Positions 1 to 64,000 of a DNA stretch of 64,000 nucleotides are shown one piece after another. Position numbers and translations under genes: made by a program. Position 1 is the stretch's first letter; each line of letters starts with the position of its first letter. The notes beneath the pieces are model-generated. The model worked only from the letters and a program-made list of their open reading frames with translations. It had not been told where the DNA came from and did no database searches. Source of the DNA: Octopus sinensis (Eukaryota); assembly GCF_006345805.1 (NCBI RefSeq), contig NC_043001.1, positions 25,048,001 to 25,112,000 of the forward strand, written 5' to 3'.

Positions 1-3000
1 TCCCAAGGGCAGCAAGGACTGGAATATTTTTTAAAGCCTTTTTAATATATAAATTTTCCCTGTTATAATAATGCTGCACTAAAATTATCAGAAATAATTG
101 GTAATCTCTTCAAAAAAATCCTCCATTCATAAATTTTATAGTCTGCCTGGTAAATGAAATTAAAATACCACTCTTTAGCAACAGTCGTATTCAAACAAAT
201 TTAAATTAGAAAAATTAAGTTTGGAGAAAATAAAATTCATTTTGATCCCAAAATAGATGTTATTGCAAAAAAATATACAAACCCCTCTTTAGCAACTTAT
301 TCTTAAAGAGAAAGTGGTTAAGCTGAACTTCAACATGCAATAATACGAATGTTTATAAATATATATATACATACACTATACCCACCAGATATAAGAAAAG
401 ACACAAAAATACTTTATTATGAATATCTTCTTATTTAATTTTTCTCTTTATATTTTATAAATTTGTTTCTAATTACATTTACAGTAGTCTTTTTAGAAGC
501 TATTAAATCTGTTGTTGTTAGAATTTTTTCTATTATTTTATATTTACATATAAAAATGTTTATTGACAACAAAGCTTTCTTTTTTCGCATGCTAATACAA
601 CCATATAAGGAGTTACCAAGATCAATCTTTAAGTTTACCCATAATTTGTATATTTTTTAATGTATGGTTGTAAATCAAAATCTAAGATTGTGTAACTTTT
701 CAGTGTCTTAAGTTATGATTTAGCTTCAGTAAGATACTTTAAGTGTTGAATACAATTTAACCCTAAAAATTATCTTTTCAACAAAGAAATGCTTATTAAT
801 ACTGAAAAGAGAAAATATTGAATTCACTAACTGTACCTGTGATTATACTTTAAACACATACAAATATATACATCATAAATACATGTAAGATAGTGTGTAT
901 GAGTACTGAAGTGTCTGTATGTTTTCTAAATTGAAAAAATTAAGAAAAGTTGTGCAGAAAGAAATCACAAACATATCATTTATAACAAGGGATATCAAAG
1001 AATATCTTTAATGATCTTTCTAAACATTTAGATTATAACTTTCAAATGCACACTATTTTATAAATCCACATGATTTGTGCATGTGTATATGACTGACAGC
1101 ATTTTTTTTTTTTTCTTGGTATATTGAAATATGATCTTTCATTCAATTTGCTTTTTTGCTACAATGTTTTACCAAGCTCAATAACCAATAGTGAAATTCA
1201 GTAAATCTATTTGCTTGTTTGTTTCATATTTTAATGTGACTTTTATATACTTTTTCTACTTCCTTCACTTGCTTTATCAATGAATCTATTCTATCATTTT
1301 CTTTTAATTATTTTTATAGTTTAATTATTCAATGTTAATTTTCAATGAAGAATAAAAGAAAACATCTTCATTGAGTTATCCTAAGTACTGAACACATAGA
1401 TAACACAACTTTAAAGACTATATACAGTGGTCTAAAATACTGGACATATAGATACAGCAGTTACAAAAACAATTTTTAAAATGATTTAAGTACTTAATAA
1501 ATAAGCTTTACTTTCAACCAAATTGATCTAATATTTTTTCCAGAAAAAGTTAATTTTTAGATTCGTATTTGATAAGAAATATCTTACTAAAAATTACTTC
1601 TGCTCTGAAATTTTGTATATTAAAAATATGATATGCTTAATATTTTGGAAAATAATTAATACTTTAGTTTCAAAATTTCCTTAATATCATTTAATTGCAA
1701 ATGACAAGATATTGGGTCAACTCTTTACAACATAATCTGGAATTCTCACCAAAGATTTTTGTATTTGCAGATTATTTATATTGTTATTTTTACAAGAACT
1801 ATTATTTAACTAACCCAAATGAAAATGGTTATACTTTTCTATCATGATAATTGGAAATATATTTTGTTTACAAAAGATTTTAATGAATACATATTGATAT
1901 AGTAGCTTAGAATCGTAGAAAATAAGCTGTGATGTACATGTCCAGTTTCTATAAATTAGTTCTCAGTTGTAATATTATTTTCTAATATAGTTGCATGCCT
2001 TTTATGTAATGATTTTATATGAAAAGAAAATCTAGTTTTCACCCTTCTTACAGGCTAGTTGATACATTTTTTTACTGTAGTTATTCACATATAATTTCAG
2101 AATTGTATTTTTGATGATGAGATAAAACTGTCTGCAAATTAAGAGCTATATTTTTTTTTTCCTAAAATATGAAATTGGATATACTATGACAATTCAATTT
2201 GTAGCATTCTTGGAATTACAAATAAAAATATAATATAAATCAACTGACTTTTAAGTCTTTAAATAATGTAAAGAATGTTTAGATAATTGATCGTCAAAGA
2301 CTTTATTTGAAATAAAAAAATTTTTTTAATAAATTTATAAGTGTAATTGTGGCTGAGCTCAATTTTTAGCAAGTAAATCACTTAATCAGCACTTAAAAGT
2401 CATACAATTGACTTACTGTGGCATTAACACAAGGATTTCTATTTTATCCATCTTTGAATATAAAATAAATGGTGTTGATAACCATTCCAGATAATGAGCA
2501 AAAATAGAGGGTGATTTTCAAAGAAATTTAAATTTTTCCTATTAAATACTTAATGTACCACAAGATTCAATTTCTTTTTTCCAAAATTGAATTCGCTATT
2601 AAGAATGGTAGATTCAGTTTATTCTAATATAATTCTCTACCTCAGACTCTTAAAAAGTTAAATAAGTTCAAGTGTTACTGTTCACAAAATGCATTTAATT
2701 CTCTCTAAAAATGTACATATGGATAAATGAGTTTTGGTATTTTATAACAGATTCATTGAATATACTGCAATCCAAAATAGTTTAGTGATAAAGAAAGAAA
2801 TTCACCAGGAAAGTTTTTAAAAAGAGACTTTAATATTATCATTAAGTCTGGAAGAATGGATAGTGCTTATGACCTTCACAGGGCCCCTAATAGATTGATG
2901 CCATTAATGTTCCATTTAAACTATTGCAAGTCATCAACTGCAGAGAGGAAATTCCAGAAGGCTAACATTCTGGGGATGAAGAACTGAATGGAGAACCTGA

Positions 3001-3754
3001 GATTGAGAACACAACATAAATATTTAGAGGGGAGGAAGGTGAATTGAGAGTGCTTGAGTAAATATGGCACAAGACCAGCCATCTTTGAAGGGCAGAGGCC
3101 ACCTTTTATAGTTTTAGTAGAAAAAGCAATGAGAGAAGACAGTATGTCTGTGAATAATTTTATATCACTCAATTGACTGGCCTTTCTCTGAATAGTCTAG
3201 GATGCCTCTGTGTGTGTGCATACATGTCTGTGTGCGTGTGCAGTAGCAATACTTGTCCCGATGTGGAATGAGTTCTCTCTTATGGGTCTCAAACTAAAAC
3301 TATTTCTTTTTATGGGTAGTAATACCATTTTTTCAAATCCCTGTTTAAGTAGAACTTTCAGTTTAGTAATTCTACTATATGTATATTTAGTTATAACAAT
3401 CTACTGAAATACATTGGGATTAAAACATGTTTTCCAAATTATGTTCTGCATTTCATTAACATATGTTAGATAAGTTTATCCTTGTAAAAGCCTCAAAATT
3501 AATTGACAAAATCCTTCAACAAACAGCTTCTATTTATTTACACAGTGTTCTCAAAAGAGTTTGAATCTGCTTCCCAAGTTAAAGTTTTTAACAGTTATTA
3601 CATTTCTCTAACCAGAGCCTATCTTTTTCTTCCAGGTTTCTAGTATTGTTTAAAATAAGAACCAATATTACTGTAGCACTGAGTTTTTATCAACTGTATC
3701 CAGCTTTTCTTATAATAAAAGGATATGAATTTTATTAAATGTGAGTTTATGTCA

Positions 3755-4110
3755 CCATGGTCAACTTTAACTTCCATCCTTTTGGGGTCAATAAATTAAG
3801 CATCAGTTGAGCACTGGGGTCTATGTGATCACCTTACCCCCTCCCTCAGGTTGCTGGCCTTGTGCCAAAATTTGAAACTAATATTATTACATTTAAGACA
3901 GCAAACTTGCAGAATCATTAATATGCCAGATAGCATGCTAAAGACAGACATCTTTACGTTGTGAGTTCAAACTCTATCAAGGTTTAGTTTATCTTGCATC
4001 ATTTCAGCATTGATAAAATAAGTACCAGTTGAGCACTGGGGTCAATGTAATTGACTAACCCTCTCACATAAAATTTCAAGCCTTGTACCTATAGTAGAAA
4101 GGATTAATAT
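3755..4110 (+). mobile_element. Two degraded adjacent copies of SINE family C (partial, then near full length)
   Basis: Motifs ccatcctttTGGGGTCAATAAA and AAGTACCAGTTGAGCACTGGGGTC match the better preserved copies at 61217 and 63163. Confidence 0.75.
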
Positions 4111-4135
4111 TACATGTAAAGATGGTAAGAACCAT

Positions 4136-6640
4136 TAGCACATTGGGGGCCTGTTGCACCAAAATAAAAACAAAATTTCTTTCCTGAGAGATCTTACTGC
4201 ATGCAATCAAGCCTTATGCATAGCACTTGTGGAAACTCACCTCAGCCCTGATATAGAAGATGCAGAAGTACACGTACCAAACTATGCCATACTGCAAACA
4301 GACAGAAGGGAAAGGAGCCATGGTGGAGTTGCTGTATACATCTGTGATGACCTCACACCCCAGGTCTTACTGGCATACTCAAATTCGGTATGTGACACTA
4401 ATTGTATACATAAGACAACATAATATAGTCGTATGCAATACATATTGCCCACCAGGTGCCCCAAACCACATAGGAAAGTTTGGAGATTGCCTCACAAGAA
4501 TTAAAGAAATCCTCATGAATCTGGAACACCACATGACCATATTTCTTATGGGTGATTTCAACTTCCCCAATGTTAAATGGCCTGAAGGTCTCATACTCTC
4601 AGGAATGACTCATTGCAAGCAAGCACAGGTGGAATCCCTGCTGAACCCCACCAATGCCCTATTCATGGAGCAAGCTGTACTCAGACCAACTAAGGTGAAT
4701 AAGTTTCTGGATCTCTGCTTCGTAAACAATGTGGACATCATTCATGATGTGAAAATGACACCAACGTTAGTCTCGGATCACAACATAATAGAGCTGTCTA
4801 TGTTTGGGCTGAAAGTAACCAGACATACAGCCTAAAAGAAGCACCCAAAAACTCTCCAATCTGAACTTCCACAAAGCAGATTGGAAATCAATCCAAAAAG
4901 AGATCCTCAGAGAGGACTGGCCGAAATGTCTCTCCACACCAGACATTGACATAAATCTAGAATGTTTCATGTCTTCTGTGCAAGCCATATGCCAGAAATA
5001 TGTCCCAGAGCACAAGGCCAAAACAAATAGGAGCAAGATTCCAAGAGACAGGAAGATCCTCATGAGACAATGGACGAAAGTTGCAAATCAACTCAACCAA
5101 CATCCCAAAAGTAGCGAAACGTCCTGCCTAAAAACAACACTGATGGTGATCGAAAAAAGGCTGCAACAATCCAATGTGAGGGGAAAAGCAGACAAAGAAG
5201 CCTGGGTTATAAAAAACATTAAATCAAACCCAAAGGCCTTCTTTCATTACGTGAAAGAAACAGCCTCAGTACACTACAAGATAGGACCCCTCCTCCAAAA
5301 GGATGGCTCCCTTACAGACAGTCCAACTAAGATCAGTGAGATACTGAATGACCAGTTCAAAAGTGTCTTTGCCACCCCGTTGGAACAGACAAAGGAACGA
5401 ACCAGTGGACTTCTTTGCCACCTCACCTATAAGGCAGTTACAATGGAATACATTGACATTAGCGAAGAAGATATACTACTAGTCATAGTTGAAGTGGACA
5501 CAAACTCAACTGCTGGTCCTGATGGTTTCCCAGCAATCCTCCTCAAAGCGTGTAAGTATGCCCTGGCAAAACCCCTCAAGATTCTCTTCCAGAGCTTTCT
5601 TACAAATGGCAAACTGCCAAGCAAGCTGAAGGAGGGAATAATATGCCCAATACATAAAGGGGGAAGTAGATCAGATGCCAAAAACTATAGGCCTATCTCT
5701 CTGACTTAACACATCACACAAGGAACAGATTGTCAGAGGGAAATTAATTGCATGGAACGGATAGTCAGAAGGAAACTAATTGCATTCCTTGAAGAAAATA
5801 ATTTGCTGAGTGATACCAAGCATGGTTTTCGACCAGGTAGGCGCTGCTTGACCCAGTTCTTACAACATTATGACTGGGTGTTGAGGCAGTTACTCAATAA
5901 ATCAAATGTGGACGTAATATACCTTGACTTTGCAAAAGCTTTTGACAAGGTGGATCATGGTATGATATGCCACAAACTGCATGACCTTGGCATAGCTGGA
6001 AAACTTGGAGAGTGGTTACATGACTTCCTGAAAGATAGGAGTCAGCCAGTAGTGGCTAATGGAGACACCTCTATGAACACACAAATAGTGAGTGGTGTTC
6101 CACAGGGCACTGTCTTGGGACCACTGCTTTTTGTAGTGGCCCTCTCAGATATGCCCTCAAATGCCCGGATAGCCACTGTGGCAAGCTATGCAGATGATAC
6201 GAAAGTCTCGCAGAGAATACAGAACCCCAGCGATGTAGCACACCTGCAGCAGGAGTTGGACTCAATTTACAGATGGGCTGAGGATAATAATATGCAGTTT
6301 AATGCTGAAAAATTCCAGGCCCTGCACTACCAGCATCCAAAACTGAATATTAAACTTACGGGGTATACCAGTCCACAGGGAATTTCAATCCCAGAGCCTA
6401 AGTCAGTGTGGGACCTGGGTATCAACATGAGTGATGATACCTCTTTCCAAGTGCCATTACCAGGATGGCGACAAAGTGCAGACGACTGGCTGGATGGATC
6501 CTAAGAACATTCAGAACCAGAGATAAAGAAACCATGATGGTCCTCTGGCAGACATTCGTCCTCAGCTGCCTGGATTACTGCTCACAGCAATGGTCACCCA
6601 CCAGTGTGAAATTAACAGCGGGCCATGAAGCAATCCAGAG
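4136..6640 (+). pseudogene. CR1-group non-LTR retrotransposon ORF2 remnant (APE endonuclease + reverse transcriptase), frameshifted and 3'-truncated
   Basis: ORFs 4154, 4260, 4969, 5752 and 6465 give ETHL, GGVA, GDFNFP, SDH, NYRPISL, YLDFAKAFDKV, SGVPQGTVLGP and YADDTK; collinear with the copy at 44509-47540. Confidence 0.95.
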
Positions 6641-6707
6641 AATTGCTTCAAGTGTCTGCAAAAAAATGGAGAAGAGAAGGTGTTGAAATATATAGAATTT
6701 TAATTCA

Positions 6708-6825
6708 TGAAGACGATCATTTTGTACAGCGATATAAAAATCATGCAAATTCATGGTTGAACAGAATTAATAAAATTAATTAGATTAAATTAAATTAATT
6801 ATATATCACTGTACTCTTCAGTGCA
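6708..6825 (-). ncRNA. Type I hammerhead ribozyme-like motif, degenerate
   Basis: Minus strand reads tgca-CTGAAGA-GTACAGTGATATA...TATATCGCTGTAC-AAAA-TGATCG-TC-ttca. Stem II pairs over 13 bp; GAAA to AAAA and ACGATCGT to ATGATCGT both fit CpG decay. Confidence 0.7.
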
Positions 6826-7524
6826 AGAAGTATAGACAATATCTTTACAAAGGATACGACAAAGGAAAATGTAGAATACGATCTAGGAGATTCATATTTA
6901 TCCTTATGAGAAAGGAAGATATGTGTGAGTCCAGGTAAGTATTAACTAAAACTAAAGGCTATAATGGTTATTTGAAAATAGAAGTGAGAGAGGTTTTAGA
7001 GATGTTCCCTTTAGAGATGAGTAAGGAGATAAAGTATAATGCCAAACAAGTCGTGTAGGGAAAAGACTGTATTGAAATGTCCAGTGGAAAGGCATAGCTA
7101 TATTTGAATTGAGATTTGACCTGACAGTGAGAAACAATGCTTAGTGTCGTGTATATTCAAAAAAACAAAAGACATACATATATATATAAATACAGATATA
7201 TATATATATATATATAAATACAGATATATATATATAAATACAGATATATAGATATATATATATATAAAAATAGTAATGCAATACGAGAGTATTGCTTTCC
7301 AGTAAAGAATAGCCCGTGAGGGAAAATTATACATAGAAGTAAATATATAGCACAACGAAGTACCGATATTTACTGGAAAATAGCGAACGTAATAAATACG
7401 ACGCTAATGTATAGCTTCACTGCGTATGTACTAGCAAAAATGCGTGTGTGCAACAAACTTGAAAAAAATTGTCTTACCTCCAGGGAGAACATCTGAAAGA
7501 TGAAATACCTAGATAGGGATAATG

Positions 7525-7590
7525 TGGGACCGGTTTCAGATTTTTCAAGATATGTCTGCACACATATACTTGATTTATCTTCATCAACCA
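7525..7590 (-). ncRNA. Type I hammerhead ribozyme-like motif (C3U variant)
   Basis: Minus strand reads TGG-TTGATGA-AGATaaaTCAAGtATATGT gtgcag ACATATCTTGAaaaATCT-GAAACCGGTC-CCA. Stems I and II and palindromic stem III (ACCGGT) all pair. Confidence 0.75.
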
Positions 7591-7793
7591 ACATATACCC
7601 GACAACATTTCAGATGTTGCCACATCAATGCCAATACACTCGACTGAAGCGCCAAAATGCTGACAGAACGTAAATATCGGTACTTCTTTGTGCTATATAT
7701 TTACTTCTATATATATATATATATTTGCTGTGTTTTTTTTTTTGTCTGTGTTTTCTTGTTTGGATTAACTATATATATATATATACGTATGTG

Positions 7794-7837
<44 letters not shown>

Positions 7838-8022
7838 TTAGGAGAAGTAATGGTGTCAATAAGACCGAAAGGTGTCAGGTAATGCTGAGTAAGAGCGATG
7901 GATAGAACATAGTTAAGCTCCAGGTTCAGTGATTATGAGAATAAGGAGGCCAATGTAGGTCATATAACAGCATGTGTGTATTTAAAAATTTTTTTTCAGA
8001 ATGCGATAAAAAACCGAGGCTA

Positions 8023-8062
8023 TGAAGATTTTAGAACATTTATAAATGTTCTAAAATCCTCA
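8023..8062. repeat. 40-bp spacerless palindrome
   Basis: TGAAGATTTTAGAACATTTA|TAAATGTTCTAAAATCCTCA, one mismatch. Confidence 0.9.
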
Positions 8063-8404
8063 CATATGGAGACACGTATCCACACATACAGATGGATAGG
8101 TACATAGGTTATATGTAAATATGCGAATGGAGACTGAAACACATGACCATATATACACACACACTTTACTCCACACAAGGACACATATGGAGACATGTGT
8201 CCACACATATAGAGGTGCACATCCATACATGGTACATAGTGGCAAAACACACACACACACACACCCAAACATGCACACTCAAGGAGACAGAGGTGCATAC
8301 ATATACAAACACATGCTCACACATACACATACATAAAAATACACAAACACAGACATGCAAGCACATGAATATGCAGAATACATACATACAGATGCACACA
8401 CATA

Positions 8405-9140
8405 CATATATACATATGCATACTCACACATATATACATATGCATACTCACACATGTATACATATGCATACTCACACATGTATACATATGCATACTCACA
8501 CATGTATACATATGCATACTCACACATATATACATATGCATACTCACACATGTATACATATGCATACTCACACATGTATACATATGCATACTCACACATG
8601 ATACATATGCATACTCACACATGTATACATATGCATACTCACACATGTATACATATGCATACTCACACATGTATACATATGCATACTCACACATGTATAC
8701 ATATGCATACTCACACATGTATACATATGCATACTCACACATGTATACATATGGATACTCACACATGTATACATATGCATACTCACACATATATACATAT
8801 GCATACTCACACATGTATACATATGCATACTCACACATGTATACATATGCATACTCACACATGTATACATATGCATACTCACACATGTATACATATGCAT
8901 ACTCACACATGTATACATATGCATACTCACACATATATACATATGCATACTCACACATATATACATATGCATACTCACACATGTATACATATGCATACTC
9001 ACACATGTATACATATGCATACTCACACATGTATACATATGCATACTCACACATGTATACATATGCATACTCACACATGTATACATATGCATACTCACAC
9101 ATATATACATATGCATACTCACACATGTATACATATGCAT
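8405..9140. repeat. 24-bp minisatellite, about 30 copies (ACATATGCATACTCACACATGTAT)
   Basis: Direct tandem units; explains the YTYAYSHM and HMHTHTCI repeat ORFs; a 1-nt deletion near 8600 shifts the frames. Confidence 0.97.
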
Positions 9141-9364
9141 ACATACATACATGCCTACATGCATAGGCACACACACAAACTGACCCACACACATGCGCAC
9201 AAACAAACAAAAAGGAACACAGTGTAAATAACGGACAGAGTCAAAGGTTGCAAGATGCAATGAAAATTTTAGGACAATAAAAATAAGAAATAAGTGGAAA
9301 TTTTACCGGTGAATGTGTTATATTATAAGGCATAAAAAGAAAATGACTCTCTCCAGACACAACA

Positions 9365-9400
<36 letters not shown>

Positions 9401-9777
9401 ACTTATATAACACAAAGCAAGTTAGAAGTTATGGGTGCAACCCACTAAGGGATAGTATTTATCCAATATACTGTTGGTAAAGTAAACAAATTCTTAATAC
9501 ATAAATGTTTTTAATTGCAATGCAATTAACTTATTTATTGTATTAAGTGAGTGAAGGTAAAGAAATATTTTACTGTTAATTTATAATACAAATAAGAAAA
9601 TGGAGAAACAATTTAGTTTGTTCATCAACTTTCGGATATTAGAATGTTGAATTATTTATTCATTTAACAAAATGAGAACCTTAATAGCATACATATGTAT
9701 CTTATAGTTCAATACATATAAGATAAGAATACAAATTATAAAAGTCTTAATATAAATTATTGAATTCATTAAAATCA

Positions 9778-9913
9778 CTCCTTACAGCTGTTTCAGCCTA
9801 TGGTTAAAAGCAATTATTTAAATTTTTATTGCCTATAGTTGTCAATTATATTGAGGTTGTAGGCATTTAAAAATAGGGTACTTATATATATAACCATAGG
9901 CCTCGTCAGGGAT
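9778..9913 (-). ncRNA. Type I hammerhead ribozyme, left arm
   Basis: Minus strand reads CTGACGA-GGCCTATGGTTA...TAACCATAGGCT-GAAA-CAGCTG-TA-agga. Intact core, 12-bp stem II, palindromic stem III ACAGCTGT. Confidence 0.85.
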
Positions 9914-10553
9914 TATAAAGAACTTTAAAAATATTAGTACATGAAACAGGATACACGTATAATTTAATATACATAAAAATATGAACAACTATCCATATAG
10001 ACTTATACATATACATATACATACATAAGCAGAGTGTATATTTATGAGTGCTCATTATAACTAATTGTATTTATTTTAACGGGTAGATTATAATAAGTAC
10101 TATTTATATCTGGAGAAAGTATACCCGATTTTATGAAGACATGATGCATTGTGTTCCTTAAAATCGTTAATGATGGGTAGATCAGTTTTTGTGGAATTAT
10201 TCTACGATACTATATTAATTTGATGGATAAAAATACAAATATAAGTATAATTTTAACTTCAACTTTGACGAAATGAAAAAAAGTACTCATATCGATATTA
10301 CGCATGAACTTGTATGTATTAAGAAGAACTATATACTGAAAAACAAAGTCTAACTGTATGTTTTTTATATATTTATATACATGTATATTTGTATACATAT
10401 ATATATGTATATATATATATATATATTTATTTGTGTGGATTGTTTATCTTGTATCATAATATTTGATATATTAGAATCTATTATACTATGTATTGTCAAG
10501 TGAAGATTACTATAAATATAATAATATTGTTATTATTGATAATAATAATAATA

Positions 10554-10602
<49 letters not shown>

Positions 10603-10877
10603 TGATTATTGTTTATGTGGTCATGAGCATAGACGTGTTTATATGTTCCAGTATATGTATATATATATGTATATGACGAATGGTATATTTACTTGGACCT
10701 GTTGTTCAGTTGTGTTTGTTTATATATTTTTACACATGTAAAAGTATATACACTCTGCTTATGTATGTATATATATGTATATGTATAAGTCTATATGGAT
10801 AGTTGTTCATATTTTTATATATATTAAATTATACTTGTATCCTGTTTCATGTACTAATATTTTTAAAGTTCTTTATA

Positions 10878-11012
10878 ATCTCTGACGAGGTCTATGGTTA
10901 TATATATAAGTGCCCTATTTTTAAATGTCCACAACCTCAATATAATTGACAACTATAGGCAATAAAAATAAAAATAACTGCTTTTAACTATAGGCTGAAA
11001 CAGCTGTAAGGA
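10878..11012 (+). ncRNA. Type I hammerhead ribozyme, right arm
   Basis: tct-CTGACGA (10882)-GGTCTATGGTTA...TAACTATAGGCT-GAAA-CAGCTG-TA-agg; predicted cleavage after GTA at 11008. Confidence 0.85.
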
Positions 11013-11206
11013 GTGATTTTAATGATTTTAATAATTTATATTATGATTTTTATAATTCGTATTCTTATCTTATATGAATTGAATTATAAGATACATATGT
11101 ATGCTATTAAGGTTCTCATTTTGTTATATGAATAAAAAATTCAACATTCTAATGTCTGAAAGTTGATGAACAAACTAAATTGTTTCTCCATTTTCCTTTT
11201 TGTATC

Positions 11207-11241
<35 letters not shown>

Positions 11242-11518
11242 TATAATAATAATTATTATTATTTGAAGGAATATTATTCCTAACTTACAGGGAAAAAATT
11301 CAATTTAGAAATACTAAATCAAATTTCGCAAAATATAATATATATATATACATATAACACTTAGAAAAAAACCACCTTTTATCAATTCAAAATGAACAAT
11401 TAAATTACACCATCTAGAAAATTACATATAATAGAAATATTAAAATTAAAATAACAATAATATACCGAAGATTAAGTAAATTGCAAAAAAATAATAAAAA
11501 CCTATATATTTGGTAGAA

Positions 11519-11626
11519 TAACGACACATGTTTCATGGCTATATTTAAGAAATGATTATAGTAAAAAGATTAATTAATAGTAGTAGTAAAATCACTTCGA
11601 TATAAATACAGCCACTCATCAGGTTA
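11519..11626 (-). ncRNA. Type I hammerhead ribozyme with intact core, inside an AT-rich Penelope-like remnant (~11245-12180)
   Basis: Minus strand reads TAAC-CTGATGA-GTGGCTGTATTTA...TAAATATAGCCAT-GAAA-CATGTG-TC-GTTA. Perfect 4-bp stem I and 13-bp stem II. Confidence 0.88.
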
Positions 11627-11668
11627 AAAATAAACTAGAATAAAATAATTAATTAATAAATATACTTT

Positions 11669-11708
<40 letters not shown>

Positions 11709-12180
11709 TAAGATACTAAATATACATTAAGTGAAAACTAAAACCAATATTTAAATTATTCAATACTTTAAAATTAATTAATATACACAATGCTAGTACA
11801 AGCCATTAATATTGTAATCAAAATAAGAAATGGTTCAAATATAGACAAACTCATCAAATAAGCTAACTATATAATTAATATATATGTGTAGTATCTATAG
11901 ATTTAATTTATCACTATAATATAATTGACTAAATATCAATTAATATAATAGCTAATTATCTTAAATTTAATACTACTTAATAAATTTACCACCTAATAAT
12001 TAAATAATATATTGTCTAACAAAACTAATTCTCAAATTAAATTAAATGTAATACGTTAGATCCTTTTATTAAAAAAAACTAAATAAATAGATATAATAAT
12101 TAATATCTATCTTAACTTATAACTATCAATATATATAAAAATGATATAATGGCGAAAATTATTTACTAATGGAAAGTAAA

Positions 12181-14853
12181 GGGTGTGGGTATACTTCTCA
12201 CCGAAAAATGGGTAGATAAGGTAATTGAGGTAGTCAGAGTATGCGACAGAATACTTAAGATTAGATTAGTGCTTCACCATGGGTTAGCAACCATAATATT
12301 GTCCTATGCCCCTCAGCCGGGGCTACCCGATGGACAGAAAGACCGATTCTATGACACCCTACTGCAGACTACCTTGTTGACGAATGACAGGGATCTTCTC
12401 TTTGTGGCTGGTGACTTCAATGGACATGTTGGACAACATACAGGGGACTTCCATGTCGTACATGGAGGCTATAGTTATGGTTCCCACAATGAGGAGGGAA
12501 CCAGGCTGCTGGAGTTCTGTGATGCAAATGATCTTATGGTTTGCAATACTAACTTCAGAAAACCTACCAGTCACCTAGTCACCTACCGATTGGGCTGACA
12601 TACTAGCCAAATTGCCTACATCCTTGCCAGAAAAAAATGAAGGATGGCTGCTTCTAAATGCCAAAACCTTTCCAAGCGAAGAATGTACCCCACAATACAG
12701 ACTGGTAGTTAGTAACTTTAGGATCAGGACAAAGTGGATGCCCAGAAGAAGACCAACATGGAGAAGAAGTGTCTGGAAGCTTAAAGATTCTGCGAATGGA
12801 CAAAGATTTAGAGACATATTACTCAAAGCCTTTGATGAAATAGAAGGGGATATAGCTTCACATGGGGTAGAAGACAACTGGAGGTTTCTACTGGACAACC
12901 TGCTAAGAGCCACTGACCAGATCTGTGGATGGTGAAAAGTCCCCTCTCAACCCAAAATAACGTGGTGGTGGAACAATGTTGTAGACAGGGCTATTAGAGA
13001 AAAGAGACAGGCTTGGAAGGACGGTGGTAGCAAGGAATTGTATCAGACTGCCAGAAGAGAAGCTAGGAGACAGGTTTATTTAGTCAGAGGGGAAGCAGAT
13101 AAGAAAAAATTTGCCAATGTTCTATGCCATGAGAATCAAAGACTTGAGGTATTTCATGTTGCAAGACAGTGTGTGAGAGAGAATCATGATGTTGTAGGAG
13201 AGAAATGTGCCCACATGGATGATGGTTCTCTTGCACTAAATGGGGCTGCAAAGAGAGAGGTTTGGAGACGCCACTATGAAAGGCTGCTGAATAAAGAAAA
13301 TGAATGGGAGAAAGAGAGTCTGCCGATTGTCGACCCAACAGAGGGACCAGCTATCCAAGTTGGCAGTACCTTGGTAAATAAAGCAAAAGTATGAAAAGAG
13401 GGAAAGCCCCAGGCTCATCAGGAATTACTGCAGAGATGCTCAAAATATCTGGCAGTGTCGGCTATAGCCTGGTCACCCATATAGTTAACCAGGTGATAAC
13501 CAAAGGAGTCATACCCAATGACTGGTGTAGCAGCATAATAGTCAACTGCTACAAAGGTAAAGGTGATGCTCTAGATACAAATAATTACAGAGGTATCAAG
13601 CTGTTGGATCAGGTAATCACAGAGAGGGTCATAGCCCAACTAATTAGGGAGATAGTCAGTTTAGATGAGATGCAGTTTGGTTTCGTGCCAGGGAAAAACA
13701 CCACTGATGCTATATTTCTGGTAAGACAGCTGCAGAAGAAATACCTAGCTAAAGATAAGCCCCTGTACCTGGCTTTCATTGACATGGAGAAAGCCTTTGA
13801 TAGGGTCCCCCGATCCCTTATCTGGTGGTCAATGAGGAAACTAGGGATAGATGAATGGTTAGTGAGAGCCGTGCAAGCCATGTACAGGGACGCTGTCAGT
13901 AAGGTGAAGGTTGGCAACGAGTACAGTGAAGAATTCAGGGTAGTGGTAGGGGTCCACCAAGGTTCAGTCCTCAGCCCCCTCCTATTTATCATAGTCCTCC
14001 AGGCAATAACGGAGGAATTCAAGACAGGATGCCCCTGGGAGCTCCTCTATGCTGATGACCTTGCTCTAATTGCTGAGTCACTATCAGAACTAGAGGTGAA
14101 GTTTCAAGTATGGAAACAAGGATGAGAATCGAAGGGCCTTTGAGTCAACCTAGCTAAAACCAAAGTCTTAATAAGTAGGAAGGCAGGCAACCCACAAATC
14201 CCTTCAGGTAGATAGCCCTGCTCGATCTGTACAAAAGGCGTAGGTAGAAACTCTATAAGATGTACCCAGTGTAAGCTATGGACACATAAGAGGTGCAGCA
14301 ATGTCAAAGGAAGGCTAACTAGGAAGATAGTTTTTGTATGTGGCAGATGCTCAGGAGCAATAAACACTGAAAATATGCAGAGACCATCTTCTGCCACATT
14401 CCAGGGAGAAAAACTAGAAATAGTTGATAGCTTCCGTTACCTAGGTGACCAAGTGAGTAGCGGGGGCAGGTGTGCTGAAAGAGTAACTGCTAGAGTAAGA
14501 ATAGCCTGGGCAAAGTTCAGAAAGCTCTTTCTTCTGCTGGTGACAAAAGGCCTCTCGCTCAGAGTAAAAGGTAGACTGTATGACGCATGTGTACAAACAG
14601 CCATGCTACATGGCAGTGAAACATGGGCTGTGACTGCTGAGGACATGTGTAAGCTCGCAAGGAATGAAGCTAGCATGCTCCAAAGGATGTGTAATGTCAG
14701 TGTGCATACTCGACAGAGTGTTAGTGCCTTGAGAGAAAGGTTGGACCTAAGAAGCATCAGATGTGGTGTGCAAGAGAGACGACTGCGCTGGTATGGTCAT
14801 GTGGCAAGAATGGATGTGGATAGCTGTGGGAAAAAGTGCCACACCCTAGCAGT
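12181..14853 (+). pseudogene. RTE-clade LINE remnant (APE endonuclease, RT, PHD-type finger), truncated at both ends
   Basis: GVGILL, YAPQ, GDFNGHVG, NYRGIKLL, QFGF, DMEKAFDRV, GVHQGSVLSPLLF, YADD, FRYLG, LHGSETW, RLRWYGHVAR; several stops and frameshifts. Confidence 0.95.
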
Positions 14854-14911
14854 TGATCATGCTTGAGTGGTGCTTTTTACGTGCCACCAGCACGGAAGCC
14901 AGTCTGATGCC

Positions 14912-15082
14912 CTGATTGCTTCAAGTTCTGCTGTTAACTTTTTATTGTGTGGTGACCATAGCTGGGAGCAGTAGTTGAATGTCTTCCAAAGGACCATCAG
15001 TGTCTCCTTCTCTCTTGTTCTGAAAGTTCGGAGGATCCATCAAGCTAGCCTTCTGCATTTTATTACCAAATTGGCAATATGC
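14912..15082 (-). mobile_element. CR1-group LINE fragment
   Basis: Matches 45045-45230, e.g. ggaccatcagtgtctccttctctcttgttctgaaagtt. Confidence 0.85.
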
Positions 15083-15093
15083 CATGGTCGACT

Positions 15094-15134
<41 letters not shown>

Positions 15135-15961
15135 TATATATGAGATTCATCATCGAATCCTGTAATGTTTAGTTTAGTTTATATAATTTTAAAATCATTT
15201 TATTAAATTTATTCTTAAATTGAAACGTCTTAGATTTGCCTTTGTGCTATTTCCACCTCCATTTCTTATAGATATGTGTGTATGTGTATGTGTGCATATA
15301 TATATACACACATACACACATACATATATGCATATAGTACACAAACAAATGAGGATACCCCTATGTGGTCACCTGACCTGCTACAAATATTAGACACCTT
15401 TCCCTCAATCACACATTGCCCTGAGAAAGGGCCTACATACCCTAAAACCAACAAGATATTCAAGGATGCAGTATGTTTGATAATTGGCCTGCTAAATCAA
15501 GGCTGACCCAGGACCAAAGCAGTAATAACAACACATGCTGTACACACATGTATATCCAGACAAGAACACTTATGGAAGCATTTCTATACAAGTAACCCAC
15601 TTCTTATTGAACAATCTGTCAAAGAAAAACACAAAGTTTAGAAATAAAGGTTTCATATCAAAAGGCTTGAATTTGAACATAATCAAAACTAAAGCAGCAA
15701 CTAAACAGGGACATGATATCACTAAAAACAACGCTATTAAGTCATTAGGTAAGTTCTCTTGCCTAACTACTTCTGCTGTTAAAGCCAGTGGTAAAACTTA
15801 GATAACCTTAGATATGTTTTGGCTAAAAATTGGGCAAAGTCACGTCTAACTTAATAATACCACCTGACAGAATTTGGCCCATTCAAGTAGGGAGTTGTTG
15901 ACTAAGAGGTATCTGGGTATCGGTGGCTTATTCGGTATCCCTAGAAGAAATTTGTCCAGAT

Positions 15962-16146
15962 AGGTGCAAGAGTGGCTGTGTGGTAAGTAGCTTGCTTACC
16001 AACCACATGGTTCCGGGTTCAGTCCAACTACGTGGCACCTTGGGCAAGTATCTTCTACTATAGTCTCGGGCTGACCAAAGCCTTGTGAGTGGATTTGGTA
16101 GACAGAAACTGAAAGAAGCCCATCGTATATATGTGTGTATATATAT

Positions 16147-16202
<56 letters not shown>

Positions 16203-16442
16203 ATATGTATGTGTGTGTATATGTTTGAGTGTGTATATGTTTGAGTGTCAGTGTTTGACCCCCAACATCGCTTGACAACCGATGCTGGTGTGTTTACGTC
16301 CCCGTGACTTAGCGGTTTGACAAAAGAGACCGATAGAATAAGTACTAGGCTTACAAAGAATAAGTCCTGGGGTCAATTTTCTCGACTAAAGACGGTGCTC
16401 CAGCATGGCCACAGTCAAATGACGAAAACAAGTAAAAGAGTA
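15962..16442 (+). mobile_element. SINE family A (tRNA-like head, CORE-like CCTTGGGCAAGT, internal (TA)n/(TG)n, (AAGAGTA)n tail)
   Basis: A-box-like TGGCTGTGTGGTAA and B-box-like GGTTCAGTCC; more than 10 copies in the window. Confidence 0.9.
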
Positions 16443-17057
16443 GATATTATTTGAAGGTGATGGGATCTTTTCCTTTCAATTGTTTTGGGATAATGTTAAA
16501 AAGGGCAGGTAGCTTTGTAGCTATGATTTAAGGTGAGAGGAATTCATTTAGATAGTTGCTATCTCATATGGTAACAAAGGCTTTCCTTTGCTCTATGAAG
16601 AAAGGTGGACACTAAGATGTGTGTGAATAAGGATAGTGAATTTTCAGCATCGAATAACATTTGGACAGAAGTGACTTGAATGTGATGATGACTAAAATTA
16701 CAAGAAAGTTTGAGAACAATGAAAAGGGGAAAAAGGGATTGAGCATCAAAGACATGTGTAAATGCAAACCATAGATGAAATACGGGAACAAATATTTAAA
16801 ATTATTTACTAATGTATGCTGGGAGAAAAAGGACCATAATTTCATATTTAAGGTGTTCATCACAGAAGTGCAAATAAGGAAGAAGGAAGACATGAGAATA
16901 TAGAATCTCACAATTCACATGATGCTTGACTGGGATGCCTAGAGAAAAAGTTGTATGGAAGAAATGGACATTGGGCTATGATGAAGATGATGATGATAAT
17001 GATACTATGAGTGTATATGTATGTACATATATATATATATATATTTATATATTCATA

Positions 17058-17367
17058 TCACATGATCACGACCGACCAGACTATCAGATGTTGCTACACA
17101 TCGCTGGTCACAATGCGTTCGCATTGTTTTAGCCTTCAAATAATGCCACCCCGCTGGCTAAGTGAGCTGGCCAACAGAAGAAAGAGTGGGAGAAAGATGT
17201 GGCAAAAGAGTACAGCAGGGATCACCACCCACCCCCACCCCCTGCCAGAGCCTCGTGGAGCTTTAGGTGTTTTCGCTCAATAAACACTAACAACGCCCGG
17301 TCTGGGAATCGAAACTGCGATCCTACGACCACGTGTCCGCTGCCCTAACCACTGGGCCATTGCGGTT
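17058..17367 (-). mobile_element. SINE family D (head D1) with RTE-derived tail
   Basis: Minus head GCAATGGCCCAGTGGTTAGGGCAGCGG...GTTTCGATTCC; tail matches the 3' end of the RTE fragment at 56214-56275. Confidence 0.85.
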
Positions 17368-17792
17368 CTACATATATTCATATGTACATACATATATATC
17401 ATCATTTTGCATTTTTTTCATGCTAATATGGGTAGGATGGGTCCTCACAGCATTTACTAATAATTGCTGTCCTTTACACACAACAAAGACAACCAGCTAC
17501 CTTTGTTGTTATGTATGTCTTTATCAGTAGCAGGACTAAAAAGATCCTCTACACAAGTGGTTCTTATTCAAAACAAATGCCCCTATACCTGGGTTACACC
17601 TCTCTCTACAACTTACACATCACCTCCTTGTCCACCCCCCCCCTTTTTTTCCCCTGCTATTTACAACTGGATTGCCATCCTATAACTAACCCCTCTACAG
17701 CATGAACTAGGTGGATTTTATCATGTCCCCAGCACTAGAGACATTGTCTGATACAGAACTAGAATCCTCTCTGCCCTGTAATTAATTAATTA

Positions 17793-18032
17793 ATGCGCCC
17801 TTTTAAAGCCTAGCCAGGCTCATGGGCCCGGTTTCTATGGCGTATATGTTCCCCAGCTTGACGGGACGCCAGTCCATGGCAGAGTTACTCATTTTTGCCA
17901 GTGAGTGGACTGGAGCAACATGAAATGAAGTGTTTTGCTCAAGAACACAATGCGTCGCCCGGTCCAGGAATCGAAACCACAATCTTACGATCGTGATGGC
18001 GACACCCTAACCACTAAGCCACGTGCCTCCAC
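17793..18032 (-). mobile_element. SINE family D (head D2)
   Basis: Minus head GGAGGCACGTGGCTTAGTGGTTAGGGTGTC...GGTTTCGATTCC; flanked by direct repeat ctctctgccctgta. Confidence 0.88.
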
Positions 18033-18545
18033 TCTCTGCCCTGTATCAGTTCTTATTCATTTTTTTCATATATTCATGTGTTTGTGTGTGTGAATGTCTG
18101 TGTAGAGTTTAGCAATGCTAAAACAATGAGGATATGAAGATGCACTTTTGAACAATTGCTTGCCACAGACTGCACTGTGTGTTAGAACATGACCCTAAAT
18201 ATATGTCTATCTTCTGAGCAATCCAGTTTGAAAAGCTAAATGCGTATTATTGCTCCAAGCTGTGCTACAAAAATGCATACTACTGCTAGAAAATAATATG
18301 GTATTTGCATTATATACAGTGCTTTAATATCAGAGTTGATCTATGTATGCATATATACATTGAGGTGGGAGGCTTGTGATACACTGCCTGAAGGAAACTC
18401 TAAATCTTACCATATCAAATATTCTTTACTAAACAAACACTTGAGGACGAACGTAATCTCTCATTGAAGAAATATAGACCACTGATCACTGTAACTAGAT
18501 ATCCTCATAGAAACGACGCATTCTATGACAGCTAGAAGCAACTTA

Positions 18546-18978
18546 GGATCTTTTCGGTTTCAACAGCAGTTTTTTTCGAGCGGCGTCATATGAAATTGTC
18601 ACCCATAATCATGACCCTAGTATCAATCTATTGCATTTCAATCTGTTTTAGGGTTACGGTTAGTTAGGGTTAGGGTTAGGGGTGGGGGTAAGGGTATCTT
18701 TTTTCTTCACAAATGTAGATAAACCCAATCTGTTTCTTAAACGAGGGACATATTCATATGGCACAGAATGTTTTCACCTCAATAGACGGTCATTGATTGG
18801 TTGAAATTGCCGAAATGCAAGAAATTAAAGACCAAATATCTTACAAACTATAGAATTTTCTCAATAAAGCCAAGAGAAAAAGATGTTTTATAAACACATT
18901 CTACCAGTATACGAAGTTTAAAATTTTTTAGTTACCTAGAAATTATGATAAAAACTGCCGTTCAAACCAAAAAGATCC
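18546..18978. mobile_element. MITE with ~28-bp TIRs (GGATCTTTTCGGTTTGAACGGCAGTTTT), 8-bp TSD, internal TTAGGG repeats; Merlin-like
   Basis: TIRs at both ends; TSD gcaactta/gcaacttg; second copy in opposite orientation at 61972-62391. Confidence 0.85.
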
Positions 18979-19228
18979 GCAACTTGTTATAACTTTATCT
19001 CTGCTTCTATTGTTCAAGTGGAAAGCCTTTTGTATACAGATACTATCTTGCACAAATTTCAACATTAGTACAATAATATTCTAATTATATAAGCTTCCTT
19101 ACCTTTCCACCATTGCTTATTGTTTTTAATGATTTGGTTATGAACATCAACACCTTTCAGGTGTTTTTTTTATATGTATATGTGCTGTTATTAATATAAA
19201 ATATTTATTATTGAAAAATGGACTTATG

Positions 19229-19585
19229 TTGTTTTTCTTTTAGTAATTTCATTTCTGCCAAATTGGTTCCCTTTTATTGTAAGCTAAGAAAAATTGTGAG
19301 GTACATTCCAGAAGTTTTGAGACTATTTTAGGAGAGGCAGTTATAACCATCTTCATTTATTGTAGTTTTAGTGTCTCTTTATTATACATCTAATAAGCTG
19401 ACCTGCCAATTTTTTCTTTTGTTTTTCTTTAGTAATTTTATTTCTGCCAAATTGTTCTCTTTTATTGTAAGCTAAAAGAAATTATGAGGTGCATTCCAGA
19501 AGTTTTGAGACTTTTTTAGGAGAGGCAGTTTATTGTAGTTTTAGTATATCTTTATTATACATCTAATAAGCTGACCTGCCAACCT
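19229..19585. repeat. ~190-bp tandem duplication covering flank plus mariner left TIR
   Basis: Two copies of tagtaatt.atttctgccaaattg...gaggt.cattccagaagttttgagac...taataagctgacctgccaa. Confidence 0.9.
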
Positions 19586-19754
19586 TTTCTTATTCCAGAT
19601 TGAAGGTTACAGCTGTAACAACACTTTGAACACACCCTCCTAAACACTGGTTGTCACAGATGAGTAGTTTGCAGAATGCATTTGGGATTTGAAGACAATT
19701 TGGAAGCTGGCTATGCAATAAAATTTTTGTGTTAAACTGGCCAAAAACACTATA

Positions 19755-20398
19755 ATCATCGTCATCATCGTTTAACGTCCGCTTTCCATGCTAGCATGGG
19801 TTGGATGATTTGACTGAGGTCTGGTGAACCAGATGGCTACACCAGGCTCCAATCTTGATCTGGCAGAGTTTCTACAGCTGGATGCCCTTCCTAATGCCAA
19901 CCACTGTGAGAGTGTAGTGGGTGCTTTTATGTGCCACCGGCACAAGGGCCAGTCAGGCGGTACAGGCAACGGCTATGCTCAAATAGTGTTTTTTTTTATG
20001 TGCCACCTGCACAGGAGTCAGTCCAGCGGCACTGGCAATGACTTCGCTCGAATGTTTTTTTCATGTGCCACCAGCACAAGTGCCAGTAAGGCGATGCAGG
20101 TAATGATCATGCTTGAATGGTGTGTTTTTTTTTATGTGCCATTGGCACAGAAGACAGCTTCTTGTTCTAGCAACGATCTTGCTTGTATGGAACTCTTAGC
20201 GCTCCACTAACATGGATGCCAGTCATTGAATTTGATTTCGATTTCAATTTCACTTGCCTCAACAGGTCTTCACAAGCAGAGCTTAGTGTCCAATGAAGGA
20301 AAGGTACACATAAGTGGACTGGCTACACCCCTGGCATAGGCCACAAGGTTATGGTCTCACTTTCGCTTGTCGAGTCTTCTCAAGCACAGCATATTTCT
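19755..20398 (-). mobile_element. SINE family B (RTE-type, (GAT)n tail), inserted in the mariner
   Basis: Minus strand TTGGCATTAGGAAGGGCATCCAGCTGTAGAAAC...CCCATGCTAGCATGGAAAGCGGACGTTAAACGATGATG; internal repeats of GTGGCACATAAAAAGCAC. Confidence 0.88.
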
Positions 20399-20641
20399 TA
20401 TTTGTGAAATGCTCCAGACCATTTATGGATTAATTTGTATGAGTAGAGCTTCTGTTTTCTACTGGTGCAAGAGGCCAGGAAAAGCAAGGCTTCCAGGAAG
20501 CTCATGATGATCTTTTTTTCAACAACAAGGGCATCCACTGTGTTCCTTCTGGGCTGTTGGTCGACAAAAGAGTAATTTGTGGAAGTTTTGAGGGAGTTCA
20601 GGAAGAGATTTTGTTGCAAAAGTCCAGGGCATCTGCATCAA

Positions 20642-20943
20642 AACGATAAATGTCACCCTTTTCAAGCTTAGCCAGGCTCATGGGCCCAGTTTCCCGGTTT
20701 CTGTGGCGTATGTGTTCCCCCCAGCTGGACAGGATGCAGTGTTACTCAAGAAACAGGAAGAGAGAGTGAGAGAAAGTTGTGGCGAAAGAGTACAACAGGG
20801 GTCACCAACACCCCCTGCTGGAGCCTTGTGGAGCTTTAAGGTGCTTTCGCTCAATAAACACACATAACGCCCGGTCTAGGAATCAAAACAGTGATCCTCC
20901 GACCTCGAGTCCACTGCCCTAACCACTAGGCCATTGTGCCTCC
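20642..20943 (-). mobile_element. SINE family D (head D1), inserted in the mariner transposase
   Basis: 12-bp TSD CATCTGCATCAA at 20630-20641 and 20944-20955 splits the HLHQ|DNA motif. Confidence 0.92.
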
Positions 20944-21497
20944 CATCTGCATCAAGACAATGCACTAATCCACAGTTCCATCCTGGTAAACAAATATTTC
21001 ACAGAAATGGGCATCAAAACTGTCCCTCAATCTCCCTGCTCTCTATGATTTTTGGTTGCTCCCAAAGCTGAAGGAAAAGATGAAGGAGGCTGTGACAAGG
21101 GTCCTGTACACCTTCACTCTGGAGGACTTCCATGGGGCCTTCATGAAGTGGCTGAAGCACTACAACAAGTGCATTGAAGTCAGAGGATTCTACTTAGAAG
21201 ACTAGGATCTTATATTTCTTTGAAAGTAATAAATGTCTCTCCTGAAAAATGTCTCAAATCTTCTGGAATACAATGTAGACTGGATTATTTTATATGGCAG
21301 TAAAGATTATGATCAATACATTTTTACCATTTAGCCATTTGGTAAAGATCTAAGAACTATCAATGGAAATCTGCAACATTTTTGCCTTCCCTAAGGCAAA
21401 AAAGTGATATCAGTACAACTGAGAATATTTAACTTGGTGACAACAATAATAATGATTAGTTTGTGAAATATTAATGAATATTTAGTAACAGCATTAA

Positions 21498-21716
21498 CCC
21501 TTTCGTGACTGTATTTATTTTAAGATGCTCTGTGTTTCTTTCAATTACTCTAAATATAACTAAGAATTTAATAAAATAACTTAATTATCATTCAGCTACT
21601 GTTAGGAACATAAATTGTGACTAAGGTTTGGTGGAAGTTTTAATTCAAAACTTATGAAAACAAGACATTTGTACTCAGAGCTAGGGCCAGTTTCAGCTGG
21701 GTTAGTAACGAAAGGG
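21498..21716. mobile_element. piggyBac-like MITE family 1
   Basis: TTAA-CCCTTTCG...CGAAAGGG-TTAA; further copies at 29910 and 40180, diverged relative at 52602. Confidence 0.9.
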
Positions 21717-21877
21717 TTAACAGTAAGAACTGTAATCTTGTGTCACTAATCATACTCATATTCAACATATTCAACCAGATGAACAAACAACAATAAAAGT
21801 AATAGGAATAGTTGCAAAAGCAATTTTCTGTAGATACACTAATTCTATTTTAGCAAGATGCTAAGAAAAAAATAATT

Positions 21878-22090
21878 GCTTTGAATTTCGATAGAAGGTT
21901 AATAATTTTAGGCGAAGAGGGTTACTTGGTTACATTGGCCCCAGCACTTGACTGATATTATATTCTATCAATCCTGAAAAGATGGAAGGCAAAGTTGACC
22001 TTGGCAGTATTTGAACTCAGAACATGAAGAGCCAGGAGAAATGTTGCTAAGTATTTTGTCTGATGCAGTATTGATTCTGCCAGTTCACTG
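21878..22090 (-). mobile_element. SINE family C, diverged
   Basis: aaggcaaagttgaccttggcagtatttgaactcagaac matches the family C body. Confidence 0.75.
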
Positions 22091-22214
22091 ACTGTCTTAT
22101 GCTGAGAAACAATAAATGGTTTTTGAAGATTGTCAAAGCAACTGAGTTGATATGATGGGCTTTGCCAGCCTGTAACAGCCTTGTTTCTAATTCATCAAAT
22201 GATCAAATGCTATG

Positions 22215-23107
22215 ATAGAGATAGCTTATAATCTAACTGATAATATTGTAGAAATAAAACATTTTATCAAAGATTAAATGTTACCTTTTTGTTTTGAAGT
22301 TTAGAAAATTTCCTGGCATGAAAATGAAATGCTAACAGTCTGATTATTAGATTCTTTTTTTTTTTTAATCAAAGGCTGTGTGGTAAGTAGCTTGTTTACC
22401 AGCCACATGGTTCCGGGTTCAGTCCCACTGTGTGGCACCTTGGGCAAGTGTCTTCTACTATAGCCTCGGGACAGCCAAAGCCTTGTGAGTGGATTTGGTA
22501 GATGGAAACTGAAAGAAGCCCATCGTATATATGTATATATATATATGTATGTGTGTGTATATGTTTGTGTGCCTGTGTTTGTCACCCACCCCACAACATC
22601 GCATGACAACCGATGCTGGTGTGTTTATGTCCCCGTAACTTAGCGGTTCGGCAAAAGAGACTGATAGAATAAGTACTAGGCCTACAAAGAATAAGTCCTG
22701 GGGGTCGATTTGTTCGACTAAAGGCAGTGCTCCAGCATGGCTGCAGTCAAATGACTGAAACAAGTAAAAGAGTAGAGATAACTTATAATCTAACTGATAA
22801 TATTGTAGAAGAAATAAAACATTTTATCAAAGATTAAATGTTACCTTTTTGTTTTGAAGCTTAGAAAATTCCCTGGCTTGAAAATGAAATGCTAACAGTT
22901 TGATTATAAGATTCGTTTTTTTTTTTTTAATCAAAGACTGTGTGGTAAGTAGCTTGTTTACCAGCCACATGGTTCCGGGTTCAGTCCCACTGCGTGGCAC
23001 CTTGGGTAAGTGTCTTCTACTATAACCTCAGGTCGACCAAAGCCTTGTGAGTGGATTTGGTAGAAGGAAACTGAAAGAAGCCCATCGTATATATATATAT
23101 ATATATT

Positions 23108-23162
<55 letters not shown>

Positions 23163-23346
23163 TTGTCCCCCCAACATCACTTGACAACCGATGCTGGTGT
23201 GTTTACGTCGCCGTAACTTAGCAGTTTGGCAAAAGAGACCGATAGAATAAGTACTAGGCTTACAAAGAATAAATCCTGGGGTCGATTTGCTTGACTAAAG
23301 GCGGTGCTCCAGCATAACCCCAGTCAAATGACTGAAACAAACGAGT
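22215..23346 (+). repeat. ~560-bp tandem duplication; each unit is unique flank plus a SINE A (22374-22774, 22936-23346)
   Basis: tagagata.cttataatctaactgataatattgtaga...aaatgctaacagt repeated at 22216 and 22773, each followed by a SINE A with the same 5' truncation. Confidence 0.92.
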
Positions 23347-23499
23347 AGATATGACTTGTTCCGCAAGTAAATGTTTCAGTTACCTCATTGAAGACTACTT
23401 ATTTCTGATATAATGACTTTCCATAGTTTTATGAGCTACATGAGGTTTTCTGAAGTATGTGTTTACAAACTCATTTTATTAATACATACATCAGCTGAA

Positions 23500-23712
23500 G
23501 AGTCTTGTCTTGTGAGTAACTTGGCGACTTCACTAGTGCTGGTGCCATAAAAAAAAAGCAGCCAGAACACTCTGTGAAGTGGGTTGGCATTAGGAAGGGC
23601 ATCCAGCCATTTGAATTATGCCAAAGAAGACATTGAAGCTTGACATAGTTCTTTATCAAACCATCCAACCCATGCTAACATGGAAGAGAAGCTGATGATG
23701 ATGATGATGATG
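23500..23712 (+). mobile_element. SINE family B-related copy
   Basis: gggttggcattaggaagggcatccagcc...aacccatgctaacatgga...(gat)n. Confidence 0.75.
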
Positions 23713-24659
23713 ACTTGTAACATGTTTATACACACTGCTGTATATGGGTATGATGAGTGAAGCAAAACTATCCTGTTGTAACATATGCTTTTGAAATCAT
23801 TTGCAGCTTCAGGATAGCACACTGTCAAAAGAAATCATTATTATTCTATTTCAAGATAAAAAGAAATATTTTTGAATTGATTAATTTTGTACAAGCTAAT
23901 CAATAGCTTTGGTGACATCTGGATTTTCTGTTTTATGGTGAGGTTACTTGTAACAGAGGTTTGTCCTTCAATATTTAGCTTATATGATAGTGTTTACCCA
24001 TAACAGCTTCACTTCTAATCAACGCCAGTTTTTGTGACTGAAGATGTAACATAGATTGAAGGCTTTCAGTAAAGTGTGGGACTGTATTTTTGACCAAGGA
24101 TGGGGTATGGAGTCATAAACAGTCATCCATATATAACTCTTGAATTTAAAAGACACTTATTTATGTCCTCTGAGACTGACCGTGTTAAATAAATACCTAT
24201 TCAATAAGAAAATAGATGAAGGGACAAATCCCATAACAACTGTTGATAAGGTTGCAAGACACAATGAAAATTTTTTTTAAATAAGTAAGTAAATGACTGG
24301 TAGTTTTACCAGTGAGTGTGTTACTGATAAGACACTAAAAGAGGATGACACAACAGAATAATTATATTTTATCTTTCATAGAATCTGTATAAGTTAATTT
24401 ATGTGTAACTAGTGAATGGCATCATTTATATTTGGCTTATCTCACAATTTCACAATAATGTTTGCTGATAACACAGCTTATAAAATACATAGTAAAATGT
24501 AATGAAAAAAAAAAGAAGTAAAGTGTTGTAGAAAACTTTCTTATGGTTATTTGAAATCAATTTTATGAATACATTACTCCTTGTTGTTGACAGCCCTTTC
24601 CGTACCACACAATTTCACATAATTCTCATCTCAGAAGTAAGATTAGAACTTTTGTATTA

Positions 24660-24784
24660 TCATGAGTTTCCCCTCATGAGGCAAGCACCCATTTTCTTGA
24701 GCATAAAAACTGTCAGCCCTAAAATTGAACAGATAGTGAACCAAGGACGACCCTTACTATCATATCCTATTTGATATTTATTGC
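24660..24784 (-). other. Candidate exon segment with strong acceptor and short open frame NKYQIGYDSKGRPWFTICSILGLTVFMLKKMGACLMRGNS*
   Basis: Minus acceptor tctcttctgctgtatctctctcccag|GC in apparently unique sequence; no homolog recognised. Confidence 0.2.
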
Positions 24785-24867
24785 CTGGGAGAGAGATACA
24801 GCAGAAGAGAATTGTAAAGTAGTACAGTGTGATACTGTTGTATAGGATGTAGTAAAAAAAATAATAA

Positions 24868-25096
24868 ATGCACCCTTTTAAAGCCTAGCCAGGCTCATGG
24901 GCCCAGTTTCCCGGTTTCAATGGCATATGTGTTCCCCAGCTGGATGGGACACCAGTCCATCGCAGCATTACTCATTTTTGCTAGCTGAGTGGACTGGAGC
25001 AACATGAAATGAAGTGTTTTGCGCAAGAACACAACGCGTTGCTCGGTCCAGGAATCAAAACCACAATCTTACGATCATGATGCTGACACCCTAACC
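24868..25096 (-). mobile_element. SINE family D (head D2)
   Basis: Closely similar to 17793-18032. Confidence 0.88.
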
Positions 25097-25666
25097 ACTA
25101 AGCCACATGCCTCCACATAGAATGTAATGCTTGCAGATATTCCAATATATTCCCTTTTCACTCACATGTTTATGTAATCCGGAAACTTATTCCAATATTT
25201 CTATATTTTATATTTACTGTTTAACTCATTCCTCTCGCAAGAGCTTAGATCTAATTTCTAATTAATTCGGTAATTCATTATTGGCTGTTCCCTCTCCCCC
25301 TCTCGTCTCCTCTAATCAGCTACAAGAGAGAGAAGATAATAGCAGAGAGTCCTTTAATGCATGACTCTTCAATAGAGACATTGACAGGCAATCTACTCTA
25401 CCAATTTCACTCCAAACAACAAAAATAACCAATTCAAATACAGCAATACCTTGCTTGGCAATCTCTCACTTGCCAATATCCTGCTTTAATTATATTTTTC
25501 TTAAAATTATAAAGCCAGAAACTTAATAGTTAATTATGTAAAATAAATGCTAAACATTAATAGTGATTGCTTTAATGGTTTAATTACAGCAAATTGCTTG
25601 AATAATGTGTGCATGAGAGTTTGCCGTTCCTTCAGTCAATCACTTTGGATATTTATGTTGCGCATG

Positions 25667-25890
25667 AAGGTGGCAAGCTGGCGGAATTGTTAACAGCATA
25701 CTGGACAAAATACTTGGTGGTATTTCATGCATCTTTATGTTCTGAGTTCAAATTCCATCAAATTCGATTCTGCTTTTCATACTCACAGGAAAGGGGCGAT
25801 AAAATAATAGTTAAGTAATAGGGTTAATGTCATTGGCTAGACCCCACTCCCACAGAGTTTCAGGCCTTGTGTTTATAGCATAAAGGATAT
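25667..25890 (+). mobile_element. SINE family C, diverged
   Basis: aaggtggcaagctggcggaattgtta...gttctgagttcaaattcc. Confidence 0.75.
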
Positions 25891-25910
25891 TTATATTGTA
25901 AATGTATATA

Positions 25911-26325
25911 GGCGGAGGAGTGGCTGTGTGGTAAGTAGCTTGCTTATGAACCACATGGTTCCGGGTTCAGTCCCACTGTGTGGCACCTTGCATAAATGTC
26001 TTCCACTATAGCCTCGGGTCGACCAAAGCCTTGTGAGTGGATTTGGTAGATGGAAACTGAAAGAAGCCCGTCGTATATATGTATATATCTATATGTGTAT
26101 GTGTGTGTGTATATGTTTGTGTGCCTGTGTTTGTCCCCCCAACATCGCTTGACAACCGATGCTGGTGTGTTTACGTCCCCCATAACTTAGCGGTTTGGCA
26201 AAAGAGACTGATAGAATAAGTACTAGGCTTACAAAGAATAAGTCCCAGGGTCAATTTGCTCGACTAAAGGCGGTGCTCCAGCAGATGACTGAAACAAGTA
26301 AAAGAGTAAAATAGAGTAAAGAGTA
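25911..26325 (+). mobile_element. SINE family A
   Basis: Full head-to-tail match to family A. Confidence 0.9.
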
Positions 26326-26514
26326 TTGTTTCCATATTCTCTCTACAACTCTTGAAAATTTTGGATTAATTCATTATGAATTAATTGAAACTGTGGAAAA
26401 GCTAAAGATGATTGGTCAATGAAAACTACTGTTTATTACTTCATTCACAAAGAGTTTGACAAAACCTTTTCACATATTCAAAAAGAAATTGAGATTTTAT
26501 CATCTCAAGATTCA

Positions 26515-26895
26515 CGGCACTCTGTCAGTTATGACGACAAGGGTTCTAGTTGATCCGATCAACAGAACAGCCTGCTCATGAAATTAATGTGCAAGTGGCT
26601 GAGCACTCCACGGACATGTGTACCCTTAATGTAGTTCTTGGGGAGATTAAGCATGACACAGAGTGTGACAAGGCTGGCCCTTTGAAATACAGGTACGACA
26701 GAAACAGGAAGAAAGAGTGAGAGAAAGTTGTGGTGAAAGAGTACAGCAGGGTTTGCCACCACCCCCTGCCAGAGCCTCGTGAAGCTTTAGGTGTTTTCAC
26801 TCAATAAACACTCACAATGCCTGGTCTGGGAATTGAAACCACGATCCTACAACCGCGAGTCCACTGCCCTAACCACTGGGCCATTGCACTTCCAC
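26515..26895 (-). mobile_element. SINE family D (head D1, long tail)
   Basis: Head and body match 31032; flanked by direct repeat tctcaagatt. Confidence 0.85.
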
Positions 26896-27387
26896 TTCTC
26901 AAGATTAAGATATCAAGGAAAGAAGAAAATTTGCCGCAGGTTGAAATGCATTTCATCTGCTATTGTAAAATTTTTAAAGAAATCTATAATAGAAACAAGG
27001 AACTCATGAAACACTAATGCATAAAAGAATCCTTCTTCTTGAATTAAACTAAATGTAAGCAGCAAAGCTACATCAAGTGATGAATACAGAAAAAGCAACA
27101 AAATCTTTTGAGTGAAGTATAAAAATCTAGAGATATTTGACAAGCATTTAAACCAGCCATATCAGGCCCAAATATTCTGTTTTATGTTCAAACCAGCCAG
27201 ATACAGCATCTCACACCTATCCTACAAAGTCATAGTGAAAATAAACAATCACCTCATCAAAATCTGAAGGCTACATGATAATGCATGATTAATTCAAAGC
27301 AATATGAATAAATAAGCATTACAGAGTTATCTGAACGGTTATGCATAAATTATTTTATTATTCCTTATTTTAAAAAGATAATAAATG

Positions 27388-27633
27388 TTCCTTCTCGAGC
27401 CATGCCAGGCTCATAAGGACCGGTTTCCTGGTTTCAGTGGCGTAGAAATTCCCCACCTGGACAGGACATCGGTCCATCGCAGGATTGCTCATTTTTGCCA
27501 GCTGAGTGGACTGGAGCAACGTGAAATGAAGTGCTTTGCTCAAGAACACAACGCATCGCCTGGTCCAGGAATTGAAACCACAACCTTACGATCATGAGTT
27601 CAACACCCTAAACACTAAGCTACATGCCTCCAC
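27388..27633 (-). mobile_element. SINE family D (head D2, tail ending CTCGAGAAGGAACA)
   Basis: Head as at 24868, tail as at 53748. Confidence 0.85.
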
Positions 27634-28593
27634 TATTCTTTATTTAACATTTAAAAAAATGTCTTGTGTCAGATCACATCAGAAAGAACTGCAACAAGTG
27701 GTTTTACATTACTTGTATGTGGTTTAGTCTCTCGTTTAATGATTGATCATTTAGAAATGAATTGATTCATTTAGCTGAGGTACTCTTGTAGTGCTTTTCA
27801 ATTAAGCAGCTAACGATCTGTGACCTTTTTGCTGAAACCTCTGCTCTTATTGACATATCACAATACATAATTGGTATGGAGAACATTAAGTGATTTAAAT
27901 TTACAGATATCAAGTTTGTGGGGTTGAATGAAAAAAATATGGATAATTCAAGTGGAAATTGATTTCTGGTCGAAATGGGGGTCAAAGTAAATATTACAAT
28001 GGTGATGATAATTACAGTGGAACCAGCAGGAAGAGGTTTGAATGGAGATACAAAGGAAGATAAGAATATGACTGCTTTCTTATGATGCCATTTAGGCTGT
28101 AGGAATTGTCTTTATTGATTTCAATTTTATCCCACTAAGTACTGTTTGTTTGCCTGAAAAGCATCAAGACTTCAGCTTAATTAATAAATATATCCAACAG
28201 CTGGTGAAAATTATGATGTATTAGTGTTAATTCATTGAATTAGCCATGTGGTAGCACAAACATTAGGGACACTAAGGAAAATCACTATTCAATCAGGCAA
28301 CTATGGGTATGATATGGAAAAATTTTCTTAGGTATTTCTTCTGTACAAAGAACAAACAGTTCAGTGTAGTGAACGAAGAAAAAATTTTAATCCCATTAAA
28401 ATTACATATGTAAAGGAAAGAAAAATCATATGCAGTAATGGTAACTCTTATCAAAAAGGGCAAGAAACACAACTCTGAAATGCAGATTAATTAAAAATTG
28501 AGTGAAGGAATGTAGTGGGGCATGAACCAGGGTGAACAGAATATAAACTACTATAGGTATACATGGATATCAAAATATTATCCAAACACTCAC

Positions 28594-28700
28594 CACAAAT
28601 GTTTTCTTGTTTCTTTTTTTCTTCTTCTTTAGTCAACAATGGTTAACCATTGGTTAGGCATTACAATGTTGAGAACCTTCAGACAGTGATGGCATAATAC
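28594..28700 (-). other. Candidate spliced exon (107 nt; stops in all three frames)
   Basis: Minus acceptor ttttctatttgcttttttag|GT and donor GTG|gtgagt, both near consensus. Confidence 0.3.
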
Positions 28701-29128
28701 CTAAAAAAGCAAATAGAAAACAAACCACGAAGGAGATTAGGATTCAAAGACACATGATAAATCTTAGCAAATAACTAAAATTCTATGAACCTCATGTTTT
28801 AGCCTCTCTAGACACTAACCAACAAGTCCATTCTCTCAATGATGAACCTCAAAAGAATTGATGGAAATTCAAAATTAAATGTACATTTCCATTACAACAT
28901 TACTTTTGTTGGTTGTTTCTTCCTTGTCGCCAATATAACTACATTGTCTTTGATAATAAATGTCCCCACTTTTAAAGCAAATTATATGGATTCAGATAAT
29001 AATAGAATTTACAATTATGAGGCAACAGTTTTTGATGTTCTGCGACAATGGTAATTATATTCCTCTACACAATACTACCAAAACAATAGTTGTGACAGCT
29101 TTCCTAGTGGAAGTCATTGAGTTCTCAT

Positions 29129-29653
29129 AGCATTTAAACTGGCCCTTATCCATCTCAAAAATTCTTCCTGTTTTAGGCTCAAACTGGCCACATCTGGCTT
29201 CTCACACCAATCCTATGAAGTCATTCTAAAATTAAACAATCACATCATTGAAATCTCAAAGCTATGAGATAATGCATGATCAAATCAAAACAATCGTCAT
29301 CATCATCATCATTTAGCGTCCGCTTTCCATGCTAGCATGAGTTGGACGATTTTACTGAGGACTGGCGAACCAGACTCCAATCTAATCTGGCAGAGTTTCT
29401 ACAGCTGGATGCCCTTCCTAACGCCAACCACTCTGAGAGTGTAGTGGGTGCATTTACGTGTGACTGGCACGAGGGCCAGTTTGGTGGTACTGGCAACGGC
29501 CATGCCCAAATGGTGCTTTTTACGTGCCACCTGCACAGGAGCTAGTCCAGCGGCACTGGTGACGACCTCACTCGAATGTTTCACATGCCACAAGCACAAT
29601 GTGAATAAATAAGCATTACATTTGACAGAATAATCTAAATGCTAAAGGATTAA
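29129..29653. mobile_element. piggyBac-like MITE family 2, split by a family B SINE (29295-29596)
   Basis: Reverse-complement match to 35539-36192; right end aatgctaaaggattaa; partial third copy near 27144-27340. Confidence 0.8.
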
Positions 29654-29909
29654 CAGATCTTAATTTTTATGTAACTGCTTATTGGATTAAATTAAATTGA
29701 ATACTAATTGAAACACATTATGAACATATTGTGCACTGAATTCAGAATAGGTAGCCAACTTAGTAACAGTTCTTTTATTGATAACTTGTCTCTCTAGTCA
29801 ACTAACTCCCTTTTTCATTTCCATCCTTTAATGAATGTTGTAATTGAAGAGTTATAAAAAATCATGTTATTGCTGTCTTAACTGTTAATTTCATCTTAAA
29901 ATCCCTTAA

Positions 29910-30129
29910 CCCTTTCGTTACTGTATTTATTTTGAGATGCTCTGTGTTTCTTTCAATTACTTGAAATATAACAAAGAATTCAGTAAAATAACTTAGTTAT
30001 CATTCAGCTAGTGTTAGGAACATAAATTGTGACTAAGATTTAGTGGAAGATTTTAATTCAAAACTTATGAAAACAAGACATTTGTACTCAGAGCTAGAGA
30101 CAGTTTCAACCAGGTTGGTAACAAAAGGG
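29910..30129. mobile_element. piggyBac-like MITE family 1 between ~125-bp direct repeats (29784-29909 and 30139-30265)
   Basis: TTAA TSDs and CCCTTT/AAAGGG ends; flank acttgtct.tctagtcaactaact...cttaaaatcccttaa occurs on both sides. Confidence 0.9.
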
Positions 30130-31031
30130 TTAATGATGACTTGTCTTTCTAGTCAACTAACTTCCTTTTTTCATTTCCATCCTTTAATGAATGTTGTAAA
30201 TGAAGAGTTATACAAAATCATGTTGTTGCTGTCTTAACTGTTAACTTCATCTTAAAATCCCTTAAACAACTTAAACTCCATCATTAGAACCCTCTACGTA
30301 TGTCCCACTGAATCTGACTCTTGGTAGTTATTCTGTTACCTCTTATGATGTTCAGTGATACAGTGTACCTGTTCTATAAACTGGGATTCTCAAAGAAATT
30401 TGTGATATATTCCTTTTGAAGACTACATAAAAGAATAAATTTGATGATGATGATGAACAAGAAATATTTTACAAAACAATTTTAATTACATTAAAATAAA
30501 AAAGCTTATCTGTTTTTCTGATATCTATTTCTATCTCCGCCTGCAAGGATCTGATATCAGCATTTGATCCCCAAAAACAACTACTTGTAAGGTTCCAACC
30601 ACTTTAGCATTCCACACCTGAATTGTTTTCTCTGTTCTTATCTGCTCTTCTACCTGATAAATGTGGCTAGAAATTTTAATGCCTTAAGATTCTACTACAT
30701 CTTTTTTATGTGGTACAAATATATTATGTCTCACTGACAAATCAAATAGATAATGTATAAAAATTGTATTAATGTTTCTCAGATATGTCAGATGATACTC
30801 ATCTTTCAGATAATATCCATCATCCTTGGTTGTTTATGGTTTCTTTTGTATGCTGCCATTGAGTTTGTTAAGTTCTTGTCTTAGTGTATACCTTCATACT
30901 TGACTGCACTAATCCTAACGAGGCAACCACAGTTTACAATTCATTCAAAAAAACTTAGTAAATATATGTGCAGTAAAATCCACTGCACATCTTTTTATCA
31001 TGAAAATTATATGGCAATATGCATGTATGTG

Positions 31032-31540
31032 TGGAGGCGCAATGGCCCAGTGGTTAGGGCAGTGGACTCGCAGCCGTAGGATTGTGGTTTCGATTCCCAG
31101 ACCAGGCATTGTGAGTGTTTATTGAGCGAAAACACTTAAAGCTCCACAAGGCTCCAGCAGGGGGTGGTGGTGGCCCCTTCTGTACTCTTTCACCACAACT
31201 TTCTCTCACTCTTACTTCCTGTTTCTGTTGTACCTGTATTTCAAAGTGCCAGCCTTGTCACACTCTGTGTCACGCTGAATCTCCCCGAGAACTACGTTAA
31301 GGGTACACATGTCTGTGGAGTGCTCAGCCACTTACGCATTAATAAATGAGATGCGACGTCACTGGTGCCAAGCTGTATCAGCCTTTGCCTTTCCCTTGGA
31401 TAACATTGGTGGCATGGAGAGGGGAAACTGGTATGCATGGGCGACTGCTGGTCTTCCATAAACAACCTTGCCCAGACATGTGCCTTGGAGGGTAACTTTG
31501 TAGGTGCAATCCCATGGTCATTCATGACTGAAGGGGGTCA
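31032..31540 (+). mobile_element. SINE family D chimera (head D1 plus tail shared with 39533)
   Basis: GGAGGCGCAATGGCCCAGTGGTTAGGG head; switches after cacttacgcattaat to the tail ...catggtcattcatgactgaagggggtc. Confidence 0.85.
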
Positions 31541-33448
31541 CATACACAATACATGTGTGTATCTCAAAAAATACCTCACCTATCACTACAGAACTGCTTA
31601 ATCAGAGATGACCTGGCACTACACAACAACAATGGCAGCAGCAGAAAGTACCAAAAATTCATCTAAATCGCATACTCCAAAACCATATCAAGAGGCAACA
31701 CAAAATAAACAGACCACACAGGATAATGTAGGACTATGACACACCTGAGGCTAAACAACAAAAGGCAAACAGTCTCATACACAGACAGCATCACAGTCAC
31801 TTCCTACCATTCTCCAGATAAAACTTTCAGTCTATGTCAACTTCTTGTCTTGAAACAAAGACTATAAGCAGAACCTATCAAATTCACCATCTTCTTGATT
31901 ACCAACAGTACCAGAGAATATCAAACATAATCACAACACATTCAGCAACTCTGGTAAATGTACCAGAGCCTATAAGAGAATCATTACAAGGTATTTTTTA
32001 TCTGAAAAAAAAACACCAAATCTCCCTCAAATCACATCTGACCTTCTTAAAAAGAAACACAGCGAATAATATAGTCCAGAATACATTTTTGAAGGAAAGG
32101 ATAGGATTTCTATGATTGGAATGCCTTTTCATCATAGCTCTACATGATCACTTTATCTATAAGAAAAATAGCAGCTAAATCTCCCTCAAATAACAGCCTA
32201 CTAAATTAAAAATGAGCACACTGAATAAAAGAGTCCTAAATGAAATAAAGACAGAACAGTTAAGACTGGAATACCTTTGACCATAGGTCTGCTCATTAAA
32301 ACCTCAACTTGGAGTTAAACAGGACAACAGAAAACAAAATTAAGTCAGCTTGAAAGCCGCAGGAAATTAAACCAAAATAGGATAAAAGTCTAATGGCAAA
32401 GAGTCAACCAGAAGAAGCTAATCAGTTACTTAGTATTATTGGTTCAATTTCTATCAAAATTGACTGAAGTTGCATGACTGTGACATAGAAATGAATGGCA
32501 TCAAAAAGAAATGTCTTCACTTTGTAATTGAAAATACCATTAATTATATCCTTTGTTCTTCAACAGCTCATATACAATGTTTGTTTAACATAGCATATTT
32601 TGCAGATAAGTAATTAATAATAGAAAAAAATTATTACTCCCATATTCTGACAATATAATTGTACAATGCAGTACAAAATAGAAATCATATTCTAATAAAT
32701 GAATAAATAAATAAATAAATAAATAAGAAGAAATATGCAATATTTGAGAAAACCTGAACACAAAGAATAACTTAACATTTCTTCAGGGGAAAGATTTTAA
32801 GATTAAATTATTGCTTAAGACTATCATCATCTTTGATGAGCAATTCTTTACACTCTAGAACTACTTCGAGTACAATAAGCTAGATCCTAAAACACTAATA
32901 AATAGAAGCATTCAGTACAGACAGGTATTATGTTGGGAGTATTTCAATTTTACAATTACTAGTGATATATAGATTCATCATTTTTTTAACTGTTTCAATT
33001 ATGAAATTCTAAGAAATCTTCCTTGCATTAAGCAAACATTATATTATCTGCGAAAATACTGAATTTATTAAATATAATTTTACAAAGAGAAGTAAAATTC
33101 TCTCCTTTCTGTTAATTCCCATGAGCAAAACTAATTTATATTTGTACTTCAGTTTTTGTTCGTTTTTTTTTTTTTTGGTTTGTTTTTTCAGCTGTCTCTA
33201 AATTGTCTACTAACTAGTGTCAACCGTTGTTAATTAAGAATGCAGAAAATTTCCATCTCAGAGACTGAATAATCTAACACCTGTCATTTTCACAGGCAAC
33301 TATGATCTCACAAAATGCTACAATAAAATGAATACCCAAAGAGTAAATATTAGAAAGATTTTCAAAGCTGACTGCAACAGGTGACGTAAATAACATCTCT
33401 GAAAATAATTCCAGCACTGCCGCCATAGATTTCAGCAGCATGGCTTAC

Positions 33449-33487
33449 AGTTTGGAAATTAGTAACGACATTCTCTTCAGTGAAACA
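33449..33487 (-). other. Candidate 39-nt micro-exon
   Basis: Minus acceptor attttttttag|TG and donor ACT|gtaagc; open as CFTEENVVTNFQT. Confidence 0.2.
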
Positions 33488-33912
33488 CTAAAAAAAATAT
33501 ATATATTTACAGCAAAATTGCTTTATCAAATTACTTTATCCTCTGATCTGATGAGAGTATTAGAGCTTACAATTCACCAATAACTAGCATCCTTCTAAAC
33601 TGAAGTTTCAATTTTGTTATGCGCCTAAGAAAATTAAATGTCACTAGGTTTGAAAAGATGAAAAAGTTTCACATTCTCCATTCACCTCTCTGTCTCTCTC
33701 TCTCTCTTCATGAATAACTATATCACCCTTTCAAGTTTATTGACAGAATTACAGAGGTATTTAAGGTAAAAATTTTCTTAAACACTTCTCATCTAAATTC
33801 TGAATTAAAATAATGGCAGAGTAGAAATTACTTCTGAATGCTTCAAGATGTATAACCTGCACCAGTAACTGGAGTCAAATCAATACGTGCACCTTTCCTA
33901 ATTAACACTCCT

Positions 33913-34315
33913 AGGCATAGGAGTGGCTGTGTGGTAAGTAGCTTGCTTACGAACCACATGGTTCCGGGTTCAGTCCCACTGTGTGACACCTCGGGCAAGT
34001 GTCTTCTACTATAGCCTTGGGGCAACCAAAGCTTTGTGAGTGGATTTGGTAGATGGAAACTTAAAAAGAAGCCCGTCGTATATATATATATATATATATG
34101 CATGTCTGTGAGTCTGTGTTTGTCCCCCCAACATCACTTGACAACCAATGCTAGTGTGTTTACGTCCACGTAACTTAGCTGTTCAGCAAAAGAGACCGAT
34201 AGAATAAGTACTAGGCTTACAAAGAATAAGTCCTGGGGTCGATTTGCTCGACTAAAGGTGGTGCTCCCGCATGGCCACAGTCAAATGACTGAAACAAGTA
34301 AAAGAGTAAAAGAGT
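33913..34315 (+). mobile_element. SINE family A
   Basis: Full match to family A. Confidence 0.9.
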
Positions 34316-34658
34316 ATTTACTTTGGTTAACTACAGGGATGGATCTCCATCGTTCAATGATGAGGATCCAGTTTGATCAACAGAATTACCCATTTCCGAA
34401 TTGACATGCAAGCAACTGAGCATTCTATCAATTTAATGTCCATGTTTCCAAACTTACATGGGTCAGGTGGAAATCTCTGAGACATATTTTCTAAGGCCAA
34501 ATGCCCTGCCTGCCACCAACCCTCTCCCACTTCCAAGTAAGATAATATTTCCTCAGAGCCAGACATGTTTATACAGAAAATTTGAAATGACGGACACTGC
34601 TTGTATAATGGTGACACTCTTTTACAAATATCATGCAATGTCAAGACAAAGCAATACA

Positions 34659-35267
34659 TATTTCTTTACTACCCACAAGGGGCTAAACACAGAGAGGACA
34701 AACAAGGACAGACAAACGGATTAAGTTGATTATATCGACCTCAGTGCGTAACTGGTACTTATTTAATCGACCCCAGTGCGTAACTGGTACTTATTTAATC
34801 GACCCCAGTGCATAACTGGTACTTATTTAATTGACCCCAGTGCGTAACTGGTACTTATTTAATCGACCCCAGTGTGTAACTGGTACTTATTTAATCAACC
34901 CCAATGCGTAACTGGTACTTATTTAAATGACCCCAATGCATAACTGGTACTTATTTAATTGACCCCGAAAGGATGAAAGGCAAAGTCGACCTTGGCGGAG
35001 TTTGAACTCAGAACGTAGCAGCAGACGGAATACCTATTTCTTTACTACCCACAAGGGGCTAAACACAGAGGGGACAAACAAGGACAGACAAACAGATTAA
35101 GTCAATTACATCGACCCCAGTGTGTAACTGGTACTTATTTAATCGACCCCGAAAGGATGAAAGGCAAAGTCGACCTTGGTGGAGTTTGAACTCAGAACGT
35201 AGCAGCAGACGAAATACCGCTACGCATTTTGCCCGGCGTGCTAATGTTTCTGCCAGCTCGCCGCCTT
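34659..35267 (-). mobile_element. SINE family C partial dimer with internal 7 x 32-bp expansion
   Basis: 16-bp TSD aagacaaagcaataca (34643-34658 and 35268-35283); array atcgaccccagtgcgtaactggtacttattta at 34734-34957. Confidence 0.92.
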
Positions 35268-35538
35268 AAGACAAAGCAATACAGACACACAAACACACAC
35301 ACATATAGACAGATATATACTCAACAGACTTCTTTCAGTTTACCAAATCCATTCACAAGGCTTTGGTCAGCACCTTGGTCTATAGTAGAAAATAGTTGTC
35401 CAAGGTGCCATACAGTGGAATAATCTTGAAACCATTTTGGGAAAAAAACTTCACACTTACACAGCCACGCCTGTGCCTACCCTCAACATAATTCTCAGAC
35501 ATAATCAGAGAGGGACAAGGCTGTACCCTTTGAATTAA

Positions 35539-35823
35539 CCCTTTAGCATTCAGATTACTCTGTCAAATGTAAGGCTTATTTATTCACATTGTTTTGATTT
35601 AATCATTCAGGATCTTGTATATTCTTTTACTTGTTTCGGACATTTGACTGTGGCCATGCAGGAGCAGCGCCTTTAGTCGAGCAAATCGACCCCAGGAATT
35701 ATTCTTTGTAAGCCCAGTACTTATTCTATCGGTCTCTTTTGCCAAACCGCCAAGTTACGGGGACGTAAACACACCAACATTGGTTGTCAAGCGATGTTGG
35801 GGGAACAAACACAGACACACAAG

Positions 35824-35887
<64 letters not shown>

Positions 35888-36192
35888 TACGATGGGCTTC
35901 TTTCAGTTTCTGTTTACCAAATTCACTCACAAGGCTTTGGTCAGCCCGAGGTTATAGTAGAAGACACTTGCCCAAGGTGCCATGCAGTGGGACTGAACCC
36001 AGAATCATGTGGTTGGTAAGCAAACTACTTACCACACAGCCATTCCTGTATCTTAGAGATTTTTATGATGTGATTGTTTATTCTTAGAATGACATTGTAG
36101 GGTAAGTTCAAGGAGTTGGATTTGGCCAGTTTCAACATAAAGCAACGTAGAATATCTGTGCTGAATATATGATCTGTTTAAATGCTGAAGGG
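35539..36192. mobile_element. piggyBac-like MITE family 2, split by a minus-strand SINE A (35622-36050)
   Basis: TTAA-CCCTTTAGCATT...AATGCTGAAGGG-TTAA. Confidence 0.88.
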
Positions 36193-36437
36193 TTAAAGGT
36201 ACAATCCACCCAGTAGGTTTCTATACAGTTACTATCTACCCAGTTTCAATCTCATGCTATGAAACCAACCTAAAGCTAAAGAAAATGACATTTGTCCAAG
36301 AATAACATGCTTATAATCTGAAGATTTTTCATCCATTAAAATCAAACAACGAGAAAAATAGAAAAAGAGAAGAGAGAGATTTCTTATAACTATGACTTAG
36401 TCATACTAAAATTCTACTGTTATGAACCCAATTTTGT

Positions 36438-36820
36438 GAAGTATATTTGCCATCTAAATGTGGCTAATCACTAAGGGTGGATGTTACTGTAGCTTGTAGC
36501 CTCAGGAGAACAACTTCTCCAGCTGGCTATTGACACACTTTCTGTGCCCTATCGGTATTTGAAAGGGAAGCAATCCTTCCCATCGTCGACCTCACGTGAT
36601 ACGCACAGACCCGGGTCTCTGGGTATTTACCCATCATCAGCGCACGACAATCACCGGTCTTCGATGCAAAGGGGTCCCAATGCAAATACATATATCTTTT
36701 TTCCAGTGACTTTTCGTCGCTGATCTTGAAAAAGTGTAAACAAGCAATAATAAATCTCTGAACAAGGTATAAACAGTAACTGCAGTTACTGTTTATACCT
36801 CATTCAGAGATTTATTATTG
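36438..36820 (-). mobile_element. ~380-bp non-coding Penelope-like insertion with hammerhead, terminal 76-bp palindrome and 15-bp TSD
   Basis: TSD TGAACCCAATTTTGT at 36423-36437 and 36819-36833; palindrome 36745-36820. Confidence 0.8.
36603..36645 (-). ncRNA. Compact type I hammerhead ribozyme-like motif
   Basis: Minus strand reads GTGCG-CTGATGA-TGGGTA aa TACCCA-GAGA-CCCGGG-TC-TGTGC. One core substitution (GAAA to GAGA); palindromic stem III. Confidence 0.78.
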
Positions 36821-37084
36821 AACCCAATTTTGTTATTTTGGAAAAAAATACTAACTACTTTTTGTCATGAGCTTGTGTTTAAAGTGGAAGGTGAAAGAGA
36901 ATACAGTTGCATTCAAACCTTTTTCACATGGAAATTGAAACTGAATTACTGACTCAGCTCATAAGTAGATAACTTCTAATGTAAATCCTTTTGTAAATAA
37001 AAATTTCCTAGGTTAGTATACAGTCACAGATGTGTAAGAGAGGGATATAACTGATTGAATTTACCCTAGAATGTGACTTGTCTT

Positions 37085-37515
37085 TATTTTATCAACCCTG
37101 AATATATCAACGGAAATAGTAGTTGTGATACCTGTGCTGGTGGCACATAAAAAGCACCATCCGAACGTGGCCGATGCCAGTGCCGCCTCGACTGGCTTCT
37201 GTGTCAGTGGTACATAAAAAGCACCATCCAAACGTGGCCGATGCCAGTGCCACCTTGACTGGCCTCCGTGCCGGTGGCACGTTAAAAGCACCAACTGATC
37301 ATGGCCTATGCCAGACTTCCCTGGCTCCTGTGCCGGTGGCATGTAAAAAGCACCCACTACACTCGCGAAGTGGTTGGCGTTAGGAAGGGCATCCAGCAGT
37401 AGAAACACTGCCAGATCAGACTGGAGCCTGGTGCAGACCCTGGCTTCCCAGACCCCGGTCAAACCATCCAACCCATGCTAGCACAGAAAACGGACATTAA
37501 ACGATGATGATGATG
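37085..37515 (+). mobile_element. SINE family B
   Basis: Internal tandem GTGGCAC.TAAAAAGCACC units and family B tail with (GAT)n. Confidence 0.88.
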
Positions 37516-38548
37516 AATAAATATAAATTAAGTGACATTGATCAGATTTGAACACAAAATACCGAAGATAAAAGAATTACTGAAAGCTATTTAGTCCATC
37601 ACACCAAATTTTCCTGCCATTTCATTGCCTTTGCCTAAAAGAGAATAATGCAACATCTGCTTCTAATGAAAAACGACTCAAGTAGAACTTGTACCAAGAC
37701 CTTAGATGTATATGTTGACACAAATGCGGCTGTATGTGTATGTGTGTATATTTGTGTCCTTATCCATTAATGTATATATTTGTGTATGTGTGTGCATTTG
37801 TTTACACGTGTGTATGTATTTAACTGTGTCGTGTATACATGAGTAAAAATACACAAGTATTTTTGTAGTTACGTGTGTCTGACTGGCATTTCCTATCAAT
37901 GCAAGAAAAATGTTTTTGAAGAAATCTATTGATTAGAGGGCAAAATTAAATTATGGCAATGTGAAAAGGATGCCTTACACATGGAGCCAGACAAAACATG
38001 TTGATGGGTGTGAGATGCTAATGGGAGGATGGTAGAACAGTGCTTTTCTCCAAGTTTTCTACAGACAAGCATTGGTGCGTATTTGTAAATACTAATGTTG
38101 TAGAGAGGGGTGGGAATAATAGGTGTTAAAGAGAGACACTCAAGTCAAGATAACTAAATTAATGTTAAAATAGATTTTGAGGAGATTGGTTCGCTTGTGG
38201 CAGAGATAGCAAGAATATCAGAAACTAGGGAACAAGGAGGAGAATTTCATAAACTTACTTGGATAAATTTAGAAATTTTCAGTCAGAATTATTCCAGGTC
38301 ATGTCTAACTTAATAGCACCACTATTCTGAAATGTTATTCATAAAGTTATTCACCGTGCACTGCATTTAACTCTACCCCTCACTCTAACCATCTATCACC
38401 CTCCTTTTTCAACTCTACCACCCCACCCCCCGCTCTAATCATCTATCACTCTCCTTTCAAACTCTGGAAGTTACTCTTCCACCTGTCCTCAAATCTCTAT
38501 ATCCCTACTCTCTCTTATATTCCGCTTCTTGTACCCTAAGTGTACTCC

Positions 38549-38755
38549 TTGTTTGAAGATCAAGGCTGATCTGGAACCCAACTTAAGACCCCATATCTAC
38601 GGCATTCACCGCTGGAATAAGGAGTGGTTGGAGATCACACGGTCGTTAGCCTTAAATCGCCAGGTCTGGTCGGCATTTGTGAGAGATGCAGCATTGAGGA
38701 TGAATGAAGCCAGCTCAACCCACCCCGGGTGAATGCTGTCTCAAGATCAAGAAGG
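38549..38755 (+). mobile_element. 3' end of a different RTE-type LINE, 5'-truncated, with TSD
   Basis: IKADLEP..RPHIYG..RW..EW..LALNRQVWSAFVRD; (TCAAGA)n tail; 10-bp TSD AGTGTACTCC at 38539 and 38756. Confidence 0.75.
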
Positions 38756-39018
38756 AGTGTACTCCCTATTACCTCTTCTCCACCCCACTTTCTTTTTTTC
38801 AAATGAAATAGCCATGTATCTCCTCCACAGCAAGATACCTGTTCCTGCCCCTCAATCATACTTTAGCCTATCACTGCCTGGCACAAAGCCACTTCCCTCA
38901 ATACTGCACCCTTACTCAATCAAGGGTCTTGTCTTGCAAGTTCGTTGATGGCCTCACTAGTACTGGTGCCATGAAAAAAAAGCACTCAGTATGCTTTGTA
39001 AAGTGGTATCCAGCCATT

Positions 39019-39252
39019 TAAGGTGGCAAGCTGGCAGAATTGTTAGCACGCCGGGTGAAATGCTTAGTGGTATTTTGTCTGCCGCTACGTTCTGAGTTCA
39101 AATTCTGCCGAGGTTGACTTTGCCTTTCGTTCTTTCAGGATCGATTAAATAAGTACCAGTTACTCACTGGGGTCGATATAATTGACTTAATCCGTGTGTC
39201 TGTCCTTGTTTGTCCCCTCTGTGTTTAGCCCCTTGTGGGTAGTAAAGAAATA
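39019..39252 (+). mobile_element. SINE family C monomer
   Basis: 14-bp TSD GGTATCCAGCCATT; inserted within a family B-related remnant. Confidence 0.9.
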
Positions 39253-39532
39253 GGTATCCAGCCATTGAGGTCATGCTAAAATGCAACTTGAGATCCTATC
39301 AAACTGACCAACACATGCCAGCTTGAAACACAGGTATTAAATGATGATAATGATGAGTCATTTGTAAATTTTGATGCAATATTATTATTAAAAAGTTATT
39401 TAATTGTAAATTCTGAAGCCGTATTTCTCATTGGTAAATCTAAAGTGAAATTAATGACAATGCTTGGAACATAACATATCATTATTATATAATCCTTGAG
39501 AATGATAGAGTGGTAGAGATGTTAAAAGTAAA

Positions 39533-39838
39533 GACCCCCTTTGGTAATGAATGACCATGGGATTGCACCTAGAAAGTTACCCTCCAAGGCACAAGTCTAG
39601 GCAGTCACTCATGCATATCAGGCTCTCCTTTCCATGCCACCGATCCAAGGAAAAGGCAGAGGCCAATACAGCTTGGCACCAGTAATATCACAACTCATTT
39701 CTACAGCTGAGTAAACTGGAGCAATGTGAAAACAAAGTGTCTTGCTCAAGAACACAACACACAGCCCAGTCCAGGAATCAAACTCACTATCTCATGATTG
39801 TGAGCCCGACACTCTAACCACTGTGCCATGTGCCTTCA
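39533..39838 (-). mobile_element. SINE family D (D2-like head, tail shared with 31345-31540)
   Basis: gaccccctttggtaatgaatgaccatgggattgcacctag...cttgctcaagaacacaac. Confidence 0.8.
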
Positions 39839-40179
39839 CATGTAGAGATCATAAAGCATAAATTAAATACCTGACAGTATTTGGTTTCCCTCTTTTGACA
39901 TTTTGAGTTCAAACACCCATCAGGTTTAACTTTGCCTTTCATACTTCCAGAATTAATAAAGTATTGGGGGTGGGGAACAATGGCTCAGTCAGGATATGGC
40001 TCCAATGCCCATGACCCTTTTTAGGGCCTCTGAGACAGATGGAAAGAGACTAGAGACCTAGCCCAAATACTTGCAACAGAGTGGACTCCCTAAAAGCCAT
40101 TTAAAGCCTAGATGATGATTTTAAACCAGACAATAGTGTTAAGCCCGACAACTGATTACTAAAGTTAATTTCTCAACTA

Positions 40180-40400
40180 TCCCTTTCATTACTGTATTTA
40201 TTTGAGATGCTCTGTGTTTCTTTCAATTATTTTAAATATAACAAAGAATTTAGTAAAATAACTTAGTTACCATTAAGTTGGTGTTAGGAACATAAATTGT
40301 GACTAAGGTTTGGTGAAAGATTTTAATTCAGGACTTATGAAAACAAGACATTTGTACTACAGAGCCAGAGGCGGTTTCAGCCGGGTTGGTATTGAAAGGG
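40180..40400. mobile_element. piggyBac-like MITE family 1
   Basis: Same body as 21498; right end aaagggttaa. Confidence 0.85.
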
Positions 40401-40754
40401 TTAAACTATTTAACTAAAAGTTTGTGGAACTATGCCAATATACAGTTATTTTTTTAAAGCTGATATATCCACAACACTACAAACTGTTAACTCTTTACGA
40501 ACTAGAAAAATCCCCTGCAGTAGAATCATTCTTACATGTTTCAGATAAAGCACCATCTATATTCAACCCATGAGGCAAAAAAATTATCTTAAAGTCAAAT
40601 TTTAGTGTCGTTTTTTTTATATTTTACAGTCAGTAATTTCCTAAATTTTGCAATATATTTTGTTTCATGTCTTTCATTAACAACATAGAAGCTCAACTTG
40701 CCAAAAATGGCCACCAAATTTTCCTTAAACTATGAACAAACATTTTGAAAACAG

Positions 40755-41010
40755 GCCGGTGGCACATAAAAAATACCAACTAATCATGGCCATTGCCAGC
40801 CTCTCCTGGCCCCTGTGCCAGTGGCACGTAAAAAGCACCCACTACACTCACGGAGTGGCTGGTGTTAGGAAGGGCATCCAGCTGTAGAAACACTGCCAGA
40901 TCAGACTGGAGTCTGATGCAGTCTCCTGGCTTCCCAGATCCCTGGTCGAACCATCCAACCCATGCTAGCATAGAAAACAGACGTTAAACAATGATGATGA
41001 TGATTATGAT
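40755..41010 (+). mobile_element. SINE family B, 5'-truncated
   Basis: Family B tail and (GAT)n. Confidence 0.85.
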
Positions 41011-42526
41011 GAACATATCAGATAAAGTGACCATCAATATTGATTAGACCCCATTACTGATTCTTACTATAATTGTGTTTGTGGAACATGTGTATCCCTA
41101 TGCTGCAAAGAGCTGCAAGAGCAGTTTTACTCCTAGCAAAAGTTTAACCAAGCCAGGTAGGTCCAAAATGAGAAATTAGAATAAATGAAAATGAGAAGCC
41201 TTGAGAAGTGGCATGGAGGATGGACTATGGTGGAAGAATCTATTAAGAAATGATCAAGGTCAAAACTTGCCAGAAGATGGATTTGTATTGAGCACATTAA
41301 ACAGGGTCACATATTTCTGAAAATAAACCACTGATAGAATTGGCAATTATAGATGACATATTCAACCATTAAAGCTTGGATTGTAGTGCAAGATATACTA
41401 ATGATGGCTAAAATACATTTGGTCATAGGTCTGCTCATAAAGACTAAATAATCATTTTTGCTTTGATACCAAGGTGGTGGTGATGTCAAATTTTTCCTTC
41501 TTTCATTTCATTTATATTGTGCAACATTAATTATTTTGACATTTCTGTCTTTCCTTTTACCATTTCTTCACATCTTAACTTCAACAATATGACATGTTAT
41601 GTTGCTACATGTTAATTGTCATCAGACATCAGATTGAATTAACTTGCATATTTTTTATTGTAGAAACATGAATGATTATGCAACATCATTTTTCCCAAAA
41701 TTCAGTTACTTGTCATTATACAATAAACATCATAAATTTTAAGGAAAAATCAAAAATATTCTATAAAGTACAGGCATAACTATGTGGTTAAAAAATTTGC
41801 TTTGCAGCCACATAATTTTAGGTTCAACCATACCTTCAGCAAACTTCTTCCACAATACCTCATGAGTGAAATTTGATACACAGAAATTGCACGGAAGCCC
41901 ATGTATGTGAGAGCCTGTATCTACACTGGTAGTCAAAACTAGCAGCATAATGTTTGTTTTACCTAATTATATTGTTTAATTTCCTTTTGAAGCATATGTA
42001 ACCGTGTTTGATTGAGTTTGAAAAGCCATCTAAGAATGATTTTCTCTACATTTGACAGAAACGCTCATTAGGTAAGTGGCTCGAAATGATGAACATTTGG
42101 TTTGATTATCTTAAAAAAACAAAATTTTTTTTTTAAATTGAACTAATGAATTTCCCAATAAGCAAGTGGTTAGATTATTTTGTTCATTTTCTTTTTTTTT
42201 TCATATGAATTGCTTCTAATTCTGTTTTAGTCAAACACTTACAAATCCATGGGTAAGCAACACATTGTAAGCCACACTATAATTTGCAAAAAAATTTGTC
42301 TGCACACAGGGTATGCATCACCCCACCCCCAATGCCTTTTTTTTACATTTTATATGCAACTCATGAGAAGCAAGATTTTTATTAAAAGGCCCAGAGACGC
42401 AACCTTACAGCTAAACAATGTTAACCAGTGTATTTGTAAGTGTATATCTTCTGACCTTTTTTGATGAACAGCTGTCAAAAGTTTAAGGTAACCAAACTGA
42501 AACTTTCATGAGAAAGTGATAAATGC

Positions 42527-43082
42527 TGTTGAGGCAAGTGAAATCAAAATCAAAATCAAATTCGATGACTGGCATCCATGCTAGCAGGGTGCAAAGAGCA
42601 CTATACGAGCGTGATCATTGACAGAGCAGCTAACCGGCTTCCATGCCAGTGGCACTTAAAAGGCACTATTCGAGCTTAATCATTACCAGCGTCGCCTTAC
42701 TGGCACTCGAGCCCCATGCTAGTAGGCTATTAAGAGCACCATCCGAGCGTGATCGTTGCCAGAGCGACTATCTGGCCTCCGTGCCGGTGGCATGTAAAAG
42801 ACACCATTCGAGCATCACCTTACTGGCACCTGTGCCGGTGGCATGTGTAAAAGATTCGAGTGAGGTCGTTGTCAGTACTGCTTGACTGGCACATAAAAAG
42901 CACCCACTACACTCTCGGAGTGGTTGGCGTTAGGAAGGGCATCCAGCTGTAGAAACTCTGCCAGATCAAGATTGAAGCCTGGTGCAGCCATCTGGTTTGC
43001 CAGCCCTCAGTCATTCGTTCAACCCATGCCAGCATGGAAGGCAGACATTAAACGATGAAGATGAAGATGATGATGATGATGA
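42527..43082 (+). mobile_element. SINE family B
   Basis: Reverse-complement similarity to 19755-20265. Confidence 0.88.
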
Positions 43083-43477
43083 CTATTGGCACAAACCTAA
43101 GTGTCTCACTAAGAAATTTATTTCACAGCCTCACAATTTATTTCACAAACTCACTATATAGTATTTTGGGCAAGTGTCCTCTACAATAGCCTTGGTTTGG
43201 TAGATGGTAACTGTGTGAAGGCCTGTTGTATGTGTATACGTACGTATACATGTGTATAGGCAAGGGACTGCCACTAAATCAGTGCATCAAACAAATATAT
43301 TGTGTAGTATTTATTCCATTTGGTTTATGTCCCTAAGCTCACCAAAACGAACTCAGCTATTCAATATGTATGCATGTGAAACAATGAGTTGTTTGATATA
43401 CAGTTCAACAAAAACATCCTTTCACGTGGAGTGAATTTTGTGATACTTGATGATACTGTAATATTTTGATGAATTTG

Positions 43478-44030
43478 AAGGCTATGAGCTGGCAGAATCG
43501 TAAACATGCGCAGAAGTGGCTGTGTGATAAGTAGCTTGCTTACCAGTCACATGGTTCCGGATTCAGTCTCACAGTGTGGCGCCTTCGACAAGTGTCTTCT
43601 ACTATAGCATCGGGCAGACCAAAGCCTTGTGAGTGGATTAGGTAGACGGAAACTGAAAGAAGCCCATCGTATTTACGTATATGTATATATATATGTGTGT
43701 GTGTGTGTGTTTGTCCCCCCAACATCGCTTGACAACCAATGCTGGTGTGTTTACGTCCCTATAACTTAGCGGTTCAGCAAAAGAGACCGATACAATAAGT
43801 ACTAGGCTTACCAAGAATAAGTCAAGAGTAAAAGAGTATGCCTGGCAAAGTGCTTAGCAGCATTTCATCCATCTTTACATTCTGAGTTCAAATTCTGCCG
43901 AGGTCAATTTCACCTTATATCCTTTCAGGGTCAATAAAATAAGTACCAGTAAACACTGGGGTTGATGTAATCAATGTACCCCTCCCCTAAAATTGCTGGC
44001 TTTGTGCCAAAATTTGAAACCAATATTTTG
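43478..44030 (+). mobile_element. SINE family C split by SINE family A (43508-43838)
   Basis: C head gagctggcagaatcg resumes as atgcctggcaaagtgcttagc after the A tail. Confidence 0.85.
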
Positions 44031-44508
44031 ATGTATTTAACCAGGCATGGTGACCTAATTTGGGTATCTATTCTAGTGGTCACAACTGCAAAAAAAAAAA
44101 AAAAAAAAAGCCAGCCTGGAATTTAGCAACAGACTATATTTGTGATCCATCAGACACTGGGAAATAATTGGCTTAAGCACAGAGCTGGCTCTATAGTATT
44201 TACCATCCTGGACCAGTTTTACAGAGTATGTTCCTTCTCCCATTTATAACTGGTGAATATAACTAAGAACTTATAATAATAAGCTAAGAGCTTATAATAA
44301 TAGTGTACAGTAGTTTGGTTGGTGATGATTTGCCACAGCTAAGACATAGTTCAAACACTGCAGGAATTCTTTGTTGACTGATATAGACTCTAAGGCTAAG
44401 GTTTATACAATTATTTGTTACATTTTTATTTTATTTTTTTGATTGCTTTCCTTCACATGTTTTTTGAAAATTCATGTTTTTAGTCAGATTCAGAAATTTT
44501 GTTTAAGC

Positions 44509-47500
44509 TTAAATCCTTAAAAATGTTTTAGCCCGAAGGCCGCGGCCATGCTGGGGCACCACCGCTGAATGAGCTACACTAGTTTGTGAATCCACCTCTG
44601 ATACGTGGCACTTGATCAACAAGGGAGTTCGATGCTGCTGCCCGCATCCGTGTCTCCTGTCGTGAGGTAGGTTCATCTGGGACTCCCAACAAGAAGAGAT
44701 CCAGTTTAGTTTTAAAGAAACCCACATCCACACCATGTAAGTCTCTCAGGCATTTAGGGAGGATGTTAAAGAGCTGTGGTCCTCTGAAACCCAAGCTGTT
44801 GCAGTATCTGGACCTGTATTTTGATGGTGATGTTGGAATCCTTGGCACCACGCAGCGGCGCCCCGTTCTGCGGTTGGAGTAACTTTGAATGCCAAAGTTT
44901 GGGACAAGACCCTCCAGGATTTTCCAGATGTATATCACTGCATATCTCTCCCGCCTCCGCTCCAGGGAGAAGAGGTTTAATACCTTCAGTCTTTCCCAGT
45001 AGCTGACATTTTGCATTGAGACGATTTTCTTTGTGTAGCTTCTCTGAGTTGCTTCGAGTTCTGCTGTTTGTTTTATATTGTGTGGTGACCAAAGTTGGGA
45101 GCAGTAGTCCAAGCGGCTGAGGACGAATGTTTTCCATAGGACCATCAGTGTCTCCTTCTCTCTTGTTCTGAAAGTTTGGAGAATCCATCCAGCTAGCCGT
45201 CTGCATTTTATCACCAGATTAGCAATATGCATTTGGAAAGATGCATCATTGCTCATGTCAATGACCAGGTCACGCACTGATTTTGACTCAGGGATTGCAA
45301 TTCTTCCTGGGCCAGTGTATCCAGTCTTCACGTCATTTACCTTTGTGTGCCAGTAGCGCAGGGCCTGGAACTTACCTGCATTAAACTGCATGTTGTTGTC
45401 CTCAGCCCACCTGTATATTGTGTCCAGCTCATGTTGCAGATGCGCAATATTTTCAGGGTTTTGTACTGCGTGGGAGACTTTTGTGTCATCTGCATAGCTA
45501 GCAAGGGTGGTCATCGTAGCAACTGAAGGCATGTCTGAAAGGGCCACTATGAACATCAGTGGCCCCAAGACAGTGCCCTGTGGGACACCGCTTGTTATTT
45601 GCGTTTCCTTGGAGGTGGCTCCATTGCTCACAACTGCCTGTTTTCTGTCTTTTAGGAAGTTGTGCAGCCACTCTCCAAGTTTCCCGCCTATGCTGAGACC
45701 ACGCAGTTTGTGACAGATCATACCATGGTCGACTTTATCAAAGGCTTTTGCAAAGTCGAGATATATTACATCCACATTTGAGCCATTTAGTAGCTGTTTC
45801 AACACCCAGTCATAGTGTTGCAGGAGCTGTGTTAGGCAGCCTCTACCTGGTCGAAATCCATGCTGGGTGTCAGACAGTAAGTCATTTTCTTCAAGGAACA
45901 TGATTAGTTTCTTACGGACTATTCGTTCCATGACTTTGCTGATGTGTGAGGTCAGAGAGATAGGCCTATAATTTTTAGCATCTGCTCTGCTACCTCCCTT
46001 ATGGATAGGGCATATTACCCCCTCTTTCAGTTTGACTGGGAGCTTACCACTTGCAAGAAAGCTCTGAAAAAGAAGCTGTAGTGGTTTTGCAAGGGCTCGT
46101 TTGCACGATTTGAGAAGGATCGCTGGGAATCCATCAGGTCCAGCAGCTGAGTTTGTGTCAATCTCATCAATGGCTAGTGTGATACCATCATCTTCGATGT
46201 TGATGTACTCAATTTTTGTCTCTTTGGCCGCTGGTAAAGTGGCAAAGAATTCTTCTGGGTTGTTTACTTGCCTGTGTCCTAGAGGTGTAGTGAACACACT
46301 TTGGAACTGTTCGTTCAGTATTTCACTTATCCTCGTGGGATTTCCTGTGAGAGAGCCATCTTTTTGGAAGAGAGGTCCTATTCTCTGGTGCACTGTGGCT
46401 GTCTCTTTGGCAAACTTAAAGAAAGCTTTAGGGTTTGATTTTATATTTTCTATTACCAAGCTTCTTTATCTGCTCTCTCCTTTTCATGGGACTGATGTAG
46501 ACTTTTCTCAGTTTCCATTAGCATTCTTTCGAGCCGAGACTTCTCACCACTTTTGGTGTGCTTGCTCAGGCGGTTTGCAATCCTTGTCCGTTGTCTCATA
46601 AGAATCCTCCTTTCTCTAGGGATCCTGTTTTTGTTCTTGTGTGTGCTGGCCCTGCACATTGGGACATATTTGTCACATATGGCTTGTATTATGGACATGA
46701 AGTGTTTGTGTTTCATGTTTATGTCCGGTGTGGAGAGACATTCATGCCAATCCTGTTTGAGGATCTCTTTCTCAATCGACTTCCAGTTGGCTTTATGAAA
46801 GTTTAAGTTGGAGAGATGGTGGGTGCTTCGTATAGGCTGTGTTCTGCGGGGGCTTTTGTTCCATACATAGACAGCTCTATTATGTTGTGATCCGAGATCA
46901 TTGTCGGCATCACATTAACATTATGGATAATATCCATATTGTTTGTGAAGCAGAGATCCAGTATATTATCTGCCCTTGCTGGTTGCAGAACTATTTGCTC
47001 CATGAAAGAGGCATTTGTGAGATGGAGCAGGGACTCCACCTGTGCCTGCTGATGGTGTGTCATCCCTGGGAGCATCTGCCCCCCAGGCCATTCCACATTG
47101 GGGAGGTTAAAGTCACCCATGAAGAATACACTGTTGTGCTGTTCAAGGTTGGTGAGGACTTCTCCTATTTTTGTTAGGCAGTCTTCAAACATGCCTGAGT
47201 GTTTTGGGGCATCTGGTGGGCGATATGTAGTGCATATGACGATATTCAGTTGTCTTATGTGTACAATTTGAGTTTCACATACTGAGTTTGAATATGACAG
47301 CAGGACCTGGGGCGTGAGGTCATCTCGGATGTACATTGCAACTCCACCATGGCTCCTCCCTTTTCTATCTGTGCGTATGACTGCATATTGCGGCATGTGT
47401 ATTTCTGCATCACCTATATCAGGTTCAAGATGCGTTTCTGTGAGTGCCATGCATATAGCTTGATTGCATGTCACAAGGTCTCTCAGGAATGAAATTTTCT

Positions 47501-47540
47501 TTTTACAGTTTCCGCGCAGCAGCCCTCCTACATTCAGTAA
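44509..47540 (-). mobile_element. CR1-group LINE with near-complete ORF2 (APE + RT) and intact 3' UTR; two frameshifts
   Basis: ORFs 46803-47567, 46453-46716 and 44579-46459 (626 aa, RT motifs to stop); 3' UTR hairpin and TTTAAGGATTTAAG tail. Confidence 0.96.
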
Positions 47541-48955
47541 GCTGTTCAAAATTTGAGTAGAGCCCACAGATTTTTGTAAACCTTAAGTAATTGATTAGTC
47601 CAATGTGTAGCCCTGGCCTAACTAGATAGAGTGGGGCACATAATGAAAGCAAGGGAGCTCACAAAAATTTTCCAAAGGTTCAACATCAAACAAGTCAGAG
47701 TAACGTATGTTACTCTCTTTACTTGTTTCAGTCATTTGACTGTGGCCATGCTGGAGCACCACCTTTAGTCGAGCAGATCAACCCCAGGACTTCTTCTTTG
47801 TAAGTCTAGTACTTTTTCTATTGGTTTCTTTGCCGAACCGCTAAGTTATGGGGGACATAAACACACCAGCATCGGTTGTCAAGCGATGTTGGGGGGACAA
47901 ACACAAACACACAAACATACACACACATACATACATATATATATATATACATATATACAATGGGCTTCTTTCAGTTTCCATCTACCAAATCCACTCACAA
48001 AGCTTTGGTCAGCTCGAGGCTATAGTAGAAGACACTTGCCCAAGATGCCACATAGTGGGACTGAACCCAGAACCATGTGGTTGGTAAGCAAGCTACTTAC
48101 CACACAGCCACTTCTAGGCCTGAGCAAATATAAAACAAAAAAGTTTGTCTTAGTTGTTCAAAATTTGAGTGGTAACCACAAAGTTTTTAAAACCCAAGGT
48201 AATTGCTTGATTTGTCCAATGTGCAGACCCGACCCAACTTTATAGAGTAGGGCACATAATGAAAGCAAGGGAGCTCACAAAAGTTTTCCAAAGGTTCGAC
48301 ATCAAACAAGTCATAGTAACATATGTTACAAGCAAATATAAAACAAAAAACTTTGTCTAAGATGTTCAAAATTTGCCCACAGATTTTTTAAAACCCCAGG
48401 CAATTGCTTGATTTGTCCAATGGGCAGCCCTGGCCTGACTTGATAGAGTGGGACGCATAATGAAAGCAAGGTAGCTCACAAAAATTTTCTAAAGGTTCAG
48501 CATCAAACGAGTCAGAGTAAAATACATTGTGAACAAATATAAAACAAAAACTTTATCTAAGTTGTTCAAAATTTGAGTGATACATGTAGATTTTTTTAAA
48601 ACCCAAGGTAATTGCTTGATTTGCCTGGCCTGACTATATAGAGTGGGGAACATAATGAAAGCAAGGGAGCTCACAAAAATTTTCCAAAGGTTCAACATCA
48701 AACACGTCAAGGTAACATATATTGTGAACAAATATAAAACAAAAAAGTTTGTGTAAGTTATTCAAACTTTGAGTGGGACTCACAGATTTTTTAAGACCCT
48801 TGGCAATTGCTTGATTTATCCAATGGACAGCCCTGGCCTAACTAGATAAAGTGGGCACATAATGAAAGCAAGGTAGCTCACAAAAATTTTCCAAAGGTTC
48901 AACATCAAACAAGTCAGAGTAACATATGTTGTGAACAAATATAAAACAAAAGTTT
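47541..48955. repeat. ~200-bp tandem repeat, about 5 diverged units, with a SINE A inserted (47711-48120, minus)
   Basis: Recurring cataatgaaagcaagg.agctcacaaaaattttccaaaggttcaacatcaaac near 47639, 48255, 48457, 48651 and 48858. Confidence 0.93.
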
Positions 48956-48993
48956 ATACATACATACATACATACACACAAACACACACACAT

Positions 48994-49051
<58 letters not shown>

Positions 49052-49062
49052 CACAACATACA

Positions 49063-49123
<61 letters not shown>

Positions 49124-49518
49124 TATATATATATGATGTATGTATGTATCCTTTACGGTTTCAGCAATATGTTGGCCTCCCTATCACATTAGTAGGTTTA
49201 CTTCAGTAACAACTACAATTTAGAAATTCCACACCTAAAAATCCATCCACCACCCCCCAACACATATATGTAACAACAACAACAACAACAACAACTCAAC
49301 CACTATCAGTACCACAGCCACTAAATGTAGCATTACTTACACCAGAAATAGCAACACGAGCAGTAAAAATAACAGCAGCTATCCAAAATTACATTCAAGA
49401 TGACACCTTGTTTTCGTGAAGAAGTTGGAACAACTTTGATGTTATTTGTAGATGTAAAAGCTCAGTGAACGAAAGAAAATGAGAGAGAAAGAGAGAGAGA
49501 AAGATACAAAATTGTGCA

Positions 49519-49549
<31 letters not shown>

Positions 49550-49701
49550 ATTAGAGAGAGAGGGGGAGGGAGAGAGGGGGGGAAAGATGGCAGGGGGCAA
49601 AAACGTCAGCAAAAGACAAGAAATGTTGGTAACCTGATAGGTAACGTCTTAACATGCAGCAACTAACATTAGCTATGTCATCAATAAAACAATAGCTATG
49701 C

Positions 49702-49737
<36 letters not shown>

Positions 49738-49936
49738 GGTAGTGGTGGTGGTGGTGGTGGTAGTGGTGGTAGTGGTGGTGGTGGTGGTGGTGGTGGTGGT
49801 GGTGGTGGTGGTGGTGGTGGTGGTGGTGGTGGTGGTAGTAGTAGTGGTGGTGGTGGTAGTAGTAGTAGTATTAGTAGTAGTGGTGGTGGTGGTGGTGGTG
49901 GTAGTAGTAGTGGTGGTGGTGGTGGTGGTGGTGGTG

Positions 49937-49978
<42 letters not shown>

Positions 49979-50004
49979 ATAGTAGTAGTAGTAGTAGTAG
50001 TAGC

Positions 50005-50038
<34 letters not shown>

Positions 50039-50058
50039 AGTAGTAGTAGTAGTAGTAA

Positions 50059-50095
<37 letters not shown>

Positions 50096-50182
50096 AGCAG
50101 TAGTAGTAGTAGTAGTAGTAGTAGTGATTGCAGTGGTGGTGGTGGAGTAAATAATAATAATAATAATAATAATAACAGTAAT
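49702..50182. repeat. Compound (GTA)n/(GTG)n/(AAT)n trinucleotide microsatellite
   Basis: Read directly from sequence. Confidence 0.97.
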
Positions 50183-50339
50183 AAGGCTTGTTTTTAGAAA
50201 TAGTTATGTAGTTATGGTAAAGAGGTGATGATGGTGACAGTATGGGATAGGAGGTGGGAATCTGCAGGAGTGTGTTTCTTGTTTGTTTGTTTGTTTGTTT
50301 GCTTGTTTTTGTTTTGTTTTTGCTTACGGTGGTGGCAGT

Positions 50340-50775
50340 GGGGGTTAATTGGTAAGAGGAGGGGCAGCATTCATGACCTTTGTAAGCCCTCCCAAGACTG
50401 GTGAGATTGATGCAAGTAATGTTCAGTTCGAACTTCTGTAATGTTGATGATGTATAGCATGAAAACAAGAGGAGGAGAAGGGAGAGGAGATGGTAACACC
50501 AAAGGCTCGCAATTTAGGTGAGATGCTTGAGCAATGCAATTAGCACAGGGTCAAGGGAATGAAAGACAGTAGGTTTACAAAAGGAGAAGAGGTGGAATTA
50601 TTGAACTGGCTGAGGAACAGGTGCTTTGAGTTGACAAAGAGACAGAGGCAATATGCAGCTTGCTGGTTCTGAGGAGCAAAGGATGTTGTAGTAGTGGTGT
50701 TAGTGAAAAGCGAGAGAAACAGTGCATCTGTGAGCTGATGATTGTAGCAGGTTTGATAATCAATCTAAGAGGTTT
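50340..50775 (-). mobile_element. Old LINE 3' fragment (CR1/Jockey-like C-terminus)
   Basis: Degenerate minus-strand CSS..ASSIIPPL motif; heavily decayed. Confidence 0.35.
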
Positions 50776-50800
50776 GTGTATAGATGCAGGAGTGGCTTTA

Positions 50801-51203
50801 GGCGCAGGAGTGGCTGTGTGGTAAGTAGCTTACTTACCAACCACATGGTTCTGGGTTCAGTCCCACTGTGTGGCACCTTGGGCAAGTGTCTTCTACTATA
50901 GCTTGGGGCCGATCAAAGCATATTGAGTGGATTTGGTAAACGGAAACTGAAAGAAGCCTGTCGCATACATATATATGTGTGTGTATGTGTTTGTGTGCGT
51001 GCTTGCGCACGCATGTGTCCCCAACATCACTTGACAACCGATGCTGGTGTGTTTACGTCCCCAATAACTTAGCAGGTCAGCAAAAGAGACTGATGGAATA
51101 AGTACTAGGCTTACAAAGTATAAGTCCTGGGGTTGATTTGTTTGACTAAAGGTGATGCTCCAGCATGGCCACAGTCAAATGACCAAAACAAGTAAAAGAG
51201 AGT
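50801..51203 (+). mobile_element. SINE family A
   Basis: Full match; head partly duplicated at 50786. Confidence 0.9.
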
Positions 51204-51462
51204 AACAGAACATGTTATAGTCCTAGATTTGAGCACTACTTCAATGTCAAACTCCGTGGGGTAAAGGCTTCTAACCATTGCCCATCTCTTCCCTGGAAAC
51301 ATTTTGAAAAGCCAAATATCGCAACTCTTTTTTGTTCAGTAATTTTAGCTTACACTTCTACCATACCAAACATGAAATAAAGAAGAAATTCAAAATGCTG
51401 CTTTTTAAGGTTATATAACAATAAAAATAGCATGTAACTATTATTTCACTAATTTTTGAACT

Positions 51463-51614
51463 AGGCTGTGTGGTAAGTAGCTTGCTTACGAACCACATGG
51501 TTCCGGGTTCAGTCCCACTACGTGGCACCTTGGGCAAGTGTCTTCTACTATAGCCTCAGGCCGACCAAAGCCTTGTGAGTGGATTTGGTAGATGGAAACT
51601 GAAAGATGCCTGTC

Positions 51615-51666
<52 letters not shown>

Positions 51667-51917
51667 TTATGTATGTATGTATGTATGTATGTATGTACGT
51701 GTATATGTTTGTGTGTCTGTGTCCCCCGCAACATCGCTTGACAACTGATGCTGGTGTGTTTACGTCCCCGTAACTTAGTGGTTCGGCAAAAGAGACCGAT
51801 AGAATAAGTACTAGGCTTACAAAGAATAAGTCCTGGGGTCGATTTGATCAACTAAAGGCGGTGCTCCAGCATGGCCACAGTCAAATGACTGAATCAAGTA
51901 AAAGAGTAAAGAGAGTA
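51463..51917 (+). mobile_element. SINE family A
   Basis: Match to family A. Confidence 0.9.
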
Positions 51918-51978
51918 AATACCAGAACCAAAACACAGTTTTCCAAATTAGTCTACTCCTTTAGTAACACCATAACTA

Positions 51979-52378
51979 AGGCGGCAAGCTGGCAGAAACG
52001 TTAGCATGCTGGGCGAAATGCGTAGCCGTATTTCGTCTGCCATTACGTTCTGAGTTCAAATTCTGCCAAGGTCAACTTTGCCTTTCATCCTTTCGGGGTC
52101 TATTAAATAAGTACCAGTTATGCACTGGGGTCGATATAATCGACTTAATCTGTTTGTCTGTCCTTGTTTGTCCTCTCTGTGTTTAGCCCCTTGTGGGTAG
52201 TAAAGAAATAGATATTTCATCTGACTTTACATTCTGAGTTCAAATTCTGCCACGGTCAACTTTGCCCTTCATCCTTTCGGAGTCGATAAATGAAGTACCA
52301 GTTGCGTACTGGGGTCAAGCTAATTGTTTGGCCCCCTTCCCCAAAAATTTCAGGCCTTCTGCTTAGAGTAGAAAAGAA
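51979..52378 (+). mobile_element. SINE family C partial dimer, second unit with the alternative tail
   Basis: Junction aaagaaatag|atatttcatc near 52211; imperfect TSD aacac..taactaag. Confidence 0.88.
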
Positions 52379-53747
52379 CACTGTAACTAAGAAGTATACT
52401 ATACAGATCATTATGTCCAAAATTAAAGAAAGGAAAACCAACAGTATTTTTTCACAATATAAGCTTACATAAAATCTCTTTTCAACTTCAGATATTTCAA
52501 AATTATGAAAAAAAAAAAATATGTACAAATCCTGAATCTGCAAATTTAGCCCCAGGGTAGGCAAAATTTATCCCAATTTAGGAATTTCTGATGCAGAGTG
52601 TCTGTGACTTACATGGATTAACCCATTTCTTAGCATTTTTCTTTGTTTCAATTAATTTTGAAAAATAAGAAAGAATTTAATAAAATAACTCAGTCATTAT
52701 TAAAATGGTGTTTGGAACATAAATTAAAATGGAATTTTAATGAATGGTTTAAATTTGATTTACTTTAAAACAGGAAATTTTTGTCATAGAACCAGAAGCA
52801 ATCCTAGGTGGGTTGGTACCAAAAGGGTGAAAGTGTTTTCTAGCCCTGAAGAAAAAGACTTGTTTTGAGGCTTGCAGACATTGCAATGTTAATGATGGTT
52901 GAGATCATCATGAGGAATCATCAGAGATTTGTAACAAATTAAAGGAATTATATTGTGGGTTTGGTGCAAAACTCTGTTCTAAGCATGTGTAGTGAGTATA
53001 TCTTATCTGTTGACACCTGCTACGTTAACATACTTTTATTGAATGAGATTTCAAGACCACTCCATGGAAGCAATGTAAATCTGGCATGAGGTATTTAAGT
53101 GGCTACTGTTTGGTGGGGGGGGGTAGAGGAGGAAGGGTAGTTTCCATAAACCTCTTGGGGGGCATCTCTGAGACTAGTGAGTAAAAAAGCAGAAAAAATA
53201 CATAATTCATGAACAGCAAAATACACACGTGTCTCGGACATCAAGGGGAGGTAGGAAGTATCACAGAAATGGTAAATGGTTTATGGCACAACAGAAATCA
53301 CTTAAAGCTTGCTAAAATATTATTTGAGGTAGTTTTATATGATTGGAAATATAATTCCAAAGTGTTCATGGCGTCATAGTAAGGATTTGATCAAAGACTT
53401 AGCCATTAAAAAAAAGTAGAATATTTTCCAAACATAAATAAATTGGAAGCATACAAAAATAAGCATTATTTTTCATCTTACTGTTAGTTTTGTTGCATTT
53501 TTAAAAATAAAAATTAATATTATGGTTTATTATTGTTTATATTTTGGATTACATATTTATATGGGGACACCAAAATCTTTTAAATACTTATGAGTTCTAT
53601 GAAACCTGATCCAAACTGCTCGTGAATTATCATTAAACAAGAGGTCTAGCCTGAATTCTTACAACAAGGTGAAGTCTACTAAAGGCACCCAAGGACCAGT
53701 TATGATGTTAAACCAGTCAAAGGATAAATGTTTGTTGTTTTTATTTT

Positions 53748-54028
53748 GTTCCTTCTCGAGCCATACCCGGCTCATAAGGGCTGGTTTCCCGGTTTCTTGG
53801 CATATAGGTTCCCACCTGGATGGGACGCCGGTCCGTCGCAGGTGAGCTGCAAGATGCAGGAGGAAAGAGTGAGAGAAAGTTGTGGCAAAAGAGTCAGCAG
53901 AAGTTTCGCCATTAACTTCTGCTGGAGCCGAATGGAGCTTAGGTGTTTCGCTCATAAACACACACATCGCCCGGTCTGAGATTCGAACCCGCGATCCCTG
54001 CTCTAACCACTAGGCCATGTGCCTCCAC
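53748..54028 (-). mobile_element. SINE family D variant
   Basis: Minus head GGAGGCACATGGCCTAGTGGTTAGAGC...GGTTCGAATC; flanked by direct repeat caaaggataaa. Confidence 0.85.
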
Positions 54029-54239
54029 AAAGGATAAAGTCTAACACCTACAGATAAAGAGTAAAATGTGAGTGGTATCAGTCACCTAAGAGTGTGTATG
54101 GCTAGAAATAACAATAAATACATCATTAATGCTTGAACAAAGAGAATAGAAAAAACAGCCGAGTTATTAGTTTATCCGTCATTGTCGACAATGACCAAAG
54201 ACATCACATGGGAGAAGAAGACTGGAAGCTTGGTGTGTC

Positions 54240-55731
54240 CAGCTGTTCCTGAGCTGCACATATGAATGCTTCTCTCCCTATCTTCAGATCACTCCTCCTC
54301 ATCTATGATCACCAGTCCTCTGTATCTGTCTTGGTTTTCTCATCTCTTGCAAGCTGACCATACATTCTTTTTTCCTTCCATGCTTTTCCTTTTTTTTTTT
54401 TCTTAAATTTTTCTTTAGTTACACAATTTTCACTTTTGATGACACTGGCCTTCTTTGTGTGTTTCAACAGTGACTCCACAGCATTTTTTATTTACCACCC
54501 TAGTCTGTTTTCCTCTGCTTCGATACAGTCCTGGCAACTGATCAAAACCTCTCGCACCCTTACTTCTGGATAAGTACAGCCTATCGGTGTCACTCTTAGG
54601 GTGGAAGGCTCCATGAACTGTCAACATTTTTCTGGTCTTGGTATCCATTTTCTTCACTTCTGTCTTTTGCCACTTTATAATTAACACTCCATACCAAAAT
54701 GATGCTATCACCCACGTATAAACTGGTCGGATTTTTTTCCATCCAGTAAATTTTGACAACAACACCAACCTCAGTCTTCAGAAATACTCCATCTTCAGTT
54801 GCTCTTTCATTTCCATCTGAATTATCTCGTTGAATTCCAGAACACCAAGGTATTTGTATCCTTCCATTTCAATTTGTTTTATCAAGTCTCTGTTCGGTAA
54901 TTCTATCCCTGCTAGGGACTGTACCTTGCTTGTTTTTAGGTAGATTATTCCATACTTCTTGAGTCTAAATTCCCTTCTAATATTAGTACTAAAACAGTAA
55001 ACTGTGTTCACCAAGGAATTCACTCGTGTCTCATCTTTGCCAGACAGTTTCAAATCATCCATGAAGAGGAGGAGGTTGATTGTTTGAGATTTTCCATTTA
55101 GTTGGTACCCCAGGCTCATTTTCCTAAGTACCAAGGTCAGGGGTATCATGCAGAGAACAAAAAGCAATGGAGATAGGCTATCACCCTGGAAAATCCCTCT
55201 TCTGATACCCAGGGTGCCCAAGCTTTTTCTGTATGATGTCAGTTCAGTTTTCCATCCCACCATACTTCCCTTCAGGAAACTCATTACATTCCTCACAATT
55301 CCAAACAGATCTAAGAACTCGATGATCCATGAATGTGAAATTGTATCATAAGGTTTGCGATAGTCAATCCAGATTTGTTCTCTTTCATTTACAGCCTTGC
55401 ATTACCATTCTGTCTATCAATAGTTGATCTTCAGTACTTCTGCATCTTCTCTACAGCCTTTTTGTTCCATCAGTAATATATCGTTCTCATCAAGAAATTT
55501 ATACAGTTCTTCTGCAATTCCTCCTGACAGCAACCTACACATTAATGAGAGGCAGAAAACTGTCAGCAGCATTTCTCTTTGATGCATCCTTCAGGCACAA
55601 CACCGTTCATGCTTTTGTCAACCAGCCCAGGATTTCTTCTTTTCCATTGATCAATGCATTAAATTGCTCTGCAATCAATTATGGCAACTATTGAACTTTT
55701 TTATCCAAAATCCCTGTACACCATCACATCC
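54240..55731 (-). pseudogene. R4/Dong-type non-LTR retrotransposon RT remnant abutting (TAA)n
   Basis: GIFQGDSLSPLLF, LLFMDDLKL, YKYLG, HPKSDTDRLYLSR, WKEKRMYGQ and ICAAQEQ; (TTA)n at 55732-55767 fits the known TAA-repeat preference of Dong. Confidence 0.85.
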
Positions 55732-55767
<36 letters not shown>

Positions 55768-56067
55768 GCATCATTTTTCAATTCTGTTTCCATTTCTTGC
55801 CGAGTGTCTTCCTGACATTTAGGGCAGAGAAACATACTGTATACATTGGTAGGCCATTAAAACAAACACACCAGAATTATTATTATTATTATTATTTAAA
55901 ACAATTTGATATGATTCCATGTGACAAAGTTTCACAGGTGTCTAACTAAACCCCATTTCTTTTGGGCTTCTATATGTATATTGCAGTTATATATATATAT
56001 AACCAGTCGCCAAGATAGATAGTTAGCCACTACATGCTTTTTTTCTCTCCTTGTTTTTTCTGTGTCC

Positions 56068-56103
56068 CTTTCTGTAGAAGAGCATAGGCTCGAAATGTAA
56101 AAG
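56068..56103 (+). ncRNA. Minimal hammerhead-like motif (A6U variant) in a ~195-bp element between (TA)n tracts (56001-56195)
   Basis: CTTT-CTGTAGA-A-GAGC atag GCTC-GAAAT-GTA-AAAG. Perfect 4-bp stems I and II, almost no stem III. Confidence 0.5.
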
Positions 56104-56213
56104 ACTTTTTCTATTCCTGAGCATTATACTAATACATCTGTTTGTTTTGTACAACACCTGTCTTCGTCTTTTGTTTTTTTCGTAAACTCTCCCCATATAG
56201 ATATATATATATA

Positions 56214-56725
56214 TCACATAGTACTGGCCAGACCATCAGATGCTGTTAAACACTGGTGGTTACAATGTGTTTCCAATTCTGTCTCAATTATACCATTCTC
56301 TTTCATCTTGACCCAAATTGCTTCACCAAATCATCTTCCTATCATTGTGGAGGGCTTCCAAGTAGCCTTTTCCTATCTCTTGGATACCACTCAACCACTG
56401 CACAAGTTGTGACATGTTTGAACCAGCAGAACTAGTGCTTTTGGTACTCCGTGGTCACATCGTTTACTCTGCTCCATTCTCGAATTATCTCATTTTGTAT
56501 GTGCTCTCTTAGGGATATTCTTAACATGGATCTTTCCATGGCCCTTTGCATCATAGCCAATCCAGGTTTTATCCTCTTCGCAGTGACTTACGTCTCACTT
56601 GCATATAAAAGCACAGGTAGGATGGTATTAATGAAGAGTCTGGCACATATTGCATTGTATAGCTTTGTTTGGAGTAAATCCTTTATTGAGTTAATGCCTT
56701 CCATCTTGCCCTTATTCTTTTTGTG
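56214..56725 (-). mobile_element. RTE-clade LINE 3' fragment (third RTE family)
   Basis: ARLFINTILPVLLYASET and QRAMERSML.ISLREHI motifs; 3' UTR shared with the SINE at 17058. Confidence 0.8.
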
Positions 56726-56751
56726 AAAGAGAAGGATAAAGAGAATATATA

Positions 56752-57225
56752 TATCATCATCGTTTAACATCTGTTTTCCACGCTAGCATGGGTTGGACTG
56801 TTCGACCAGGGTCTGGGAAGCCAGGAGGCTGCACCAGGCTCCAGTCTGGCCTGGCAGTGTTTCTACAGCTGGATGCCCTTCCTAATGCCAACTACTCCGT
56901 GAGTGTAGTGGGTGCTTTTTACATGCCAGGCGAGGCTGGCAACAGCCACGATCGGTTGGAGCTTTTTATGTGCCACTGGCACGGAAGCCAGTCAAGGCAA
57001 CACTGGCATCGGCCACATTCGGATGGTGCTTTTTACGTGCCACCGGCACAGGGATCACAACTACAATTTCCATTGATTTTTTATGTTGTTGTATTTGACT
57101 CAATAGGTCTCCTCAAGCACAGGGTCAAAATGGTGTTTCTTTACTTGCTACCTGCACAGGAGTCAGTCCAGCGGCACTTGCAACTGCTAGGTGCCAGTCA
57201 TAGGATTGGTTCAATTTCAATTCCG
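56752..57225 (-). mobile_element. SINE family B
   Basis: Family B tail; explains spurious ORF 56788-57333. Confidence 0.88.
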
Positions 57226-57613
57226 AATATATTAGAAATTTACAAAATTAACCCAAATCAAGTATTGCCATTGATTATATTTCCTTCACTTCTCATTCTC
57301 CTTTTTCAAATTTCTGTCCTATTACCAGATTAAAAAATTATTAATTACAGTCCACTCCACTGGGTGGGTGGGTGGTTGGTATTAGGAAGGGCAACCAGCT
57401 GTAAAAATCTTGCTAAAACAGTTACATAAGTCTGGTGCATGCTTCTGCCTGGCCGGCTCCTGTCAAACCATCTCACCCATGCCAACATGGAAAGCAGACG
57501 TTAAATGATGGTGATGATGATATCACCATCTTCATCATCGTTTAATGTCCTCTTTCCATGTGGTTGGACAGTTTGACAAGAGCTGGTCAGGCAGGTGTCC
57601 GCGCAATGCTGTA

Positions 57614-57669
<56 letters not shown>

Positions 57670-57699
57670 TACAGCATATATATATATATATATATATAA

Positions 57700-58700
57700 G
57701 TAAATAAATGGAGTTGAATACAGGTGTTATTCAAATTCTTTTACTTTTGACATATGTTTCGAAGACAACATTGGTTTTATTCCAAAGGAATAAATGGTGT
57801 AAAATAATGTAATCTTCTCATCAGGAAAGAAAGAGAACCTATCTCAACAACAAGACATTATAACAATTTTGATGACTGCATAATTGATAAACAGAACGCT
57901 ATTAAGTATTTTAAAAAAAAAACGTTAGTAAATCTGACATCAAGGGCGGACCATAGGAAGAGAAGGGGTAAAGAAATAATAAGTAGAGAACAAATAAAGA
58001 GGGATACATTGGTTGAAAAATGTTCAAAGGCTTGGAAGTAGATTTCTCTATTGAAGTAAAGTGCAAGGTGAACTAAATGTTCAAACTATACAGACTGGTA
58101 TAAATCCTTTATATGAGCTAAAGGTGTGTTTATGTCAGTGCTTACATTTGTAAGATCGCTCTATAAGTGTGTTAACAAGGTGATTCTTAGAGAAGAGAAT
58201 ATGGAAGAGTTCAGAGTTGCAAATGTTACAAAATCCTTTGCCCTTGTCATAAGGGAAAGAGATGGACAGGATGAACCAATCTAACTTAAAATCTCGTTAT
58301 TGTTGTCTTTAAGATGCCAAACCAATTTACTTAGCCCTGTGCTATAACGTTTACTGCTATCCCTAAATGAAGAATAATGATTGGAAATTCTCTTAGATAA
58401 CTGGGAAGAGGACGCGCCAATGTAGAAGTAGACATCAGTACCACTAGAAATTTTACATTGGTATATAGAATTCTTAATCTTAGAATTATTAGACATAAAT
58501 TTAATTCTGTTGGGGTTGTCCTCAGAGAGCAAAACTATGTTGTTATTACTATTATTATTATTATATTATTATTATTATTATTACTGTTATTATGTGAAGG
58601 GCTGGTATTAACAAAATTAATGTTGAAACTCTCAGAAAATGAACTTTTATTTAGCAGACTGGTATTATGAGAAGATATAATTTGTGAAAGATTCTTTGTG
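57700..58700 (-). mobile_element. Penelope-like retroelement 3' remnant: linker, GIY-YIG endonuclease and pLTR, ending at (TA)n
   Basis: KNLSQIISSHN linker; SIYQCKISS...FYIGAS..LSKRISNHYSSF...STGLSKLVWHLKD; after a frameshift W.IL...Y..GKGFCNICNSE...CKH. Confidence 0.9.
57744..57829 (-). ncRNA. Type I hammerhead ribozyme in the Penelope pLTR
   Basis: Minus strand reads ctttc-CTGATGA-GAAGAttACATT...AATGTtgTCTTC-GAAA-CATATG-TC-aaaag. Intact core; palindromic stem III ACATATGT. Confidence 0.88.
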
Positions 58701-59011
58701 TTAGGCTACGGCATAAAAAATTACCTTGCTAGAAAACAGGTAAGAGATGGTGACAGGAAGGGCATCTGAACATAAAAAACCACCTCAACAAATTTCTTCT
58801 GACCTAAGCAACCATCAAAAAGTGAGCATGAGAATACTGAGTTTTCTCTTCTTTTTCTTCGGTTTATAATTTTAAACAAATTCCACTTGGTGAATCTCTA
58901 ACATAGCACGTATTATATAAACGAAGAACACTGCTTATAAGAGATTATAAGTACACCCCACAAGAACCTGTAAATGCAAAAGTTTTAGCGATGGTAGCCT
59001 ATTATGAAAAA

Positions 59012-59067
59012 CTAGCTGGCCCTATTCCGTCAAAAACGACGGCTAATTGAAGTGTTTTATATATAGA
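59012..59067 (-). mobile_element. Minimal 56-bp non-autonomous Helitron
   Basis: Minus strand A|TCTATATATAAAAC...CCGTCgtttttGACGG-11 nt-CTAG|T: 5' TC, subterminal hairpin, 3' CTAG, AT target. Confidence 0.7.
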
Positions 59068-59799
59068 TATGGATGGTAAATCAAATTAATGCACTTGTCA
59101 GTGTTATCTAGTGGCTGCCTTGGGATGTAACATCGATCACCGTTTGTTACTGAAAGAACACTCACACATACAAATATTCACATACTTCCCTTGCGCATGC
59201 ACACACATACACGCATATACTCATACATATTTTTCTTTTCAGTGTTAAATGTTCACCATCCAAGTACCATTGCATACACACACGCACACTCAAACCTCCC
59301 TTTTACACACACACATACTCACACAGAATTGAAACTACCAGTTTGCCATCATCCCTTCCTTTCTCATTCATATGTTGCGACAGCGAAAAACAGAAGAGTA
59401 TTCTTATAGTAGATATTTCGTTTTTACGGGGCAGGAATTTTTTTTAGGGATGTTGACTTAGCAGAGGCTAAAACGTGAACCGATCAAGTTTATATATAAA
59501 TTTTCTTTTTTAACGTTTGTTTCCTTTTACACAATATTAAAGCAATGGCTAAAAGTTTTCTGAAGCAGCTGTCCCACTACTAATTTTATCTACGAGCTGC
59601 CACTGATTATAAGTCTATTCGTTCTCGGTTCAACATAGTTTCTCGCATCCTAGAATGTTTGTGATCGAATAATACAAAGTGAACTAAGGTAAGCAATTAT
59701 TACAGAACTTATCAACCGCACATAGATTACCTCCCATTATAATTAAGAGTTGCTTCCCTTAGATGACGCTTCTCTACATGAAACTTTTTTTGTTTTTTT

Positions 59800-60125
59800 A
59801 TTTTGTTTTAGTCATTTGACTGCGACAATGATGGGACATCGCCTGTCGAACAAATCGACTCCAGAATTTTTTTTTTAAGCCCAGTACTTATTTTATCGGT
59901 TAATATTGCTGAACTGCTAAATTTCAGTAACGTAAACAAATCAACATCGGTCGTGACAACCGATGGTGGTGTGTTTACGTCCCCGTAACTTAGCGGTTCG
60001 GCAAAATACCGATAGAATAAGTACTAGGCTTACAAAGAATAAGTCCTGGGGTCGATTTGCTCGACTAAAGGTGGTGCTCCAACATGGCTGCAATCAAATG
60101 ACTGAAAAGAGTAAAAAGAGTAAGT
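59800..60125. mobile_element. Two SINE A 3' halves joined head to head
   Basis: Minus fragment ~59800-59950 and plus fragment ~59954-60125 meet at catcggtcgtgacaaccgatg. Confidence 0.75.
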
Positions 60126-60339
60126 AAGGAAGTAAAGGACGAGGTCAAATAGGTGGTAGTGTGAGTCGTATAAAGTTGATAGGAATGAAGAAAAAGGGAG
60201 AAATTAAGACAAGGAGAAGGAGGAAAAAAGAGGAGGGGGATAGAGAAAGAATGGTTGTCATAAATATTTAACTGAGATTAGTAAACATAAATACTGAATG
60301 TTGATTTCTTAGCACTCCGCGGGTGTATGTGTGTACGTC

Positions 60340-60570
60340 ACAGTACACATGCACCCACGTGCTGCTTTCCCGGTTTCCGTGGCGTTTTATATTCCCCACC
60401 TGTCCAGGATGCCAGTCCGTTGCAAGGTTACTCATTTTCCCCCAGCTGAAGCGACGTGAAAATGAAGTGTTTTGCTCACGAACACAACGCGTCGCCCGAT
60501 CCAGAAATCGAAACTGCAGTCTAACGATCATGGGTCCAAGAACCTAACCACTAAGTCACGCACCTCCGTC
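60340..60570 (-). mobile_element. SINE family D (D2-like), CpG-retaining
   Basis: aacacaacgcgtcgcccgatccagaaatcgaaac...ctaaccactaag. Confidence 0.8.
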
Positions 60571-61216
60571 AACAGTACCACTGTGAACTGTCCGCCAAGA
60601 AATCAACACCTTGCGGTCAGATAGTATCTATATTTACCCACTTCAGCAAATGTTTTAGGGGGCGATATTAGTCGATTACGCAGACCCCAATATTTGACTG
60701 TTGCTATATTGTATTGACACTGAAGAAATCAAAGATAATGTCTTTAACGTGGTTTGGACTTGGAATGTGAATTAGTGGACAAATACCGCTCTAACGATCC
60801 ACCATGATCATCCATCTCCTAATTTCCCCACCTTTCTTTCTCTCAATAATATTATTGTGTGTATGAAATATAAATTTTGAACATCATAAACAAGTGAAAT
60901 AAAGTTCTAAGAACCACTATATTTGATGGCACTACAGCAGCGCATTTTCATAGAAAAAAAAAAACAGAAATATTGTTTTGGTGCATAATCTTTAAAGCAA
61001 AGTCGCATATAAAACCTGTGTCGATTTAACAAGAAAAGTAAGTCTAATACGCTATCAAATATTGTATACGTTGTCCTTGTGACAAGTAAATACAATCTAA
61101 ATATATGCATAGTTACATATAAACAGAAACTAACTAGTGTTCGTCTCTTTTTTTCATTTATTTTTTTACTTTTGCGACAGGTTAATAAACTAGAACAAGA
61201 TAATGTAGTGTGCCAA

Positions 61217-61609
61217 AAGGCGGCGAGCTGGCAGAAACGTTAGCACGCCGGGCGAAATGCGTAGCCGTATTTCGTCTGCCGTTACGTTCTGAGTTCAAAT
61301 TCCGCCGAGGTCGAATTTGCCTTTCATCCTTTCGGGGTCGAATAAATAAGTACCAGTTACACACTGAGGTCGATATAATCGATTTAATCCGTTTGTCTGT
61401 CCTTGTTTGTCCTCTCTGTGTTTAGTAGTAAAGAAATAGGTATTTCGTCTGCCGTTACGTTCTGAGTTCAAATTCCGCCGAGGTCGACTTTGCCTTTCAT
61501 CCTTTCGGAGTCGATTAAATAAGTACCAGTTACGCACTGGGGTCGATATAATCGATTTAATCCGTTTGTCCACTCTGTGTTTAGCCCCTTGTGGGTAGTA
61601 AAGAAATAG
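61217..61609 (+). mobile_element. SINE family C partial dimer with CpGs intact
   Basis: TSD agataatgtagtgtgccaa; junction aaagaaatag|gtatttcgtc at 61439/61440. Confidence 0.92.
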
Positions 61610-61971
61610 ATAATGTAGTGTGCCAAGGTTGGAACGGTCCATTTCCTCAGTCAGGGTTCACCTGGGTTTAATTTGAACATGACCGCATCAGGGCAAAATT
61701 AAATCAGACTGTCAAATAATATTCTTGAATTTTCTGATTTAGATGGTCATCTCCGAGAAACTTATCTTTCCTATCAATTAAAAGAAACAGTGGGCAGGGC
61801 TTGTGGGGTTGGAGCAAATCTCTCTACTTTTAACCTCATGTTGTCCTCATTGTTTGCTAATGCCTTTTGTACCACATTCGATGTTATCATGTTTTTATAA
61901 ATTTTTTAACCGACTCATTCGTTATATATGACCCCCAGATCATATTGTACTGTCCCCTCTATGTTCGTCTG

Positions 61972-62391
61972 GGATCTTTTCGGTTTGAACGGCAGTTTTT
62001 TAAAATAATTTCCACGTAACTAAACACTTTTAAACTTCGTATACTGGTAGAATGTATTTATAAAACATCTTTTTCTCTTGGCTTTATTGAGAAAATTCTA
62101 TAGTTTGTAAGATATTTGTTGTGTTTTTTTTTCTTCAATTTCTGCAATTTCAACCAATCAATGACGTTTATTTGAGGTGAAAACATTCTGTGCCGTATGA
62201 ATATTCCCTCGTTTAAGAAACAGATTGAGTTTATTTACATTTGTGAAGAAAAAAAGATACTCTTCCCCTCACCATTAACCCTAACCCTAAAACAGATTGA
62301 AATGCAATAGATCGATACTAGGGTCATAATTATGGGTGACAATTTCATATGACACCGCTAGAAAAAACTGCCTTTCAAACCGATAAGATCC
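61972..62391. mobile_element. Merlin-like MITE, second copy
   Basis: GGATC...GATCC TIRs; perfect 8-bp TSD TTCGTCTG. Confidence 0.88.
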
Positions 62392-62507
62392 TTCGTCTGT
62401 ATAGATAATAATAAAATCAATTAAAAGAAACGATAGTTTGTAATCTACACAGTTACTAAAGCCTTCAACTCACTCTTTGAATAATTAGATTCAGCAGCCT
62501 TACTCAC

Positions 62508-62624
62508 CTTGATAAATATAGCATTGAGCGATTGTATTGCGTTAAAATACCAGGCATAGACTGCGCACTAGTCGCTTGTCAACGTGACGTCTTTGGTGGC
62601 ATCAAATATCCAAACAACAAGATC
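62508..62624 (-). other. Candidate spliced exon (117 nt; non-coding or start-containing)
   Basis: Minus acceptor gttctctcttag|GA and donor AAG|gtgagta; CpG-retaining, apparently unique sequence. Confidence 0.25.
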
Positions 62625-62733
62625 CTAAGAGAGAACACTTTTTCAGAGTTATCGAATGTTGTTTGCCAACCAAATTCATCATATTTCTTGCACAATTTCG
62701 TAAAATGGTTTGATCATTTCAGAATATTTTGAC

Positions 62734-62879
62734 AAGTAGCTTGCTTACGAACCACATGGTTCCGGGTTCAGTCCCACTGCGTGGCACCTTAGGCAAGTGT
62801 CTTCTACTATAGCCTCAAGCCAACCAAAGCCTTGTGAGTGGATTTGGTAGGCAGAAACTGAAAGAATCCGTCGTATACA

Positions 62880-62956
<77 letters not shown>

Positions 62957-63125
62957 TCCCTCCAACATCGCTTGACAACCGATGCTGGTGTGTTTATGTC
63001 CCTGTAACTTAGCGGTTCGGCAAAAGAGACCGATAGAATAAGTACAAGTCTTACAAAGAATAAGTCCTGGGGTCGATTTGCTCCAGCATGGCCACAGTCA
63101 AATGACTGAAACAAGTAAAAGAGTA
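62734..63125 (+). mobile_element. SINE family A, 5'-truncated
   Basis: Match to family A. Confidence 0.9.
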
Positions 63126-63162
63126 AATATTTTTTTGTTAGGTTATATTTTCTGGGCGAAAT

Positions 63163-63380
63163 AAGGTGGCAAGCTGACAAAATCATTAGCATGCCGGACA
63201 AAATGCTTAGCAGCATTCCGTCCGTCTTTACGTTCCTAATTCAAATTCTGCCGAGGTCGACTTTGCCTCTCATCCTTTCGGGGTCGATAAAATGAATAGC
63301 AATGGAGCACTTGGGTCGAGGTAATCGACTTACCCCACGACCCCCGAAATTGCTGTTCTTGTGCCAAAATTTGAAACTAA
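63163..63380 (+). mobile_element. SINE family C (alternative tail)
   Basis: Flanked by direct repeat tttctgggcgaaat. Confidence 0.88.
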
Positions 63381-63559
63381 TATTTCTGGGCGAAATCCTT
63401 CCTTTGAAATAGAATATCACCCAAAATGATATCTTGTTACTGTTATGATATATTTCTCCGAATTAATCATATTTGTGCCAGTCACTTTGAGCTTGATCTC
63501 CAGATTCAATTCCTCTTCAGTAGTAAGTCCCTTGGACATTACTTCCTCGAGTCCAAAGA

Positions 63560-63795
63560 CTCATAGGTCCAGTTGCCCAGTTTTCATAAGTGACCAAGAT
63601 GAGAACATTCCTCCCTGAATGGGAACGCTAGACCGTCAGAGTTGCTCGTCTACAGCTGAATGGACTGGAGCAACGCGAAACGTAGTGTTTTGTTCAAAAA
63701 CATAACGTCCCGCCCAGCCTAGGAATCGAAACCTCAATCTTGCGACCGAAAGTGCAACACCCTGACCACTAGCCCATACGCTTTCGCCCCCTCCA
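63560..63795 (-). mobile_element. SINE family D-related copy
   Basis: tggactggagcaacgcgaaac...ggaatcgaaacc...ccctgaccactag. Confidence 0.7.
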
Positions 63796-64000
63796 CCATA
63801 ATATTTACATCCAAAAATATATCATCTTGAAGGTTTCTTTTATTTATATATCGTCCCTTGAGGTCTTTCTTTTACCCTTCGAAAAATGGCTCTTGCAGCT
63901 TTTATGCTACACAGCATTCTTGTCCATTTCAACTCACGAATGCAAAGTTAACTATAGTGATTCCTTTGAAGTTATTTCCTGTTTGAATTTGGTGATATGC

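Follow-up and report, generated by a model that had tools for sequence, protein, structure and literature searches.

The question raised by this 64-kb window of the Octopus sinensis genome (the whole 64,000-nucleotide stretch that was analyzed) is whether the hammerhead-like motifs scattered through it are genuine and, if so, what kind of element carries them. The initial annotation had placed eight such folds here, read them as marks of non-autonomous ribozyme-bearing elements, and proposed that these make up much of the window's anonymous AT-rich DNA.

Eight hammerhead folds and their families

All eight type I folds were recovered at the positions first given (Table 1), with intact cores at 9778, 10878, 11519 and 57744 and substituted cores at 6708 (G12A), 7525 (C3U), 36603 (A14G) and 56068 (A6U). 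Each is a single copy of a dispersed repeat family, and there are seven families in total, named here by their folds. A descriptor that allowed one core change, fixed like our other descriptors only after the sites had been seen, picked out exactly seven sites, with no other match in the window; in 200 block-wise dinucleotide shuffles the mean was 0.63 and the maximum 4, and no shuffle reached seven, so that the folds survived the shuffle check proposed with them. Intact-core folds numbered 4 vs. 0.02 expected from the shuffles. Taken alone, the 56068-type motif was not significant in the window (one match vs. 0.07, a count reached by 13/200 shuffles), whereas in a random genome sample it was (9 vs. 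0.22 in shuffles). A 600-kb sample spread over the genome added eight intact long-stem folds (0.18 in shuffles), none of which had the stems of the window's families. Such folds occur at ~17 per 600 kb, which extrapolates to the order of 75,000 per genome.

Table 1. Coordinates of repeat copies, hammerheads and associated pieces in the window.
Feature	Positions	Strand	Details
Family 6708, 5′-truncated 3′ end of Hydra-type PLE	6662..7164	-	Non-coding tail and pseudo-LTR
6708 hammerhead	6708..6825	-	Core start 6821, H17 at 6712; stem II arm 91 nt
Family 7525, retrozyme	7264..7670	-	407 nt of 427/428-nt circularly permuted unit, no PLE frame
7525 hammerhead	7525..7594	-	Core start 7587, H17 at 7528; stem III ACCGGT
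Inverted piece of 7525 unit	7670..7715	+	Joined to 5′ end (PLE-type 5′ inversion)
Family 9778/10878, inverted partner copy	9389..10045	-	3′ end
9778 hammerhead	9778..9914	-	Intact core; core start 9909, H17 at 9783
GIY-YIG C-terminus remnant, 137 bp	10049..10185	-	CxH motif and stop; 90% identity to coding copy in L349
Family 9778/10878, 5′-truncated 3′ end of Hydra-type PLE	10186..11212	+	
10878 hammerhead	10878..11012	+	Intact core; core start 10882, H17 at 11008
Family 11519, 5′-truncated 3′ end of Hydra-type PLE	11238..12179	-	
11519 hammerhead	11519..11626	-	Intact core; core start 11622, H17 at 11523; stem II arm 81 nt
Family 36603, retrozyme	36435..36784	-	About one ~357-nt circularly permuted unit, no PLE frame
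36603 hammerhead	36602..36646	-	Core start 36640, H17 at 36608; stem III ACCCGGGT
Inverted piece of 36603 unit	36781..36822	+	Joined to 5′ end
Family 56068, Neptune-like PLE	56002..56199	+	Terminal ~200 bp
56068 minimal hammerhead	56068..56103	+	Core start 56072, H17 at 56099
Family 57744, 5′-truncated PLE	57691..58585	-	Broken GIY-YIG (58113-58493) and 3′ tail
57744 hammerhead	57744..57829	-	Intact core; core start 57824, H17 at 57749; stem III ACATATGT

First-look candidates numbered 453–2459 per ribozyme query, with upstream queries yielding as few as 54, 189, 84 and 356. Family counts below refer to the 30 best-scoring matches of each search rather than to a random sample of loci. On that basis the core is intact in 25/30 loci of 57744, 21/30 of 10878, 29/30 of 11519, 18/30 of 6708, and 27/30 each of 7525 and 36603, so that the expected consensus core was found in six families, the exception being the U6 of 56068. 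Three of the substituted window copies depart from a family majority that has the canonical core (GAAA in 24/30 loci of 6708 and 27/30 of 36603; CUGAUGA in 27/30 of 7525), indicating decay; the A6U of 56068 is the fourth.

As first described, the stems are unrelated between families, each of the seven pairing with its own sequence, and the list of palindromic stems III was correct. That of 11519 reads ACATGTGT in the window and ACACGTGT in 20/30 best-scoring loci, that of 9778 (with a stem II arm of 108 nt) is ACAGCTGT, and the family form of 6708 is ACGATCGT. As a self-duplex, stem III is calculated at -7.0 to -14.9 kcal/mol (-1.7 for the 4-mer), and as a hairpin at +2.4 to +6.0. Only four of the eight window copies surpass shuffled sequence in folding (z below -2), and in the 36603 copy the structure of lowest energy has stem II paired with the palindrome instead. 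No compensatory pair changes were found in the stems within families, whose copies are too similar to one another for such a comparison and decay once inserted. We conclude that the eight folds are genuine and mark seven mobile-element families, with self-cleavage predicted from their sequences; the window copies themselves are single, decaying and probably inactive.

Five families with upstream PLE coding sequence

Walking upstream from the ribozyme in five families met GIY-YIG, and in three of them RT, 0.36–2.4 kb before the cut site. An ORF with a C-terminal GIY-YIG lies upstream of the ribozyme on the same strand in all five (indirectly in 10878), with Pfam GIY-YIG matches staying under the cut-off (E 0.0087 and 0.0013). 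RT was reached in 11519 (L272), 6708 (L277) and 56068 (L341); the walks in 57744 and 10878 ended short of it. A PLE-like protein profile (40 proteins) gave sense matches upstream of the ribozyme in 9/30 loci of 57744 and matches in 18/30 upstream loci of 6708, and a single stretch, L279, contains both ORF end and ribozyme. For 11519, RT and EN are continuous with the tail in L272 and L271. The coding link of 10878 passes through a microsatellite-rich kilobase; three separate insertions carry the EN of L349, inverted and attached to the 10878 tail. The initial annotation had recognized a coding remnant beside 57744 only. That remnant stands, and the 9778/10878 pair has one as well, an endonuclease C-terminus lying between the two copies.

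In families 11519 and 6708 the sequence beyond the ribozyme is the sequence that precedes the ORF, as expected of a pseudo-LTR: the last 120 bp of the 11519 window copy match the sequence ahead of the ORF in the near-full copy L272, and the L277 hammerhead lies ~290 nt ahead of its ORF. The 11519 and 10878 copies stand tail to tail with a TA run between them.

Based on motifs, we provisionally assign four of these PLE families to a Hydra type and one, 56068, to a Neptune-like type. The Hydra clade comprises C-terminal EN+ PLEs (Craig et al., 2021; PMC8557442) with RWK, DKT, a CxCX5C linker, CxxC and CxH around the C-terminal E and N, and no CCHH. Of the two Hydra-type families whose N-terminal region was reached, 6708 and 11519, the former has both RWK and DKT, and the linker, CxxC, CxH and lack of CCHH hold for 6708 and 10878. 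CxxC and CxH are likewise present in 57744, where the linker was not seen, and in 11519, which differs from the clade in having KWK (beside DKT) and a longer linker. The (TA)n targets, canonical hammerheads and inverted 5′ copies of the clade also recur here, and an octopus family, Hydra-1_Obim, is already in the supplement of that paper; our four Hydra-type hammerheads differ from the listed Hydra-1_oBim motif. The clade was described as "<3 kb", whereas the elements here are longer, owing to 1.7–2.4 kb tails in three families and asparagine-rich linkers.

Two retrozyme families with PLE-type junctions

By their sequence organization, 7525 and 36603 are retrozymes, that is, short head-to-tail units with one type I hammerhead and no RT or EN frame. 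Among the 30 best-scoring loci of each, direct repeats of period 409–428 occur in 15 for 7525 (two being the same place) and of period 337–357 in five for 36603, where stem II is flanked by C and A in 24. Locus L142 carries 2.3 units of 7525, and multi-unit arrays were seen at this one place alone (L141/L142); arrays with two or more complete 36603 ribozymes were absent from 60 loci. Folded as circles, the units give z of -4.3 to -7.0 (7525) and -2.0 to -5.1 (36603). H17 in 7525 takes allowed bases alone (20 C, 9 A, 1 U). No parent PLE or pseudo-LTR sharing sequence with either family was found, and the PLE frames near their copies are set apart by TA runs. In the window, a TA run at the 6708 copy's 5′ end harbors the 7525 copy.

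In six families the 3′ ends are clustered and the 5′ ends ragged. A TA run borders the 3′ end in 24/28 copies of 7525 and 12/29 of 36603 (background 5.5%), and an abutting 5′ inversion is present in 17/28 and 8/29, respectively. The five PLE families gave 11/30, 3/27, 7/29, 10/29 and 0/29 (the last being 56068), against 2/237 for SINE/LINE fragments, a control built on fragment queries rather than full element ends. (TA)n ends and 5′ inversions are thus common to retrozymes and PLE families. Among copies picked solely by post-cut sequence, the cut site is crossed by 29/30 (7525) and 23/30 (36603), and 18/30 and 9/30 exceed one unit; 5′ ends fall at the cut site in 1/30 and 0/30, so the genome itself holds no record of cutting.

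The suggestion of diverse PLE-type hammerheads beside (TA)n, most copies lacking coding sequence, is therefore upheld. Its non-autonomous reading applies to these two families, the other five being truncated 3′ ends of coding PLEs, and "much of the anonymous DNA" was an overstatement, as the seven families occupy ~5.2 kb of the window (8%) and the non-autonomous pair 0.84 kb (1.3%).

An abundant Neptune-like family with a U6 core

Family 56068 had 10 matches in 600 kb, which extrapolates to ~45,000 copies, most of them ~190 nt with 5′ ends clustered near -90. In L341–L344, RT/EN lies ~820 nt ahead of the cut site, and the translations of L341–L345 show two cysteines in the interval from GIY to YIG, together with a CX4CxxC linker that fits the CX2-5CxxC form of the clade. 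These features, with the C-terminal EN, minimal hammerhead and TA ends, agree with the Neptune clade; the U6 core and the mostly ~190-nt copies do not. The hammerhead has one extra A after A9, a 4-nt palindromic stem III (ATGT/ACGT) and, in place of the invariant A6, U6 (30/30 best-scoring loci and 33/36 unselected copies), while the other core positions fit. In 37 copies found without the 56068 search, variation peaks at N7 (1.96 bits, against a median of 0.38 over 152 columns), H17 admits A, U and C but never G, and C3, U4, G5, G8, A9 and the stems are held at 84–100%. This very abundant family is accordingly predicted, from its pattern of variation, to be a ribozyme variant with an unusual core base.

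Proposed mechanism and alternative explanations

Our main reading, to which we give a probability of roughly 85%, is that five families are 5′-truncated PLE ends (with GIY-YIG, and RT where reached) and that the units of the other two, 427 and 357 nt long and lacking a PLE frame, likely arose when these enzymes copied circular or uncut multimeric RNA. In the source element the hammerhead would lie in the pseudo-LTR, after the coding tail and before the next ORF start in tandem, as seen in 11519 and 6708. The palindromic stem III is predicted to form between two copies only, so that a two-copy transcript would release one unit, which may then be ligated into a circle. Once the PLE endonuclease had nicked a (TA)n run, the resulting 3′ end would presumably prime reverse transcription at an internal UA-rich site, which the observed end positions place 45–370 nt beyond the cut site. 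Synthesis would pass back across the cut site, mostly halt early and often leave the inverted 5′ piece that we observe.

That AT-rich DNA produced these short motifs by chance has a negligible probability. A loose descriptor does find ~5 matches per 600 kb of shuffled DNA, and a search of the window with Rfam (147 matches at E≤5) returned no hammerhead family and hence none of the eight; nevertheless, the shuffles, the cores restored by family majorities and the 600-kb sample refute this explanation, and every fold has the same position close to its retroelement's 3′ end. It is also very unlikely that all seven families are non-autonomous ribozyme elements with adjacent coding pieces as separate insertions. 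The majority of copies are short and non-coding, at L141, L367 and L403 the PLE ORF beside a ribozyme copy did insert separately, behind a TA run, and the ~190-nt class of 56068, with its clustered 5′ ends, may have spread on its own. However, alignments from GIY-YIG to the ribozyme tail are continuous and multi-copy in 57744, 6708, 11519 and 56068, and for these four families the reading is largely refuted by the sequences.

For the retrozymes, it is feasible, if unlikely, that PLE enzymes copied linear, uncut read-through RNA from a source locus presumed slightly longer than one unit, with no circle and the ribozyme a mere passenger. The copies do span the cut site without 5′ ends there, PLE hammerheads (dimers included) have low activity in vitro (PMC4209133), cleavage was absent in 8/9 frog retrozyme dimers (bioRxiv 10.64898/2026.07.22.740005), and Naiad PLEs spread without hammerheads (PMC8557442). 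Conversely, the cores of both families are largely intact among the best-scoring loci, the units fold well as circles, H17 of 7525 is restricted as described, and mussel units of 350–390 nt do yield circles (PMC7229834). A serious, if somewhat disfavored, possibility for 56068 is that A6U created a dead ribozyme, fixed by descent and dispensable to the family. Changes at A6 lower hammerhead activity (A6C <0.1 per min; PMC3088659), one early founder substitution could account for U6 in all copies, and related minimal motifs in the random sample retain A6. Against this, a free N7, an H17 that is never G and conservation elsewhere in core and stems are the constraint expected of a working core, a pattern that rests on few independent changes since the copies share ancestry.

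Relationship to known elements and significance

Both kinds, PLE hammerheads and PLE-derived retrozymes, are published, which makes the headline ordinary, as PLE-bearing animal genomes contain thousands of such motifs. The type I hammerheads of PLE pseudo-LTRs reported by Cervera and de la Pena (2014; PMC4209133) likewise have a short palindromic stem III and, in the minimal form, an extra base after A9; they too are mostly single, from truncated elements, with opposite-strand pairs 100–700 bp apart, and dimer cleavage with a circular intermediate was proposed. In contrast, stem II arms here are 57–108 nt in four families (7–8 bp helices in the main examples of that study), and the family-wide U6 of 56068 departs from its supplement consensus, CUGANGAH.

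Animal non-LTR retrozymes (PMC7229834; Li, Clavereau and Pollet, 2026, bioRxiv 10.64898/2026.07.22.740005), for which an origin as non-autonomous PLE derivatives has been proposed, resemble 7525 and 36603: their non-coding units measure 170–400 nt (972 at most in the preprint), stand head-to-tail, pair with themselves as circles and carry one type I hammerhead. Unlike those, the copies here are dispersed, nearly all of 0.5–1.5 units, and show TA ends along with PLE-type 5′ inversions. The preprint, whose pipeline demands two full units, included no mollusc and left insertion junctions aside.

Tentatively, and at odds we would sooner bet against, the Neptune-like family, with its tens of thousands of copies, may have a working U6 hammerhead that CUGANGA searches miss, and the two small units may be circular-RNA passengers; each insertion, through its PLE-type inversion and TA-primed end, would then document the mobilization of retrozymes by PLE enzymes that prime inside a circle. 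For annotation, such folds escape protein searches and, in the window, Rfam. The U6 family represents a natural core variant whose variation resembles that of a constrained hammerhead. The PLE–retrozyme link was previously argued from shared ribozymes, co-occurrence and pseudo-LTR similarity; the junctions of 7525 and 36603 offer genomic evidence for PLE enzymes moving retrozymes, and copies that read through the cut site, with their ends at internal TA-like sites, open the template model, circle or uncut multimer, to testing.

Hammerhead folds in the window and across the genome

All eight hammerhead folds proposed by the initial annotation are present at their coordinates (see the table), four with intact and four with substituted cores, as it had described; core positions are numbered here by the hammerhead convention. 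A descriptor was chosen after the sites were known; it permits at most one core change and requires four or more Watson-Crick pairs in stem II, a stem III that is palindromic and partial pairing in stem I. Run on the window, it returned exactly seven of the eight. The comparison with shuffled sequence that the annotation had proposed came out in favor of the folds, as 200 block-wise dinucleotide shuffles gave a mean of 0.63 sites and none of the 200 reached seven, and the window contains 4 intact cores versus 0.02 in these shuffles. The eighth site, 56068, has the minimal form and alone is not significant (13/200 shuffles reach it). Folding was clearly better than that of shuffles for 4/8 window copies. 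An Rfam scan of the window gave no hammerhead match and only miRNA matches driven by microsatellites, the top ones being caused by an almost perfect (TG)n(TA)n(CA)n hairpin that directly adjoins the 57744 copy at its 3' end. In the lowest-energy structure of the 36603 fold, the stem III palindrome base-pairs with the stem II 5' strand, a modelled alternative that could keep the monomer inactive. A possible ninth ribozyme, a matching 10-mer at 27418 without the core and stems, was rejected.

To place the window in its genome (2.72 Gb), sixty 10-kb stretches at round coordinates on 26 contigs (600 kb) were sampled and compared with 40 shuffles. The sample contained eight intact long-stem folds (versus 0.18 in shuffles) and nine minimal folds (versus 0.22), and by extrapolation hammerhead folds are common across the genome, on the order of 75,000. 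The intact class is four- to five-fold denser in the window than in the sample, and five of the eight window folds are packed into a single 5.5-kb cluster, where elements have inserted into one another's TA runs. None of the eight sampled long-stem folds has the stems of the window families, and two of them belong to one family. Family 56068 had 10 matches in the sample; 7525 and 36603 had no match there at E<=1e-8, and two diverged 36603 matches appeared at looser settings. Seven more long-stem hammerhead families with other 8-nt palindromes (at sampled loci L430, L436, L438, L455, L457, L458, and L468) were seen in the sample, as were minimal motifs with A6 (L415, L442, L447, and L457).

The window is made up of LINE fragments, SINE-like repeats and microsatellites in a mosaic. 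Its broken non-LTR retrotransposons encode reverse transcriptase (RT), two of them also an AP-type endonuclease, and other repeats are presumably RTE-like, CR1/L2-like and R4-like. A long array of 24-bp tandem repeats is open in several frames, and mixed triplet repeats occupy a further ~500 bp.

Coordinates of features in the window and at related loci (L numbers)
Feature	Location	Strand	Remark
Hammerhead folds, PLE ends	window 6708, 9778, 11519, 57744	-	
Hammerhead folds, PLE ends	window 10878, 56068	+	
Hammerhead folds, retrozymes	window 7525, 36603	-	
36603 fold	window 36602-36646	-	
Family 56068 copy	window 56002-56199		
Broken non-LTR retrotransposon	window 4139-6504	+	Pfam RVT_1
Broken non-LTR retrotransposon	window 44579-47582	-	Pfam RVT_1
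Broken non-LTR retrotransposon	window 12170-14866	+	Pfam RVT_1
Broken non-LTR retrotransposon	window 54430-55401	-	Pfam RVT_1
24-bp tandem array	window 8300-9240		
Mixed triplet repeats	window 49688-50203		
(TG)n(TA)n(CA)n hairpin	window 57605-57682		
7525 unit with long circular frame	window 7264-7670	-	
7525 unit with long circular frame	L140:1374-1841	-	
7525 unit with long circular frame	L149		
AAT repeat in Hydra-type ORF	L272:1400-1900	-	
AAT repeat in Hydra-type ORF	L349:2500-2800	-	
AAT repeat in Hydra-type ORF	window 58500-58600	-	
PLE RT and linker fragment	L280:4877-5921	+	~5 kb right of window

Repeat families

Each window fold represents a single member of a repeat family. Searching the genome with the ribozyme queries yielded 453-2459 first-look candidates per family, from which 40 were scored and the best 30 loci kept, a selection that is not random and does not give copy numbers. 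Among the best 30 loci of each family, the textbook core was intact in 25 (57744), 21 (10878), 29 (11519), 18 (6708), 27 (7525), and 27 (36603), and as the family cores are mostly intact, the core changes in window copies 6708, 7525, and 36603 are decay. No compensatory stem changes were found within families among these loci. The 3' ends gather at one to three positions, 45-370 nt beyond the cut site (predicted cleavage after H17), the 5' ends are ragged in all families but 56068, and upstream queries returned far fewer first-look candidates (54, 189, 84, and 356) than the ribozyme queries. The ragged 5' ends and scarce upstream matches are the result of 5' truncation.

Five families are ends of coding Penelope-like elements

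Families 57744, 6708, 11519, 56068, and 9778/10878 are the ends of protein-coding Penelope-like elements (PLEs). The initial annotation had taken the elements to be non-autonomous, which holds for 7525 and 36603, in whose loci no RT or GIY-YIG endonuclease (EN) frame belonging to them was found, but not for these five. The evidence comes from an upstream walk and a scan with a profile made from 40 of 66 homologues, those of at least 560 aa among P0003-P0063; the closest named proteins are from Octopus species (73% identity). In family 57744 the GIY-YIG domain ends ~360 nt upstream of the cut site and is in sense in 9/30 loci, including the window. In family 6708, 18/30 upstream loci have an EN, which lies ~1.8-2.0 kb ahead of the cut site; L277 contains an RT, and a hammerhead precedes its ORF by ~290 nt. 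Family 11519 has at L272 an RT frame of 432 residues and an EN, followed by a tail of ~2.4 kb, and in family 56068 the RT and EN end ~820 nt before the cut site (L341-L344). For 9778/10878, an EN lies ~1.7 kb upstream at L349, across microsatellite-rich DNA, and L282, L285, and the window show inverted pieces of this EN fused to the family's tail. The Hydra clade motifs given in PMC8557442 are all found in 6708, in their EN part in 10878, and partially in 11519 and 57744; 56068 has Neptune-type cysteines, its clade being called from motifs.

In 11519 and 6708 the sequence beyond the ribozyme is the same as that preceding the ORF, which places the ribozyme where a circularly permuted element is joined. 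These two families have T-rich tails in which an antisense ORF was considered and rejected; copies have its stops in common, and the tails are non-coding. Comparison of the RT with solved structures gave no match. Between the RT thumb and the endonuclease of the Hydra-type ORFs lies an AAT (asparagine) repeat that is expanding and frequently disrupts the frame. The PLE fragment at L280 belongs to a different family.

The U6 core of family 56068

Core position 6, normally A, is U in 30/30 of the best family 56068 loci and in 33/36 of an unselected set (37 copies in loci that no 56068 search had retrieved). Across these 37 copies all four bases occur at position 7, which varies more than any other of the 152 columns; H17 can be A, U, or C but is not G in any copy, and the remaining core bases and stems are kept at 84-100%. 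Judged by sequence, this variation is what a working hammerhead would allow; the number of independent changes is small because the copies are related. A6C is a natural variant of low activity according to PMC3088659, and A6U was not found in the passages searched, those of PMC3088659 included, although it may be in print in Lunse et al. or Arkhipova et al. (2017). Most 56068 copies are ~190 nt long and start 85-96 nt before the cut site, unlike those of other families, and this short class is possibly a self-propagating subfamily or the product of a strong RT stop.

Two retrozyme families

Families 7525 and 36603 are retrozymes. In 7525 the sequence upstream of the ribozyme recurs at the 3' end with a period of 409-428 in 15/30 loci (two being one place), L142 holding 2.3 units, and the same type of repeat has a period of 337-357 in 5/30 loci of 36603. 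Circular folding gave z values of -4.3 to -7.0 for seven copies of 7525 and -2.0 to -5.1 for four of 36603. The C/A-flanked stem II of 36603 has precedent in the supplement of PMC8557442. Read as a circle, the 427/428-nt unit of 7525 contains a long open frame in sense, of 113-261 codons across seven copies (shuffle P 0-0.08); a 1-nt indel splits it between subfamilies, and it had no Pfam match and no Atlas match (best score 0.79). A check for expression listed no RNA run containing the sequence, while contigs of three presumed-RNA runs cover the locus, partly its neighbors too, at low depth.

PLE ORFs beside retrozyme copies (L141, L140, L367, L403, and L394) were rejected as parents, with TA runs or other sequence lying between. 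No sequence apart from microsatellites is common to the retrozymes and the five PLE tails, and no diverged parent PLE was found in 2.0 Mb of loci. A particular association between 36603 and the Neptune family was likewise rejected, its frequency (5/59 loci one way, 3/58 the other) being consistent with general clustering.

Insertion junctions were counted after the removal of nine loci that repeat a place. Abutting 5' inversions occur in 17/28 copies of 7525 and 8/29 of 36603, and in 11/30, 3/27, 7/29, 10/29, and 0/29 of the five PLE families; as a control, an abutting inverted copy was found in 2/237 SINE/LINE fragments of the same loci, where fragment queries make the comparison not fully like for like. 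A TA run stands at the 3' end in 24/28 (7525) and 12/29 (36603), and in 17/30, 22/27, 25/29, 9/29, and 21/29 of the PLE families, against a background of 5.5%.

Mechanism

Direct observation covers where the ribozyme sits in the element, the circular permutation, the points at which copies end, the inversions, and the copies that cross the cut site, and stem III is computed to be stable only when two copies pair (-7.0 to -14.9 versus +2.4 to +6.0 kcal/mol). PLE hammerhead variants that cleave as dimers are reportedly the subject of Lunse et al. By analogy with PMC4209133 and PMC7229834, two-copy transcripts would be cleaved as dimers and the cleaved units ligated into circles, a nicked (TA)n target would prime at internal UA-rich sites, and synthesis would end early. 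Within the window, the 9778 and 10878 copies lie on different strands, and two copies on the same strand occur in no family, so the window ribozymes could not dimerize in cis.

For the retrozymes, the main rival to such circles is a linear template that was never cut. Among copies selected solely for a match downstream of the cut site, in sets that include both halves of some inverted pairs, 29/30 (7525) and 23/30 (36603) cross the cut site, and the retrozyme template therefore spanned it; 18/30 and 9/30, respectively, are longer than one unit. No piling of 5' ends at the cut site was found in these sets, a start within 5 nt occurring in 1/30 (7525) and 0/30 (36603).

Our search of the literature on octopus or cephalopod hammerheads, Penelope elements or retrozymes found nothing on these families; a giant squid paper counted 235 Rfam hammerheads. 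The observation is real, explained, and of known kinds, namely new ribozyme-bearing PLE families and two retrozymes, and its remaining interest lies in the U6 core and in the insertion-junction evidence for PLE-driven movement of retrozymes.
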